64,000 bases of DNA from assembly GCA_019057795.1 (NCBI GenBank), contig JAHLWS010000053.1, forward strand, positions 1-64,000. The letters run 5' to 3'. Within the stretch, counting starts at the first letter, position 1; each line of letters starts with the position of its first letter. Below, one piece after another: positions 1 through 64,000 of the stretch. Source of the stretch: Promethearchaeota archaeon (lineage in GTDB: Archaea > Asgardarchaeota > Lokiarchaeia > Sigyniarchaeales > SOKP01). The notes beneath the pieces are model-generated. The model saw nothing but the letters and a program-made list of their open reading frames with translations. It made no database searches and was not told where the DNA came from. The position numbers were made by a program, and so were the translations under genes.

Positions 1-151
1 GTGTTAGGGGGGCTATCGGGGGCAGGGTTATCGTTGGTGGAGGTACTGTTGGAGGGGGCATTGATGGAGGGGGCATAGATAGAGGCTGAACTGGAGGAGG
101 GGCACGTGGCTTATGTTCATCTTCGTCATCTCTTTCATATTCTTCCGACAT
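1..151 (-). CDS. Partial ORF running off the window edge; acidic then proline-rich N-terminus
   Basis: ATG at 151; manual translation MSEEYERDDEDEHKPRAPPPVQPLSMPPPSMPPPTVPPPTITLPPIAPLT..., open to the edge. Confidence 0.7.
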   Translation of the reverse strand, partial: MSEEYERDDEDEHKPRAPPPVQPLSMPPPSMPPPTVPPPTITLPPIAPLT

Positions 152-281
152 AATTATCTTCTCTTATTGTTTAAATATAAAAATTACTATGGTCTATAAC
201 TTTAATAGTGGATTTACTTTAAAAATTTTAGTTTAATATATAGCACAAAAGCGTATTATTTTTTGAAAGGAACTTTAAAAA

Positions 282-1370
282 TTAAAAGCAATTCCAATAG
301 GGATTTAAATGTTCTTTTAATTCGGGGATTATTTTGTTATTTACGTAATTTAAAACTTCTTCACCAGATTTTCTAGGTTTTTCTTCAATTAAGTCATCCT
401 CATTTTCATTAAGCACATGAATACAATTATATACTGCTTTTGCTTGTTTATCTATCTCATAACCACCTTCTAAAGTTATTAATATTCTTCCACTAGCATA
501 TTCATCAGCTATTGTTTTAAGTTTTTTTAAGTAGTTTGCGGGTCCTTGAATTGTCCATCCCATATTGGTTAACCTATCTGTCCAATGAGTGTCGAACCCA
601 GCAGAAATCAAGATAAATTCTGGTTTAAATTCTTGACATATTGGTTTTATAATTTCCTCAAAATATATTAGTACTATGTCTTCTGCAGCCCTAGGAGGCA
701 TAGGAAAATTAATTATCTTCCCCTCCCCCTTCCCTGAACCTATCTCATCAATAAAACCGCTGCCAGGATAAAGCGTTCTGCCATCTTGATGAGAGTTAAA
801 TATTACGACATCTCCATTTTCAGATCCTTCATAGAAAATAGACGAAGTCCCATTTCCATGGTGACAATCCCAATCAATTATTGCAACCCTATTTATATTT
901 TTTTCTCTAAATAAGTACTCTGTAGCGATAGCGATGTTGTTGAAAATACAAAACCCTGAACATTTATAGGCGTTTGAGTGATGTCCAGGAGGTCTAACTG
1001 CCGCGAATACGTTATTTACATTACCCTCTAAAATTTCATCGATTCCATTTAAAAGACCTCCAACGCTATATAAAGAAGCTTCGTAAGTCTTAGCAGATAC
1101 GGCGGTATCCATATCAAGTTGTTGAATATGTCCAGTAACTTGAGCTATTTCGCTAACTTCTTTAACTTCGTTAATTAAGCTCTCTTGATGGACATATTTA
1201 ATTTGTTCGGTAGTAGCTTTTCTAGGTTGAATTAATTCGAAATTAGGATTTTCCAACACCTTCTTATCTTTTAAAAAATCCATAATACCAACAAGTCTTT
1301 CGTGGCTTTCAACATGAACGCCAATTCGATGTTCTAAATAAATAGGATCATATACTATACCCGTCTTCAT
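282..1370 (-). CDS. Histone deacetylase-family (HDAC/AcuC-like) Zn-dependent amidohydrolase
   Basis: HVESHER, RPPGHH, GFCIFNN, DWDCHHGNGT, SAGFD and LEGGY motifs. Confidence 0.95.
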   Translation of the reverse strand: MKTGIVYDPIYLEHRIGVHVESHERLVGIMDFLKDKKVLENPNFELIQPRKATTEQIKYVHQESLINEVKEVSEIAQVTGHIQQLDMDTAVSAKTYEASLYSVGGLLNGIDEILEGNVNNVFAAVRPPGHHSNAYKCSGFCIFNNIAIATEYLFREKNINRVAIIDWDCHHGNGTSSIFYEGSENGDVVIFNSHQDGRTLYPGSGFIDEIGSGKGEGKIINFPMPPRAAEDIVLIYFEEIIKPICQEFKPEFILISAGFDTHWTDRLTNMGWTIQGPANYLKKLKTIADEYASGRILITLEGGYEIDKQAKAVYNCIHVLNENEDDLIEEKPRKSGEEVLNYVNNKIIPELKEHLNPYWNCF

Positions 1371-1498
1371 TACAATCTCATCTCGAATATTTCAAAGAGT
1401 TATAATTACTTTTTAATTTAGGATTTAATAAATAAAGTATTTACTATTTTTTTATTATGTTAATTGCTAAAAAAATATAAGGATTTAATTGAAAAAAT

Positions 1499-2008
1499 AT
1501 GGTTTATCGTATTAAAGTAATAATAATTGGAGAAGCTGGAGTCGGTAAGACGAGTTTAGTAAAAAAATTCGTTTCTGGTCACTTCACAAAAGATTATCGA
1601 GCATCAATAGGTACGAACATGTTTATTAAAAAGTTAGATTTAAACTCAGATAAAAAAGTCTCAATTCAAATTTGGGATATAGCTGGCCAAGAAAAATGGA
1701 TAAAAATGAGACATTTATATTATAGAGGGACTCATGGTGCTTTAATTGTTGGAGATCTCACGAGAAGAAATACTTTTGAACAAATAGTACATTTTTGGAG
1801 CCCAGATATGAAAAAATATTGTGCTGAGGTTCCAATAATTTTACTAGCTAATAAATCAGATCTTAATTCAGACATTTCTGAAAACGATGTAGAAATCGTT
1901 GGAAAAAGAATAAATACTAAATTAATTTTTCATACATCGGCTAAGAATGGTGAAAATGTCGAGAAATCTTTTGAAATGATAGCTAGATATGCTCTAAAAA
2001 TAGTGTAA
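1499..2008 (+). CDS. Rab-like small GTPase (Ras superfamily)
   Basis: G1 GEAGVGKT, G3 WDIAGQ, G4 NKSD, G5 SAK; Rab-like IQIW and YYRG; no C-terminal Cys prenylation site. Confidence 0.95.
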   Translation: MVYRIKVIIIGEAGVGKTSLVKKFVSGHFTKDYRASIGTNMFIKKLDLNSDKKVSIQIWDIAGQEKWIKMRHLYYRGTHGALIVGDLTRRNTFEQIVHFWSPDMKKYCAEVPIILLANKSDLNSDISENDVEIVGKRINTKLIFHTSAKNGENVEKSFEMIARYALKIV

Positions 2009-2021
2009 TAAGATTTTGGTC

Positions 2022-3002
2022 TTATAATTTAATTGCTATTTTGATAAAATTTCTTTCGCCCGGTTCAAGGAACTTTTCAAATGCTTGTTGTATATCTTGT
2101 ATCGGTATTACCTGCGAAATAAGTTTTTCTGCTTTTATCTTATTTTGAGCAAAAAATTTTAAAGACGCAAGTATATCGTCTCGATCGTGACCAAGAACTC
2201 CTTTCAAGCATACCTCTTTAGAGTTGATTAAAAACATTGGGAAGGAAATACGCCCCTTATGTACACCTTCTAATAATACAGTTCCTCCACGCTTTATTAA
2301 ATCAATTGCCATAAGTAAAGATCGCTCGTTCCCTGCGCAGTCAAATATAAAAGAAGGTTTACCAAATTTTTTAATAAATTTATTAATTTTGATCATGGTA
2401 GGGGGAAACGATTCAGTTGCGCCCATTTCTTTAGCTTTTTCTCTTAAAAATTTTTGAGGCTCAATTACAACTATATAATTGGGATCTCTTTCACTAACCA
2501 AATAATTTAGAAAGCAAAGACCTATATTTCCTCCACCAATAATAATTACATTTTGATTTGAAGTGATTTTAGATAATTTTGTTCCTCTTACAGCATTGGC
2601 AAATGATTCTATCATTATTGCTTCTTTAATTGAAACAGATTTAGGGATATTGAATAGATATTTTTTAGGTACCCGAACGAATTCTGCAAATCCACCGTCC
2701 TTAAAGATACCCATTCCATCTAACTGCCCTTGGCTAATATCTAATAAAACATTAATTCCACAAACTTTATCGCCTATTTCAACATTTGTAATGTTACTTC
2801 CGATTTCGACAACCTCTCCTGCGAACTCATGGCCCATAATTAATGGCACTTGATACATTTTAATTTTAAAATTTGTAACATCGCTTCCACATATTCCACA
2901 GTAATGTACTTTCACTATAAGATCGTCTGGTCCAGGAGTTGGTGTAGGATAATCTTCCTTGTAAGTAATTTTTTTAATATCTATAAAAACGGCAGCTTTC
3001 AT
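2022..3002 (-). CDS. Zn-dependent medium-chain alcohol/polyol dehydrogenase
   Basis: CGICGSD, GHEFAG and Rossmann GGGNIG; the 4-Cys structural zinc loop is absent. Confidence 0.9.
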   Translation of the reverse strand: MKAAVFIDIKKITYKEDYPTPTPGPDDLIVKVHYCGICGSDVTNFKIKMYQVPLIMGHEFAGEVVEIGSNITNVEIGDKVCGINVLLDISQGQLDGMGIFKDGGFAEFVRVPKKYLFNIPKSVSIKEAIMIESFANAVRGTKLSKITSNQNVIIIGGGNIGLCFLNYLVSERDPNYIVVIEPQKFLREKAKEMGATESFPPTMIKINKFIKKFGKPSFIFDCAGNERSLLMAIDLIKRGGTVLLEGVHKGRISFPMFLINSKEVCLKGVLGHDRDDILASLKFFAQNKIKAEKLISQVIPIQDIQQAFEKFLEPGERNFIKIAIKL

Positions 3003-3160
3003 TTTTCAATCTCTTCTCAAATAATGATTAATTGTTATGAATTCTTAAATATAGGTTAGTTTTTTAAATATTAATATTATATTTTTTATTTTACAAATAA
3101 TTAAATTTTTTAAATCATCATAAAGTTTTTTGTATAAAAACTTCCAATAAATGATTTATA

Positions 3161-3868
3161 ATGTCAGAAAGAAAGGAAGAACATATAACAGGCGGCGGCA
3201 AGATTCGCAGCGTAATTCTTGGATTGAACGATGGACTCATTTCAATATTTACATTGTTAGTAGGGGTTGCTGCAGCAACTTTAATAAAAAGTGGGGATAA
3301 TACTATTGTAATATTAACTGGAATTGCAGCAATGGTATCCGGAGCAGTAAGTATGGGACTTGGTGAATATATTTCATCAAAATCTGAATATAATTATGTT
3401 AAAAATGAAATTAGAAAAGAAAAAGCTGAAATTTTACTTTTTCCTGAAGAAGAGAAGGAAGAAGTAAGAGATATCTTTAAAAAAATGGGGATAAAAGAAG
3501 AGATTTTAAATCCATGTGTAGAATCTATTACAGCAAATGAGGAAAAATGGTTGGAATTTTTAATAAAAAACGAATTGGGTTTAGAAGAACTTGGAATTCC
3601 CATTATAGGAGCGTTATTAACTTTTTTTTCTTTTATTGTTGGAGCCCTTATTCCTCAATTGCCCTATTTTCTAAATTTAGGGGTAATTTCACTTATATTT
3701 TCTTCAATTTTGTCTCTTAGTTCTCTTTTCATAGTTGGAGGTTTAAAAACAAAAATTACTGGTGAATCAGCCATAAAAGGAGGCTTAGAGATGGTCGTTA
3801 TTGGAGTTGTAGCATTTATAATATCCTTAGTTATCGGATTATGGTTAGAACAGCTAATTCCGTTATAA
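3161..3868 (+). CDS. VIT1/CCC1 family Fe/Mn transporter
   Basis: LGLNDGL, SMGLGEYIS, acidic cytosolic loop, about 5 TM segments. Confidence 0.93.
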   Translation: MSERKEEHITGGGKIRSVILGLNDGLISIFTLLVGVAAATLIKSGDNTIVILTGIAAMVSGAVSMGLGEYISSKSEYNYVKNEIRKEKAEILLFPEEEKEEVRDIFKKMGIKEEILNPCVESITANEEKWLEFLIKNELGLEELGIPIIGALLTFFSFIVGALIPQLPYFLNLGVISLIFSSILSLSSLFIVGGLKTKITGESAIKGGLEMVVIGVVAFIISLVIGLWLEQLIPL

Positions 3869-3907
3869 CATTTTTTAGGTTTCTTTCTAGGAACTCCTAT
3901 TAAAAAA

Positions 3908-4483
3908 TTATGCTTTCATGAAAAACTTTTGATCGTGTTCACAATTAGGGCAAATTTTAGGTTTTTTTTTTAGCTCGACATTTCCACAAATCCGGCAAAT
4001 ATATATGTCTATATCTTCAAAAGGTTCTTTTTTATCAAGTTTTTTTAGAAATTTAATGTACAATTTGCTATGAACAATTTCAGCCATTCTTGCTAAATCA
4101 AACGAAAATTCTGCTAAATAAACATCGTTTTTTTTAGCACTTTTCATAAATCCTTTATAAATTTTCTTGAATTCAAATGTTTCTCCTGCGATTGCTTGGA
4201 TTAAATTATTTCTGGTATTTCTAACTTGCTTTTTTAAAACTTTTTCTTCAATATTAACGATTGCATTTAAATCGACAGATTTTTTCGTAATTTCTTCAAT
4301 TGCCTTTAAATGGTTTTTTATATGGATCGATTCCGCAGTAGAAATGGCTTTAAACAAGTGAGCTATCTCTGTAAAACCTTCATTTAGTGCCTTTTCGGCA
4401 AATAGCTCATATTTTCTTTTAGCATTGCTTTCTCCTATTATAGCTTCTTTTAAATTTTCAATAACAACAGAGATAAAAATCAC
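3908..4483 (-). CDS. rbr: Rubrerythrin
   Basis: NLKEAIIGES, ESIH, GETFE, EIVH diiron ligands; C-terminal CRIC...CPNC rubredoxin-like domain. Confidence 0.92.
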   Translation of the reverse strand: MIFISVVIENLKEAIIGESNAKRKYELFAEKALNEGFTEIAHLFKAISTAESIHIKNHLKAIEEITKKSVDLNAIVNIEEKVLKKQVRNTRNNLIQAIAGETFEFKKIYKGFMKSAKKNDVYLAEFSFDLARMAEIVHSKLYIKFLKKLDKKEPFEDIDIYICRICGNVELKKKPKICPNCEHDQKFFMKA

Positions 4484-4548
4484 CTATTATTAATTTTTAA
4501 AAATTAAGTAAAAAGAAGTCATAACCCAATTATTAACTTATTTATTTT

Positions 4549-4773
4549 TTAATCTTTCACTAAGTTGTCAATAGGCATAAACACAGAACAGTGTTTATAT
4601 TTATCACGGCAAAGAACCATGTTTCTTGATCTTTTTGAATTTCTGGATTCATTGGAAGGAAATAAGTAATCCGTAAGCATTGGTATAAAAACTATATCCC
4701 ATTCAAGACCTTTATCATTACAGATTCCATTAGTTTTTGTAAAAAAGAAGTATTGTTTTAAATTTTTTAAGAT
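4549..4773 (-). pseudogene. Possible relic of a UvrD/PcrA-type SF1 helicase C-terminus
   Basis: Stop-to-stop frame with no start upstream of the motif reads ...KGLEWDIVFIPMLTDYLFPS..., resembling motif V (KGLEF/WxxVF...FP). Confidence 0.45.
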
Positions 4774-4801
4774 TTAATTGTCTAAACAATTATAAATTCT
4801 T

Positions 4802-6928
4802 TTAGTCATCTTTATTTGTAAATCTAAGCATATTATTTCTCGGTTCGTATAAAGTTCCTTCCTTTATTAACTCCTCAAGAGCGTCTTTGATCCATTTTTC
4901 ATCTAAATCTTCTTCGAGTTCGAGAATTTGAATAACACTATTCCTCTCTAATGCTTTCCAATTACCATCTTCAAAAATCTCTTTTAGCCTGGTAAGCATT
5001 TTGTCGAGTTTATTTATAGAACTTCTAGATTGTCCAACTAAAATTCGATCCATATCAATTTTTCCAGTAGTCTCGTCGTAACCAGTATCTTTCAGATATC
5101 TTTTAAATAGTTTGATAATTTCAGCTACATCATTTTTAACTACTTTTTCTCTTAAAGCCATCTTTGCGTATGCTTCGCTTAACCTCACAAGTGCTTCTAG
5201 ATTTCTAGCAAGGATTGAGACGATTGCGTCTTCACTATCGTACTGTCCTCGTAGATTTAAATAAAATTCTTTAATTTTTTCTTTAGCTTCTTCAGTTAAT
5301 ACGGGGTGACAAGTCCTTCTTGCATATTCAATGTATTTTTTTAAAAGATCGCGAGGAATCGGAGATATTTTCCCAGTTTTACTTTCAATATCATCGTCCG
5401 GCCCTAGCATCGCATTTTTTAAAATAAATTCTGCCATTTGTGCGTCGTTGGCAGGGTCAGGCCTATCAATAACAATAAAGATTAGATCGAAACGGGATAA
5501 AAGTGATGGGGGTAAATGAATATTTTGTGTAGGCGTTTTGTATCTGTCATATCTCCCAGAACGTGGGTTTGCTGCTGCGATGATTGCTGTTTGGGCTTTT
5601 AAGGTTGCAACTATCCCTGCTTTAGCTATGCTAACAGTTTGTTGTTCCATCGCTTCGTGCAGAGCAGATCTATCGGAAGTTTCCATTTTGTCAAACTCGT
5701 CTATTGCCGCTACACCTCCGTTTGCTAACACGATAGCTCCTGCTTCAAGATTCATTTGGCCTGTATCTGTGTCTTTAATAACTGCCGCTGTTAAACCGAC
5801 AGCTGAAGAGCCTTTGCCAGAAGTATATAACCCGCGAGGTGACACTTCAATAGCACTTTTTAGAATTTCCGATTTACCGGTTCCGGGATCGCCGACGAAT
5901 AGAAGATGAATATCACCTCGTTTATAACCACCTCCTGGCCTTTTTTTTCTTGTCCCTCCAAAAAGGGTTAAAGCAGTAGCCATTTTAAGTTCTTCTCTTC
6001 CATAAATTACGGGTGAAATAGATCTGGCAATTTTCTTATGTATCATAGGTTCTTTAGATAACTTTTCAATCTCTTTTTTATCTTCTTTAGATAATTCGAT
6101 GAAACCTTCGCTTTTATCTTCCGGATCGATATAATTTACATCGATATATGTTTTGAATAGCGTACTATTTATGCTCTTTGTAGATTGGGCTAAAACGGAT
6201 TTATAAGTTCCCAATAATTTTACTCTATCACCTGGTTTTACGATATCAACTAAATCGTGGGTTAAAATTGCTTGAATTGATCTAGGAATTCTGCCAGGTG
6301 GCAAATCTTCTGGAATTTCTTGGATCATTACACTTTGCCAATCAATAAATTCTGAGTTTTTTGAAACAAGCCGAAAATCTGATTGCGATTTAGCTTTACA
6401 CCTTGGATTAATACAAAAATTAGGCCATTTTATTTTAGAACTAAGCTGAAGTACTTCAAATTGTGTTTTGCAGGTCATGCATTCAAATGCCGCTTCTATT
6501 AATTTCGGTCGTATCGTTGAGCTCCTAACTAGGATTCCTTTAGTCCATACAAGGTTGTCAATATTTTTTGCTCGTAACCCTCTCAATGAGATGAATAAGG
6601 GGCTCTTATCGTCTTTGGTTGTTATTCTTACAAAGTAGTCTTTATCAGTTAATTTACTTCCTTGAAACTTTAATATGTTTCTAAAAGCTTCTGTTGCGTT
6701 TTCTAAAAGAGTTTCGGGATCTTTTCTTAATAGTTCGGCAATTTGAGAGTCGAAGGCCAACAAGTCCTCATAAAATATTATTAAAGTATTACTACCCTTA
6801 GAAAATATATCATTTATTTTGTCTTGATACTTATATACTCCAGGTTTATCTTCAAATAGCCTGTAAAAATCTTCAAAACGTGAAGTTTTATGAATCGGTA
6901 CACTAGGACGGGATATTGGCGTTGTCAA
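4802..6928 (-). CDS. mcm: Replicative MCM helicase
   Basis: GDPGTGKS, SSAVGLTAAV, IDEFDKM, LLSRFD, Zn finger; AGGTGA SD before TTG start. Confidence 0.98.
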   Translation of the reverse strand: MTTPISRPSVPIHKTSRFEDFYRLFEDKPGVYKYQDKINDIFSKGSNTLIIFYEDLLAFDSQIAELLRKDPETLLENATEAFRNILKFQGSKLTDKDYFVRITTKDDKSPLFISLRGLRAKNIDNLVWTKGILVRSSTIRPKLIEAAFECMTCKTQFEVLQLSSKIKWPNFCINPRCKAKSQSDFRLVSKNSEFIDWQSVMIQEIPEDLPPGRIPRSIQAILTHDLVDIVKPGDRVKLLGTYKSVLAQSTKSINSTLFKTYIDVNYIDPEDKSEGFIELSKEDKKEIEKLSKEPMIHKKIARSISPVIYGREELKMATALTLFGGTRKKRPGGGYKRGDIHLLFVGDPGTGKSEILKSAIEVSPRGLYTSGKGSSAVGLTAAVIKDTDTGQMNLEAGAIVLANGGVAAIDEFDKMETSDRSALHEAMEQQTVSIAKAGIVATLKAQTAIIAAANPRSGRYDRYKTPTQNIHLPPSLLSRFDLIFIVIDRPDPANDAQMAEFILKNAMLGPDDDIESKTGKISPIPRDLLKKYIEYARRTCHPVLTEEAKEKIKEFYLNLRGQYDSEDAIVSILARNLEALVRLSEAYAKMALREKVVKNDVAEIIKLFKRYLKDTGYDETTGKIDMDRILVGQSRSSINKLDKMLTRLKEIFEDGNWKALERNSVIQILELEEDLDEKWIKDALEELIKEGTLYEPRNNMLRFTNKDD

Positions 6929-7107
6929 GCAGATTCACCTTTAAAATAATAGTAATATACCAAAGTTATTTTTGGTGATATTTTAATTTGATATATTAAC
7001 GATTTAAGCTTATTAAACTGCAAATAAAATTTGTCGGAAAAAAATCATGGGAGAGAAATGGTTTAGTGATATACTCCATGTGGTTTTTCATAATCCTAAA
7101 AGAAATG

Positions 7108-10100
7108 TTAACTTTCTCTCAATTTTGTTAGCATTTCGCATATTATTGGGTCTTGCGACATCTCACATCGAATTTTTAATAGCGATATTACTCTTTTTTT
7201 TATTTTTTCATCTTCATATCTAACAGTGCGTCCTAGTATTATTGCGATCGATTGTTGTGTTTGCATTGAATATTCATCGCTTAAACTTTTCAATAATTTA
7301 GAAAGTACTTTAGAAATACCAATTTCTTGTATGATTTTAACCATAACATCTACAGTAGTGTTTCTTACATCCCCGCTTTCATCACCTAACAGTGAAATTA
7401 CGCTACTAAAGATTCTATCAATATTTTCAAAGCTGTATATTTTTAATAAATTAGCTGCTCCCTCTCTAACCTTGGAGTCTTTATTTAATAAATTCTCAGA
7501 AACTTTTTCAAAGGGGATTTGAGTTTCCGTAATTCCTTCTACTGATGAAAGAACATTCATGGAAGAACGACGAACCCAACTTTTATCGTCGTCTAATAAA
7601 GAAACAAGTTTTTCAATAATAGTCTCCTTGTTATCGACAGCTTTAAAAATCTTTCCCAAACTTGTTACAGTGGCATCCCTAACTATCCACTCTTTGTCAA
7701 CTAACGCTTTATTTATCAAAGCATCAGCAGTAGCGAAAGAGAGTTTCTGACCAATGTATCCTAATATTTTCACGCTTGTTTCTCTTATAAAGGAATCTTC
7801 ATCTGAAAGAAAGTTTATAGTAAGGCGCACCGGAATAAGATCTGGTAATTGTTTTGATATTTCTAACATTGATTTAGTTAAAATTATTCTTATAGATATG
7901 TCCTGTTCTGTTATGGACTGCAATAAATCAGTTATTACCGGTTGTAATGCTAATGGATTAATTTTTGAAATTTTTAAAATTAGTTGGGATACTTCTTTCT
8001 TAATTTTTTTATCGTTTTCACTTCGAATTAAAGATATTATTGATTTAATATCGATTTTATCCATATAATCTTCTATTAAACCATCCAAAGAAGTAATGAC
8101 ATTTAATTTTATATCTTTATCATCGGAACCTAAATGTTTAATTAATCTTGGTATTATTTCCTTAGGATATTGTTTAGCAACTTTAGTTATTGTTCTAGAA
8201 ATTACGCCTTTTGAGATATATTTTGATTCGTCCTTAGTTTTTATTAACCTAGCTAAAACTAAAGTTGGGTTTTTTTCATAATTCTCAACGATAATATTTG
8301 AGATTCTTTCTTTTAATTCAAAATCATCAAATTTTATGAAAATCAAGAAAGTTGTTAAGATTTTTTCTGGATTTTTATCCCAAAGTTTACCAAGGAGAGA
8401 TAACACGCTGTTCAAAGTTTCTAAATTTTCGGAGTCGATTTTACTGATAATCTTATCTATGTCAATGGAGTCAGGTTCTTCACTATAATACTTTACAAGA
8501 GCTGAAACAGATGCATTCCTAACGCTTATATCTGAGTCAACTAATCCTTCAAAAATGGACGAAATAGGAATATTAAATTTTTTGAAGTTCCCCATTTTAG
8601 AAATAACTTCAAATATAGATGCTCTAACAGAGCTTGTAGGGTCTCTCATAAAGGGAATTATTTTATTAATAATTTCGGATTCAATCTTTTCAACATCTAT
8701 ATTCTTTATATTTTTAATGGCTGCAGCTCTAATTTCTTTATTAGTATGATTTAATTTATCTAAAAAAATTTCAATAGGAATATTAATTGAAGATTCTGCT
8801 AAAAGGCTAAGAAGTTCCACTTGAATAGCGCTGTTTGGATCGTTTAATAATTTCATCAAATTAAAATTTCGTACTACTTCTTTTTCTTTTTTAGCAATTC
8901 TTACCAAGATTTTTAATCCTAATAACTTTAATCTCCACTCTGAATCATTTACTAAGTTATATATAACATTTATAGGAATTTGTTTAATTAAAGCAAAATC
9001 AGCATCTATTAAGGATTTTGCAATAGGAATACTTTTGTCGTAATTTGGAGATTCCAATGATTCTATAATCCAAGGCAATATCATATTTGGAATTTCCTTC
9101 TCTAATTTAGTAAAAATTTTGTACGATATCTTTCTTGAATTCGAGTTTGAGTCGCATAACCCGTCTAATAAAGAATCTTTAAATTTCCAATCGTTTAAAG
9201 AGATTTCTGACTTCAAAGGAATCCTTTCAAACATCATCAAGAGCGTGCTTTCTGCGTGCTCTCTTAGTACAGGATCAGAATGTTTGATAAAATTAAATAG
9301 TGGGATGGGATCAAAGGTTTGACCATACTCCGTAATTTTTGAGTATTTAAGATTTTTAGTAAACTCATTTTTTTTTGATAAGAAGTAATAAGATGTAAAT
9401 GTGATCATACAAATTTCTTCGATTACTGCCGCCCAAGCAAACTCAGTAAAATTTGGAATAATATCTTGCGTGAAAATCGAATAACTAAAAGTCACCGATA
9501 ATTTGTCGATATTCACTATTAAAAAATTTACTAAAACATTGAGGCCAATTGCGGCCATTAAATACGCTGCAAAATAAATATCAATTCCTCTATATTTAAT
9601 TTTTCTGCCCCAAAATCGAGTAAAGTATCCTATTATGCCAAACAATAGAGTAACAAACACAAAATACGAGGTCATCGTTGATATTGCTAGTGATCCAGAA
9701 AAAAAGAATATTATCGTTTGAATCATAGAAATCCAAGCCCACACAAAAACGAACAACATTAAACCGAATAGTATATACGGTTTAGGATTTGATATAAATT
9801 GGTTCATACCTCTTTTGCTATCTTCAAAATTTAAAAACGAAGATCTTTTAATTTCAGGGATGTGAACGAACTCGTTTGTTATTCCAGCTACATAACCTTT
9901 CGACCCATAAAATGTTAAAATCATAAGGGGGTAACCAAGTAACCAAGAGACCCAAATTACTAAAAAAGGTAATCCCGCAAGAGAAAGTAACATTGGGGGG
10001 ATAATAAAGAGTAAATAAAGAAGAATTGCCATAATTACAGAAATAATCTTGCTTTTAGATAAATGAATAATTTTATTCCCAATAAATTTATGAAATGGAG

Positions 10101-10455
10101 TAAGCCCCTCGTCAGATTCTGAACTTAAAGCAATAAATAAGAAATCTATAAGAGGGTATAAAGAAATATACATCAAGCAAAACGCAAATGGGATAAGTAA
10201 AGAAAGAGGACTAATATCTGGGGTGGCTAATACGCTTCCTTGCCAAAACTCAGGAGTGTTTATGGCAAATATAAAAGCCATCGCGATTACAACCATAACT
10301 CCCATGCTAAAGACAAATCCGTAAATTAAGCACTGAAGGCGATCTTTGTTGTTAAACTCCCCTTTTTTAACTAAACTAACTTGTTTGTAAATTATTATGA
10401 ACCCAATAATGAAAAAAATTATAAAAAGGAGAAAAAGGATAAGTTCTGTAAGCAT
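7108..10455 (-). CDS. Polytopic membrane protein with a long C-terminal HEAT-repeat solenoid
   Basis: About 360 aa hydrophobic N-terminus with multiple TM segments, then repeated D-x-x-x-x-(V/I)R HEAT units (DPTSSVR, DSDISVR, DEDSFIR, DKEWIVR, DDKSWVR). Confidence 0.85.
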   Translation of the reverse strand: MLTELILFLLFIIFFIIGFIIIYKQVSLVKKGEFNNKDRLQCLIYGFVFSMGVMVVIAMAFIFAINTPEFWQGSVLATPDISPLSLLIPFAFCLMYISLYPLIDFLFIALSSESDEGLTPFHKFIGNKIIHLSKSKIISVIMAILLYLLFIIPPMLLSLAGLPFLVIWVSWLLGYPLMILTFYGSKGYVAGITNEFVHIPEIKRSSFLNFEDSKRGMNQFISNPKPYILFGLMLFVFVWAWISMIQTIIFFFSGSLAISTMTSYFVFVTLLFGIIGYFTRFWGRKIKYRGIDIYFAAYLMAAIGLNVLVNFLIVNIDKLSVTFSYSIFTQDIIPNFTEFAWAAVIEEICMITFTSYYFLSKKNEFTKNLKYSKITEYGQTFDPIPLFNFIKHSDPVLREHAESTLLMMFERIPLKSEISLNDWKFKDSLLDGLCDSNSNSRKISYKIFTKLEKEIPNMILPWIIESLESPNYDKSIPIAKSLIDADFALIKQIPINVIYNLVNDSEWRLKLLGLKILVRIAKKEKEVVRNFNLMKLLNDPNSAIQVELLSLLAESSINIPIEIFLDKLNHTNKEIRAAAIKNIKNIDVEKIESEIINKIIPFMRDPTSSVRASIFEVISKMGNFKKFNIPISSIFEGLVDSDISVRNASVSALVKYYSEEPDSIDIDKIISKIDSENLETLNSVLSLLGKLWDKNPEKILTTFLIFIKFDDFELKERISNIIVENYEKNPTLVLARLIKTKDESKYISKGVISRTITKVAKQYPKEIIPRLIKHLGSDDKDIKLNVITSLDGLIEDYMDKIDIKSIISLIRSENDKKIKKEVSQLILKISKINPLALQPVITDLLQSITEQDISIRIILTKSMLEISKQLPDLIPVRLTINFLSDEDSFIRETSVKILGYIGQKLSFATADALINKALVDKEWIVRDATVTSLGKIFKAVDNKETIIEKLVSLLDDDKSWVRRSSMNVLSSVEGITETQIPFEKVSENLLNKDSKVREGAANLLKIYSFENIDRIFSSVISLLGDESGDVRNTTVDVMVKIIQEIGISKVLSKLLKSLSDEYSMQTQQSIAIILGRTVRYEDEKIKKRVISLLKIRCEMSQDPIICEMLTKLRES

Positions 10456-10554
10456 TATTAATAATTTAATACATTTATATTTCTGTTGTTTACATATATT
10501 TAATATATAAAGGAATTGAATGTTATTAAATTAGTTTTATGGTGTGGGTAAAAA

Positions 10555-11115
10555 TTGGAAAAAATTGAAGATCAATTAAAGGATTCGTTAAATCGGGTAA
10601 ATTTTATCTTTAAAAACGAGGAAATAACTACCGAATGTATAAATGCTTACGACGGTTTTTCAATATTAGGAGAAGCGTTCGGACCGTTCGAAAAAAGTAA
10701 AAAATACAAACTAAAGTATTTTGTAGCGCTTCCTTTTATAGAAAATAATATTATGAAGATTGCATCAAACGAAAAGTGCGATAATGTCGATGTTCAAAGA
10801 TACGCTATAAGTGAACGCGACGATCAGAGATTAATCCAACGAGACAATCCTTATTTTCTAAATAAAATAAAAGAATTTAAAACATTCATTGAAAAAGATG
10901 TATATGATAAAAATAAATCGAAGTTAGGTTTAGACCGATTTAAATCTTTTACCATAAATATTATCGATAGTAGGTTGTCAAAAATGCTAAGATTAGCGAG
11001 ATCAGAATTATCTGTAGATGATGAGCGTAAGTTAACTAACTCTGAAAAGTTGCTCTATAAAAAGCTAAACAAACTTATTAAAGTATGGAGAGCGTTCTTT
11101 TTAAGTTTTAAATAA
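10555..11115 (+). CDS. GINS subunit, Gins23 (Psf2/Psf3-like)
   Basis: N-terminal beta B-domain (FGPFE...LKYFVALPF) then helical A-domain ending RLSKML...LTNSEKLLY; 186 aa; near mcm. Confidence 0.7.
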   Translation: MEKIEDQLKDSLNRVNFIFKNEEITTECINAYDGFSILGEAFGPFEKSKKYKLKYFVALPFIENNIMKIASNEKCDNVDVQRYAISERDDQRLIQRDNPYFLNKIKEFKTFIEKDVYDKNKSKLGLDRFKSFTINIIDSRLSKMLRLARSELSVDDERKLTNSEKLLYKKLNKLIKVWRAFFLSFK

Positions 11116-11154
11116 ATTATGTAATAATTAATTTTTATTTGTATGAATTTTACG

Positions 11155-11829
11155 CTAAAATTTTATTTCTTTTGAACCATATTTCTTAAAATAATTTTTA
11201 ATATGACTTTTTATTGTTTCATTTGGGTTTAGATTTGGCAATAAATCTAAAGCATCGCTCATTGCAAAATATTGAATATTCTTTTGCTTAATAGCTTCTT
11301 CGACAGATATTCCATCGTCTCTTAATTCATTTCTGTTTGTTAATCCGATAGCGGCTATTATATTTACATTAAAAGCAAGCAATTTCTCAATTGTATTAAG
11401 TAAAGATCCTCCAGTAGTTGTAGTGTCTTCCACGATTATCACACTCCCTTTAGGAATTCCTAAAAAGAATTTATCTTTAGGGTCCCCGTGTTCTTTTGGT
11501 TTTGCTCTTCCCATGGATAGAATAAATTTGCCTGGTTTTAGATTATTATCACTAATCGCCCATTTATATTGAGTTATTACCCCTAGCTTTGTAGCCCCTT
11601 CTGGAACGCCATAAAAACAGTCTGGTTTAAGCCTTAGATGCTTAACATATGAAATAAGAAAATCAGTTAATATATCAAATAGAAACACATCTTCAGCTAT
11701 ATTTCTCCAATTTACATACCAATATGATTTTCTTCCAGACTTTAAAGTTATTGGCTCGTTAAAAAATCCTATTACATTGTTTTGGATGATAAAATCGTAA
11801 AACTTCTTTTTTTCTGATTCCCAACTCAT
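11155..11829 (-). CDS. pyrE: Orotate phosphoribosyltransferase
   Basis: TLKSGRKSYWY, KPKEHG, PRPP-binding IIVEDTTTTGGS. Confidence 0.85.
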   Translation of the reverse strand: MSWESEKKKFYDFIIQNNVIGFFNEPITLKSGRKSYWYVNWRNIAEDVFLFDILTDFLISYVKHLRLKPDCFYGVPEGATKLGVITQYKWAISDNNLKPGKFILSMGRAKPKEHGDPKDKFFLGIPKGSVIIVEDTTTTGGSLLNTIEKLLAFNVNIIAAIGLTNRNELRDDGISVEEAIKQKNIQYFAMSDALDLLPNLNPNETIKSHIKNYFKKYGSKEIKF

Positions 11830-11840
11830 AAAACATCAAA

Positions 11841-12359
11841 CTACTCTTTTAAAATCAAATACTCTTTTCGAGCGTTAGCATACTCTTCTCCACTTATCTT
11901 TCCGGCTAAGAATTCTTTTTCTCTTTCTTGCATAATTTTTCTTTTCTCAGCTAATCTCTTTCTTCTTTCTGCCTTTGCAAAACTTTCTAAAATTGATTTA
12001 CTAAGTTTTCTTATTTCCTTGTTATCCTTTTTTACCAGTTTCTCTACGTATGGCTTTATTGGTTTAACCAAATCAATTTTCTTTTTAGCTAATTCATCAA
12101 TTCTAACGAGTGCTTTATTTGTTTCTTCAAAATTATCACCATCAAGAACATTAATTAGCCCTGGAATAGCAACATCTTTAAGAACTTCTTCAAGATATTG
12201 CTCAATTTCTTTCTTTAATTTTGAACCTTCGTAAGTCTTTAATTGATTATTACGTATGTACTCAATAAAAATAAGAGGTAATTCTATTGGCCACTCCTTT
12301 ATTTTTTCTTTGTCTATTAATTGTACTATTCCACCATCTTTTTTGTAAAAAATTTTCAT
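11841..12359 (-). CDS. Hypothetical helical protein with a C-terminal SHOCT-like motif
   Basis: ATG at 12359 overlaps the top6A stop (TAATG); C-terminus FLAGKISGEEYANARKEYL. Confidence 0.6.
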   Translation of the reverse strand: MKIFYKKDGGIVQLIDKEKIKEWPIELPLIFIEYIRNNQLKTYEGSKLKKEIEQYLEEVLKDVAIPGLINVLDGDNFEETNKALVRIDELAKKKIDLVKPIKPYVEKLVKKDNKEIRKLSKSILESFAKAERRKRLAEKRKIMQEREKEFLAGKISGEEYANARKEYLILKE

Positions 12360-13552
12360 TATATCCAATCTCCTGTAGATAATTTTTCAGGTATGTATTG
12401 ATCGGTCAAGAATTCAAATCCAAACGCTGAAAGTGCTTGAATTTCGGCTTTTACCTTTAATTTCAGAGCTAATTTGAGATCTGTTTCCCACTCTTTATTT
12501 TTTTTAACAAAACCTTCATTTAACAACTCTTTAGTCCTTTTGATATCTGTTTGATTCATTGGAATTCTACAATCATTTGGAATTTTATATTTTTCCAAAT
12601 CTCTGGTGAGTACACCTAGGAGTTTTATATCAGGAGTGGCTAAAAAAGGCGACTCGTAACTTAATCGTTTAGACCCTCGTAAATAAACCGAATGAATATA
12701 ATGCCCATACGGATCACTGTCAACTAACGAAAAGACGGGTAATTTGAGTTCCTTACTAATTCTCCTTAAGAACATTCGTGTAGCGATGTCAGCAGCGCCC
12801 TTCGCTGTCAAAATTATACACGGGTATTTTCTCCAAAATCTAGCCTCTGCTAATCTTATCATCGCGGCATCTTTTTCTAAAACCAAAATAAATTCCGCAT
12901 CGGATTCAATTATTTCAATATTATCAAGCATGGGACTAATCGTCCAACCACCGCTCCCTAATCCTTCTAAATCAATAATATCATTTTTATCCCTAATTCG
13001 AAGGCGTCCTATACATGACCCTTTGGCTGAAGCAACTATATGTGTTGAATTTCTCGTTGTATAGAGCATTGTCGCGACATCTTCAATACATTTATCACTA
13101 TTTTTTTGATCCCCAAACAATTGAACTGCTGAATAAAAAATTTCTCTTTTTGTAGCGTGAAGGTCTTTAAGTAGTAATTCGTTAATTTTTTCGAGCACTT
13201 TCATTAATCTAGTAATATCAGCAACGCTAGCAAGCGAATGAAATTGTTTTTCCATTATTTGTCGTCCTAACAGCAATAAATCATTTTTTTCGTCCCAAAT
13301 AATATTTGCACTCGTTCTTGAAGGCAAGCGAATGGCGGGTCTTCCTGTTTCATAAATCATTTCAATAAGGGAATCTGTTAAATCGTTTATCCGATCTAAA
13401 GTTAATTCCCTATCTAATTCATCAATTTTAACTGTATGTTCAGGTAACTTGATTTGTTTTTTTTCATCTTCAAGACCCTTTTTTAAAGATTCTTGAAATA
13501 GTTTTTTTGTTGCCCTTATATCCCATTTTTCCTGTTTTATCTTACTTGACAC
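12359..13552 (-). CDS. top6A: DNA topoisomerase VI subunit A
   Basis: TKREIFY catalytic Tyr, VLEKDA, DSDPYG TOPRIM, KAEIQAL. Confidence 0.97.
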   Translation of the reverse strand: MSSKIKQEKWDIRATKKLFQESLKKGLEDEKKQIKLPEHTVKIDELDRELTLDRINDLTDSLIEMIYETGRPAIRLPSRTSANIIWDEKNDLLLLGRQIMEKQFHSLASVADITRLMKVLEKINELLLKDLHATKREIFYSAVQLFGDQKNSDKCIEDVATMLYTTRNSTHIVASAKGSCIGRLRIRDKNDIIDLEGLGSGGWTISPMLDNIEIIESDAEFILVLEKDAAMIRLAEARFWRKYPCIILTAKGAADIATRMFLRRISKELKLPVFSLVDSDPYGHYIHSVYLRGSKRLSYESPFLATPDIKLLGVLTRDLEKYKIPNDCRIPMNQTDIKRTKELLNEGFVKKNKEWETDLKLALKLKVKAEIQALSAFGFEFLTDQYIPEKLSTGDWI

Positions 13553-13562
13553 TTAAATCACT

Positions 13563-16500
13563 TCATTTTAACTTCCAATTTTTTTTATTTTTTATAGTAG
13601 AGACAACAATACTATTTTTGCGCTCTAACTCCTTTAATTTTATTTGTAAGAAGCGTGCATCCATCATTTCTTTTATTTTCATTTTAAAAATTAAAGAAGT
13701 AATCGGTTGCCATTCATCAGATAGAGCGTCCAGTATTTTCTCTGTTGTAATTATCGGCAATTCGATTTGAGTAGGTTCATGTTTAGGTATTGGAGCACGA
13801 ACTATGGGTTTCTTTATAGCGATAGGTTGAGTCGTCATTTCACCCCCGACTAACCGCAATTGTTTTCTTTTTTCTGTTACGACGCTTGTAATGACGGGTT
13901 TGAGTTTTATAGGCTCTTTTCTTTCCTTTACTGAAGGTATTATTACTTCTGGCTTTTCTTTTGTATAAAATTCTTGAATTTTTTTAATAATTTCTGATTT
14001 TCGCACCGTTGAAGATTTGGCTATTAAGATATCATTTTCTATGCAATATTCTTTGAGTTCATTAACGGTCCAGTTCCTAAGAGTTCTTTCTGAAAGAAAT
14101 TCTTTTCTTGGTTCTGCCTTCTTGGGGATATATTCTTTCTTATCAATTGTTTTCTCCCATTCAACGAACATTTTCTTCTGTTTTTCTTTTTCGATTTCTT
14201 CCTTTTTAATTGTTGGCTCTATCTCTTTAGAAATGCTAGGTATTTTTTTTACACCTATAGCATCTTTCATTAAAGTTTCTAATTCCGTTTCTGAAATTTT
14301 TTCTTTATATTTTCCATCACCTTGCATAGCGATGTTATAGAGGCTTTTGACGAATATTGGAATATATCTTTCAATTAAACCAGCTCTTTTTTCGATTTTT
14401 CGAATATTTGCTCTTCTATTAAGATATATTCTCAATCTTCTTCCAATAGCTTCGAGACAATATTTAATTTCTTTTAGAAGTTCTTCATCGTCAGCCAAAG
14501 CATTTTTACTCTGGCTCTTAAACATCAAATGAACGTAAGGACCAGAAATATTTATTAATAACTTTATTGGGCCTTTAGGTAAATTATTATCGTATGTTTC
14601 TAATTTATAATTCTTCCAATTAACTGATTGAACGGCTTTCGTAATTGCACAATCCGCAGAATCTCTTAATTTTGGCGTTCTATTAATAAATCTTGATAGA
14701 ACATCTCTAGAACGCTTAGGTGTATCAAGTTTTTTAGGATCATTACAATAAGCCAAAACAGCTTCAACAGCATATGCTAAACCCTTGCCGCTTGTTGGAG
14801 CTCTTGTTTCTGCAGAAATAAAATCGTCGTCCTTAGCGTAACTTTCAATAAAATATTCAAATATTTCTTGATATGAATCTTTTTGCACTTCTTCAGACGA
14901 TATCAAATTTTTTTGGATTGTTTGTCTAAATTTTTCCGGTTCGATAGAGCGATCTTTAATATCAATACTAGCTAATATTTTTGAGTTAAAAATTTTAACC
15001 TCTTCGGAATTTACAACAATTTTTTCTAAAGATTCGTCCTTTCCGGAGGAATAATTTTTAGCGTTCTCTTTTATTATTTCATCCCGCAATACCTCAATTG
15101 AATCTTTTATATCATCTATGGGATCATCAAAATCATCAATATTTTCAGATATTCTTAACCCAATTTCTTTTATTAATGTATTTTCTAATACGACATCACC
15201 TACAGGGATTGCTGTGTCTGTTGGGGGCGACATGTATTTAACTGATTTGAATGCGTGAAATAGAGAATTGAATTGCACATTAGTTAACTCAGAGGGTTTA
15301 GCTTTTGAAATTTGAACTTCTTTTACTAAATCTTCAAATTCGCTTCTATTTTTTAATTTTTTAACTTCTTTTATCCCTATAGAAGTATTGAAAATGGTAT
15401 TTAAACCATTTTTTATTTTTTCTTTTTTTTGTGAATTGTTCTCTAATTGTTTTAGTAAGTTACTAATATCTTTTTCGATTTGTTTCATATCTTTTTTCGT
15501 TTCAGATTTATCAATACGATGTCTATGTTTTTTTATTTCTCTATATATCTTTTCCAAATCTTTATCATATTGTTTATATGTTTTCATAAGTTCCCAATAT
15601 TTAGCCTTCAACCCTTCAGAATCAACTTGATAAATGATTAATTTATCTCTTGGTTTCGTAGAACGCCCAAATATTCTCTTTTCAAATTTAAGGAAATTAA
15701 TAGTATCAGTATTTTTCTCTAATTTGTTTACAAATCCATTATTAAGAATTAATAAAGATAAATTATCTTGTAAATTCCTTTCTGCGATCTTTAGAATTTC
15801 TTTAGCTAATTTGGGACTAATTCTTACAAAATTATCTTGTAAAAAAGCTGAAATCGTGAGATTTTCTGATTTTATTAAAAGATCTTGTAAATCACCAATA
15901 TTAGTAGATATGGGGTGTGGTTTTGCATATTTTGGCTGTTTAGGAAAATTCGAAACTACTCTTCTATAAATCCATTCTTCACCATAAGGATCAATAAAAA
16001 TAATTGTTACATGCGGATTCATTAAAGCAGTTTCCCTAATATATGTATCTACATAACCTCTAACATATTTTACGTTTAAGTAATTCAACTTAATATATGT
16101 CCCGTGTAAGAATGGGCTATCAACCTCCGTTGGGCGCACTAAATATCGTTTTTCATTTTTTGAAGTTGTAAAAAATTCTGACGCAGTAGCATAAATAGTA
16201 TCTTTAGACTTTGAAACTGCAACAATTGGTTTGCCGGTCGTGTTTTGGGCGTCACTGAACGCACTTGGAGCACCAAATCCTTGGCTTCCACGAGTTTGCT
16301 TTAATTCTAGACTTTTTGAAGAAGCTAGATATTTGCCAAACTTACCTAGATCTCTTTTGGTCATTCCAATACCATTATCAAACATTTCAAAAGTGTAACT
16401 CATGATATTTTTATGCGATAACTCAGAAGTTAAAAAGGCGGCGGCTTCAGATTCGCGGAGTCGGATTATTACAATTGGTTCGATATCAATAATTGGTTCT

Positions 16501-16979
16501 ACAGGTTTGATGATTTCATTCATGTCTTCAATAATCCTTTTTACTTCTTCCTCAACCTCTAATTCCTCTTTGTCGATAATTTCTCCGGATTCTTCTTCTT
16601 TATCTCTATCAACATCTACAAAAACTTCAGCATCAGAAGATATTGTAGGAACTATACCAACTTCTTGCATCAATGCATATTTAGCTGCGTTATTTAATGG
16701 CCGTTCCACCTCATCTTTTTTTGCTTCTTGAAGGATGGATAAATTTTCTAAAGATAATTCTTGATCAAGAGAGAATTGTATTTTTGAATCTTTATCTTTT
16801 ATTTCATTCCATTGGAAATCTTCAATAGCATCTAAACTGTTGTCTAAAAATTCTGAAATGTATTGCATATGTTTATAATAACCCATTGAGAAGCCCACAA
16901 GTTGTCCTCTCTTCCTCATAAACCCTGCAATTGTGCCTTGCTTTATTCTACCTTCATCCTCAGAGGAAATTTGAATCAC
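13563..16979 (-). CDS. top6B: DNA topoisomerase VI subunit B with large insertions and a C-terminal extension
   Basis: GHKL motifs EFLDNSLDA, DNGIG, QTRGSQGFG, HGT; transducer RFINRTP and FKSQSK; adjacent to top6A. Confidence 0.95.
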   Translation of the reverse strand: MIQISSEDEGRIKQGTIAGFMRKRGQLVGFSMGYYKHMQYISEFLDNSLDAIEDFQWNEIKDKDSKIQFSLDQELSLENLSILQEAKKDEVERPLNNAAKYALMQEVGIVPTISSDAEVFVDVDRDKEEESGEIIDKEELEVEEEVKRIIEDMNEIIKPVEPIIDIEPIVIIRLRESEAAAFLTSELSHKNIMSYTFEMFDNGIGMTKRDLGKFGKYLASSKSLELKQTRGSQGFGAPSAFSDAQNTTGKPIVAVSKSKDTIYATASEFFTTSKNEKRYLVRPTEVDSPFLHGTYIKLNYLNVKYVRGYVDTYIRETALMNPHVTIIFIDPYGEEWIYRRVVSNFPKQPKYAKPHPISTNIGDLQDLLIKSENLTISAFLQDNFVRISPKLAKEILKIAERNLQDNLSLLILNNGFVNKLEKNTDTINFLKFEKRIFGRSTKPRDKLIIYQVDSEGLKAKYWELMKTYKQYDKDLEKIYREIKKHRHRIDKSETKKDMKQIEKDISNLLKQLENNSQKKEKIKNGLNTIFNTSIGIKEVKKLKNRSEFEDLVKEVQISKAKPSELTNVQFNSLFHAFKSVKYMSPPTDTAIPVGDVVLENTLIKEIGLRISENIDDFDDPIDDIKDSIEVLRDEIIKENAKNYSSGKDESLEKIVVNSEEVKIFNSKILASIDIKDRSIEPEKFRQTIQKNLISSEEVQKDSYQEIFEYFIESYAKDDDFISAETRAPTSGKGLAYAVEAVLAYCNDPKKLDTPKRSRDVLSRFINRTPKLRDSADCAITKAVQSVNWKNYKLETYDNNLPKGPIKLLINISGPYVHLMFKSQSKNALADDEELLKEIKYCLEAIGRRLRIYLNRRANIRKIEKRAGLIERYIPIFVKSLYNIAMQGDGKYKEKISETELETLMKDAIGVKKIPSISKEIEPTIKKEEIEKEKQKKMFVEWEKTIDKKEYIPKKAEPRKEFLSERTLRNWTVNELKEYCIENDILIAKSSTVRKSEIIKKIQEFYTKEKPEVIIPSVKERKEPIKLKPVITSVVTEKRKQLRLVGGEMTTQPIAIKKPIVRAPIPKHEPTQIELPIITTEKILDALSDEWQPITSLIFKMKIKEMMDARFLQIKLKELERKNSIVVSTIKNKKNWKLK

Positions 16980-17180
16980 ATCTTTTCTTATTTTTATTTT
17001 AAAGATCTACATATTTATATATAGATTTATAAATACATTAACTAATATTAAACGAATATCCTAATTCTTTATTATTCAATCAATTTTTCTCAATGTATTC
17101 GGTCAATCATTTTGAACAGAAATTGAATTACTATTTAAATCTTTTCTTTAGGTGAAAAAATTTAAAAAGAAGGAGTAAGT

Positions 17181-18464
17181 TTATTTTGAAATTTCTCTGA
17201 TTCGGTAATTTTCTAAGGCTACATCAATTATTTTAGAGGCTACATATCTTTTAGTATGTTTTTCGATATGAGTTATGTGTTTTTCTTTATTTATTATGTA
17301 TACTTCATTATCTTTACTGTTGAACCCTATATCGTTTCGACCCACATCATTAGCAACTATTAAATCTGACTCAGATTTTAAAAGTCTATCGTAAGCGCGA
17401 TCAATTAGCTCACTTCGAGAAACATTTGTCTCCGCTTTAAATGCGATAATAAAAAGTTTGTAATCTTTCCTTCTTGCTATATCTAATATCTTAGGCGTTA
17501 ATTTCATATTTACATTTAATTCCTTTACGTTATCTGACGAGATTTTTCCTTCAATGAGGTCCACTGGCTTATAGTCGCTAATTGCTGCTGCTGAAATAAA
17601 GAAGTCGTAATTATAATTTGAAATTTCATCCTTTATGACTTTAATAAAATCATCTGCCGATTCCACATGATTGGTTTTTATATATTCTGGAATCTTCACC
17701 ATACATTCACCAGCAACTAATAATACATCCGCACCTCTAGCAGAGGCTTCTTTTGCTATTTCGATACCCATTCGACCTGAGGACTTATTTGATAAATACC
17801 GAACATTGTCTATTGCCTCGCGACTTGGTCCAGCGGTGATTAGTATTCTCTTTCCTTCAAGATCCTTTTTCGTAATTAATAAATCAATAACTCTATCTAA
17901 TATATCATCCACTTTTGCAATTTTAGCCTTTCCTTCAGATATTCGAGGCCCTAATACATCAATACCATACTTTTTCAAAACTGAGATATTTTTTTCGATT
18001 ATGGGATGATACATGCTTTCATGCATAGCAGGAACTACGACAATAGGGATAGATGAACCAAAAGCGGTTGAAACTATTGTTGTTACTGGGGTGTCGTCGA
18101 TACCGTTAGCGACTTTAGAAATTGAATTTGCTGTTGCTGGACAAACCAAAATTAAATCAGCTTTTCCGGCGGCATTAGGTCTATCACCCGCTAGAAAAAC
18201 ATGTTCAACTGATCCAGTTAAATGAGTAATTACAGGGTTTCCTGTAGCCCAATGCATTAAAGTTGGTTTTATTAACTCTGTAGCTGCTTTTGACATTACG
18301 GAAATTACATCCGCTCCTAAACGCATTAATTCTCTAGCAATTATTGGAGCGTTAATAATCGCAACCGAGCCAGTTAAACACATACATATAGTTTTTCCTC
18401 TTAAGATCGTTCCCTTGCTTTCTATAATGTCCTTGGATGGGTGCTGTAATCTGTCTTTTACCAT
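17181..18464 (-). CDS. coaBC: Phosphopantothenoylcysteine decarboxylase/ligase CoaBC
   Basis: TGSVA, PATAN, PAMHESM, TAGPSRE, RYLSNKSSGRMG, AAISDY, FKAE. Confidence 0.96.
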   Translation of the reverse strand: MVKDRLQHPSKDIIESKGTILRGKTICMCLTGSVAIINAPIIARELMRLGADVISVMSKAATELIKPTLMHWATGNPVITHLTGSVEHVFLAGDRPNAAGKADLILVCPATANSISKVANGIDDTPVTTIVSTAFGSSIPIVVVPAMHESMYHPIIEKNISVLKKYGIDVLGPRISEGKAKIAKVDDILDRVIDLLITKKDLEGKRILITAGPSREAIDNVRYLSNKSSGRMGIEIAKEASARGADVLLVAGECMVKIPEYIKTNHVESADDFIKVIKDEISNYNYDFFISAAAISDYKPVDLIEGKISSDNVKELNVNMKLTPKILDIARRKDYKLFIIAFKAETNVSRSELIDRAYDRLLKSESDLIVANDVGRNDIGFNSKDNEVYIINKEKHITHIEKHTKRYVASKIIDVALENYRIREISK

Positions 18465-18639
18465 TATTCAACGATTATTTTAATTTATTTACTTAATAAA
18501 GTCATATTTTCAATTTAAAAATATTGCAATCCTTTAACTCTTTTTGGATATTGGAAAATAAATTTTTGATTTAAGTCGTTAAGTTGGAAAGCTTTAACTA
18601 ACGACTGTAATAATATTTTAAAAAAGAAAGGAAAATATG

Positions 18640-18662
18640 TGATGCTTTTACAAAAAACATCA
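18640..18662 (-). terminator. Hairpin plus U-rich tract after micropeptide 1
   Basis: UGAUGUUUUU-UGU-AAAAGCAUCA followed by CAUAUUUUCCUUUCUUUUUU on the minus strand. Confidence 0.6.
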
Positions 18663-18664
18663 TT

Positions 18665-18694
18665 TTATGGCGTTGGGTCTGTTTGACCAGCCAT
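18665..18694 (-). CDS. 9-aa micropeptide MAGQTDPTP
   Basis: ATG GCT GGT CAA ACA GAC CCA ACG CCA TAA; SD-like AGTGAG 5 nt upstream; homologous to 18872-18901 and 32749-32778. Confidence 0.65.
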   Translation of the reverse strand: MAGQTDPTP

Positions 18695-18846
18695 TTTTTC
18701 TCACTTTGTTTGTTATGTGAATTGTATTTAACTAATTTTTTTTTTTAATTTTTGACCGAGATAAAACGACATATAATAAAACATATATTTATTTTACCAA
18801 AATTATATTTTTGAACTACTAATTTTAAAAAAGAAAAGAAAATATG

Positions 18847-18869
18847 TGACGCTTTTATAAAAAGCATCA
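18847..18869 (-). terminator. Hairpin plus U-rich tract after micropeptide 2
   Basis: UGAUGCUUUU-UAU-AAAAGCGUCA followed by CAUAUUUUCUUUUCUUUUUU. Confidence 0.6.
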
Positions 18870-18871
18870 TT

Positions 18872-18901
18872 TTATGGTACTGCGTCTGCTTCCCCAGGCA
18901 T
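18872..18901 (-). CDS. 9-aa micropeptide MPGEADAVP
   Basis: ATG CCT GGG GAA GCA GAC GCA GTA CCA TAA; AGTGAGAAAGG immediately upstream. Confidence 0.7.
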   Translation of the reverse strand: MPGEADAVP

Positions 18902-19054
18902 CCTTTCTCACTTTGTTTGTTACGTGAATTGTTTTTAACTAATTCTTTTTTTTAAATTTGAAATCGAATTGAAATGTTTATGTTAAGTTCTCTCAAAACA
19001 ATTTATTAATTGATTTATTTAAACTCCTAAAAAAAGAGAGAGAACTTTTATTTT

Positions 19055-20272
19055 TTAAAGTGCTAAATCGGAGGGGAGTATTGGCTTGATAAGCAAGTCT
19101 CGAAAATTCTTAATCGAAGGAAATTCCCCATATTTGTTTATTATGAGTCTGCTTCCAATATTATACGAGAAAGTAGGAGTTGACTGTACTGAATTTAAAA
19201 ATATTTTTATTCGATTTTTTATATTTTCTTGGCTATAGATTTCAAAACTGGTTGCGTATCGAATTAATTTTTCTTCGCTCCACCCGTCAATAAGAGCACG
19301 ATAAGCGAAATTATACCAGAAAAGCGATAGTTTTACTTTTACTTTGCTTTGCGCTATTAATGCTTCAATAGAGGATTCTTTTGACGAGTCTAGACAAAAT
19401 TCTCGTAAGCTAATTTCTGCTTGGTCTCGATAAGAAAAAAGCATATTAACTGCGATAGTCGCTATTCCTTCGCTAATTATTAACTTGGGCGAGTTTAGTA
19501 GCAGGATTGAGTGTTCAAATTGATTTAACTCGCGATATAGCCTTTGTTCTTTGGCAATAAATTCTGTATGATGGCCAGGGTATCCTTCGTGAGTGGCAGC
19601 AGACAAAAATAAGGTCCAATACATGTTATAATTCGGGTTAACTTCTATTCGGGAGCGAAAATTACCCAGGTACCAATTGTAATAAGTCCATTTAATTTTA
19701 TTATTGCTGTTATTTTTTACTAGCTCTATATTAATGTGCTCACTTTCAGGTAAGAGATCGACAAACACTTCTTTAGTTCGCTCTCTCGTGATGTTGAGAG
19801 CTTTCTTAAATATTCCAAAAACCTTACCTTCGGGAATCGTTCGCCGCACTCTTAAATCCTTCAAGAGTTCTTCTAGACTCCCAGAACTTCTGTATGCTTC
19901 GCGATACTCCTCTTTTAAGCTTTCCAATTCAGATTCATTTATGGGTCGCAAGGCTACATCATATAACCTTAAAAATTGTTCCTTAAAAGGTATTTCGACT
20001 CCGTTTAATATCTCGATCGAAGTCCTCATCGCCGTTAACATTTTTTCTAAATATCGTTCGCGTTTTTTATCGTAACCTTGTTTAAACAAATCTTTTTGTA
20101 GAGCTTTACAATCGATTAATAGTTTGTTTGGTGGGGTTAAAACCTCATTGTCAACGATTTTACGTAATTTTTTAGGACCAATATAAAAATCTACATATCC
20201 CTTATTGTGTTTGTCTATGCGAAGTGGTAAACGCAGAAATTTTTTTCCATATTCAGATAATTTCATAGGCAC
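19055..20272 (-). CDS. DUF885-like zinc metallopeptidase-fold protein, paralog 1
   Basis: HEGYPGHH plus downstream ISEGIA (gluzincin-like ligand pattern); homologous along its length to 32855-34051; no signal peptide. Confidence 0.8.
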   Translation of the reverse strand: MPMKLSEYGKKFLRLPLRIDKHNKGYVDFYIGPKKLRKIVDNEVLTPPNKLLIDCKALQKDLFKQGYDKKRERYLEKMLTAMRTSIEILNGVEIPFKEQFLRLYDVALRPINESELESLKEEYREAYRSSGSLEELLKDLRVRRTIPEGKVFGIFKKALNITRERTKEVFVDLLPESEHINIELVKNNSNNKIKWTYYNWYLGNFRSRIEVNPNYNMYWTLFLSAATHEGYPGHHTEFIAKEQRLYRELNQFEHSILLLNSPKLIISEGIATIAVNMLFSYRDQAEISLREFCLDSSKESSIEALIAQSKVKVKLSLFWYNFAYRALIDGWSEEKLIRYATSFEIYSQENIKNRIKIFLNSVQSTPTFSYNIGSRLIINKYGEFPSIKNFRDLLIKPILPSDLAL

Positions 20273-20494
20273 ACCCGGTAATTTCGTCTTTGAGTGCGTA
20301 AATTTAATATTTTATTTCAATAATCTAACACTAAAGATATTCGTCTACTAATATTAATATAAATAAGATATAAATAATTTTATTTAAGAATTGAGTTAAT
20401 AATTATAATTGATTATATTAAATTATTGGTTTATTCTATGGCCCGATCGCGTCTATGGCGAGTTACAATTTGAAGCGTAATAAAAATAATTAAT

Positions 20495-22855
20495 TTACTC
20501 CTCAACTATATTTAAATTCAGCTTTAATTTAGAGGCATAAAACATTATCTTATTAAAAATATCTTGATCTATCCCTAGTTTTACGCCTAAATTCAATATA
20601 TTCGAAAACTGGTTACCGTAATAGGTTTTAAACAACTCGGATACATTATATATGGCGTTTTGTTCAGAAGATTTAAGTATTTCAGATTTTTCAAATTCTT
20701 CTTTTCTTATTTTTAAGATTTCGCTAGAATATTTGACAAATTGTGTATGCCGCATTTTTTTTAGATCGAAAATCTTTGTACTTCCAAGCTCTCTTACTAC
20801 GAGTACATTTTTTACGATTGAATGAATTTTATTGAGCAGTTTCGTTCTAAATTCATCCAAATTACTTACTTCGCTTAATAGCTCCTGAATTATTTCAGGA
20901 AATGGTAAATCTAATCCAGCTAATTCAGTCGTTAAATTTAATAATATTAAAATTTGATCCGTTTTCTCTTCAGAATTAGATTTTAATTCTTGATAAATAA
21001 ATTCTCTTTCTTTATTTATAAAATCGAATAAAAATTTTCTAAAAGCTTTTACAAATTGACGATAGTTTGGGACAAATAGTCTATTTGGGTTATTTGATAT
21101 AATTTCATAAGCTTTAAAAGGACTAATCTTTTTATCGAGAACTGATTTGATAAGAGATAAAGGGTAATATCCTTCAATAAATACCATCCCCTTCGAAATA
21201 CTATTAATTGCGTCTTTAAACGAACATTTTGCGATTATATTGATTCTTTTAACGATATTTCCTTCAATTTTTACCGGAGTTTTTTGACAATAAACTAAAT
21301 CGAACGGTTTCAAGTCATGAAAAAGAGAGTTGTTTTGATCTGGGATAACAATTTGAGCACCATATGCATTTACTAGACTACCTTGTCTTGGCTTACTAGC
21401 TAAATCCCATTCTATTATCATAAGGTCGTTAATATTAGAATAATCTTGATCAATGTCGTAATTGTATTCTATAGGTTTACTTATTAACGAAAAGACATCA
21501 ATAGAATTAATTTCATAACTATTTTCTTCTCCCCAAAATTGTTTTTTATAATAAAAAATATCTGGGAAGTTGTTTAAATCGTCTAAAAACAATTCTTTAA
21601 TTATTAAATAGTTAACCCCAATTTCTGAAGATTTAATGATAGATTCGTTTATTCCATAAAAACCTATGTGTCTTATAACGTAATTGTAAGCGGGGTTTCT
21701 GAGATTCTCTTTATCGTGATTAACGATATAGGTGTTTCTCTTTTTTCTAAAATCAACTTTAGATTTTTTGATTTTATATTTATCCTTAAGTAGATTGAGA
21801 AAAGCAAATTTCTTTAAATATACTTTCTTTTCTAATTCTTTTATTTCGCTTTTATAAGCCTTATATTCGTCATAGTACGCATCTTTTTGAATCTGAAAAA
21901 CTTCAAAATGCCTCTTCATTAGCTTTAGTTTATCTATTACGCAGAAATTCTCTATTTCGCTTTTAAAATACTCAACAATTTCGCTTTTAAATGATTCAAA
22001 AGCCTTCAAAGGTATTAAATCTTTGAATAGCGGATTAAGATTAACAAGAGTTTCGTAATTTTTTTTTATAAAAAAAGTTGAAAAGTACATTTCATTAAAA
22101 TCGTTTGAATTAGCCATTTTTTCCAATTTCTTAAGTATAGACGAAACAAAAGATTCGTTTTGAAATTTATATACATCTAATAATCTATCAAATGATTCTA
22201 TAATTCTAAGTATTTCATAAAAAGTGTATTTTGAAACCGAATTTAGAAATAGTTTAATCCCTTTTTCTATGTAGTGATTGTATTTGAGAAGATAAGGACC
22301 TAATTCATTATCGTAGGCAGATTGCAGAAATTCAAAAAATTCAATATACAAATTATTTTCAATTGCTGTTTTCAAATACCTTTCTATAATCGATTCGCAC
22401 TCGTGTTGATTTATAATCGCTTTATTTAAATAATTTAGTCCCTCAACACAATTTTCACATTCAAAACAAGCATTAGCTAATTTCAAATAGTTTTTACTCT
22501 TCTTTTTGGAACCAAGGTCTTCAGAAGTTAAATAAAAATCGTCAATATTGTTGATAATTTTTAAAGAAATCGACGGTTTTATTATCGTTAAAAGTCTTAT
22601 TAGATGGATACATATCTTATCATCTCTTTCGCTGTGTATTAAAAAAGTAGGACAATCGTGGAATATTTCATTTTTTTTCTCGTTAATAACTAGGTGGAAT
22701 TCCCGGTCATTATCTAAGATGATTGATCTTATCTTTATTGGATCTTCTTTCAGTGAAATTATATTAATTTTATTTTTCTGGAACTCAACTGATTTCGTAT
22801 AAATTTCAATTCCATATTTCTCAATTATTAATTCTGATAATTTACTTTTTGTCAT
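20495..22855 (-). CDS. SWIM-type zinc-finger protein with helical repeats
   Basis: N-terminal HDCPTF...KICIH; third gene of the AAA-VWA operon. Confidence 0.65.
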   Translation of the reverse strand: MTKSKLSELIIEKYGIEIYTKSVEFQKNKINIISLKEDPIKIRSIILDNDREFHLVINEKKNEIFHDCPTFLIHSERDDKICIHLIRLLTIIKPSISLKIINNIDDFYLTSEDLGSKKKSKNYLKLANACFECENCVEGLNYLNKAIINQHECESIIERYLKTAIENNLYIEFFEFLQSAYDNELGPYLLKYNHYIEKGIKLFLNSVSKYTFYEILRIIESFDRLLDVYKFQNESFVSSILKKLEKMANSNDFNEMYFSTFFIKKNYETLVNLNPLFKDLIPLKAFESFKSEIVEYFKSEIENFCVIDKLKLMKRHFEVFQIQKDAYYDEYKAYKSEIKELEKKVYLKKFAFLNLLKDKYKIKKSKVDFRKKRNTYIVNHDKENLRNPAYNYVIRHIGFYGINESIIKSSEIGVNYLIIKELFLDDLNNFPDIFYYKKQFWGEENSYEINSIDVFSLISKPIEYNYDIDQDYSNINDLMIIEWDLASKPRQGSLVNAYGAQIVIPDQNNSLFHDLKPFDLVYCQKTPVKIEGNIVKRINIIAKCSFKDAINSISKGMVFIEGYYPLSLIKSVLDKKISPFKAYEIISNNPNRLFVPNYRQFVKAFRKFLFDFINKEREFIYQELKSNSEEKTDQILILLNLTTELAGLDLPFPEIIQELLSEVSNLDEFRTKLLNKIHSIVKNVLVVRELGSTKIFDLKKMRHTQFVKYSSEILKIRKEEFEKSEILKSSEQNAIYNVSELFKTYYGNQFSNILNLGVKLGIDQDIFNKIMFYASKLKLNLNIVEE

Positions 22856-22859
22856 TATT

Positions 22860-25373
22860 CTAAAATCTCGATTTTATAATATCAGAAATTAATTTTGGAA
22901 AGTCGTTCCAATCTTTTATAGTTAATAATTGCCCTCCTGCGATTTTTACCATTTTTTTTGCTTCTTTTAAGTTGAAGGAGGATTCTGGGCAGACTAAGAT
23001 AAAATCAATCCCTAAAGAGCGGAAAATTCTTAATGTTTCAATAGATTGCTGAAGGTCGTATATTTCAGCATCAGTAAATAATACGTTCAGCTTTTCACGG
23101 GAGCTTGATTTTTCTTTAAATTGTTTTTTTGCCCATTCTAAGGCACTTTGAAGCCTCGTACCGCCCTTAGCTGAAACAGAGAGCAACTCATCAGCTAATT
23201 TTTCTAAATCTACTTTTTTAGATAATTCCTTTAAAACATGCGTATCTGACTCGAAAAATGCAATAGCAATCTCATCTTTTCTCATCCCATATACTAACAT
23301 CGTCACACATATTGCCATATATGCTAGTTTTTCTCCTGTCATCGAACCACTAATATCAAGTTCAAAGCATAACGAGCGTAATCCTTTTGCGGTCTCATAG
23401 ACAAAAAAATCGTCGTAATTAATGTGGTCTAATTTTTTACCTTTTTCTAAAAGGTTAAAGATTGTTTCCTCTAGGTCTATATTTTCGAAGTCGTCTCCTA
23501 TTGTGTAGGGTCTTACTATGTTAATAGGTGTAGGCCCGGTCGTTGCACTGCCTAAACGAGCCCTTGAGTAATATATTCCTAACTCAATTAGCATTTTTTT
23601 TGCTAATTCCTTAACCTTTAATTTAACTTGCTCTGGTAGATTGTTTCTATGAATAAACCATTGTTTAAGGAGATTCTCACCGGTACCCGCAGATAAACAA
23701 GCAATTAATTTATCTTGCGCTTCTTTGCCCCCTATTTGCTGAGCACCTTTTAAAGCCTCACTCAAATTAAAATGACCAATTGCGCCTAAAGCATCCCTAT
23801 TATCGGAAGCTAACGCACTGCTTAAAAGCTCTCTAATTCTATCTTTATTTAGTTGGTCTTTAATCTGATTCATTAAATTGTTAATTCTCTGAAAATCTGC
23901 TATCTTCTTTTCAATCGTTTTTTTAAGTAATTGATAGTTAGGTTCAATTAATTCATATATTTCTTCTTCGGGCATTTTAAGTTTTTTTCCAATTCTTTTA
24001 ATATCTTCTGCTTCAGGATTTAATCCGATCTTTCTTAAGAATTCTGTTGCGTTTCTTAATTGGTCAGGCGTTTCACATGCTTCTAGTGTTTGAGAAACTA
24101 ATTCGGGTAATTTTTGAGATATTTTTTGTCCACAGTGCATGTTTGGGCAGCTATTCATTAATTGTTGCATTTGATGAGAAAGCGATTTAAATGCTTCAAA
24201 CTTAATATTTTGACTATTTGCCTCATCGATCGCATTTTTCATAGCTTGGTTAAATAGCGAATTCCAAGATTTATTAGCAAATGCATTTTTTGTCAATATA
24301 TCTAACGATAAATTCAATTGTTTCTTCTGTTTTTGCGAATTTTGCATTTGTTCATTTAATTTATTAAGCAATTCTTCTCTTAAATTAGTACCAAAATATT
24401 GATCTAGCGAGTCTGCTAGGTTAAAATTATGCTCAAATGAAGATTGGTTTAGCGAATTATTCAAAACTTTGTCTTGATCAAACTTAGGAGTTTCGCCTAA
24501 AGTTTTTGCGGCATTAAATAGTTGATCTAAATTATTTAATTGGTTCTGAAGTTGATTTTTAATATTTTGGATTTGATCTTTTATGCTTTGATTGTCCGAA
24601 GTCTCATTAATAAATTTTATAGACTTTAAAAGATCATCTAATTTGTTTGAATTAATTAGTTTTGATAAATCTTCTGAAATATCCTGATTATTGAGAGCTT
24701 TACTTGCGAGCTTTTCCCATTCCCTTAAGGAATTTTGCTGGATTAAGTCGTTTAAACCTAAATTCGAGCCAGCTTTTAAATCGTCAGGACTTAACGAATT
24801 TATTTTTTGTTCTAGCCTTTTTTGGGCTTCTTGAATTAGTTTTTCTAAGGAAGATATTTCTTCTTTATACAATTCCGAATCGTCGTTAAAAAAATTTAAT
24901 GCAGATTTATATGGCTCTTTCTCCCTATTCGAATTTAATTCTTTAAGAAATTCCTCTAATTTTTGAATCTCATCTGTATCTATTGATTTCGTCGCCTCAA
25001 TTTCGTCTATAATCTCTTGAAGTTGATCTAATTCAGACTTCATCTCGGATTCTACAAGGTCTTCAAGAAATTTATCAACTGTATCTTCGCTCTGAAAAAA
25101 CGAGTCAATAATATCTTTTTTGTAATTTGGAAAGAGAATTTTAAAAGCAATATCTTTTGCTAATTCCTGATTATCCGGAAACGAAGTTACGGTACTTATT
25201 TCTATGTAATCGTTAGGTGACACAAAGCCCTTTCGATAATACCTTGATAAAATTAACTTTGGAATTGATAAAACTTGACGTGATGACGGAATTTGGATAA
25301 TGTCGGCATGAGACCTCATTTTTCTAATGAAATCTACAGCAAATTCGCAAGGATTTTCAGGAAAAACTGCCAT
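22860..25373 (-). CDS. VWA-domain protein (MoxR partner)
   Basis: MIDAS DISGSM...GGT...FTD near the C-terminus; IDLEETI pre-VWA segment. Confidence 0.9.
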   Translation of the reverse strand: MAVFPENPCEFAVDFIRKMRSHADIIQIPSSRQVLSIPKLILSRYYRKGFVSPNDYIEISTVTSFPDNQELAKDIAFKILFPNYKKDIIDSFFQSEDTVDKFLEDLVESEMKSELDQLQEIIDEIEATKSIDTDEIQKLEEFLKELNSNREKEPYKSALNFFNDDSELYKEEISSLEKLIQEAQKRLEQKINSLSPDDLKAGSNLGLNDLIQQNSLREWEKLASKALNNQDISEDLSKLINSNKLDDLLKSIKFINETSDNQSIKDQIQNIKNQLQNQLNNLDQLFNAAKTLGETPKFDQDKVLNNSLNQSSFEHNFNLADSLDQYFGTNLREELLNKLNEQMQNSQKQKKQLNLSLDILTKNAFANKSWNSLFNQAMKNAIDEANSQNIKFEAFKSLSHQMQQLMNSCPNMHCGQKISQKLPELVSQTLEACETPDQLRNATEFLRKIGLNPEAEDIKRIGKKLKMPEEEIYELIEPNYQLLKKTIEKKIADFQRINNLMNQIKDQLNKDRIRELLSSALASDNRDALGAIGHFNLSEALKGAQQIGGKEAQDKLIACLSAGTGENLLKQWFIHRNNLPEQVKLKVKELAKKMLIELGIYYSRARLGSATTGPTPINIVRPYTIGDDFENIDLEETIFNLLEKGKKLDHINYDDFFVYETAKGLRSLCFELDISGSMTGEKLAYMAICVTMLVYGMRKDEIAIAFFESDTHVLKELSKKVDLEKLADELLSVSAKGGTRLQSALEWAKKQFKEKSSSREKLNVLFTDAEIYDLQQSIETLRIFRSLGIDFILVCPESSFNLKEAKKMVKIAGGQLLTIKDWNDFPKLISDIIKSRF

Positions 25374-25391
25374 AAAATAACTTTTTACCCC

Positions 25392-26333
25392 CTACGCACC
25401 TAAAGTTTTATGAATAATACTTTCAATAATATTTTCAACTTTTGTACCCGGCTTTGGTTTCATACTTCCTAGTAGAACATTACGAGTGATCTCTGAAAGA
25501 TATTCGTTAGTTGATGTTTTTTCTTTTATTTTTCCTTCTTTTTCTAAAGATCGTCTTCGAGCTAATAGTTTTGCCATCGCAATTCCGGCTCGAATTGACG
25601 CTGGTACTTCAATATCTATTTTATTCTTTCTTGTTTCGTTTATTATCGAATAAATTAATTCTAATTCAGACTCTTCGATAATAAAATGTTCCGGCAAATT
25701 TATTCTTATAATCTCGAGCTCAGTCGCTTTATCGGGATACGTCAGTTTAATCCAGATCTTAATTCTATCCTTTAAAGCCTCAGATAATCGATGGGTGCCC
25801 GAAAGCTCTTCCGGGTTCATAGCAGAAATAAAGAAGAAATCCTTGCTAGCTTTTATTCGACCCAAGTGCGGAATGTTTATCGATTCTTCCTCTAAAGGTT
25901 CCAATAAAGTATTTTGCGAGTATTCAGTAGCTCGATTTATTTCATTTGCTAAAAAAGTCCCACCTTCTAACATTGCGCTCAAAAGCGGACCGGGGTTAAA
26001 AGCTTCTAACACAAATCCCTTTTTTAAAGTAATAGCAGGATCGAAACTACCTATAAAATGTGAAGGTTTTATGCTTTCGTCCATGGTGAGCCAGAAAAAG
26101 CTCTTATTTCTTTTTTCTTTAGCTCTTAAACTAGCAAAATATCTACATAAAATTGTTTTACCCACTCCAGGTGGCCCAACAAGAGCTGGAAATAGTCCTG
26201 TTGCCTCGGCATCTCTAAGTAATTCCATCGCTTTACCATATTGTCCGGATAGAACAATATCAATTGGTTCTTGAGATATATCTTTTATAAGTTGTTGCTG
26301 AAATAACTCCTCGAATCTTTCTTTATTAATCAT
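25392..26333 (-). CDS. MoxR-family AAA+ ATPase
   Basis: GPPGVGKT, FNPGPL, NEINRA, AMNP, LSEALKDR. Confidence 0.92.
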   Translation of the reverse strand: MINKERFEELFQQQLIKDISQEPIDIVLSGQYGKAMELLRDAEATGLFPALVGPPGVGKTILCRYFASLRAKEKRNKSFFWLTMDESIKPSHFIGSFDPAITLKKGFVLEAFNPGPLLSAMLEGGTFLANEINRATEYSQNTLLEPLEEESINIPHLGRIKASKDFFFISAMNPEELSGTHRLSEALKDRIKIWIKLTYPDKATELEIIRINLPEHFIIEESELELIYSIINETRKNKIDIEVPASIRAGIAMAKLLARRRSLEKEGKIKEKTSTNEYLSEITRNVLLGSMKPKPGTKVENIIESIIHKTLGA

Positions 26334-26499
26334 TTTATTTTCTCTGATTAAAGACGACTATTCAAAGTCTTTCTTTTTGTAAATAATAAGTATTTGGTAA
26401 TTTTTAACTTTGAATATAATAAGATAAAAGGATCATAAATAAGTAATAAAATTAAAATAGAAGTCTATTTGTTTTTAAAAAAGAAAGGTAATTATATGA

Positions 26500-26530
26500 T
26501 AACCTTAGAAAGAGCACCAATTTAAGGTTA
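26500..26530. promoter_or_regulatory. Spaced inverted repeat, candidate operator
   Basis: TAACCTTA-N15-TAAGGTTA between the divergent MoxR operon and the glycyl radical enzyme gene. Confidence 0.35.
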
Positions 26531-26644
26531 AAGGTTATTAAAAATTTTATAATAACTCGTAACAACTTTTATTTAGTTTTAAAATTATAATAAAAATTAA
26601 AGTAATGATATTTTAATTAAAAATTAATCAAAAATTACAATTTT

Positions 26645-29035
26645 TTGGGAATAACAATGCAAATAGAACAAATTTCTCCTTCGGGTAATGAAGATCGAAT
26701 TTCACGATTGAAAAATAGAGTGGTTTTACAGCCACACGAACTCTGCATAGAAAGAGCTAAGCTTTTCACGGAATCTTATAAAAGTACAAAGGGCGAGGCT
26801 CCAAATATAAGATTTGCGAAAGCTATGCACCATCTTTTTACAAATATGACAATAAAAATATGGGACGATGAATTTATTGTTGGAAATCGATGTACTAAAT
26901 TTGTTGGAACGTCCTTATATCCTGAAGTACGCGTTGATACAATTGAGCAAGATATTAACCTTTATAACAATCGAGAAACTCAACGGCTATTACTTTCAGA
27001 TGACGATAAACAAATCATAATCGAAGAAATTATACCTTATTGGAAAAACGAAGAAGAGACTACTAAATCCAGATTTGACTCTTATTTAAGTCCCGAATTA
27101 ACCGATCTCATGTTAAATCTACTCTATATCGTGGACACAAACATAACTAACGGGACGGGGCATTTCTTCCCAGGACATCAAAACGTCTTAAAAGCGGGAT
27201 TTGACGGCTTAATTCAAAAAGCAAGAGAGAAGATGAAAGAATTTTCAAAAGATCAAAAGAAAATGAACTTTTTGGAGTCAGTTATTATTGTTTTAGATGG
27301 TTCTAAAGAGTTTATTCAAAGATTCTCAATATTGGCAACGGAATTAGCAGAAAAAGAAGGCAATAGTAATAGAAAAAAAGAACTTTATGAAATTGCTGAA
27401 ATTTGTTCTAATATCTCTGGTAACCCACCATCCTCATTTAAAGAAGCCTTTCAATTATTATATTTCACTCACGTTATTGCTGGCCTCGAAGATGGAGGCT
27501 TTGCTATTAGTATAGGACGCATTGATCAAGTTCTCTATCCTTTTTATTTTGAGGATAAAAAAAAAGGGACTATAACTGATGAAGAAGTACAATTCTTAAT
27601 TGAATGTTTTTACTTGAAGCTTACAACTCTATGGAATTATGTCCTCCATAAAGGAATTATAGCTGCAGAAGGCCCGCCACTTACGGCAAATATGACGATA
27701 GGAGGCGTTGATGAGGATGGAAACGACGCTACTAATCAATTGTCGTATCTATTCTTAGATTCTTATAAAAAGCTAAAAACAGTTCAACCTACTTTTTCCG
27801 TCCGCATTCATAATAAATCTCCAGACGATTTACTTGTAAAAACAGGAGAAGCAATTAAATCTGGAGCGAGTATTGCGTTGTTCAACGATGTTGTTATGAT
27901 TCCAGGTCTTAACAACCTTGGTTATACTCTCGAAGATGCACGTGGATACGCGCCAATAGGGTGTGTAGAACCAACACATACTTACAAGTCATTTGGATGT
28001 ACAAACGCTACTCAATTAAATATTGTGAAGTGTTTAGAGCTAACATTGAACAATGGGACAGATATGTTTACAAGAAAGCCATATGGCATTGAAAACACAA
28101 AAAAGCTCTCTTCATACCAAGATTTATTGGACGAATTTTCGAACCAACTTAGCTTTTTTACTAAAAATTTGGTAGAAACAATGTCTTTCCTTGAGAAAGC
28201 TATTGCTGAGCTCAATCCGCAACCCTTTTTATCCGCAACTATAGACGATTGCATTGAACGGGGGTGTGATATCACAAGTGGAGGTGCTAAATATGATTTT
28301 ACTACGACTCAACTGATTGGTTTATCTACGGTTGCCGATTCCCTTGCTGTAATTAAAAAAATGGTCTACGAGGAAAAATTATTCTCTTTAGAAGAGTTAA
28401 CCAAGATATTATCAAAGAATTACCGAGGTAGTTATAATGGGAAAAAGGGAGAAGAAATAAGACAAATCTTTATTAATAAAGTTCCTAAGTTTGGAAACGA
28501 TAACGATTATGTCGATATTATAGCTCGTGAGGTAGCAGATTTGTTCTGTAATGAAATTCTTAAATATAAGAATTATAGAGGCGGAAATTATCATCCAGGA
28601 ATTTATTCTACAGCTTTTCACTTAGCATTTGGAGTTTTTACAGCAGCCTCCGCTGATGGAAGAAAAGCAAGAGAACCATTATCAAATGGAGTTGGTCCAA
28701 CCAACGGAAGGGATAAAAACGGCCCAACTGCGATACTTAATTCGATAATGAAGCTGGATAATGAGTTAATAACGAATGGAAACTCAGTAATATTAGCTTT
28801 TCATCCAAACACACTAAAGATGGAATTGTTCCTTCCACTCATTAGAACCTATTTTGAAGAAAATGGAGGTTATCACATACAATTTAATGTGGTTGGAAAA
28901 GAAACTCTATGTGATGCTCAAATAAATCCAAAAGAATATCAAGGCTTAGTTGTTCGGATCGCTGGGTATTCCGTATTGTTTACGGAATTATCTAAATCCG
29001 CACAAGACGAGATTATTGGTCGAACGGAGTTTTAA
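26645..29035 (+). CDS. Glycyl radical enzyme (PFL2/dehydratase/lyase type)
   Basis: Cys loop IGCVEP and glycyl loop LVVRIAGYS; single Cys, so not canonical PFL; start may be ATG at 26657. Confidence 0.93.
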   Translation: MGITMQIEQISPSGNEDRISRLKNRVVLQPHELCIERAKLFTESYKSTKGEAPNIRFAKAMHHLFTNMTIKIWDDEFIVGNRCTKFVGTSLYPEVRVDTIEQDINLYNNRETQRLLLSDDDKQIIIEEIIPYWKNEEETTKSRFDSYLSPELTDLMLNLLYIVDTNITNGTGHFFPGHQNVLKAGFDGLIQKAREKMKEFSKDQKKMNFLESVIIVLDGSKEFIQRFSILATELAEKEGNSNRKKELYEIAEICSNISGNPPSSFKEAFQLLYFTHVIAGLEDGGFAISIGRIDQVLYPFYFEDKKKGTITDEEVQFLIECFYLKLTTLWNYVLHKGIIAAEGPPLTANMTIGGVDEDGNDATNQLSYLFLDSYKKLKTVQPTFSVRIHNKSPDDLLVKTGEAIKSGASIALFNDVVMIPGLNNLGYTLEDARGYAPIGCVEPTHTYKSFGCTNATQLNIVKCLELTLNNGTDMFTRKPYGIENTKKLSSYQDLLDEFSNQLSFFTKNLVETMSFLEKAIAELNPQPFLSATIDDCIERGCDITSGGAKYDFTTTQLIGLSTVADSLAVIKKMVYEEKLFSLEELTKILSKNYRGSYNGKKGEEIRQIFINKVPKFGNDNDYVDIIAREVADLFCNEILKYKNYRGGNYHPGIYSTAFHLAFGVFTAASADGRKAREPLSNGVGPTNGRDKNGPTAILNSIMKLDNELITNGNSVILAFHPNTLKMELFLPLIRTYFEENGGYHIQFNVVGKETLCDAQINPKEYQGLVVRIAGYSVLFTELSKSAQDEIIGRTEF

Positions 29036-29136
29036 TTCCATTCAAATGTAATTCATTTTATTTTTTGAAGAAAAATCAAAAAAATTTTTAGTTATTATTA
29101 TTTTTTTATTGTATCTAAATATTTAAAAATAAAAAT

Positions 29137-29208
29137 GGGCCTGTAGATCAGTCGCAGATCGCTTGCTTCGCATGTAAGAGGGCACGGGTTCAATTCCCGT
29201 CAGGTCCA
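29137..29208 (+). tRNA. tRNA-Ala(CGC), intronless, CCA not encoded
   Basis: Acceptor GGGCCTG/CAGGTCC with G3:U70; anticodon arm CTTGC-TTCGCAT-GTAAG; T-arm ACGGG-TTCAATT-CCCGT. Confidence 0.93.
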
Positions 29209-29244
29209 CTATTATATTAAATAACTATCTAAAAAGGTATGTAA

Positions 29245-31845
29245 ATGGCGCAAGAGACTGAGTATCCAAAAAGATTTAAATTCAACGATATTCAAAAAAA
29301 GTGGATACAATATTGGCGAGAAGAAAAAATTTATGATTTCGACATCAATCAAGAAGGCACTCTTTTTTCTATTGACACTCCTCCTCCTTTCGTGAGTGGT
29401 TCGTTACATATGGGACACATTTTGAATCATTCGTGGATCGATTTTGTAGCGCGATATCATAAAATGAAGGGCGAAAATGTTTATTTTCCTCAAGGTTTTG
29501 ATTGTCATGGCCTTCCAGTAGAATTAGCGGTAGCAAAAAATTATGGCGTTTCTAAGGATGATCGAGAGGAATTCTTAAAAAAATGCGTTGAATGGGTAGA
29601 TAACAATATAAAAAATATGACGAAACAGTTGGATGAATTAGGATATTCCACAGATTGGAGATATACTTATCGCACTATGGACGAAGAATATAAACGAAAA
29701 GTCCAAATTTCACTTTTAAATTTTTACGAAAAGGGATTACTTTACAGAGAGAAATTCCCGACGCATTTCTGCGTTAACTGTGAGACTTCAGTAGCGAAAG
29801 CAGAAGTGGGTTATAAGGAAGAAACAGGAAAGTTATGGTATATAAAATTATCCATAGTGGGAAGAGAAAACGAGTATGTTACCATAGCTACAACACGACC
29901 AGAGTATATGGAGGCTTGTGTTGCCGTTCTTATTAATCCAAATGATGATAGATACTATGATCTTTCTGCAGCAGAAGTAAAACTTCCTATTGCTAACCGA
30001 GATGTTCGTGTTTATATGAACGAAAATGTTGATATGAATTTTGGAACAGGAGTGGTTTATGTATGTACTTACGGAGATGAAATGGACATTAAATGGAAAT
30101 TAGAATATGACCTTAACGAAATTCAAATATTTACTGAAAACGGTCGTATGAACGAAAATTCTAAATACAAGGGACTTTCAATTATGGAAGCTCGAAAACA
30201 AATAGTAAAGGATCTTGAAGAGCTAAAATTAATAGAAAAAATTGATGACTATGAACACAGCATAATAATCCATTCAGAACGCTCGTCTTGTCGAACTCCA
30301 ATAGAATATCTACCAGTTTATCAGTGGTTTATTAATGTTAAAGACTTTACTCAAGAAATTATAGAATCTGCTGATTTGATGAACTGGTACCCGAAGAAAC
30401 ATAAATTACGATTATTGGATTGGGCAAACGGCTTAGATTGGAATTGGGTAATTTCCCGGCAACGCGTCTTCGGAACACCGATTCCTTTTTGGTATTGTGG
30501 TGAATGCAACGAGATTTTTCCTCCAAAAAAAGAAGATTTACCATTAGATCCAATTAAAATCCCTCCACCATTTGAAAAATGCCCTAAGTGCGGTAGCACT
30601 GATATCATTGGCGAAAAAGACGTCTGCGATTGCTGGATTGATTCTAGCATATCTCCCCTTGCCATGTCCAAATGGTTAGACGATGATGCTTTCTTCAAAA
30701 AAGCCTATTTAGAAGCTAAAGTTCATCGACCTCAGGGTTACGAAATAATACGGACATGGTTGTTTTATACGCTATTTCGGTGCAAGATATTAACAGGAAA
30801 AGCCCCTTTTTACGAAGCAATGATTAATGGTATGGTTTCAGGACCAGATGGAAGACATATGTCAAAAAGCCTTGGAAATTCTATTTCACCGGATGAAGTT
30901 ATGCCCAAATTTGGAGCCGACGCAATTAGACAATGGGCAGCGATGGGATCACTAGGAGACGATTATCCTTTTGAATTTACTTGGATAAACATTCATACAA
31001 AACAGCCAATTTCAAACGAAAACATCGAAAAAGAAAGAAAAAAACTCCCAGAAGACAAATTTAACAAAAAATATCGCAGAAATTTCGAGCAACTAATTGG
31101 AGCATCGCGATTTATCACTAAGATGTGGAACGCATACAGATTTTTGTTCCTTAATTTAAGAAACATCGAAGTTCCAAATTTACAGATCAAAGATAGCGAA
31201 TTATCCGAAATTGAAAGTTATTATTTTTTTGAATTTAATAAAGCTTTAAAAGAAGCTACAAAACATTTCGACGGATATAATTGGCACGAAGCTTTTATGG
31301 TATTACGAGTTTTTTTCTGGAACGAACTGTGCGATAATTACATAGAAGCAATAAAGCATAAATTCTATTCTGAAGATAAAAATATCGCACAAAACGCGTT
31401 AAAAAATGCACTGAGTTTATTTTACAAAATTTTAACCACATTCGCCTTTACAATGCCTTTTATTACAGAAGAAATTTACTCAATTCTCTATCAAAATTAT
31501 AGAGAGTTGAAATCGATCCATTTAGAAGCATGGCCGCGACCGTACGATAAAGTTTCTGAGGAGTTCGCGAATAGCGGAAAATTAGCAATTGAAATTATCA
31601 AAATTCTTAGAAATTGCAAATCTAAGCTCAAAATACCGTTAAATCAAGAAGTAGAAAGAATTATTATTTCCTCTAATAAGAATACGATAAACGAGATTGA
31701 AAATGTAAAAGCTGACATTATTAACACAATTAGAATAAAAAACTTTGAAATTATTGAAAGCAAAAAAGAAAAAGATATTAAAGAAAGTCCTGAACTTAAA
31801 GAAGATTACGAGGATTTAAATTTATCCTTGTTCTTTTTTAAATAA
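29245..31845 (+). CDS. valS: Valyl-tRNA synthetase (archaeal type)
   Basis: IDTPPP, LHMGH, GFDCHGLP, ATTRPE, WVISRQR, HMSKS. Confidence 0.95.
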   Translation: MAQETEYPKRFKFNDIQKKWIQYWREEKIYDFDINQEGTLFSIDTPPPFVSGSLHMGHILNHSWIDFVARYHKMKGENVYFPQGFDCHGLPVELAVAKNYGVSKDDREEFLKKCVEWVDNNIKNMTKQLDELGYSTDWRYTYRTMDEEYKRKVQISLLNFYEKGLLYREKFPTHFCVNCETSVAKAEVGYKEETGKLWYIKLSIVGRENEYVTIATTRPEYMEACVAVLINPNDDRYYDLSAAEVKLPIANRDVRVYMNENVDMNFGTGVVYVCTYGDEMDIKWKLEYDLNEIQIFTENGRMNENSKYKGLSIMEARKQIVKDLEELKLIEKIDDYEHSIIIHSERSSCRTPIEYLPVYQWFINVKDFTQEIIESADLMNWYPKKHKLRLLDWANGLDWNWVISRQRVFGTPIPFWYCGECNEIFPPKKEDLPLDPIKIPPPFEKCPKCGSTDIIGEKDVCDCWIDSSISPLAMSKWLDDDAFFKKAYLEAKVHRPQGYEIIRTWLFYTLFRCKILTGKAPFYEAMINGMVSGPDGRHMSKSLGNSISPDEVMPKFGADAIRQWAAMGSLGDDYPFEFTWINIHTKQPISNENIEKERKKLPEDKFNKKYRRNFEQLIGASRFITKMWNAYRFLFLNLRNIEVPNLQIKDSELSEIESYYFFEFNKALKEATKHFDGYNWHEAFMVLRVFFWNELCDNYIEAIKHKFYSEDKNIAQNALKNALSLFYKILTTFAFTMPFITEEIYSILYQNYRELKSIHLEAWPRPYDKVSEEFANSGKLAIEIIKILRNCKSKLKIPLNQEVERIIISSNKNTINEIENVKADIINTIRIKNFEIIESKKEKDIKESPELKEDYEDLNLSLFFFK

Positions 31846-31871
31846 TTCTTTTACCTACAATCTTTTTTAAG

Positions 31872-32594
31872 ATGACGAATAAAAATTTAATTGTTTTCGT
31901 CCCAGCTTATAACGAAGAAAAAAGCATTTTTAAATTGATTAAAGAAATACCCTCGTTCCCAAACGCTAACCAGAAAGTTATTGTTATTAACGATGGCAGT
32001 ACAGATAACACTTCAGCTACCGCTAAAAAAGCAGGCGCAATAGTAATATCGAATAAAAAGAACTTAGGTTTGGGTTATTCCTTTAAAATTGGATTAGTAG
32101 AAGCGTTAAAAGAAGGAGCAGATGTTATAGTGGTGTTAGACGGCGACGGTCAATATAACCCTAAACACATAAGTAAGTTGATTTGTCCAATATTACGAGA
32201 TGAAGCCGATTTAGTGCAAGGAAACCGATTTTTGGCTGGCGAGAGATACGAAAGTTCGTCAATAAAGAAATTAGGAAACAAGCTTATTTCGATCTTTTTG
32301 TCCACGATATTATTAAGACTGACAGAAGTTTACGATGTACAATCCTCTTTTAGGGCGTTTAATAGATCTTTAGCTACTGTTCTTGTGGACGAAATTGTAG
32401 GTAAGTACAATTACGCTCAAGAAATGTTTATAATAACGAGCCTACATGGGTACAAAATAAAACAAATTCCGGTCCAATGTTCGAAAAGAAGTTATGGTCA
32501 ATCAAGGTTAATCAGGAATCCTTTCATCCATTTAATTAAAATTCTCTGGGTTAGCTTAAGAACTTATTTGTTATTAAAATATTGGAAAAACTAA
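31872..32594 (+). CDS. GT2 glycosyltransferase (DPM1-like)
   Basis: PAYNEE, NDGSTD, LDGDGQY, GNRF. Confidence 0.93.
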   Translation: MTNKNLIVFVPAYNEEKSIFKLIKEIPSFPNANQKVIVINDGSTDNTSATAKKAGAIVISNKKNLGLGYSFKIGLVEALKEGADVIVVLDGDGQYNPKHISKLICPILRDEADLVQGNRFLAGERYESSSIKKLGNKLISIFLSTILLRLTEVYDVQSSFRAFNRSLATVLVDEIVGKYNYAQEMFIITSLHGYKIKQIPVQCSKRSYGQSRLIRNPFIHLIKILWVSLRTYLLLKYWKN

Positions 32595-32748
32595 ATCATA
32601 AGCTATGAAAATTTAATTCTATTCTAGAGATATTTTCTTCTTTCAATAAAAAATAGTGATCCTTTTATAAATCCATTATAAATTTATCATGCTAAGTGAA
32701 GTTATTATTATAAAAATTTCTAAAAATATTATTAAGGTGAAAAAAAAT

Positions 32749-32778
32749 ATGCCACATGCTGGAGACGCAGTTCCATAA
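32749..32778 (+). CDS. 9-aa micropeptide MPHAGDAVP
   Basis: AAGGTGA SD, then ATG CCA CAT GCT GGA GAC GCA GTT CCA TAA, then a long T-tract; shares DAVP-stop with 18872-18901. Confidence 0.72.
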   Translation: MPHAGDAVP

Positions 32779-32854
32779 GTTTATTTTAGCAAGAAAATAT
32801 TTTTTCCTTTTTTTTTTTTTGGTTTAATATCTCAATTTTCGATTTTTCGAAGAT

Positions 32855-34051
32855 TTATAAGTCTGAAGGCAATGTTTGTTCAGTAAGTAATCTACGAAAA
32901 TGCTTCGGAGATGGTCGATTGCCAAATTTTTCAGTGATAAGCCGTTCTCCTTGGTAAACTAATACATAGTGGGCCCACAATTCATCCGATATAAATTTTA
33001 ATATTGCTCTAATTCCTTTATCAGGAATCACTTTAAAACTCTTAGCATATCTTATTAGCTCATTCTCCGTCCATTTATGAACATACTTATGGTAAGCTAA
33101 ATTACTTTGAAATTTCGCAAATCCGCATCTAATTTCGTCCTGTCTAGTTAAAGTCTCTAAATTATCTTCAATTTTAGGATTGGGGTGAAGCTCTGCTAAT
33201 AAGATTTTCGCACTTTCAGTAGGATCAAATAAGACTTTTTCAGCTGTTACTCCAATTCCTTCTGAAATGACTATCTCTGGACTATAAATTAATAGAATAG
33301 AGCTTTCAAAATAACCTTTAGAGCGATACAAAAGCTTCTCTCGTGCTGTCCGTTCCGTGTGGTGTCCAGGATATCCCTCATGGCAAGCACTAGATAATAA
33401 ATGAGTCCAGTAATGAAATGTACTAATATTGATCTCTATTCTGGAGGCATAATTTCCTCTATACCAACAATACTTTGGCCAGCTTTGATCTTCTACTTCT
33501 AAAATGTCAATCTCTTCGTTATCTGGAAGCAGATTAGGAAAAACTTCTTGCGTTCGTTTTTGTGCAATACGAATTGCTTTCATATACAGCTCTTTTAAAC
33601 GACCTGATGGAATAGTCCTTTGTTTAGCATACCTTGCTATCCGTTCAGATAAAGTTCCTTTTCCCTTATACAATTTATCTGCTTTTGATGATAAATTATA
33701 AAAAAAGTTATCGTTATAAAATATTGGTTTAAAATCAAATAATTTCTCAACTTGCTCTAAATATGGAATTTTCTCGCCATTTAATGTTCTTAAAGTGGTT
33801 TCAATAGCAGTAAGAGTTTTATCAAGGAAATTAAGGCGCTTCTTTTCGAATCCTTGCTTTGGTAATTGAGCAATGAGAGCTCTACAATCTTTTAATAATG
33901 TTGTAGGGGAAATTTTTTCCTCTAAGTCCACTGTGTATTTAAGTTCTGGGGGCCCATAATAATGCTCAACATAACCATTTATATGTTTGTTGATCCTCAA
34001 TCCTAAACGCAGATATATTTTGGCAAAATCATTTAACTCCATATTGAACAA
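32855..34051 (-). CDS. DUF885-like zinc metallopeptidase-fold protein, paralog 2
   Basis: HEGYPGHH...ISEGIG; homologous to 19055-20272. Confidence 0.8.
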   Translation of the reverse strand: MFNMELNDFAKIYLRLGLRINKHINGYVEHYYGPPELKYTVDLEEKISPTTLLKDCRALIAQLPKQGFEKKRLNFLDKTLTAIETTLRTLNGEKIPYLEQVEKLFDFKPIFYNDNFFYNLSSKADKLYKGKGTLSERIARYAKQRTIPSGRLKELYMKAIRIAQKRTQEVFPNLLPDNEEIDILEVEDQSWPKYCWYRGNYASRIEINISTFHYWTHLLSSACHEGYPGHHTERTAREKLLYRSKGYFESSILLIYSPEIVISEGIGVTAEKVLFDPTESAKILLAELHPNPKIEDNLETLTRQDEIRCGFAKFQSNLAYHKYVHKWTENELIRYAKSFKVIPDKGIRAILKFISDELWAHYVLVYQGERLITEKFGNRPSPKHFRRLLTEQTLPSDL

Positions 34052-34124
34052 GCCAGTTTTGCTATTTTCTTTCTGTCTCTCTCTATTTCTCTTGATTAGT
34101 AGTAAATAGTTAACTAGTATTTTC

Positions 34125-34961
34125 TCAAAGACCTAGTTGCGATACCATCATTCTTTTCAGCTCTTCTTTATTTTTAGGCAAACCAAACATATCTGCATAC
34201 TTATCTGTTGTAGCCAATTCAGCTGACCTTCCTTTTTTTACTGCCGATATTAGATCGTTTTCTAAAAGGTATTTGACATGTTCGTAAGCCCCACTTCCTC
34301 TTAATTTAATAACAGTTGATTTTAAAATTGGTTGCTTCAACGCGATAATCGTTAGCGTTCTTAAGTAACGCTCAGCAATAGCGCCTCCTTTGGCGAATTT
34401 AGATACAGTTTCGGTAAGTTCGGGTCTAAGCTGCATCTGGTATTTTTCTCCAATTTGAGCGACAATTAACGCGCCAGAATGTTCTAAATAATCAAAAGCA
34501 ACAACTCTTACTAATTCTTCAACTTCTTTTTTGGGAATTTCTAATTTAGTTGATAATTCTTCGACATCAAGGGGTCTACCTGCTGCGTAAAGGGCGCCTT
34601 CTATTAGATTTCTCCGTAGTTCTTTTAATTGTATTTCTAAATCTTCTTTCGTGATTTCTGGGGTTATTTGGGGTTCTTCACCGTCTTTTCCTATAATTTT
34701 AGTTTCTAGTTCACTTAATCTTTCTTCTGATATTTCGGAACTTAATGTGTCTTCTTTAAATTCTTCTTTGGATTCTTTTTCGAGTACTTCTTCAATATAT
34801 TCATCAGTATCAATAGTATCCTCTATTTCTTCAGGAATCTTTTCTACTTGAGAGATATTTTCTTCTTCTATTTCACTTATATGTATTTCTTCCTTCTCTT
34901 CTTCTATTTCAGTTTCAATTTCAGGTAGTTTTTCTAGTTCTTTTTCGCTATTTTCGTTCAT
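34125..34961 (-). CDS. scpB: SMC-ScpAB subunit ScpB with an acidic N-terminal extension
   Basis: IEGALYAAGRPL, LTIIALKQPI, TTDKYADMFGL; last gene of the smc operon. Confidence 0.93.
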   Translation of the reverse strand: MNENSEKELEKLPEIETEIEEEKEEIHISEIEEENISQVEKIPEEIEDTIDTDEYIEEVLEKESKEEFKEDTLSSEISEERLSELETKIIGKDGEEPQITPEITKEDLEIQLKELRRNLIEGALYAAGRPLDVEELSTKLEIPKKEVEELVRVVAFDYLEHSGALIVAQIGEKYQMQLRPELTETVSKFAKGGAIAERYLRTLTIIALKQPILKSTVIKLRGSGAYEHVKYLLENDLISAVKKGRSAELATTDKYADMFGLPKNKEELKRMMVSQLGL

Positions 34962-34990
34962 AATTTATCGCCAAAATTATTTTATCAAAA

Positions 34991-35998
34991 TTATTTTCTT
35001 AAGTTAATTGAAATATTTTTAAAAACTTCTTCTTGTGATAGTATTAGCTTATTGCCCGTGGACAAGAACATAAGCGCCAAAAACATTCTTACTAAAGCAA
35101 ACTTTTTACCAAGGTCGCTTTCTTCTTCAGTATTAATAATTTTGGCTATATCAAAAAAACTTGTTTCTTTATCGTCAAGTTGTATTTTCGATTTAATGCG
35201 GTTAAACCAAGAATTGTGCAGTTCTTCTACCGTTTGTTCTTTTCCACTAATATGCTTCAAAAGTTCTTTTGGTAATTGAGCTTTTGATCTCATTTGAATT
35301 CTTTGTTGTTTTATTTCGTCCCTCCGCATTCTCCGTCGTTTTAATTTTTCTTTCTTTTGCATTGTTTCGATTATGGCAGACCTCATCGCGTCAAATAATT
35401 CATCTTTAGTGGAAATTAGCATTTTTGGCTGAATGGGTTGCGGTAAGGTCTTTGGAATTATTCGAGAATGTTTTTCCCGGAATTTCTCTAATTCTTCTTT
35501 TTTTTGAATTTGTTCTTCTTCTCTTATGATACTCGAAATTTTATAATGATGAAGTACTGCTGATGTTTTGAGAGCGATACCTGCAATTTTATAATTGATT
35601 AAATCTTCATGTAGCATATTATCGAAAAATTTATCTACCAAAGATGCTAAATCATAGAACGCAACATTAGATTCTTTTGCGACTTCGCTATCTAATAGCG
35701 AATTATAGGGGGGTTTTTGCCAAAATTTCAAATCTAATTTTTGTTTATGAATTAGTGTAGGATCATCTTCTTCGCCAGCAATTAATTCTTCTTCAATTAT
35801 TTCCTCCACATCTTCCTGTTCTTGAGTTCTATCGATAAATTCTGGATGAGAAGTTACCTTGCTTAAAAGCTTTATAATATCGTTCTTTTTGGACTTAGAA
35901 GGGATATTAATCTTATTTTTACTCGCAAATTCTCTTAATTGCTTAACACTCCATTCCGTGAAGGCGTACTTCTTTTCTGAGGCATTCTTTTCAGGAAT
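34991..35998 (-). CDS. scpA: Kleisin ScpA, probably with an N-terminal extension from an ATT start
   Basis: Between smc and scpB; C-terminal FLALMFL winged helix; frame is open 63 codons upstream of the tracked GTG (35809) to an ATT after AGGTG. Confidence 0.8.
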   Translation of the reverse strand: MPEKNASEKKYAFTEWSVKQLREFASKNKINIPSKSKKNDIIKLLSKVTSHPEFIDRTQEQEDVEEIIEEELIAGEEDDPTLIHKQKLDLKFWQKPPYNSLLDSEVAKESNVAFYDLASLVDKFFDNMLHEDLINYKIAGIALKTSAVLHHYKISSIIREEEQIQKKEELEKFREKHSRIIPKTLPQPIQPKMLISTKDELFDAMRSAIIETMQKKEKLKRRRMRRDEIKQQRIQMRSKAQLPKELLKHISGKEQTVEELHNSWFNRIKSKIQLDDKETSFFDIAKIINTEEESDLGKKFALVRMFLALMFLSTGNKLILSQEEVFKNISINLRK

Positions 35999-36030
35999 AA
36001 TATTACACCTAAAACTTTTAATTATTAATC

Positions 36031-39000
36031 TTAATTTTCTTCTACATTTGTGGGCACATCTGGAAGTTCAAGTAGCCTCTTGGCTTCTTCTTCCAAATCT
36101 ACGCTAAAGATATCGGTTATTCCACTTTGTTGCATGGAAACGCCATAAATTCGATCAGCATTTACAATATTTTCCTCTCTATGACTGATTACCATAAATT
36201 GTGCTTGTCTCGCAAATTCCTTTATAACTACACTGACTCTGTGCACATTTGGACCGTCTAAAGCGGCATCAATCTCATCCATGATGTAAAATGGAGCAGG
36301 ATAAAATTCTTGGACGGCAAATATAAAAGATAACGCAACCAAAGTTTTTTCGCCCCCACTAAGGATCTCCAAACTAGAGATACGTTTTCCACGAGGTCGA
36401 GCTTCAATACTAACCCCTCCCTCAAACGGTTTATCGGGGCGATCAAGAATCATTTTAGCAGATCCCCCGGGCGAAAGCTTCTGGAAAATGCGCGAAAACT
36501 CTCGGTTTATCTCGTGATATGATTTCATGAAGGTTCTAGTTTTTTCCAAATCAATCTTATCAATTGCGTCAAGTATAGATTTCCTTTCGCGTTGAATCGT
36601 CTGTCTCCTCATATCAATTTCGTTGAATCGCTCTTTTACAGTATCGTATTGTGTAATTGCCTTTAAATTAACGGGTTCTAGAGCTTTTTTCTTGTTATTG
36701 GCAGTAGAAATATCCGATTGCAGACCAGATTCAGATAAATCGTCAGTAACTGGGGGTAATGAGCCATAGTCTTTAGAGCGTTGATACAGCGTTTCAATTT
36801 GATCCGTGGTGATAATTTTTTTAGATTCGTAATTATTCAATTTAGAACGTTCCATAGAGTGGTCTGATTTAAGTTCATTCAATTGATTCTGATAATTTTT
36901 TTGTTTTTTCCAAGATATATCCTTTCCTTGAATTTCTTTGTTTATCTCTTCTTGCTTGAGGCTCCTTTTATCGTTTTCTTGGTTTAGATCGTTTTTAACC
37001 TTTTCAATATCTTTTAATATGGAATCAACTTGTTTTTCGGCATCTTTGATATCTTCGTGCAAGGATATAATTTTTTGTTCTCTTTCCTTATTTTTGTTTA
37101 ATTCGTTTAATTTAGCTTGGGATTTGTGAAGATCTTTGTTTAATTTATTTAATTTTTTCTGAGCTCTCTTCTGGGCGTCTAACTCTTTGTTTTTATCCTC
37201 ATGCATTGAATTTATTATTTGTTGTACCTCGTCAACTTTCTTTTGTACTCCGTCTACCTGAGAGTTAAGTCCTTCTGTCTCTTGATTACAACTTGTAATG
37301 CTTTTGCTTGCTTCAACATTTTCCTTAGATAAATCTTCAATTGAATTTATAATCATCATTACATTTTCAAGGCCCCTTAACTTATCCATGGTTGTTTCTA
37401 AATTCTTGTTCTGTTCATCAATTTGTGTTCTTAACTTTTCAGTACTTTCCCAAAAGTTGTCTTTTTCAGAAAGACGGGCTTCTATTTTTGAAATTATTGC
37501 GTCTTGCTCTAGCTTAAGATTCTTTATATTTTCTTCAGTATTGATTATAACATTTTTCTTCTCTTCTATATTACTATTTAATTCTTTTATATTACTTTCA
37601 ATTTCAATAATATCGTCGTAAAACGATTGGATACCTTGTAATTCTTGTAGCTTCTTTTGCAGCCCATCTAATTCTATTTGTTTGCCTTCAATATTTTTTT
37701 TAATTGTCGAAATATCGTCCCAATAAATGTTTTTTAACTGCTTTAAATTTTTAATCTCAGCCTCAAAGTTTTCTTTTTGCTTCTCTTCTACCACCAAGTT
37801 CCTCTGCTCAAGTTCATTTTCAGATTTCTTAATTTTTTCATTAATTTCGCTAATTCTTTTATTAATATCTTCTAGTCTTTTATTACAAGCAGAAAGATCT
37901 ACTGAATCGTGGTTATTTTGAGTGCTAATCACGCTTAATTTTTTGTCAATAGCATTAAAGTCGTTATTTTGAATATTAATATTTTCAGTGATTTCTTCGA
38001 GTTGTTTATATAAATCTTGGCTTTTCGACATAGTTAACTTTCTTAACGAAAGATATACATTTTCAAGGATCTCCATTAAATCTTGTACAAAGCTATCAAA
38101 GGTTGAGGTAGATTCTTGTATCTCCACATCTGCTGATTCTTTTACTTTATCTATTAATTGGTCTATGGTAGAATCAATGTTATCAGTAAAGAGTGCTAAA
38201 GTTTGAAGGATAGATTTAAGAGTTTCAGACATTTCAGAAGCATCAGATCTTTCTTCAACTTCAGAGCTAACTCCTTCAATAGTTTTCATAATATCAATTA
38301 TATCTAAAACAAATTGTTTAAAATTCGTTCCACTGGTTTCGATAGCTTCTGCGTTTGATTGTTGAATGTTGCCCTTTATTGATTCAACGGATATATTGAT
38401 GTTTTGAGTTAACATATTTAAAATCTGAAGGATTCCTGTAATATCTTCTGTGTTTCTTTCGTATTCTTCTTCTGTACTTTCAATCTTCAACAATAAATTA
38501 TCTTTTTCGGTTGAAAGTTCCCCCATGCGTCTTTGAATATTTTCTTTTTTCTTATTCAAATTTTGTGATTCTTTGTCTGTTTTAGTAAGGTTACCGCTTA
38601 AAGTAGACGATTTTAAATCCAATTCACGCTTTTCGCGTTCAAGATTTGTAAGTTCTTTTTTAATTAATTTTAATCTAGTATTGATATTTTCAATCCTAGA
38701 TTTGTTATCATAGATTTCATTTACGATAGAATCTTGTTTCATTAACAATAATTCTAAATTTTGTTCATTTTTTCTATAAGTAGAATCTTCTTCTTTTGCT
38801 TGTCTTCTAAACTCGTTAATATCTTTTAGTAAAGTATCTCTTTTTTTCAGCAATTCTTTTAAAACTTCTTCTGTATCTTTTCCTTTACTAAGGTTTTTAA
38901 TTTTATTTTCAGTAGCTACTTTTCTCAATTTTAATTTCTCAATACGGTCACTATTCATTTTAATTTCTGTATTTAATGAGGATAGCATAGAGTTGAAATC

Positions 39001-40488
39001 GGCTATTTTCGAATTTAATTGGCTCTTTTCATCTCGTAATTCATTTATACCTTTTTCTAATTCTTTCTGGTTATCATTTTCCTTAGAAATTTTTACATTT
39101 AAGTTAGCTACTTCTTTTCTTATAATTTCTGCTTCCTTTTTTGTGCTTTTTATCGCTTCCTCTACACTCTCAGAATCTCCCTTCAATTTATTAAGCTCTG
39201 CTTCTAACTTTATTTTCTTCTCTTCATTTTTTTTAATGTTTTCTTTTAGAAACTTTAATTTGGCTTTATTTGAGGAAATGCTCTGCTTGATCGTTGAAAT
39301 TTCTCGATTAAGTGTCGATTTTGTGTTGTTATTATTTTGGATTTTAGTCTCAATTTCTGCTTGATTTTGTTGTTTACTCTCGATTTCGCCTTTAGTCTCT
39401 TCAATCAAGTTATCTGTTTCCATTATTACCTTTGATTCTGACTCTATTAAAGAATCGTAAGTCTGACCCTCTTCAAGTTCCATTTGTAAATTTTCTAAGG
39501 TTTTTATCTCTTGAGTTAGTTTTTCTATTGATTTTTTAAAATTTTTTAAAGAAGTTTGATTCGAAGATTGTTGGGTTTTTAATAGAGTAATATTTTCGGT
39601 AATGACTTCTCTTTCTTTTTCTTTCTCAGATATTGTTTTTTGTATGTTTTCCATAACTAAGGTTTCTTGTTGTAGCAACTCTTCTTGTCTTGTTAATTTT
39701 TCCTGCAATTCTTCAATAATATAATTAGATTCCTCTATTTTAACCTCCAATTCTTCCTCTTCTTTCCTCAATTTTGAAATCTTTAAAGCGATCAATTGAG
39801 CATTGTAATATGAAACCTTTTCATCTAGTTCCTTCCAAGCTAAAGCATCGTTTTTTTCTTTTTCAACTTTTTTAAGTTGAGAAGACACTTCTTTAAAAAT
39901 TGCTTCAAATTGCCCTAGATCACGCTCGGCTTTTTCTAACTCTTTCATCGTTGCGTCCTTCATTTCGTCGTACTTCTGAAGGCCAATTAGATTTTCAATG
40001 AATAATCTGCGACCCACTTCGTTCATATGAGTCAATTCCACGATTTTTCCTTGCAAAACAAATTGGTTGCTGCCATCAGGATCTACATTAGCTACAGCTA
40101 AAGCGTTAAGAATTTGTTGACGGGTAGCTTTTTTCTCATTCATTTTATAGCCGCCACCACCTCCTCTTTGTATAGTTCGACTAATTTCAAAAGTATCAGT
40201 TCCGCCTGGAAATATTTTTTCGGAATTATCAAAATATAGAGACACTGTGGCTCTATTTGAAGGGTTTTTACCTCGAGAGCCAGCAAAAATTAAATCTTCA
40301 AGACTTTTGGCTCTCATAGTTTTCTTGCTTAATCTACCTAAAGCAAAAGTTAATGCGTCAATAATATTGGATTTGCCGGCCCCATTAGGCCCTACGATGC
40401 ATGTAAACCCTGAAGAGAGCCTTATAGTTACCGTACGATCTCCGAAGGATTTAAATCCTGTCATCGAAATTTTTTTAATATAGGTCAA
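36031..40488 (-). CDS. smc: SMC ATPase with long arms and a non-canonical hinge
   Basis: GFKSF, GPNGAGKSN, VLQG Q-loop, LSGGEK, YIMDEIDAALD, ISH. Confidence 0.96.
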   Translation of the reverse strand: MTYIKKISMTGFKSFGDRTVTIRLSSGFTCIVGPNGAGKSNIIDALTFALGRLSKKTMRAKSLEDLIFAGSRGKNPSNRATVSLYFDNSEKIFPGGTDTFEISRTIQRGGGGGYKMNEKKATRQQILNALAVANVDPDGSNQFVLQGKIVELTHMNEVGRRLFIENLIGLQKYDEMKDATMKELEKAERDLGQFEAIFKEVSSQLKKVEKEKNDALAWKELDEKVSYYNAQLIALKISKLRKEEEELEVKIEESNYIIEELQEKLTRQEELLQQETLVMENIQKTISEKEKEREVITENITLLKTQQSSNQTSLKNFKKSIEKLTQEIKTLENLQMELEEGQTYDSLIESESKVIMETDNLIEETKGEIESKQQNQAEIETKIQNNNNTKSTLNREISTIKQSISSNKAKLKFLKENIKKNEEKKIKLEAELNKLKGDSESVEEAIKSTKKEAEIIRKEVANLNVKISKENDNQKELEKGINELRDEKSQLNSKIADFNSMLSSLNTEIKMNSDRIEKLKLRKVATENKIKNLSKGKDTEEVLKELLKKRDTLLKDINEFRRQAKEEDSTYRKNEQNLELLLMKQDSIVNEIYDNKSRIENINTRLKLIKKELTNLEREKRELDLKSSTLSGNLTKTDKESQNLNKKKENIQRRMGELSTEKDNLLLKIESTEEEYERNTEDITGILQILNMLTQNINISVESIKGNIQQSNAEAIETSGTNFKQFVLDIIDIMKTIEGVSSEVEERSDASEMSETLKSILQTLALFTDNIDSTIDQLIDKVKESADVEIQESTSTFDSFVQDLMEILENVYLSLRKLTMSKSQDLYKQLEEITENINIQNNDFNAIDKKLSVISTQNNHDSVDLSACNKRLEDINKRISEINEKIKKSENELEQRNLVVEEKQKENFEAEIKNLKQLKNIYWDDISTIKKNIEGKQIELDGLQKKLQELQGIQSFYDDIIEIESNIKELNSNIEEKKNVIINTEENIKNLKLEQDAIISKIEARLSEKDNFWESTEKLRTQIDEQNKNLETTMDKLRGLENVMMIINSIEDLSKENVEASKSITSCNQETEGLNSQVDGVQKKVDEVQQIINSMHEDKNKELDAQKRAQKKLNKLNKDLHKSQAKLNELNKNKEREQKIISLHEDIKDAEKQVDSILKDIEKVKNDLNQENDKRSLKQEEINKEIQGKDISWKKQKNYQNQLNELKSDHSMERSKLNNYESKKIITTDQIETLYQRSKDYGSLPPVTDDLSESGLQSDISTANNKKKALEPVNLKAITQYDTVKERFNEIDMRRQTIQRERKSILDAIDKIDLEKTRTFMKSYHEINREFSRIFQKLSPGGSAKMILDRPDKPFEGGVSIEARPRGKRISSLEILSGGEKTLVALSFIFAVQEFYPAPFYIMDEIDAALDGPNVHRVSVVIKEFARQAQFMVISHREENIVNADRIYGVSMQQSGITDIFSVDLEEEAKRLLELPDVPTNVEEN

Positions 40489-40657
40489 ATTAAAATTTCC
40501 ATTTCTTTATATTTTATTTTAAAATTAAAGAATACATTCATGTATTTATATACTAATACTTAGCATTTAAAAAATAAGGTTATGGTTTTTTATTTTGCTA
40601 CATTTTTGAAAAATCTAAAGTTATGAGCATAATTGATATTTTAAAAAAATGTATTTA

Positions 40658-41851
40658 TTAAAAATTTTGTTTATTAAAAATTGCGTCTAAAATGCTTTTT
40701 AATTGCTGTGGATTTATCACCATGAAATAAAAATTGTAGTTTAAGATGTTGTCGTTAAATTTTCTATAATCGTTAAAGTTATTTTTTTTAGAGGCGTTTA
40801 AAATTCCAATGTTTCTAAGAGTCGTAATCAAATTTTTAAATTCTTCCATATCTTTTTCGTAATCAATTGATTCACACGAAACAAAGTAAAGATCTTTTAG
40901 TTCCTTTATAGTTATGTAAAGGTTTGAGTTTTTTAAGAAATGATTCGATAAATTGTCTAAAAAGATTATTGTTAGTAATTCTGCTTCAGAAATATAAGAA
41001 AGCATGCTAAACTCGTCTGTAACTTGAAGCGAATCGAACTGATTTCTAAGGATTTCAGAGATTTCTAGATTGTTTAAACTAACTTGCTGATTTAATACGG
41101 GATAAAGCTCCCGTAGTATTTCGATCCCTTTTCCTGGAACTGGCACATAATGCTCGAAAATTAAATCTGTTATAAATTCTACTAATTCTTTGTCAATTTC
41201 ACGCAAAAAAGTTAAGGAGACTCTTTGTTTTAGAATGTCGAAAAGTTCCTTATATGAAAAATAATTTAATTTTTTCTTTAAGTCAAATTCACTTAAAAGA
41301 TCTAATGTTGAGGGTTTTAAAGCCTGATTTACGGTAGCTAGAACGTTCACGCTCGTATCTTTACCGTATTGTAATAACTTTTTGAAGATTTCTGGCTCCA
41401 AATGCTCGATATTGTTAAAAATGAATATAAGGTTGTGATCAACTTTTCTACATGTTAGTTTAAATAGATTCCATAAATTTGATATATTCGAACTTATAAT
41501 GCTTTTAAAATTAAAATTAGTATTTTGATTTTGACCAATTTTAGTTAGTAAAGAAATAATAATTTCCTCTAGATTTTTTTCCCTACAATCAACTTGGATG
41601 TTTAAAAATTCGGTGTTCAAGTTCGATAAATCTCTAATAACTTTATTTATAATAACTTGCTTTCCAATTCCTTGAATTCCTTGATATAAGATAGATAAAC
41701 TAAAATCATCTGAAAATGAATCTTTTAGAATGGAAAATAGAGATTTTTCTTCTCTATTGCGATACAATATTTTGGGTGGGACATAATGTGTGTCAAATAA
41801 AGCTCGAGGACCTACATAACTACTATTATTAATCCTTGGTGTTGATATCAT
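40658..41851 (-). CDS. Divergent Orc1/Cdc6-like protein with degenerate ATPase motifs
   Basis: FDTHYVPPKILYRNREE N-terminus; GIQGIGKQ; FIFNNIE; YSYKELFDILKQRV; C-terminal winged helix. Confidence 0.75.
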   Translation of the reverse strand: MISTPRINNSSYVGPRALFDTHYVPPKILYRNREEKSLFSILKDSFSDDFSLSILYQGIQGIGKQVIINKVIRDLSNLNTEFLNIQVDCREKNLEEIIISLLTKIGQNQNTNFNFKSIISSNISNLWNLFKLTCRKVDHNLIFIFNNIEHLEPEIFKKLLQYGKDTSVNVLATVNQALKPSTLDLLSEFDLKKKLNYFSYKELFDILKQRVSLTFLREIDKELVEFITDLIFEHYVPVPGKGIEILRELYPVLNQQVSLNNLEISEILRNQFDSLQVTDEFSMLSYISEAELLTIIFLDNLSNHFLKNSNLYITIKELKDLYFVSCESIDYEKDMEEFKNLITTLRNIGILNASKKNNFNDYRKFNDNILNYNFYFMVINPQQLKSILDAIFNKQNF

Positions 41852-42019
41852 TTTTATTTTTATTTTTTATTTTTTATTATTATTTTAAATTTTTATATAT
41901 AAACCCCTCGGGGGGATAGGTCATTGGAACTAAAAGATTTTCAAAAATTAAAACGTAAAACCAGTTATCCATTTAGAAAAAAATTAGAATTTAATTTTAA
42001 AAATTTGATGCTTAATTTC

Positions 42020-42835
42020 TTACATTATTATTTTTCTTACTTTTAATGAGTTCTTATCAATAATCTCCTTAAATCGCAATTTTCTAAGCTTTTTTGGAAA
42101 GTCTAAATTAATCTCGTCGTATACAAATCCACTGGAATCAATAGGACCTTCAACTACTCTTAACTTAGATGGCGAAATATAATCTTTCACAAACGAAATT
42201 ATTTTACTTTGTCCAGGAAATTTTCTTTTTAATAAACTTCCATAAGTATTACAAGCTACTACAGGAATTCGATTTTCAAGCGCGCGTGCTTTTAAATATA
42301 TTTCCCAGTTTTGGATTCCCTCCGCTCTGATTTGTGTAGGGGAGAATAAAACCTCAGCTCCATTTTCAGCAGCCACCCTGGGTGTTTCAAAGAAAGCCAT
42401 GTCAAAACAAATTAAAATTGCAAAATAAATTTTATTAAAGGGAAATAACACTAACTCTTTTCCAGGCTCAAAATTTTGTCTTTCGTAAGAGTATAAATGG
42501 ATTTTATCTTGTCTACCAATCTCTTCTCCGTCTTTATCAAAATAATAACTAGTAATTCTCGGTTTGATAGAATTTTTCCTTCTTTCCCAAATAGCTCCTG
42601 AGATTATACTTATACCGTACTCTTTTGCTAGATTTTTAATAAAGTTGTAATTATTTCCTCTTTCTTTTTGTAGGTTTAGTTCTTTTCCGTTTGTTAAATT
42701 GACCCACCTTTCTGGTAGGCATACGATGTCGCAGTTGTCAAATTCTTTAATTAATTTTTTTAATATTTCTTCTACTTCAAAATAGCATTTATCTCTTTCT
42801 TGGAAAACTTCTGGTTGAATACACGCAATCCGCAT
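42020..42835 (-). CDS. Carbon-nitrogen hydrolase (nitrilase superfamily)
   Basis: E-K-C triad in CLPE, QDKIHL and ICFD; RALEN. Confidence 0.93.
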   Translation of the reverse strand: MRIACIQPEVFQERDKCYFEVEEILKKLIKEFDNCDIVCLPERWVNLTNGKELNLQKERGNNYNFIKNLAKEYGISIISGAIWERRKNSIKPRITSYYFDKDGEEIGRQDKIHLYSYERQNFEPGKELVLFPFNKIYFAILICFDMAFFETPRVAAENGAEVLFSPTQIRAEGIQNWEIYLKARALENRIPVVACNTYGSLLKRKFPGQSKIISFVKDYISPSKLRVVEGPIDSSGFVYDEINLDFPKKLRKLRFKEIIDKNSLKVRKIIM

Positions 42836-42837
42836 AG

Positions 42838-43593
42838 TTAAACTTTACCAATATAAAATTTTTTATTTATATCAATAATTATATCAAAGAGTTCATCCAA
42901 CTTAGAGATTTCATAATCGGGTTTATATTCTTTTGGAATCTTTTCACCTGTTATATTGGTATCGTATTTACCACCACGATGTATGTATACACTATGAATG
43001 TCGTTTAGTTTAGCCGGCACTATATCTTTATATATATTATCTCCAATGTAAATTGTCTCGTGTCCTTTTACATTGAATTTTTTTAGGCAGTACGAGAAAA
43101 GTTTTGGGTTTGGCTTTCTAATCCCGATTTCATCTGATATAACGACTAAATCAATTAATTCGTCAATATCAAGCCTCAATATCTTTTCGTATTGCTTAAT
43201 AGGGATCCCATCCGTTATAATGGCTGTTTTAATAGAATTCTCTTTAAGTTTCTCTAAGCAACTTATTACATCGTCGTATAACTTTATATGCTTAATTTTT
43301 TGAGCGTGATAAGCCATTACAGCAGCGGCAATATATCTAACCTGGTCAATGAATGAAATAGAAAACTTTTCAAGCTCGTTTAATCTTCTAATAAAATAAT
43401 TATAATGTTTCGGAGAATTACTTCCGTATTCTTTAACGATTTCATCGATCAATATGAGGGCTTTTTGGCGATCAATTTTTAACCCGAAGTTTATCATCGC
43501 ATCTATACCCTCAATTCTTGCTCGTTGAGAAAGCATCGTGGAATCAAAAAGGCAGTCATCCAAATCAAATCCTACTAGTTTTATAGGACACAT
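42838..43593 (-). CDS. HAD-superfamily hydrolase
   Basis: FDLDDCL, ITDG, RKPNP, IGDNIYKD. Confidence 0.93.
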   Translation of the reverse strand: MCPIKLVGFDLDDCLFDSTMLSQRARIEGIDAMINFGLKIDRQKALILIDEIVKEYGSNSPKHYNYFIRRLNELEKFSISFIDQVRYIAAAVMAYHAQKIKHIKLYDDVISCLEKLKENSIKTAIITDGIPIKQYEKILRLDIDELIDLVVISDEIGIRKPNPKLFSYCLKKFNVKGHETIYIGDNIYKDIVPAKLNDIHSVYIHRGGKYDTNITGEKIPKEYKPDYEISKLDELFDIIIDINKKFYIGKV

Positions 43594-43799
43594 AATCTTT
43601 TTCGGTTTAACCTTTTAGTTTTATTTTATTGAAATATTAATACAATATATTTTACACTACAGTAATAGATGACTATGTAAGATAAATTTATTTATCCTTA
43701 CGAATATATAATTTTTAATATTAATTTATTCTAGGTAATACTATAAATATATTAGCCATAAAGATATTGAAAATATAACACTTAATGGAGTTTAATTAA

Positions 43800-44960
43800 T
43801 TGAAACCCGTCGTTGCATTATCTTATTTCCATCGAAAAATCGGTCCACTAGTTTTTTATTCCTATCCAGATAGTATGCTAGACGAGCAGCTTTCAATCAG
43901 AATCGCAAATATAATGGATCAAACAGTCAGTGAAGGGTTCTTCACCCACTCGTTCGAGAAAAATAACTCAAACAATTATTACTTCGAGATTTCTTCAGAC
44001 TGGGCACGGGGTAATAGAGATATGTTAATGGTTTCGATTATCTTCGATGAACAGACTACTCCAGAAATTGAACAAATTGTGCACAAATTATGCTTAGAAT
44101 TTTCAGAAAAGCTTTTAAAAACTGAAGAGATTTTTTCAGCATTTTACATCTCCGACATTAATAACTTTGAAGAAGAAGATAAAGAGGTTATCTACAAATA
44201 CAATGCGTTGGTTAAACTATGGGTTCAAGAATTATACTGGAATGTACTTGAAGATACAAGGGAAAAAAGCGAAGAAGAAAAGATTGCAACGCTATTGAAC
44301 AAAAAACACATGTTCTTGACACTAAAAAGGTTATCCAATGGTCCAACTACGCTAGAAGGATTAAGAGAATGGTACAACCATGCCTTTCCAGAATTAGATT
44401 TTAAAAAATTAATGGATACGCTTGTTAGAAAACAGTTTATTTTCATAAATCAGATTGGAATTGTAGAAAAGTATGTGTTACTACTAAAAGAAGTTAATGC
44501 CGAAAGAATCCCTCCCGATAGCGTCATAGAATACATCGACGAAAGTCCCGAACTAATTGAACCCGAATTAATAGAGTTATTACTTCCGAAAGTCCAAGAA
44601 TATTTTAGTATTTATGAGAACAAAAGTAAGAAAGAATTAGAAGAAGATACCTTTACATTATTTCAAATTGTGTCTGACCCTAAAAAATATAACGTGCTTT
44701 CAGAATTAAGGCACGGGCTAATAGCTAGCGATAAGCTACCAAAATTAGTCTCCAAGACGACTTTAGACCATTTAAATACTTCGTTAAAGTTTCTAAAAAA
44801 ACACGATATTATCGAAGAATTAAAGTTTAAAAACGAGAGTTACATCTTTTTAAAATCAAATATCCAAATAACTACTGCTTTCCCCGGATATTTAAGAAAA
44901 TCTTTGTCGAAAGAATCTAAACCCATCATAGCAAAAAAGCAAAAACCAAAAGGAAAATAA
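43800..44960 (+). CDS. Longin/uDENN-type protein resembling NPRL2/folliculin, with probable winged-helix C-terminus
   Basis: N-terminal SYFHRKIGPLVFYSYP (FHxxxGP) and DWARGN segment. Confidence 0.7.
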   Translation: MKPVVALSYFHRKIGPLVFYSYPDSMLDEQLSIRIANIMDQTVSEGFFTHSFEKNNSNNYYFEISSDWARGNRDMLMVSIIFDEQTTPEIEQIVHKLCLEFSEKLLKTEEIFSAFYISDINNFEEEDKEVIYKYNALVKLWVQELYWNVLEDTREKSEEEKIATLLNKKHMFLTLKRLSNGPTTLEGLREWYNHAFPELDFKKLMDTLVRKQFIFINQIGIVEKYVLLLKEVNAERIPPDSVIEYIDESPELIEPELIELLLPKVQEYFSIYENKSKKELEEDTFTLFQIVSDPKKYNVLSELRHGLIASDKLPKLVSKTTLDHLNTSLKFLKKHDIIEELKFKNESYIFLKSNIQITTAFPGYLRKSLSKESKPIIAKKQKPKGK

Positions 44961-44961
44961 T

Positions 44962-45216
44962 ATGAGTAAAGTCGACGATTCTCTCAAAGATATAAAGTAT
45001 TTACTAGGGAATATGGGTATGGACATCTTTTTTGCCATCGATAATGGAGCAAAAGATTATGAGACTATAAAAATCTTCTCTGGACTTCCAATGGCTTGCG
45101 TTAAGGGACGATTACCAGTTCTCCTCGACCTCCTACTCGTTGTAAAAAACGATGATGGCTACTTTTTAACTAATAAAGGATTAAATTTTAAAGCTCAGAT
45201 CGAAAATAACCATTAA
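44962..45216 (+). CDS. Small winged-helix protein
   Basis: 84 aa ending ...LLLVVKNDDGYFLTNKG; starts 1 nt after the longin gene. Confidence 0.6.
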   Translation: MSKVDDSLKDIKYLLGNMGMDIFFAIDNGAKDYETIKIFSGLPMACVKGRLPVLLDLLLVVKNDDGYFLTNKGLNFKAQIENNH

Positions 45217-45293
45217 TTAAGATTTAAATTTCAGATTGGGGCGACAACGTCATCGCTAGAGCTTAGCTCTTATCTATTGTCATAAGTTCATCA

Positions 45294-45836
45294 TTAATCT
45301 AAATTCTTACTTTTATTAAGGTTGTTATTAGTTAAATTTTTTGCCCTATGGTACTTCCTTTCAAAGTAGCCAGGCGTCTTTAAACCACCACATTCGTTTA
45401 TTAATTTCTGTAAACCCCCCTCTTCTTTTATCCGATTTTTTAATACATTGTATTTTTGGAGGGTTAATTCTTTTCTTTCTAAAAGATAATCTAAAATAGC
45501 AAACGCTTCCTCATTTTCCGTACAACGCCTAATGAAATCGATTGCACCAGGATTTCGTAAATCCTTGCGATAATTGTTAACTTGAACTAACTGTGGTTCC
45601 TCATCGGATCGTTCAATCTCGTAATCGACTGCCTTAATCTTTAAAGATTTCTTCTTTTCAGATAATTCGCACATTAGTCTAGGAAATTGGTGCTTTAGTT
45701 CTGCTTTGTCGTACGACATTTCCAAACCGTCCTCATTAATAACATCTATATTCTTCTCTAAGTTTTTAAGCACCTTCTCTTTTTCCTTTTCTTCTTTTAT
45801 CTTTTCGCCGTTTTTGTTTTTTCTCGTTTTCTCCAT
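45294..45836 (-). CDS. DUF2095-like archaeal protein
   Basis: NPGAIDFIRRC...EAFAILDYL...GYFERKY. Confidence 0.65.
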   Translation of the reverse strand: MEKTRKNKNGEKIKEEKEKEKVLKNLEKNIDVINEDGLEMSYDKAELKHQFPRLMCELSEKKKSLKIKAVDYEIERSDEEPQLVQVNNYRKDLRNPGAIDFIRRCTENEEAFAILDYLLERKELTLQKYNVLKNRIKEEGGLQKLINECGGLKTPGYFERKYHRAKNLTNNNLNKSKNLD

Positions 45837-46155
45837 TTGTAAATCGATTTCTTGTAGTAGTAAATTCTATGAGAGTTTGTTAATTATAAAAATCCAATTA
45901 AAATTATAAAAATATCTGTTAACAAAAATAGAAAAATATTAACTTATGCGCCCTTCGAAATGGTATCTATACCCGCTGGGGTTAAATCTTAGCAATTATA
46001 GAAATTGTAATAAAAATTTAACTAAATTTATTAACTACAGATAAAAGATGTGAATATTTTAAATATTATTACCAATTCAAAAAGCCAACAAAATAATAAA
46101 ATTAATTAATTTTACATAATTTCAATATTTATTAATATTGGATTGCTATTGGAGA

Positions 46156-46752
46156 ATGCCTAAATTGACTAAATCTGGATATAGTTATATAAAAGAAACA
46201 TTCGAAAAACACGAAACTGGATATCAAACTAATCATTGGGAAAGAGGAATCAAATACAGAAAGGGAAAGTCTGTCGAACGGGTTGAAAGACCGACTAAAT
46301 TGCATAGGGCACGAACTCTTGGCTATAAAGCTAAACAAGGCTACATAGTTGTTCGAGCGAGGATCAGAAAAGGGGGAATGCACAAGGTTCGGCCGAAACG
46401 AGGTAGAAAACCTCGCGCGATGGGTGTCTCTAAATATACTACCGGTAAAAATTTACAATGGGTCGCTGAAGAACGCGTACAACGTAAATATCCCAACATG
46501 GAAGTACTCAATAGCTATAAAGTATATGCCGACGGTCGAAGTTGGTATTACGAGGTTATACTTGTAGATCCATCGCATCCTGTAATAAAAGCAGACCCAA
46601 AAATTAATTGGATTTGCGAAGCACCTCATAAAAGGAGAGTTTCCAGGGGTTTGACCTCTTCGGGAAGAAAAGCTCGAGGGTTACATAAAAAAGGATGGGG
46701 GTCTGAAAAGACACGTCCGAGCTTAGGCGCAAATAAAGGTCGTGGTAAATAA
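46156..46752 (+). CDS. rpl15e: 50S ribosomal protein L15e
   Basis: ARTLGYKAKQG, EVLNSY, YYEVILVDPSHP, RGLTSSG; ATG at 46156 after GGAG. Confidence 0.98.
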   Translation: MPKLTKSGYSYIKETFEKHETGYQTNHWERGIKYRKGKSVERVERPTKLHRARTLGYKAKQGYIVVRARIRKGGMHKVRPKRGRKPRAMGVSKYTTGKNLQWVAEERVQRKYPNMEVLNSYKVYADGRSWYYEVILVDPSHPVIKADPKINWICEAPHKRRVSRGLTSSGRKARGLHKKGWGSEKTRPSLGANKGRGK

Positions 46753-46930
46753 ATCGGTTTTTATCTAAATTTATCCTTCTTTTTCAGTAAACATATTGTT
46801 TTGATTCTTTAATTCTATTAATTGGAAGTCAAGTTTTAAAATTTTTTCATAATTCCAAATCAATTAATCAAAAGAAATTATTATTAGAATACTAGTAAAT
46901 TTTGATTTTGAAGTCGTTTGGTGTACCAGT

Positions 46931-47734
46931 TTATAATTTATTGATTGAGATTGTCATTCCGCCGTCTATAATTATGTTTTGGCCAGTTATGTAGTCAGCT
47001 ATTGGAGAAGCTAAAAATAGGGCGAGATCTGCCACCCATTTGGAATCTCCAATTTTGTCTATAGGAATTTTAACACCTCTCGTTTCTAGGAACTGACGAA
47101 TTTTTCTTGGGTCGTTATCATATATTGGGGTAAGGAACACTCCTGGCGATAAAGCGTTGACAGTTATATCAACTGGGCCAAGTTCCAAAGCCCAAAGTTT
47201 TGTAAACGCAATAACAGTGGCTTTAGAAGCGCTATATATACCTAACATTGGATTTATTCCATTCGCAGTTCCAGCACAGGATGCAATATTGATAATTTTA
47301 GCCCGAACTGGTTTAAATTGCCTTTGGCTTTTCATTTTTCTAAAGAAAGTCTTAGTCACATTCCAAGTACCTTTAGCGTTGATCCCCATAACTTTATCAT
47401 ATGTTTCTTCTGATGCAGAGAGCGATTTATAGGCACCACCATCAATTCCAGCGTTATTAATCAATATAAATACGTTATCAAACCTTTCAAACACTTGCTT
47501 TTTCATTCTTTCGACTTCTTCTAACTTTGAAATATCTGCCTGAGCGAGAAGTATTTCCACATTATTATCTTTTAAAACCAAATCACGCGTTTCTTCAAGA
47601 CCCTTCATGTTGATATCGTTTAATACTAAATTTGCCCCTTTATTGGCAAAAGTTATAGCCATTTCTCTTCCAAATCCGCTTCCAGCCCCTGTAATTAAGA
47701 CGACTTTTTTTATTAAAAATTTATCTTCTGACAT
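46931..47734 (-). CDS. Short-chain dehydrogenase/reductase
   Basis: TGAGSGFG, NNAG, YSASK, ITGQNIIIDGG. Confidence 0.95.
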   Translation of the reverse strand: MSEDKFLIKKVVLITGAGSGFGREMAITFANKGANLVLNDINMKGLEETRDLVLKDNNVEILLAQADISKLEEVERMKKQVFERFDNVFILINNAGIDGGAYKSLSASEETYDKVMGINAKGTWNVTKTFFRKMKSQRQFKPVRAKIINIASCAGTANGINPMLGIYSASKATVIAFTKLWALELGPVDITVNALSPGVFLTPIYDNDPRKIRQFLETRGVKIPIDKIGDSKWVADLALFLASPIADYITGQNIIIDGGMTISINKL

Positions 47735-47945
47735 TTTTCTTTACATCTTAAAAATATAGAATTATAATTAATAGATTAGGTTTATTCTGCATTGATTTAA
47801 ATTTTTTTTAAAAATCCTCGTTTCATAATATAAATTATTTTGTTTTATCTTTTTATTCGAATAGAGGCTAAGGGCTAAATTATCGGTTGCTGTAAAGTTA
47901 AAAAAATTAGTTAAAATAAATTTATGATTTAATGATGTTTATATC

Positions 47946-49679
47946 CTATCCAAACAAACCTTTGCTTTTTTTATAGAGTCCGACGATTTTCATGGCGGAT
48001 GGCGTTTCAAAGGCGATTTCCACATCGATAACGGCTGGTTTTTTAGAATCTATAGCTCGTTGTAAGGCTGGTTTAATATCATCTGGTTTAAGAACTTTTT
48101 CCCCATAGCAACCAAAACTCTTGGCGATTTCAGCGTATTTGATCGGCGGAAAATCAACATCACAATATCGCTTGTTTAAATTCCCTTTTTGTCCGCTTTT
48201 AATCATACCCCAACAGCCATTGTTAGCTATCACGATAATTATAGGTAGGTTTAATCTGACCGCAGTTTCTAGTTCTTGTATATTGAACATAAAACTGCCA
48301 TCTCCAGTTAGACAGACGACCATCTTATCCGGTTTAGCCATTTTAACTCCAATTGCATAAGGTATGCCTACGCCGAGATGTCCCATTGAAATTGGATAAA
48401 ATGTAGATCGAGGACTACGATGTTTGTAGTTGATATATTTGTACGAAAATACTACGATGTCGCCACCATCAAGAACAATCTGAGTATCAGGGCTGATGAA
48501 GTCAAACAATTCATATACCAACCTTTCGGGTTTCATAGGTAATTTGGTAGATTTTAACATTTTTGGAATTAATTGAGCATCGTTTTTGCGTATTTCTTGT
48601 AAGTAATCATTCCATTCGGACCACTCGGAAACTTTTTGTTTTGGAAGGTTCTTTTCCATTTCGTTTAATAATTGGTTAATGACGGCCTTACAATCTCCAA
48701 TAATATTAACTTCCGGAAACCTATTTTTTCCAATTTCGTTTGGATCAATGTCGACTTGGATGATTTTTTGAGCTTGATTCCAGATAGGAGGGGCACCGTA
48801 AAGAATTGAATAATCCCACTTACACCCCAGAGACAATATAACATCAGATTCAGATGCTGCAGTACGATAAGCGTTCGAAATTAAATAAGAATCCAAGAAA
48901 GTTTTATTATCATTTCCCATTGAGCCAATGCCGTTAATTGTTGTCCCAGTTGGAATCATATAGGCTTGCGATAACTTTTTTAACTCTTCGGAGGCTTCGG
49001 AGGCAATTAAGCCTCCACCAGCTATTATTAATGGTTTATTGGCAGTTTTTAAAACTTCAACGGCTTTACTAATTTCTTCTGGGTGCCCGTAGGGCCTGTG
49101 AATTGGTCTATATTCTTTTGGTTCCCTAATATTTTTAATATCTTCTTCAGTTGCAGCTCTAACTAAAGCAGTTTCTCTAAGTTCAAGGAAAACGGGTCCT
49201 CGTCTTCCCGAAAGTGCAATTTTCATAGCTCTCTGGACGGCGTGAGGGATTTCGTTTGGTTCTTCTACTTGAATTTGTGCTTTAGTGATTGGTCTCATTA
49301 AAGCGAGCTGATCGATACCTCCTTGTAGTATACCTGTATCTTCAAACATACGCCCAATTTGCGCGCCAATTACTAACATCGGAATCGAGTCTGCGTTAGC
49401 TGCGGCCACAGCTGGAACTAAGTGAGTTACACCAGGCCCAAGAGTCCCCATACAGACGCCAATCTCCCCCGTTGCTCGTGCCCACACATCTGCCGCGTGT
49501 CCTCCGGCTTGTTCGTGGCGCACCATAACTGTGTCTATACCTTCTTCGCGCCCCCATCGTTCTACGGCGTCATAAATTCTCAACAGTTCTCCGCCAACGA
49601 TACCGAAGATTTTGGTAACGCCTTCCTTCAATAAGCATTTAACCAGTAAATCTCCGCCATTTAATATTTGTTTTGACAT
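47946..49679 (-). CDS. ThDP-dependent enzyme, acetolactate synthase / 2-hydroxyacyl-CoA lyase-like
   Basis: RHEQ, TLGPG, GPV, GDGSF...NNGCWG. Confidence 0.92.
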   Translation of the reverse strand: MSKQILNGGDLLVKCLLKEGVTKIFGIVGGELLRIYDAVERWGREEGIDTVMVRHEQAGGHAADVWARATGEIGVCMGTLGPGVTHLVPAVAAANADSIPMLVIGAQIGRMFEDTGILQGGIDQLALMRPITKAQIQVEEPNEIPHAVQRAMKIALSGRRGPVFLELRETALVRAATEEDIKNIREPKEYRPIHRPYGHPEEISKAVEVLKTANKPLIIAGGGLIASEASEELKKLSQAYMIPTGTTINGIGSMGNDNKTFLDSYLISNAYRTAASESDVILSLGCKWDYSILYGAPPIWNQAQKIIQVDIDPNEIGKNRFPEVNIIGDCKAVINQLLNEMEKNLPKQKVSEWSEWNDYLQEIRKNDAQLIPKMLKSTKLPMKPERLVYELFDFISPDTQIVLDGGDIVVFSYKYINYKHRSPRSTFYPISMGHLGVGIPYAIGVKMAKPDKMVVCLTGDGSFMFNIQELETAVRLNLPIIIVIANNGCWGMIKSGQKGNLNKRYCDVDFPPIKYAEIAKSFGCYGEKVLKPDDIKPALQRAIDSKKPAVIDVEIAFETPSAMKIVGLYKKSKGLFG

Positions 49680-49749
49680 AAATAAACATTATTAAAAATA
49701 AGAATTAAATATTGCTATATGTCAAATTAAACATAATTGAACGAAAGTT

Positions 49750-50193
49750 TCAAAAAGAGATTAATTCTAAATAGAAGCCAAGAGTTTTTTTGGTGTCTAA
49801 ATAATCGAATTTCACTTTTCCAGCTTTTCCGGTTTGGATAACATCGATGTTATATTGGTTTTTAAAATATTCAATTAATTCATCCGCGTTCTTGGTGTAA
49901 GCGCCGAGGTGATGTAGCCCCTCGTTACCTTCTTTAATAAAGTCTAAATAAAGGTGGTCTCCGTTTGAATCTAATATTTCTACGATTTCGAATTGCTTTC
50001 CTCCGAAGTTCTGCATCACCTTTTTCATTTGAAATGTAACTTCCTTTCCTTCATATAAGACTGTAGAACTCTGTTCGACGATGTTTAGTTTAGTTTTAAA
50101 ATCCATGACGCCACCGAATATTTTAGCAGCGCTTTCGATATCTTTTACGACTATTCCAATTTGGTCGAACTTTTCAAGCTTTATTTCAGACAT
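49750..50193 (-). CDS. VOC/glyoxalase family protein (methylmalonyl-CoA epimerase-like)
   Basis: DQIGIVVKDIE, FEIVE, EGLHHLG, YLELI. Confidence 0.88.
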   Translation of the reverse strand: MSEIKLEKFDQIGIVVKDIESAAKIFGGVMDFKTKLNIVEQSSTVLYEGKEVTFQMKKVMQNFGGKQFEIVEILDSNGDHLYLDFIKEGNEGLHHLGAYTKNADELIEYFKNQYNIDVIQTGKAGKVKFDYLDTKKTLGFYLELISF

Positions 50194-50266
50194 TTAATCT
50201 CACTTGTTTTCTAACTTTTTTTATTTAATCAATTTAATTATTTTATCTATTTATTTATTTATTTAT

Positions 50267-51565
50267 TTATTTAATGCTTTCGGCAAAATCTAAAGTCCCA
50301 GTTGGTTTTTGGAGCAGGAATTCACCCTTGAGAATCATCAATTTTAGTTCTTCTGCTAATTTAATTGCTCCGAATCTATCCGATTGTCTTAAAACGATTG
50401 GAATTTCGTTTCCTTCGAACTCAATCGATTTTAGGTCCAACTTAAAAGCGTCGGGACACAATCGAACGCATGTACCGCAATTAAAGCACCTAGTCCTATC
50501 AATTGCTGAGATAACTCCGTCTTTTATGATGAACGCGTTTGTCGGGCAGTAATCGATAGTTTTGCATTCTTCGCAATCTTCACACGCTTTAGAATCGAAC
50601 TTCATGAAGAAATTGTTATCCCAAACATTGGCGTAGGTGATTTCTCCCACTTTTTCTCTTCCGACAAGGCTTAAAATAGTTAAATTAACATCTTTATCCG
50701 ATTTTATTATGTTATCGAATATTTCTTCGTTGAGAATTGGAATTGGCAAGGCTATGCTACAGATAGGCTCTAGGCCGTCCGATGTTTTAAACGCACCCAT
50801 GTATTCTGGCTTCATTTGAATCATTGGAGCTATAGTCATCATGTTTGGTTTTGCGACATAGTTACGAGTTCCAGGACCAATAAGGTAACCCATGCTACCG
50901 TTAACTAAGAGCGGCGAACCTACACCGAAGGACTGAAATTTTGGGTCGTTTTGAAATGGATTTAAAGCGCCACATCCAGAAAAGGTAAGTTCTGTTTTAT
51001 TTGCTTCAAAAGGAAGGCAAGAAAATATGGTATCAACTTTATAAGATTCACAATTAAGCATTGCGTTGTAATTTTTTATAGCTTGCCTTGTGCCTATTAA
51101 CTTTGCATATTGCATTTCTTCTAAAGTCATTACTTTTTCGACTTTTTCTCCTTCGCTACTTTTTGCTACGATTTCTACCGTTTTCCCTTCGACGAGTTCT
51201 CTAAAAAGAGAGCCTCCACAATAGCTATCTCTGTCTTGACTTTGAGCAGTCCCATATACTATCAAATCGGCAATACCTAGATACTCGTTCGGGCACGGTC
51301 CTGGAAACGCAGGAATTCCATTTATAGAAATCTCAGTAAATTTTCTTAATGTTTTAGGTGCGACCAGCCTGAACGAAAAAACCCCCATAATTCCGCTCAT
51401 TAGACCTTTAGTGGCCGTAGTAATCACATCTATGTCTTCAAATTTAATGTGCTCGCCGTTATCTAAACGATTGATAAATTCCTGAACTGTGACAATGTTT
51501 GCAGTTCCGGTATTAATCTTCCTTCTTATATCAGAAAGCTTTCTTTTCTTAGGCAATAGAACCAC
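50267..51565 (-). CDS. DUF39 protein with C-terminal 4Fe-4S ferredoxin (methanogenesis marker 16-like)
   Basis: DVITTAT..MSG, GPCPNE, SGCGALNP, GTR; CEDCEEC...CP and CFNCGTCVRLCP. Confidence 0.8.
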   Translation of the reverse strand: MVLLPKKRKLSDIRRKINTGTANIVTVQEFINRLDNGEHIKFEDIDVITTATKGLMSGIMGVFSFRLVAPKTLRKFTEISINGIPAFPGPCPNEYLGIADLIVYGTAQSQDRDSYCGGSLFRELVEGKTVEIVAKSSEGEKVEKVMTLEEMQYAKLIGTRQAIKNYNAMLNCESYKVDTIFSCLPFEANKTELTFSGCGALNPFQNDPKFQSFGVGSPLLVNGSMGYLIGPGTRNYVAKPNMMTIAPMIQMKPEYMGAFKTSDGLEPICSIALPIPILNEEIFDNIIKSDKDVNLTILSLVGREKVGEITYANVWDNNFFMKFDSKACEDCEECKTIDYCPTNAFIIKDGVISAIDRTRCFNCGTCVRLCPDAFKLDLKSIEFEGNEIPIVLRQSDRFGAIKLAEELKLMILKGEFLLQKPTGTLDFAESIK

Positions 51566-51692
51566 TCATAATATAAAACGCTTTATCATGTAAAATATTT
51601 ATCTTAATAAAATTTTTTTTATTTAAAAAATACTTTAAATTCTTAAAAAGCTACATTAAATTCGAAATCTTAAAATAGAGGTTTAATTCTAA

Positions 51693-52418
51693 TTGTCTTA
51701 CTTTGAATCTAGGTTAAAAATAAATATAAACGATTTCGCCGAGATTGAAAGAAAATTAAAATTCTGTCAAGAATTACGGATAACCAATTTAATTTTAGAA
51801 CCAAAAAATGACATCTTAAAGCTCAATTCAGAGTTTAAGCAGCGAATTAGTAAAATTTCGACTCTGAACCTCTACTATCGCATTAATTTGAGGCCAAATA
51901 GCCTAAACGACCTAAAAAAACGAATACAACCTTACAATAATTTCTCAGATATTATTTCGGTGGAATCTATGGATAAAAACATTCAAATTCAAGCTGCTAA
52001 AGATTCTCGAGTGGATATAATCTCATTTTCAGACCAAAATATAATCAAGACAATTTCTCCAGGAATTATTTCCCTTACAAAACAAAACAAGTCTTTCATA
52101 GAATTTTCGCTAGCACCAATAATGACGAGAAATCAAGCAGTTCAATCAAGGTACTTAAGGAGTTTATATCGTGCAGTTCAATTAGCAATGCAATTAAAAG
52201 TTAACTACATTATAAGTGGAAACTTTGACGACCTCTTCAAACTAAGACATCCTAGGGCTTTAATTAGCGTTTGTCATACATTGTTGAGCATGCCTTTATT
52301 GAGCGCCAAGAAAGCTTTTTCTGAAAATGTGATAACCTTAATAAATCGCGTACATGCTCGTCAAGACAAGAACATCATCGAATCTGGTGTAAAGTTATTA
52401 AACGAGGGTGAGCTGTAG
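51693..52418 (+). CDS. rnp3: RNase P protein Rpp30
   Basis: AAKDSRVDII, IEFSL, LRHPRAL; directly upstream of Pop5. Confidence 0.85.
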   Translation: MSYFESRLKININDFAEIERKLKFCQELRITNLILEPKNDILKLNSEFKQRISKISTLNLYYRINLRPNSLNDLKKRIQPYNNFSDIISVESMDKNIQIQAAKDSRVDIISFSDQNIIKTISPGIISLTKQNKSFIEFSLAPIMTRNQAVQSRYLRSLYRAVQLAMQLKVNYIISGNFDDLFKLRHPRALISVCHTLLSMPLLSAKKAFSENVITLINRVHARQDKNIIESGVKLLNEGEL

Positions 52419-52759
52419 TGGTAAAAAAAGAAAGAAATAGGTACATTCTATTCAAAGTAATTACAAAAGATAACTCCGATTTGGACCAAAGAGAGGTTTT
52501 AAACGCTATTTGGCAATCAATTTGGAAATATTTTGGATTGAGAGAAGCAAGTAAGGTCGGCTTATGGCTGTTAGATATAGATTTCAAGGAAGGTTTTGGC
52601 GTCATTCGGTGTTCTCATAACACGAAGGAAATAGTTATTTCGGCAATAACTCTGATTACTGAAATATCTGGCAAAAAGGTAATTCTATCTCCAATTAAGA
52701 CTTCCGGAACGATTCGTAGCATAAAGACTTTAAAAAAATTAATGGCAAATAAAGGATAA
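52418..52759 (+). CDS. rnp2: RNase P protein Pop5
   Basis: ERNRYILF, GVIRC, KTSGTIR. Confidence 0.92.
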   Translation: MVKKERNRYILFKVITKDNSDLDQREVLNAIWQSIWKYFGLREASKVGLWLLDIDFKEGFGVIRCSHNTKEIVISAITLITEISGKKVILSPIKTSGTIRSIKTLKKLMANKG

Positions 52760-52792
52760 ATTAATTAGATATAATAATCATTAAAAAAGAAA

Positions 52793-53233
52793 ATGAAAAA
52801 ACCAAGCCTTACAGTTGCCCAAATCAAAGAAATTGACGAATCTTTTAACTTAAATTTGAATATTTCATTATTACACATTAAAGAGAAACACAAATACCGT
52901 TATTTATTAATTGTCAAATCAGAAACTACCAGATTTGCAAAATTAACAATATACCCTATAAAAAAAGAAAATGTCATAAAGGTTACATTAACGGGTTTAA
53001 ACCAAATTGATGAGTATATAGAAAACTTCTCTATGAAACTTCATGAATACGAGATCATTCATTCTTCGGGGTTGGTTTTGGTGGAGGGAAAATTATTTTT
53101 TGAGTGCTACCTTAATCTTTCATTAAGTGACGAAAAATATAAAGATTTAAAAACGCTTTTGGATAAGAATAAAAATAAATTCAAAGATATAAAAATAGAA
53201 GAAATAAGTTTAGCTAAAAGTAAAGTGAATTAA
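52793..53233 (+). CDS. Hypothetical protein (possible ACT-like C-terminal domain)
   Basis: 146-aa ORF co-oriented with its neighbours; IIHSSG...FECY pattern. Confidence 0.5.
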   Translation: MKKPSLTVAQIKEIDESFNLNLNISLLHIKEKHKYRYLLIVKSETTRFAKLTIYPIKKENVIKVTLTGLNQIDEYIENFSMKLHEYEIIHSSGLVLVEGKLFFECYLNLSLSDEKYKDLKTLLDKNKNKFKDIKIEEISLAKSKVN

Positions 53234-53237
53234 TTAA

Positions 53238-53687
53238 ATGAAAACATGGAAAATTTTTCTGAAATTCTCTGATGGTACGGAAAAAGAGATAGAATTATTC
53301 GATGCTAATGTATATTTTAATGGATATTTAAAATTAAAAAGGTCTTACTTTTTAAGTTTGGTAAAAGCAATAAAGATGACTAAAAAATATACTACTGGGC
53401 ACGCGATTGAGAAAATAATTGGGCCTGATGCAAAAGAATGGACTTTAAACGCTTGGATGTTGCTTTTGATCAAAGATAACGAAAAAAAGAAGCCTTTTTG
53501 GCTTTTCATTAAAAGAGAGAAAGATTTATCTGGTCTACTAATTGCGATAGGGCCAAAAGCGTTCGCAGAATATAATAATAGCAATTTGCTTGAAGCGAAG
53601 CGTGATATAAAGCGATTAATAAATTATATTATAGCGTATTTAAACAAGTTTAATTGTAGCGTCCTACTTCCCAATTATCTCCCTTAA
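53238..53687 (+). CDS. Hypothetical protein
   Basis: 149-aa ORF starting 4 nt after the previous stop. Confidence 0.55.
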   Translation: MKTWKIFLKFSDGTEKEIELFDANVYFNGYLKLKRSYFLSLVKAIKMTKKYTTGHAIEKIIGPDAKEWTLNAWMLLLIKDNEKKKPFWLFIKREKDLSGLLIAIGPKAFAEYNNSNLLEAKRDIKRLINYIIAYLNKFNCSVLLPNYLP

Positions 53688-53834
53688 ATTGAGATTTTAC
53701 ATCATTATTATAGAGATGAATTCTTTTATTAAAATATAATGAATTATAATATTTGATTAAAATCGTTAATAATTAATTAAGTAAAGAAAAAATATTAAAT
53801 TCAATTTTAATTATCATTTTTAATAAATGCTAAA

Positions 53835-54686
53835 TTGAACAATTCAAAAAGTGGCTATAGAACTTTGAAAAAAAACACAATAAGATTATTAACTCTAATT
53901 GTCATAACTCAAATATTCCTGAGCTCTATATTTTTATTAACAAATGGCTATGGAGATCCAATCGAAATTAAAGTAGGTTTTGGAGCTGCCCCCGTTATAG
54001 ACGGGATCATTGATGGCACTACGGGTGAGTGGGATCAAGCCAAGAAGGAAAATATTAACTTATATCCCAATATAAACGTTCCAGAAAACGGATTGGCAAT
54101 TGACTTATGGGTCATACAAGAGGGTTTAAACTTATATATATTAGTACAATTTGACTTGCAAGATCATGGTTCTAGTGAATACGATAACGAGTTCATAGGA
54201 ATTTTAATTGCGGATGAAGGTTCTAGCTCTAATTTTACTGACGCTAAAATTGTTCAATATTTAAACATAAGTGAGAACACTTTTAAATATCTAGATTACC
54301 ATATTAATGATACAGAGTACGAAGAAGATATTACGTCTAATGGAGCCGGAGCAGCTAACTTAGAGGAAAATCAAATAACATATGAATTTTCAATGCCGGT
54401 TAAAGATACTGAAGATCAAGTTCAAGATGTTTATTTAAATTATATTAGGAATTATGATTTCAAAATTGTGTTCGGAAAAACAGCGCTTTACCCAGATGGA
54501 ATTATGATTTCAAATATAGTATCAATATATTTAGAATTTAAACCGGGAGGTCCTGACATCTCGTTGGGTGAAATAATAAAGACTACATCAATAATCGTTA
54601 TTTTCAGCACAATTGGCGCTCTTTATATTTTTTATATATATCGAATAACTCAACTCAAGAAAGAAATCAGAAGGATAAGGAGATAA
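53835..54686 (+). CDS. Membrane-anchored extracellular DOMON/CBM9-like protein
   Basis: N-terminal signal/TM, APVIDGIID..EW, YEFSMP, C-terminal TM with basic tail. Confidence 0.65.
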   Translation: MNNSKSGYRTLKKNTIRLLTLIVITQIFLSSIFLLTNGYGDPIEIKVGFGAAPVIDGIIDGTTGEWDQAKKENINLYPNINVPENGLAIDLWVIQEGLNLYILVQFDLQDHGSSEYDNEFIGILIADEGSSSNFTDAKIVQYLNISENTFKYLDYHINDTEYEEDITSNGAGAANLEENQITYEFSMPVKDTEDQVQDVYLNYIRNYDFKIVFGKTALYPDGIMISNIVSIYLEFKPGGPDISLGEIIKTTSIIVIFSTIGALYIFYIYRITQLKKEIRRIRR

Positions 54687-54687
54687 C

Positions 54688-55104
54688 ATGTCAAAAATTA
54701 ATAAAAATAGTGTTAAATCACAACCAACTAAAAAGAAGGAAAATATAGAAGAAAAATTCGCATACCGTTCAGTTATTCTCTCTGCGATATTTGGAGGGCT
54801 ATTTTTTACAATTTCAATTTTATTAAATGGAGAAATAATTACATTATTTCAGGGTGATAACCCATTTTTGTTAGCTTTAGATATTACTATTAAAGTTCTC
54901 GTTATTCTAATATTTAACATTTTAATCATGGTTAGTCTTGGAAATTACAAAGAATTAACGGGCAAACCAGTAGATTTTAAAATAATAGGACTGTTATTTT
55001 TCTTTTCGTTAATACAAGCATTTAGAAATTCGTTGGTTTTCTCCTTTACGTTTGGAGGTCTATTAATTATCGTTCTTTACTTGTATTTAGTTCAAGACAG
55101 CTGA
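54688..55104 (+). CDS. Small polytopic membrane protein
   Basis: About 4 hydrophobic segments. Confidence 0.6.
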   Translation: MSKINKNSVKSQPTKKKENIEEKFAYRSVILSAIFGGLFFTISILLNGEIITLFQGDNPFLLALDITIKVLVILIFNILIMVSLGNYKELTGKPVDFKIIGLLFFFSLIQAFRNSLVFSFTFGGLLIIVLYLYLVQDS

Positions 55105-55134
55105 AAGTCATTATTTAATGTTTTAAATTCAAAA

Positions 55135-55878
55135 ATGAAAAAGAATTTACTGTTTATTGGCCACAGAGGGACTAGAATAGATTATGATGAAAATACGTTA
55201 AAATCATTCGAAGTAGCGATTAAATCCGGAGCTCATTACATTGAATTTGATGTTCGGAGATTGAACGATGGAAATTTGTTAGTCTTTCATGATGCCTTCA
55301 TAGACAAGACTATAGTTGGTTCAGTGTATCTAAAAGATTTAACTTACGCTGAACTTAAAAATTATAAAACTAAAATTAGAAATGCTGAAATTCCTCTTTT
55401 AACTGAAGTGCTAGATAAACTTGCAAAAAGAACGAAATTCATGATTGAATTAAAAGAAGAAGAAATAAAAGATGATGTAATCAATATGGTGATTAAGAAG
55501 GGATTATTAAAAGATTGCGTTATTTGCGGAAGAAATTATGAATTATTAAGGATAATTAAAAAAGAATTTCCTAAATGTCAAGTTTGTTATAATATTACTA
55601 AAGGAAAGGGATTAAATTTTAAAAAATTTATAGAATTGGGGAATCAGAAGAATTTACGGTTCATACCAGACATGATAAGTTTAAAGTCAAATTTAATTAA
55701 AGCTAATTTTATAGACATTTGTCACGAAAACGGTATTAAAGCTCTTGCTTGGGACTTTATTAAATACGCTAATTCTGTTAAAATAATTAAAGATTTAATT
55801 AAACTTCAAATCGATGGGATTTTATTTGATGATCATAAAAATATTAAAATTATAAAAAAGTGGTTAAAAAGAACTTAA
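55135..55878 (+). CDS. Glycerophosphodiester phosphodiesterase
   Basis: GHRG, ENT, IEFDV, VFHD, IELK, DGILFD. Confidence 0.93.
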   Translation: MKKNLLFIGHRGTRIDYDENTLKSFEVAIKSGAHYIEFDVRRLNDGNLLVFHDAFIDKTIVGSVYLKDLTYAELKNYKTKIRNAEIPLLTEVLDKLAKRTKFMIELKEEEIKDDVINMVIKKGLLKDCVICGRNYELLRIIKKEFPKCQVCYNITKGKGLNFKKFIELGNQKNLRFIPDMISLKSNLIKANFIDICHENGIKALAWDFIKYANSVKIIKDLIKLQIDGILFDDHKNIKIIKKWLKRT

Positions 55879-57932
55879 CTTAATTTCGTTATTTTAGATG
55901 TTCCGGGAGGAAGTATAAGGATAATATCGTCTAAAGACAAAATTTTTACCCACTTTTTATTATCCACTTCAGATTTATTAAGAAAGATTGATTTCAATTC
56001 CTTTGCTAACTTTCCTTTGGTTAAACCAGATTTTGAAGGTTTAATTAGTATTGAAATGTTTGTTTTTTTTTTAATGGTGCTTGTTGGCTCGCAAATTATT
56101 TGCGGATATAATATTTTAATATTCGGATTAGCTCCGTCTTTGATTTCTATGAGCTCTAATCGAAGAGTTAACTCAGTTTTAGCGTCTTTAATTATATTCT
56201 TCTTTCCAGAAATCATAAAAGAGCCTTTAGGTAAATACTCGCCAGAAGGAGGTGTTTTCGAAATTTGATTCGCTAAAACATAAAAAACATCAACAACGCC
56301 CCAATTTTCTTTCCAAGCTATAGAAAAACTTGCTACGAAGTCAGCCGCCTCCTTAATTGAACTTTCGGGAATTTCATTATTTTCTGGATTTTTAATTATG
56401 GTTAGAGGAGAGCCCGAAAAATTTGTGTGAAAAATTAAATCGTAAGGCGTTATATATTTTTTAAATATCGTTTCGTTCGAACTCGCGTCCCTTCCGCCAA
56501 TTACTAAGAAACCATCTGAAGAAATAAACCACCTAAATTTTTCATACCATTTTTTTGTTGGTTTTTTAATTAAAAAATTCACTTCTAATTCGATTGATTC
56601 TTTTTTAAGCTTTAGTTTTTCAATGTTGTGTTTTGTTATTTCAATTGCCGGAAATGTTCCAGTTAATTTCTTTTCTGCTTTTTTACCTTTATAATAAATT
56701 AAATTTGCGTTTTCGCCAACTGTTTTATTTAAATCCAAATATACTTCGTTATTGTTAATATCAATTACAACTTGTTTGGTTGCAGGGATAATTTTAACAA
56801 AAAATGCTAACTCTTCTAAACTTTCGTTTTTAGCACTTTGTAATTTGGCGTTAATTTCATCCCAACCGTAGCCTTTAGCTTTAGCGTCTAAAATTCCGTC
56901 AAATAACTTATGCATGGCATTAAAATTGGCGTATATAAAAGCTCCATATTCGTAATACATGTCTTTTCTTATTTTGAGTTCTATAAGGTATTCTTGTTGA
57001 TTTCTTAATATTTTTTCTTGAGATTTTATTTTTTTATTTATTGATTGATCTTGTGGCGTTATTAAATTACTGGAATCTATTTTTGAAAAGTATTCGTCAA
57101 CGGCGTCATTAAAAGAATTTACTTGTTTTTTCTTATTGTTTTTAAAAAGTTCTAATTCAAAAGGGATAACTGAAATCTCTTCTTCGTTCTCATTAAAAAC
57201 AATCTGTGCATTTATTTCACCAAAAAGCAATTTATTTCTTAAATTTTTGAAAGCGTGAAATAATAAATTCAATTCTTCTTGATTTAAATCGTTGCTGTTT
57301 TTAGATTTATCAATCTTTGCCATATGACATATTTCTTCACCATATAATCCTGAAATGTTTATATTTCGTGCTAAAATTCTTACTATTTCACCCTCAAAAT
57401 TATGTATAATTTCGTTAAAATCATTTTGATTAATAGTTAGAAAATCTATTCCCCTGGATTTTGGAAATATGTATTCTCTATTAGCTAAAATATCCCTATC
57501 TCTATATTTACTGTAGCGTTTTGCTATTTTAACAAGGTTTTTATCGTCTAATACTATATAGTTTCCCTTATTGAATAATTCAATTATAAATTTCCAGGGT
57601 TTTCCCTCTATATTGCTTAATTCGAATATAATAATTCTATCAAAATTATGTTGATTGATTGCTAATATTCTTCTATTCTTTAGGAGTTTTCTTAGAGACC
57701 CGATATACTGACTCGGATATTTTGGTATTGGGTAATCGTAATTAGTAAAATTTATACGCGAATCGTTTTTAACGATTAATATTTTTTTTTCATTTAATTT
57801 AGTCTTAATTTTTAAAATTAATATATCCTCAATTTCGTAGATATTAGTAATTTTACCTTGAGTTAGAACTAAATCTAATTCTTTCGTAATAGCAAATACA
57901 TCGAAATTTGAAAATTTAATATTTTTTTTCAT
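55875..57932 (-). CDS. rqcH: NFACT/RqcH (Rqc2/NEMF homolog), ribosome quality control
   Basis: FDRII, IELFNKGN, KWYEKFRWFISSDGFLVIGGRDA, SKTPPSGEYLPKGSF. Confidence 0.93.
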   Translation of the reverse strand: MKKNIKFSNFDVFAITKELDLVLTQGKITNIYEIEDILILKIKTKLNEKKILIVKNDSRINFTNYDYPIPKYPSQYIGSLRKLLKNRRILAINQHNFDRIIIFELSNIEGKPWKFIIELFNKGNYIVLDDKNLVKIAKRYSKYRDRDILANREYIFPKSRGIDFLTINQNDFNEIIHNFEGEIVRILARNINISGLYGEEICHMAKIDKSKNSNDLNQEELNLLFHAFKNLRNKLLFGEINAQIVFNENEEEISVIPFELELFKNNKKKQVNSFNDAVDEYFSKIDSSNLITPQDQSINKKIKSQEKILRNQQEYLIELKIRKDMYYEYGAFIYANFNAMHKLFDGILDAKAKGYGWDEINAKLQSAKNESLEELAFFVKIIPATKQVVIDINNNEVYLDLNKTVGENANLIYYKGKKAEKKLTGTFPAIEITKHNIEKLKLKKESIELEVNFLIKKPTKKWYEKFRWFISSDGFLVIGGRDASSNETIFKKYITPYDLIFHTNFSGSPLTIIKNPENNEIPESSIKEAADFVASFSIAWKENWGVVDVFYVLANQISKTPPSGEYLPKGSFMISGKKNIIKDAKTELTLRLELIEIKDGANPNIKILYPQIICEPTSTIKKKTNISILIKPSKSGLTKGKLAKELKSIFLNKSEVDNKKWVKILSLDDIILILPPGTSKITKLS

Positions 57933-58044
57933 TGTATATTATAATGATTCTCTTTTTTTTTCTTTTATTAAAAAATAAAAATAAATTGAACTAAATCTAA
58001 TTTACAAAATTTTAATAAAAAAAATAATATTAATAATACTAATT

Positions 58045-58464
58045 ATGGGAAAAAAAGATAAACGACCGAAAAGGGTTAATATTAAAAAAGAAAGGCAAAG
58101 ACTTATAAAAGAGAAAAAAAAACTACTTCCAAAGCAAGATCTTCAAGTGGATAAAAAAGCGACCAAAAAGATTGATATTCGATTAGAAAAAGAGACAAGA
58201 TTATATTGGGTAAGAGCGATTTCAGGCGCTTTAAGCGGTTTAATAGGAAGAATGTTGTTTGGTTTGATTGGTTGGTGGTTGTTAATTTGGATGTTATGTT
58301 TTTGGTTTATTACGCCATTTTTTGTTAGTTTTATTGTATATAAATACGAATACGATAAAGAGGAATGGAGCTGGAAGAATATTATAAAACCAGGTATTGG
58401 AATATTTTTCTTATTATTTATGATTGTTACTGTTATTACACATACATTTTTAGCTTTTCCCTGA
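58045..58464 (+). CDS. EMC6/RAB5IF(OPTI)-like 3-TM protein
   Basis: LYWVR...GLIG...acidic loop DKEEW...GIGIFFLLFMIV; basic N-terminal tail. Confidence 0.6.
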   Translation: MGKKDKRPKRVNIKKERQRLIKEKKKLLPKQDLQVDKKATKKIDIRLEKETRLYWVRAISGALSGLIGRMLFGLIGWWLLIWMLCFWFITPFFVSFIVYKYEYDKEEWSWKNIIKPGIGIFFLLFMIVTVITHTFLAFP

Positions 58465-58470
58465 ATTGAA

Positions 58471-58974
58471 CTATAATTGTATTGTTTGTTTTATTTTCTT
58501 CTCAATCTTCCCCTTAGAACTAAAGACAATTTCGTCCAATTTATATATCCTGTTGCAGTAAATGCATTGAATTTTAAGTGGTTTTTCTTCTAGAACCATG
58601 AATTCTGTTTCAATTGGTTCATTGGAATTAGAAATGCATGTTTTGTTCCGGCATAAAATTAATTTCTTAATTACTTCAGGGAGGTTTACCTTTTTCTTCT
58701 CAATAACCTTATATTCTTCAATTAAAGAGATATTCGCATTTGGAGAAAGTATAGAAATTTGTTGCATTTGTTTTTTGTTGAGAAAGACGCCTTCAATTTT
58801 TATAATATCTTTTCTTTGATACTTCTTAGACGAAACATTAACACCAATTGTAATAAGATTTGGAGATTCGTCAAGTCCCGTTAAATTCATAATAGTTAAC
58901 GCGTATCCGGCGTCAATATGGTCAATAACGGTTCCCTTCTTTAATCTGGCTATTTTTAATTTTTCTTCCAACAT
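58471..58974 (-). CDS. pyrI: Aspartate carbamoyltransferase regulatory chain
   Basis: GTVIDHI, KDIIKIE, CRNKTCIS and CIYC zinc ligands. Confidence 0.96.
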   Translation of the reverse strand: MLEEKLKIARLKKGTVIDHIDAGYALTIMNLTGLDESPNLITIGVNVSSKKYQRKDIIKIEGVFLNKKQMQQISILSPNANISLIEEYKVIEKKKVNLPEVIKKLILCRNKTCISNSNEPIETEFMVLEEKPLKIQCIYCNRIYKLDEIVFSSKGKIEKKIKQTIQL

Positions 58975-59039
58975 TTACTTAATTATTAAAAATTATTTAA
59001 TTGAAAAATTTTACTAAAAAAAATTATTACTTCAATTTC

Positions 59040-60131
59040 TTAAATTAATATTAATATCGATATAAAAAATAAAACTGTTGATACAATAAAATTATAAGAC
59101 AAGTTATCGTCAACCTCCAAATCCAAAAAATCTAAAAGTCCAATAATTACAGCTCCAACTAAGGGAATTAAAATTAAACTTACGGGTTTTAACATATATA
59201 CTTGTCTTAAAAGCAACAAAGTGATAACTCCAGAGACATAGGCAACGCTCATACCCGCAAATAAACCCTCATAAGTTTTTTTTGTATTTCGAATTTTCTT
59301 GCGTCCAAATTTTTTTCCGACTAAATTTGCAGTCATATCAGCAAAAATTGACATCGTCATTGAAGTGCAAATTACCAATGGACCTATAGGTTGAAACATC
59401 CCATATAAGATTATTATTGAAAAACAACCAATTCCCATGGATATATGTGGGCCCAATCTCATGTGTCGCTCTTTTTTTCTTAAAATTCGATTAACTGGCT
59501 TCAAAGGGTAGAGGTCTGGCCTTAAAATTCTAATAAAATCGGCAGATAACATACCAATTAAAGAGGCTCCAACTAAAAAAACTACCAAATATTGAGTAAA
59601 AATCATTTTATTAGCCTGTGTGTTATAGATGGAAAAGAAGATCTCTGAAATGATATTAGGGAAAAATTCTAAAACATATACAAATATGTTTTGAACTAGA
59701 AAACCTAAAGTGAAATAAAAAAAAACAATCCCTAAAACAACCAAATGAGTTAATTTTCTATAAAGCTCGTATTTAAATGGAAGAACCTCCGAGAATAAGG
59801 AGAAGTCTTCTTTCCAAGGTTTCTCTTTTAAATCTCTTTTAACAATTCGCTTTTCTCTATAAATCGAATAATAAAAAAGAGGAAGAAAAAATATGATGAA
59901 GGTTATCATAAAAATATCAAATGGAAATACTATAAAATCAATATTCGAAATGTGTAAAAAGTTGATTGTAATTAAATTGATTGTTATACTAATTATTAGT
60001 ATTAGAGAGTTTACCAAATTATTAATAAAGGCACCTCTTTCGCCTCTTTTCTTTGCTAAAAAGGCTATATATAATGAGATTACCCCATAAATGTATAAGG
60101 TGCCTGTAATAATAAATGATAAAATATTCAA
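59040..60131 (-). CDS. CTP-dependent polyprenol/diacylglycerol kinase family membrane protein
   Basis: RKLTH, ADMTANLVGKKFG, KKTYEG, DDNL. Confidence 0.85.
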   Translation of the reverse strand: MNILSFIITGTLYIYGVISLYIAFLAKKRGERGAFINNLVNSLILIISITINLITINFLHISNIDFIVFPFDIFMITFIIFFLPLFYYSIYREKRIVKRDLKEKPWKEDFSLFSEVLPFKYELYRKLTHLVVLGIVFFYFTLGFLVQNIFVYVLEFFPNIISEIFFSIYNTQANKMIFTQYLVVFLVGASLIGMLSADFIRILRPDLYPLKPVNRILRKKERHMRLGPHISMGIGCFSIIILYGMFQPIGPLVICTSMTMSIFADMTANLVGKKFGRKKIRNTKKTYEGLFAGMSVAYVSGVITLLLLRQVYMLKPVSLILIPLVGAVIIGLLDFLDLEVDDNLSYNFIVSTVLFFISILILI

Positions 60132-60242
60132 AAATCAACAATCTCCTTAAGTTTTCTTATAGATATTATCTGTGAAATATTAAAATCTTTATTAAAATTG
60201 AATTGATAAACAATTAAATTAAAAAAAAATTGAAAATTTGAC

Positions 60243-61643
60243 CTAAAAACGGGTTTCGTCAATATTGGGCATATCAAGTGCGGTTAAAGCTTTTTGAATT
60301 TCTTCGTACGGGAGCTCGTAATCTATTAAATTGCCAATCATGTATTCTTTGTATGCTAATAAATCGAAAAACCCATGACCACTTAGACAGAATACAATAT
60401 TCTTCTTTTCGTTGTTCTCTTTAGCCAATAAGGCTTGATCTATTGTTTCTTTTATAGCGTGAGCAGCTTCAGGTGCGGGTAATATGCCCTCTGTTTTAGC
60501 AAACATTAATCCTGACGCAATAACTTCAGTTTGATGGTGCATAACAGACGAGATTATCTTCTTACTTGATAAAATTGAAATTATCGGCGCCATTCCATGG
60601 TAACGTAAGCCTCATGCGTGAATTGGGCTAGGAATGAAATTGTGTCCGAGCGTATACATTTTTAAAATTGGAGCTTTTTTCGCCGAATCACCGTAATCCC
60701 ATCTATACTCTCCTTTATTAACGCTTGGACAGGCTCTTGGTTCTACCCCAACAATCTCTATATCAGGGTTTTTACCTTGGAGTTTGTCTCTAACGAAGGG
60801 TATTATTAATCCACCTAGATTAGAACCTCCACCCATACATCCTATTAATACATCAGGTTGAATATCAATTTTGTTAAGTTGAGCTTTCACCTCTTGTCCT
60901 ATTATCGTCTGATGTAATAGAACAAAATTTACAACGCTACCCAATGAATATCTTGCTTTATCACTTCTCATACTATGCTCTATTGCTTCAGATATAGCAA
61001 TTCCTAGGCTTCCAGGGTGATCTGGATCGTTTTCATAGTAATATTTTCCAGAATCCGTAAGGTTAGAGGGGCTTGCATGAACTTGTGCATTAAAAGCTCT
61101 CATTAATATTTTTCTTCCAGGTTTTTGCAAAAAACTAGCTCGTACCATATAAACCGTGCAATTTATATCGAATAAATTACACCCGTAGGACAAGGCTGAA
61201 CCCCATTGACCAGCGCCAGTTTCAGTTATCAACTCACTTACCCCATCTCTTTTAGAATAATAGGCTTGAGCTAAGGCTGTATTTGGTTTGTGTGAACCAG
61301 TTGGAGATACTGATTCGTTTTTAAAAAAAATTTTAATGTCATCGCCTACTATTCCAAGTTCTTTTTCTAAACCACAGGCTCTATGAAGAGGGGTGGGGCG
61401 GTATGATTTTGCAAAAAGCTCCCTTAATTCTTTCGGGATGGAGATTAATGGATCTTGAGAAATTTCTTGAAGTACACATTCTTTTGGAAATATTGCAAAA
61501 GCAAGTTCTGGAGGTGCAGGTTTTCCATCCATTGGATTTATTAAGGGCGTCATAGGAGCAGGTAAATCGGGTAAAATATTAACCCATTCCTTTGGTATTT
61601 CGTTTGGTTCGAGTAAAATTCTTATTTTATTAAAATCTATCAT
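60243..61643 (-). pseudogene. trpB2: Tryptophan synthase beta-like TrpB2 interrupted by one in-frame TGA (60612-60614)
   Basis: GSHKPNTA PLP lysine, ETGAGQWG, GGGSN; the junction reads PIHA*GLRYHGMAP, where the family has IHAGGLRYHG; both tracked ORFs share one frame. Confidence 0.85.
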
Positions 61644-61800
61644 ATCTTATTCCTTTTTAATATTATCTCATCATCTATTTTATATGATGTCTCATTTTAA
61701 GATTGGAGCCCAATTATAATAATGCCCAATTGCAAATGCAATTGAAATTTAAAATTCGATGTTTAGAAATAAAAAGAGCGCGAAGTATGGTTTATCCATT

Positions 61801-61823
61801 GAAAAAGCGTTTTCATGAACGCC
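61801..61823 (-). terminator. Hairpin plus U-tract overlapping the end of the leader ORF
   Basis: GGCGUU-CAUGAA-AACGCU followed by UUUUC. Confidence 0.5.
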
Positions 61824-61863
61824 AAGGCCACTGCCAACAAAAAAGAATATCTTTAGTAACCAT
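61813..61863 (-). CDS. Putative trp leader peptide MVTKDILFCWQWPWRS
   Basis: Three TGG codons within five codons, 170 nt upstream of trpB2 on the same strand; TTATATAA about 25 nt upstream of the ATG. Confidence 0.7.
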   Translation of the reverse strand: MVTKDILFCWQWPWRS

Positions 61864-61946
61864 AGATATAAACCATGCTTTTATATAATGATATTATTAT
61901 TGTCAGAAACTTATAAAGTTAATCCTCTGTGTTAAAAATGTATCTG

Positions 61947-62354
61947 TTATTTCCCTTCAAAAATATTTGCTAAATTTTTAGCTGCTACCCTCATTACTTT
62001 AACGGTCTTCATTAAAGTGTCAATAAGAGTTCCCGCACATACAATTACTAAACGTCCGGCATTACTGACGATAATGTAGCCATCTTCTGCCCTCACAATT
62101 ATTTCACTTAGCTCTTCTTGAAATAATGTTTTGATTGTTGAGCTTCCGGTCATCAGCAAAGCGCTCGCAAGCCCACAGAATTGATCTCCGTCAACTTTAT
62201 ATTGCGGAAGCGCCGAAAATGCGATCTGGTACCCTTCTACGCTTACGAGAGCAATGGCTTCTATGTCTGCGTTTGAAGTTATAAATGTAATTTGAGGGCT
62301 AATTTTTTCAATTTCTTCAGGTCCTATTCCTAATTCGCTTCCAAATTCGATAAT
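61947..62354 (-). CDS. Roadblock/LC7 (MglB-like) protein, probable ATT start
   Basis: Frame extends 65 codons upstream of the tracked TTG: IIEFGSELG...IEAIALVSVEGYQIAFSAL...ELSEIIVRAEDGYIIV; bounded by in-frame TGA at 62358-62360. Confidence 0.85.
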   Translation of the reverse strand: MIEFGSELGIGPEEIEKISPQITFITSNADIEAIALVSVEGYQIAFSALPQYKVDGDQFCGLASALLMTGSSTIKTLFQEELSEIIVRAEDGYIIVSNAGRLVIVCAGTLIDTLMKTVKVMRVAAKNLANIFEGK

Positions 62355-62603
62355 ACATCACATTCTGGGGTAATTTTTTAATTTATTTGAATTTAAAGAT
62401 TTTACAATATTTTTATTATAATTAATATAATGTTGATACTTTTTATTTTTTTATTTTTTGTTCCTCCTACTTTTAATAGAGTTACTATTTAAATCTTTTA
62501 TCTGAAGAAAACAAAATCCTTAAAAAAATAATTTCTATTGCTAAAAGTTAAAATAGATCATTATTATTCTATATAAAAATAAATTTGAAAAAAAAATGAA
62601 ATT

Positions 62604-64000
62604 ATGATAACTACAAGAGAATCAATAAATTATCAATTTTCTTTAATTTTTGGTTACTCTAGTCCAACAGATTTAATAGTTGGTGATGTAATTGGGCCGG
62701 GCAAGTTAACTAAAGAAAGGGTTAACGAACTAACGCAAGAGGTAATTAAATTCTTGCGTATGTATAACGCCATTCTAAGAGATTACTCAGGTTCAGAAGT
62801 TTTTAGTATTGAATTTGAGTTGTATAATTTTGACGAAAAAGATGCGATGGTTAATATTTATCCAAAATCTATGTTATTAATTCCTGGTAAGTTTAAAGAC
62901 TGTGAAAGTTTATTACTTGCTTTAAAACCGGAAACGGGATATTTAGATCCTCATAAATCAAGGAAATCTGTTAATCATATTAGTAGACTATTTTTTGAAG
63001 TGGAAGAGTTTACGAGTCGTCCCGAATTGGGAACTAGTGATAAAACCCAAGTCCTTAAAAAATTTGCGACGCGTTTTAGCAAAAAACTTTATGGAGAGTT
63101 AATTGAAGATAAATGGAATAAAAAATTAATTGGTTTAAGCGTTTCTCTTCCAACAGAGAAAGAAATGTTAATTACTTATGCTGCGATAAAATCTGACACC
63201 AATTTTCTATGGAATAAAAGACCTATTGAAATGATATTTTCAAATCATAAATATGAGCGCCTTAAATCTCCATTTACTGGCAAATCGATAATTGATCATC
63301 TTAAATACACAATATCTGAGCCTAGTGCTAATTTTATAATAGAAAAAACCTTAAACTTAGGGACTAATCTCATAAAATTAGCAAATACTGGGACTATAGA
63401 TGAAATACAAGATAAGTTAATCTCTTTTCTTATCGTAAAAATCAAAGAAAAACTAGAGAATGTTAAAGAATTACATTCTGGAGATTGGGTAATTTCTAAT
63501 ATTGAGATCATAATCAAAGAATTGGAGTTAAAGGTTGACAATTTTTTAAAACACTCTAATAATTTTCTAACTACTGGGGAGACTGGAGGTTTACTCGAAC
63601 TTTTGGATAAATATAACAAATATATTATTGGTATTGCTGGAGATAACCTCAATATTTTTAAAGAACTTAGTCAATTTGCAACTGAATCTATTAAGTTATC
63701 AATTAGTAGAGGAGAAAAATTTAGAGCCATAGAATTAAGCTCTGTAATCAATTATTTTGCTGAAGTTATTAAGAATAGTTTTATGTTAATAAGAGAGTCG
63801 TTTCCTCAATATCTTTCAAGACGTAGACTAAAAACCTTGACTCATTATTTTATTGGTAATTTAAACGAAAAATTCAATAAAGAACAGAAACCTTCGAAAA
63901 CTTTAGGTCAAAATATATTAACTAAATTTGAACAATATTTAATAAGCCAAATAGAAATAAGTCCAAGCGTATTGTCAAAAGTAAATAAATTTAATGAAGA
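62604..64000 (+). CDS. Large hypothetical protein, truncated by the window end
   Basis: ATG at 62604, MITTRESINYQFSLIFGYSSPTDLIVGDVIGPGK...; appears open to the window end (absent from the track, which needs a stop). Confidence 0.75.
   Translation, partial: MITTRESINYQFSLIFGYSSPTDLIVGDVIGPGKLTKERVNELTQEVIKFLRMYNAILRDYSGSEVFSIEFELYNFDEKDAMVNIYPKSMLLIPGKFKDCESLLLALKPETGYLDPHKSRKSVNHISRLFFEVEEFTSRPELGTSDKTQVLKKFATRFSKKLYGELIEDKWNKKLIGLSVSLPTEKEMLITYAAIKSDTNFLWNKRPIEMIFSNHKYERLKSPFTGKSIIDHLKYTISEPSANFIIEKTLNLGTNLIKLANTGTIDEIQDKLISFLIVKIKEKLENVKELHSGDWVISNIEIIIKELELKVDNFLKHSNNFLTTGETGGLLELLDKYNKYIIGIAGDNLNIFKELSQFATESIKLSISRGEKFRAIELSSVINYFAEVIKNSFMLIRESFPQYLSRRRLKTLTHYFIGNLNEKFNKEQKPSKTLGQNILTKFEQYLISQIEISPSVLSKVNKFNE

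Follow-up and report, generated by a model that had tools for sequence, protein, structure and literature searches.

Results and Discussion

Mini-genes and Peptidase-Like Genes at the Locus

The window, i.e., the whole 64,000-nt stretch of DNA from a Promethearchaeota archaeon that was analyzed, contains three 9-codon open reading frames (ORFs) and the genes of two peptidase-like enzymes, P0001 and P0002 (Table 1). A sequence-only reading had reported these 9-residue ORFs with an SD-like site upstream and a T-rich region downstream of each, and inspection of the sequence bore this out. In all three, GTGAG or AGGTGA lies about 5-8 nt before the ATG, codon 6 is GAC, the ORF ends in CCA-TAA, and a hairpin begins 0-4 nt past the TAA and is followed by a T-run. 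The MPGEADAVP and MAGQTDPTP ORFs, held in a direct repeat with 87% identity, start 156 and 363 nt past the end of the P0001 gene, in agreement with the reported distance of less than 400 bp, and 76 nt separate the end of the MPHAGDAVP ORF from the 3' end of the P0002 gene, with which it is convergent, as had been read. For the MPHAGDAVP hairpin, the predicted fold was no better than that of shuffled sequences; its orthologous cassettes in genomes G002, G056, and G020 have a clear GTTTCTC..GAGAAAC stem. An ORF identical to MPGEADAVP is also found on contig C70, and its orthologous cassettes (G020, G051, G011, and G056) encode MPGQKDAIP, MPGEMDAIP, and MPGQTDATP. Of the family members seen, only MAGQTDPTP has Ala2. 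The MPHAGDAVP peptide recurs in the same arrangement in G051, and in G056 MPHSPNTVP is encoded convergently with the P0002 ortholog.

Table 1. Enzyme genes, mini-genes, and associated signals in the window
Feature	Position	Strand	Description
MAGQTDPTP, T-rich tract 3' of hairpin	18619-18635	-	
MAGQTDPTP, 10-bp hairpin	18640-18662	-	Arms of inverted repeat I1; fold z-score -2.67
MAGQTDPTP mini-gene	18665-18694	-	9 codons + TAA; A-type cassette, distal tandem copy
MAGQTDPTP, SD-like GTGAG	18700-18704	-	Twin of the site at 18907-18911
Mini-gene cassette, duplicated whole in tandem	18615-18959	-	138-nt repeats, 207-nt period
MPGEADAVP, T-rich tract 3' of hairpin	18826-18842	-	Archaeal terminator-like
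MPGEADAVP, 10-bp hairpin	18847-18869	-	Begins 2 nt past TAA; fold prediction
MPGEADAVP mini-gene	18872-18901	-	9 codons + TAA; A-type cassette, proximal copy
MPGEADAVP, SD-like GTGAG, 5 nt 5' of ATG	18907-18911	-	
Enzyme P0001	19055-20272	-	405 aa; HEGYPGHH + invariant Glu268; DUF885-like gluzincin
MPHAGDAVP, SD-like AGGTGA, 8 nt 5' of ATG	32735-32740	+	
MPHAGDAVP mini-gene	32749-32778	+	9 codons + TAA; B-type cassette, convergent with P0002 gene
MPHAGDAVP, weak hairpin, then T-run	32779-32821	+	T-run is T6-CC-T13
Enzyme P0002	32855-34051	-	398 aa; P0001 paralog, HEGYPGHH

P0001 and P0002 are paralogs with 42% identity, and their true starts are probably the ATGs at codons 3 and 4, respectively. 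The metal site is intact, with H228, E229, H234, H235, and E268 invariant among 48 diverse homologs. An AlphaFold model of the enzyme (pLDDT 94) was compared with known structures by Foldseek, and the best matches were the DUF885 structures 3O0Y (E 1.9e-5, TM 0.55), 3IUK, and 3U24, followed by M32 carboxypeptidases, ACE/ACE2, and MATCAP. This fold backs the gluzincin assignment previously made for the HEGYPGHH motif. The DUF885 profile (PF05960) scored 16.7 and 13.3 bits, under its gathering cutoff of 32.4, and matched 20/48 members of the enzyme family weakly (best E 4e-6); NCBIfam has no model for the enzymes, and sequence searches of the PDB with a single protein and with a profile gave nothing useful. 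DUF885 has been placed in clan Peptidase_MA (PMC12572635). DUF885, M32, and the enzymes described here share an HExxPGH motif and a Glu downstream of it, whereas the length is ~550 aa in DUF885 proteins and ~400 aa in these enzymes. The enzymes are a separate, unnamed family with a DUF885/M32/ACE-like gluzincin fold; the family comprises 1273 representative clusters and has many bacterial homologs.

Association of Mini-genes with Enzyme and Transporter Genes

The three ORFs and the two enzymes had been interpreted as a dedicated peptide-enzyme pair. We examined this among P0001-type genes, i.e., the distinct, intact enzyme genes that could be inspected in the genus and have at least 58% identity to P0001, and found strict adjacency: 26/26 had an M-P-G-x5-P-stop ORF downstream on the same strand, with one or two mini-genes each at 131-551 nt. 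Mini-gene copies per enzyme numbered 1-3. M-P-G-x5-P ORFs totaled 83 in 16 genomes, 60 of them no more than 1 kb downstream of an enzyme match, and were present in all 13 genus genomes found to carry a P0001-type enzyme. Enzyme-linked modules, kept through many duplications, occupy at least five syntenic contexts and have no other neighbor in common. The comparison across genomes lends strong support to the central idea of a dedicated pair. For the P0002-type paralog, the pairing was seen in G000, G051, and G056, but the paralogs of G019 and G010 had no mini-gene. Likewise, none was found at the corresponding place in 80 distant homolog loci (bacteria, Hodarchaeota, and other Promethearchaeota). 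Since the G019 and G010 genes and the distant archaeal and bacterial homologs are without a mini-gene, the enzyme does not need the peptide.

Two other origins of the cassettes were considered and rejected. A MITE or other mobile repeat does not account for an A-type cassette that is always 3' of an enzyme gene and preserves its reading frame, and a hidden enzyme exon is at odds with an enzyme C-terminus that coincides with the family consensus end. Viral contigs contained no relative of the enzyme and hence gave no sign of a virus-borne module. In the literature on Asgard small proteins and on DUF885, we found no description of this pairing.

Peptides of the same kind are also encoded by C-type cassettes, which adjoin MFS transporter genes, without the enzyme. 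An MFS gene adjoins 19/30 C-type sites, in three contexts and in both orientations, and at 11/30 sites it lies 130-200 nt 3' of the cassette on the same strand. A gene for an M29 aminopeptidase is found upstream of some C-type sites, and genes for deoxyhypusine synthase and agmatinase are found near some C-type cassettes. The genomes with MFS-linked peptide cassettes include some in which no enzyme was found, G048 among them. Since the same peptide family adjoins MFS genes with no enzyme nearby, the enzyme cannot be its sole partner.

Peptide Motif and Evidence for Coding

The pattern of the three window ORFs, ATG-N12-GAY-N6-CCN-stop, occurs 10 times in the whole 4.95-Mb genome, and 6/10 occurrences have an SD-like site, a hairpin, and a T-run: the three window ORFs, one ORF that adjoins a third paralog of the enzymes, and another type of cassette in two copies. 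These ORFs are beyond chance. A relaxed pattern, M-P-x(5-9)-P, gave 47 matches in the genome, only six of which had an SD-like site and T-run, and all six were family members. Across the genus, MPG-x5-P-TAA gave ~95 matches vs. 2 for a reversed control pattern; the Asp-containing ATG-N12-GAY-N6-CCN-stop pattern, searched across the order, was at background level outside the genus.

M-x4-D-x2-P had been taken as the defining motif, but comparison of 57 distinct cassettes showed that position 6 is D in only 26, G in 20, N in 4, and another residue in the rest, while the constant positions are Pro2, Gly3 (49/57), and Pro9. Since Asp6 is not conserved, the Asp-based chemistry that had been suggested (e.g., an isopeptide) probably does not apply in general. 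Entropies at positions 1/2/3 were 0.25/0.13/0.90 bits for codon 2 and 0.43/0.72/1.62 bits for codon 3, and all four CCN codons are in use at codon 9. Mean pairwise identity was 0.85-0.92 over MPG and P-TAA vs. 0.55-0.60 in the flanks, and codons 4, 5, 7, and 8 were least conserved (0.39-0.55). At the variable positions, K, L, F, Y, W, R, and M together make up 8/228 residues, in a genome of 31% GC. The stop is TAA in 56/57 cassettes and the next base A in 40/57.

Length is similarly constrained. Among 75 M-P-[G/H/A] ORFs, each with an SD-like site and T-run, 67 have exactly nine codons and a terminal Pro, and six more keep Pro9 and have lost the stop. A covariance model built from the cassette flanks and structure served as a test independent of the peptide pattern, and it recovered 17 further cassettes, each with an 8-10-codon ORF and the expected Pro, which was at the end in 15/17 and was Pro9 with a lost stop in 2/17. 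Taken together, wobble variation at Pro2, Gly3, and Pro9, the fixed length, and the near-absence of K/L/F/Y/W/R/M point to selection acting on a translated peptide, as the sequence-only reading had supposed from its three examples.

Cassette signals were equally regular. An SD-like site was present at every family member scanned, and the hairpin begins a median of 2 nt past the stop in all three flank classes. Its stem is kept in 10 cassettes, with compensatory change at two pairs. Structure predictions gave only this terminator hairpin and a weak SD/AUG stem, the latter without covariation.

Accessory Distribution and Rapid Evolution

The two-gene unit is patchily distributed, with 0-10 copies per genome, and one genome (G005) has mini-genes for as many as 18 different peptides. 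Many copies of the unit are found in this Loki-type Asgard archaeon and in some close relatives. Enzyme copies include some with in-frame stops and some fragments. The enzyme dN/dS was 0.49 at a dS of 0.135, and four flanking genes of comparable dS gave 0.06-0.15, a rise that by itself fits either positive selection or relaxed constraint. The peptides differ at 29% of positions where the enzymes differ by only 10-20%. A Mantel test of enzyme vs. peptide distance gave only a weak correlation, with an r of 0.20 and 109/5000 permutations equal to or greater than that observed; since peptide distance saturates early, this is evidence of modules staying intact and not of co-evolving partners. In these comparisons, the unit behaves like an accessory module that diversifies rapidly and whose two genes duplicate together, and such behavior is suggestive of a type of specificity or conflict system so far undescribed in archaea.

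Proposed Function of the Peptides

We propose that the cassette is a translated mini-gene, comprising a TATA-like box, SD-like site, nine codons, TAA, hairpin, and T-run, whose product would be a nonapeptide (or an octapeptide, if Met is removed) with Pro at or next to both ends. Its partner would be the protein encoded next to it, which for the A- and B-type cassettes of the window would be a cytosolic, zinc peptidase-like enzyme of DUF885/M32/ACE fold, and the peptide may sit in its catalytic channel, with the invariant C-terminal Pro as anchor and the fixed length as ruler. It would then be a cognate, poorly cleavable ligand, i.e., a competitive inhibitor or a slow substrate that tunes its own paralog, and the variable inner residues could provide pair specificity. 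The cassette is not a cis-leader, since the gene 3' of it is often on the opposite strand. We put the chances at about even that the mini-gene peptide is an active-site ligand of the adjacent gluzincin enzyme within a diversifying two-gene module. A fuller version is offered only tentatively, namely that an 8-9-residue, Pro-capped peptide is a specific active-site ligand of the neighboring gluzincin that works as an inhibitor or an antitoxin-like latency factor, that the family expands and diversifies like a conflict or addiction system in Asgard archaea, and that sister peptides are coupled to MFS transporters. In that case, no smaller genetically encoded enzyme regulator would be known.

A role for translation itself, as opposed to the peptide, would likewise agree with the post-stop hairpin, the initial MP, and the final Pro-stop. 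It is conceivable, although rather unlikely, that the act of translating the mini-ORF is what matters and the peptide is a by-product. Pro2 and the pre-stop Pro would slow the ribosome at both ends, via aIF5A or charged tRNA-Pro, and a ribosome paused at the stop would cover the 5' arm of the hairpin and thereby control termination, read-through, or RNA stability, much like ribosome-controlled termination at mccA or short arrest/leader peptides. At mccA, ribosome binding does induce termination and stabilize a short RNA (PMC4231749). The close spacing of stop and hairpin in three flank classes agrees with such a role, as do the initial MP and pre-stop Pro being the most conserved features, the same-strand MFS genes shortly 3' of C-type cassettes, and the nearby deoxyhypusine synthase and agmatinase genes. 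However, the gene next to A- and B-type cassettes is often convergent or differs between genomes, and the third copy in the window points toward the 3' end of P0002, which leaves no gene to attenuate. Folding and covariation analysis of the cassettes detected no alternative anti-terminator structure. Moreover, TAA followed by A is in general a strong termination context, which may not hold for this organism, and as such speaks against programmed pausing. Finally, ribosome occupancy alone leaves the conservation of Gly3 and the exclusion of bulky and basic residues unexplained.

Alternatively, the peptides could be exported and function on their own, e.g., as a signal, competition factor, or metal ligand; MFS proteins would export or import them, and DUF885-like enzymes would process or degrade them (turnover or immunity), following the logic of microcin C or of pherotypes. 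The MFS genes at C-type sites in varied contexts and orientations, the M29 aminopeptidase genes, the number of different peptides per genome, and the fast diversification of the inner residues are all in keeping with export, and Pro at both ends, which protects peptides from exopeptidases, would shield a free peptide. Nevertheless, the ~40 enzyme-linked modules have no transporter in common, the peptide has no signal or leader sequence, and an unmodified 8-9-mer carries no obvious warhead; Pfam scans found no ThiF-like, ATP-grasp, or radical SAM modifying enzyme among the annotated conserved neighbor families. In addition, the MFS adjacency may largely be inherited synteny (c8-cassette-MFS) and not repeated association. 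We regard export as improbable.

That the cassettes are non-coding, i.e., small RNAs or repeated terminator/3'-UTR elements of the enzyme gene with an incidental 9-codon frame, is highly improbable: conserved flanks and hairpin, tandem repetition, and the lack of a T-run between enzyme stop and cassette in about half of the modules, which makes co-transcription possible, would suit such elements, but ATG, length, and stop are kept in 67/75 ORFs with wobble-only variation at Pro and Gly codons, three or four unrelated flank types bear one peptide pattern, a variable "seed" region would not keep reading frame and amino acid composition, and an Rfam 15 scan of the window matched no cassette and found only a tRNA (29137-29208).

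If the peptides are made, their genes would rank with the smallest known families of protein-coding genes, and they are found in the archaeal lineage closest to eukaryotes. Selection on the product is supported by comparative evidence of unusual clarity. With these peptides, a widespread, uncharacterized peptidase-like family for which no curated model exists gains a concrete candidate ligand, and its biochemistry becomes directly testable with synthetic peptides. Standard gene calling overlooks this whole class of genes, even at up to 18 copies in one genome, and similar peptide-enzyme or peptide-transporter modules may hide elsewhere.

Comparison with Known Systems

In the microcin C system, the 7-codon precursor gene mccA is accompanied by a dedicated enzyme (MccB), an MFS pump, and immunity peptidases, and a terminator hairpin at once 3' of the ORF yields a short, abundant, ribosome-stabilized RNA (PMC4231749, PMC6495379). 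The mini-genes described here resemble mccA in their very short, fixed-length ORF with non-conserved interior and invariant last residue, in the intrinsic-terminator hairpin directly 3' of it, and in adjoining the gene of a protein that handles, or here would handle, the peptide. They differ in that the last residue is Pro instead of Asn, the partner is gluzincin peptidase-like instead of a ThiF-like adenylyltransferase, and the mini-gene follows the enzyme gene, whereas mccA precedes it; the host is an archaeon, and there was no evidence of modification. The leader peptides of the cat-86, cmlA, and erm attenuators, at ~9 codons, are similar in ORF length and in the hairpin directly after it, and some C-type copies likewise precede an MFS gene. 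In contrast to these attenuators, enzyme-linked copies have no regulated downstream gene, and the hairpin is followed by a T-run instead of masking a ribosome-binding site.

In the staphopain-staphostatin and serralysin-Inh pairs, the gene for the inhibitor comes immediately after that for the protease, on the same strand, and is co-inherited with it. Adjacency and co-inheritance are also seen here (26/26 modules, co-duplicated into at least five contexts). The inhibitors of such pairs are, to our knowledge, folded proteins of ~100 aa or more, whereas the putative inhibitor here would have 8-9 residues and 1-3 copies per enzyme. A peptide of this size has a parallel in the bradykinin-potentiating peptides, e.g., teprotide, a Pro-ended venom nonapeptide directed against the ACE of another organism. 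In both cases, an enzyme of the same structural superfamily is matched with a Pro-ended peptide of ~9 residues that resists cleavage and fills the active site, or would do so here; the analogy is one of mechanism only, and no homology is claimed. Finally, the Rap-Phr/RRNPP systems are similarly multi-copy, diversifying cassettes, in which a ~400-aa, all-alpha protein is followed by a small peptide gene with its own expression signals. Phr precursors have a secretion signal and a length of 38-57 aa, and they pair with a TPR receptor that lacks a catalytic site, whereas the peptide described here has nine residues and no leader, and its partner has an intact zinc site and a peptidase fold.

The Mini-Genes and Enzyme Genes of the Window

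Re-reading of the DNA showed the three nonapeptide ORFs of the sequence-only reading to be exact in position and peptide. Each has an SD-like GTGAG or AGGTGA 5-8 nt 5' of its ATG, and a stem-loop followed by a T-rich tract on its 3' side. MAGQTDPTP and MPGEADAVP lie in a tandem repeat (unit, 138 nt; period, 207 nt), starting 363 and 156 nt, respectively, beyond the stop of the enzyme gene P0001, and 76 nt separate the end of MPHAGDAVP from the 3' end of the paralog P0002 (42% identical to P0001). The window cassette signals include a T7 run at +19 from the enzyme stop and a TATA-like box at -55 from the ATG. Since a T-run after the enzyme stop or a TATA-like box was seen in only about half of all modules (enzyme gene plus mini-genes), independent transcription and co-transcription with the enzyme gene are both possible. 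The longest ORFs of P0001 and P0002 open at GTG and TTG, and homologs start at a Met 3-4 codons inward (MKLSEY.., MELNDF..); the ATGs at 20266 and 34042 are the probable true starts. The order of the three genes upstream of P0001 (20495-26333) is maintained in genomes G020, G051, G011, and G056, with the 786-aa protein just 64% identical in the latter two, where the VWA protein is 82% identical.

Coordinates of the features in the window and of two further mini-genes in the source genome
Feature	Position	Strand	Remarks
Mini-gene MAGQTDPTP	18665-18694	-	Sequence re-read; ends CCA-TAA
Mini-gene MPGEADAVP	18872-18901	-	Sequence re-read; ends CCA-TAA
P0001, 405 aa	19055-20272	-	HEGYPGHH
786-aa protein	20495-22855	-	No Pfam match; upstream of P0001
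837-aa VWA protein	22860-25373	-	Upstream of P0001
MoxR-type AAA+ ATPase	25392-26333	-	Upstream of P0001
tRNA gene	29137-29208	+	Sole Rfam match within the window
Mini-gene MPHAGDAVP	32749-32778	+	Sequence re-read; ends CCA-TAA
P0002, 398 aa	32855-34051	-	HEGYPGHH; convergent with MPHAGDAVP
C-type mini-gene MPATCDTTP	C1:646-675	-	L036/L050 pair, source genome
C-type mini-gene MPATCDTTP	C21:1371-1400	-	L036/L050 pair, source genome

Occurrence of Mini-Genes and Pairing with the Enzyme

The source genome comprises 4.95 Mb in 87 contigs at 31% GC. The pattern first proposed, ATG-N12-GAY-N6-CCN-stop, matched it 10 times, and an SD-like site, hairpin, and T-run accompanied six of these: the window trio, an ORF next to a third enzyme paralog (contig C70), and the two MPATCDTTP copies, which have a different cassette. 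A relaxed M-P-x(5-9)-P pattern gave 47 ORFs, only six with an SD-like site and T-run; all six belong to the mini-gene family, leaving no false positives. Across 42 genomes of the genus, a pattern search returned many further mini-gene ORFs and almost none for a reversed control pattern.

The decisive relaxation was to drop the Asp, searching for ATG-CCN-(6 codons)-CCN-stop with an SD-like site and T-run, which placed one or two mini-genes just 3' of nearly all enzyme loci fetched. Among distinct, uninterrupted enzyme genes at least 58% identical to P0001 and with downstream DNA present, 26/26 are followed by a mini-gene; a first pass gave 25/26, the SD filter having missed the AAGGGG site that precedes MPGQKNIVP. 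Within a set of 16 genomes, 60 of 83 MPG-x5-P-TAA ORFs sit 1-1000 nt 3' of an enzyme match on the same strand, and a mini-gene follows 40 of 52 near-full-length enzyme matches. The 12 exceptions consist of nine P0002-type or otherwise distant matches (38-46% identity to P0001), a contig-end copy, a copy with the variant MFHSGEVVP behind it, and one further copy. Modules occur in at least five distinct syntenic contexts, across which no further gene is common to them. Outside the genus, one module was found (G117; an enzyme with 55% identity to P0001, followed by MPGSVGTIP); otherwise, the MPG-x5-P-TAA pattern stayed at background level in 120 further genomes from the class. At distant enzyme loci, 80/80 lacked a mini-gene, which makes the pairing an addition specific to this lineage, made to an old enzyme.

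Peptide Motif and Coding Signature

Among 57 distinct 9-codon cassettes, 55 encode Pro at position 2; position 3 holds Gly (49), His (5), or Ala (3), and position 9 holds Pro. M-x4-D-x2-P did not hold as the defining motif, position 6 being Asp in only 26, Gly in 20, Asn in four, and a few other residues elsewhere. Positions 4, 5, 7, and 8 are variable yet confined to small or polar residues (K/L/F/Y/W/R/M, 8/228). A covariance model of the cassette, built from flanks and hairpin without the terminal Pro as a search criterion, gave 17 extra cassettes, all with an 8-10-codon ORF holding the expected Pro (e.g., MPGTANTTP, MPGEHGIAP, MPNLAITP, MAPGCGNIIP), which closes the peptide in 15 and stands at position 9 in two stop-less copies.

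An SD-like site and T-run accompany 75 M-P-[G/H/A] ORFs, of which 67 have exactly 9 codons and a final Pro, six keep Pro9 with the stop lost, and one has TGA at codon 6. The six run on by 1-5 residues (MPGESDSIPK, MPGQPGTFPK, MPGQDGFVPY, MPGCADAIPNA, MPANCDTIPK, MPANCDTIPKLLSA; G002:C84 (L020), G008 (L019), G005 (L231), G011:C134 (L201), and G048/G002 (L118, L119)), consistent with point changes in TAA. The TGA copy (MPGQT-TGA-TNP; G004:C174:1053-1082, L229) has intact flanks and the TGA where GGN or GAY is usual, and is probably dead.

Conserved codons vary mainly at third positions, with entropies at positions 1/2/3 of 0.25/0.13/0.90 bits for codon 2 and 0.43/0.72/1.62 bits for codon 3, and all four CCN codons employed at codon 9. 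Mean pairwise identity is highest at MPG and P-TAA (0.85-0.92), 0.55-0.60 in the flanks, and lowest in the inner codons (0.39-0.55). The same peptide pattern is borne by at least three unrelated flank types, and the cassettes have no Rfam match. Together, these observations read as the signature of selection on a presumably translated product. The rival reading of the cassette as a non-coding element sits poorly with that signature. The hairpin begins close behind the stop codon (median, 2 nt) and its stems are maintained, with some compensatory changes. A fourth flank type, with GGAGGTGA as SD-like site, carries MPGQCGSVP and MPGQCGTNP (G004:C44:877-906, G048:C15:489-518; L215, L220), with no enzyme gene within 1.5 kb.

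The Enzyme and Its Evolution

P0001 had 1273 representative homolog clusters (E up to 1e-3) and no curated family above threshold; fetched loci were mostly bacterial (Chloroflexota, Actinomycetota, Deinococcus, Pseudoalteromonas, and others), and viral contigs held no relative. Its confident AlphaFold model (pLDDT 94) matched three DUF885 structures, then M32 carboxypeptidases, ACE/ACE2, and MATCAP, which are gluzincins that attack short peptides or protein tails at their C-termini. H228, E229, H234, H235, and E268 are invariant.

The module is an accessory element, absent from many complete genomes of the genus and present in others with as many as 10 copies of the enzyme and 18 mini-genes; some enzyme copies contain in-frame stops or are fragments. 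At C70:89459-91385 (L015) in the source genome, a third paralog (72% identical to P0001) with an in-frame TAG is followed by MPGEEGATP, a 50-residue enzyme C-terminus remnant, and MPGEADAVP, an arrangement suggestive of a tandem duplication of the entire module that has since decayed. Between genomes G000 and G051, dS was alike over the syntenic-block genes (0.085-0.17), whereas enzyme dN/dS was 0.49 (P0002, 0.36) compared with 0.06-0.15 for the VWA, 786-aa, CoaBC, and c5 genes; the enzyme is 86% identical and flanking proteins 95-98%. Where enzymes differ by 10-20%, their peptides have already diverged at 29% of positions.

C-Type Cassettes and MFS Transporters

In C-type cassettes, the SD-like site is TTGAGGTAAGG, and the hairpin, long and GC-rich, is accompanied by a T-run; the encoded peptide is of the same kind, but no enzyme gene is adjacent. 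An MFS transporter gene adjoins 19 of 30 such sites (11 downstream on the same strand, eight convergent), in three contexts, and some sites have an M29 aminopeptidase gene upstream. Since C-type cassettes lack an adjacent enzyme and occur even in genomes that yielded no enzyme (G048, G014, G015), the peptide family extends beyond the enzyme pairing. The proposal of a dedicated peptide-enzyme pair is supported for P0001-type genes but does not cover these MFS-linked mini-genes.

Both MPATCDTTP copies have TTTATATA ~54 nt upstream and GAGGT as SD-like site. Their long hairpin is GC-rich and comes with a T10 run; an MFS gene lies ~240 nt 3' on the same strand, and no enzyme paralog is nearby. Variants of 8 codons (MPNLAITP, MPSYAITP, MPNSGIIP, MPNSGICP, MPTGAIVP; L099-L103, L106, L115, L117) occur in G014, G015, G042, G044, and G024, mostly convergent with a second MFS gene (~27% identical to the first); the enzyme search found none in G014 and G015 and only a fragment in G024. 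In G048, G002, and G051, some C-type cassettes (L071, L076, L081) lie <5 kb from a cluster of arginyl-tRNA synthetase, agmatinase-like (arginase-family), and deoxyhypusine synthase genes. This vicinity is noteworthy because the mini-ORFs begin with Met-Pro and end with Pro-stop, and aIF5A assists steps of this kind in other systems.

Interpretation and Comparison with Known Systems

The simplest reading is a partnership between peptide and enzyme at the level of their products, given adjacency irrespective of orientation, co-duplication of the pair, invariant peptide ends and length, and an enzyme fold that measures short peptides from their C-terminal end. By analogy with Pro-terminated ACE inhibitors and protease-inhibitor gene pairs, we favor a Pro-capped, poorly cleavable peptide that would occupy the active site as an inhibitor or slow substrate, the variable residues perhaps carrying pair specificity. 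Alternatively, the peptide could be exported, with the MFS transporter as pump and the peptidase serving turnover. A further rival holds that the act of translation is itself the function, and the MP start, the Pro-stop end, and the placing of the hairpin at the stop codon (compare mccA; PMC4231749) speak for it.

Of known architectures, that of mccA is the closest. The MccB enzyme that defines that system and the C-terminal Asn are both missing from the mini-gene modules; mccA and the mini-gene cassettes share a conserved ORF length, a variable interior, an invariant last residue, and an immediate terminator (PMC4231749, PMC6495379).
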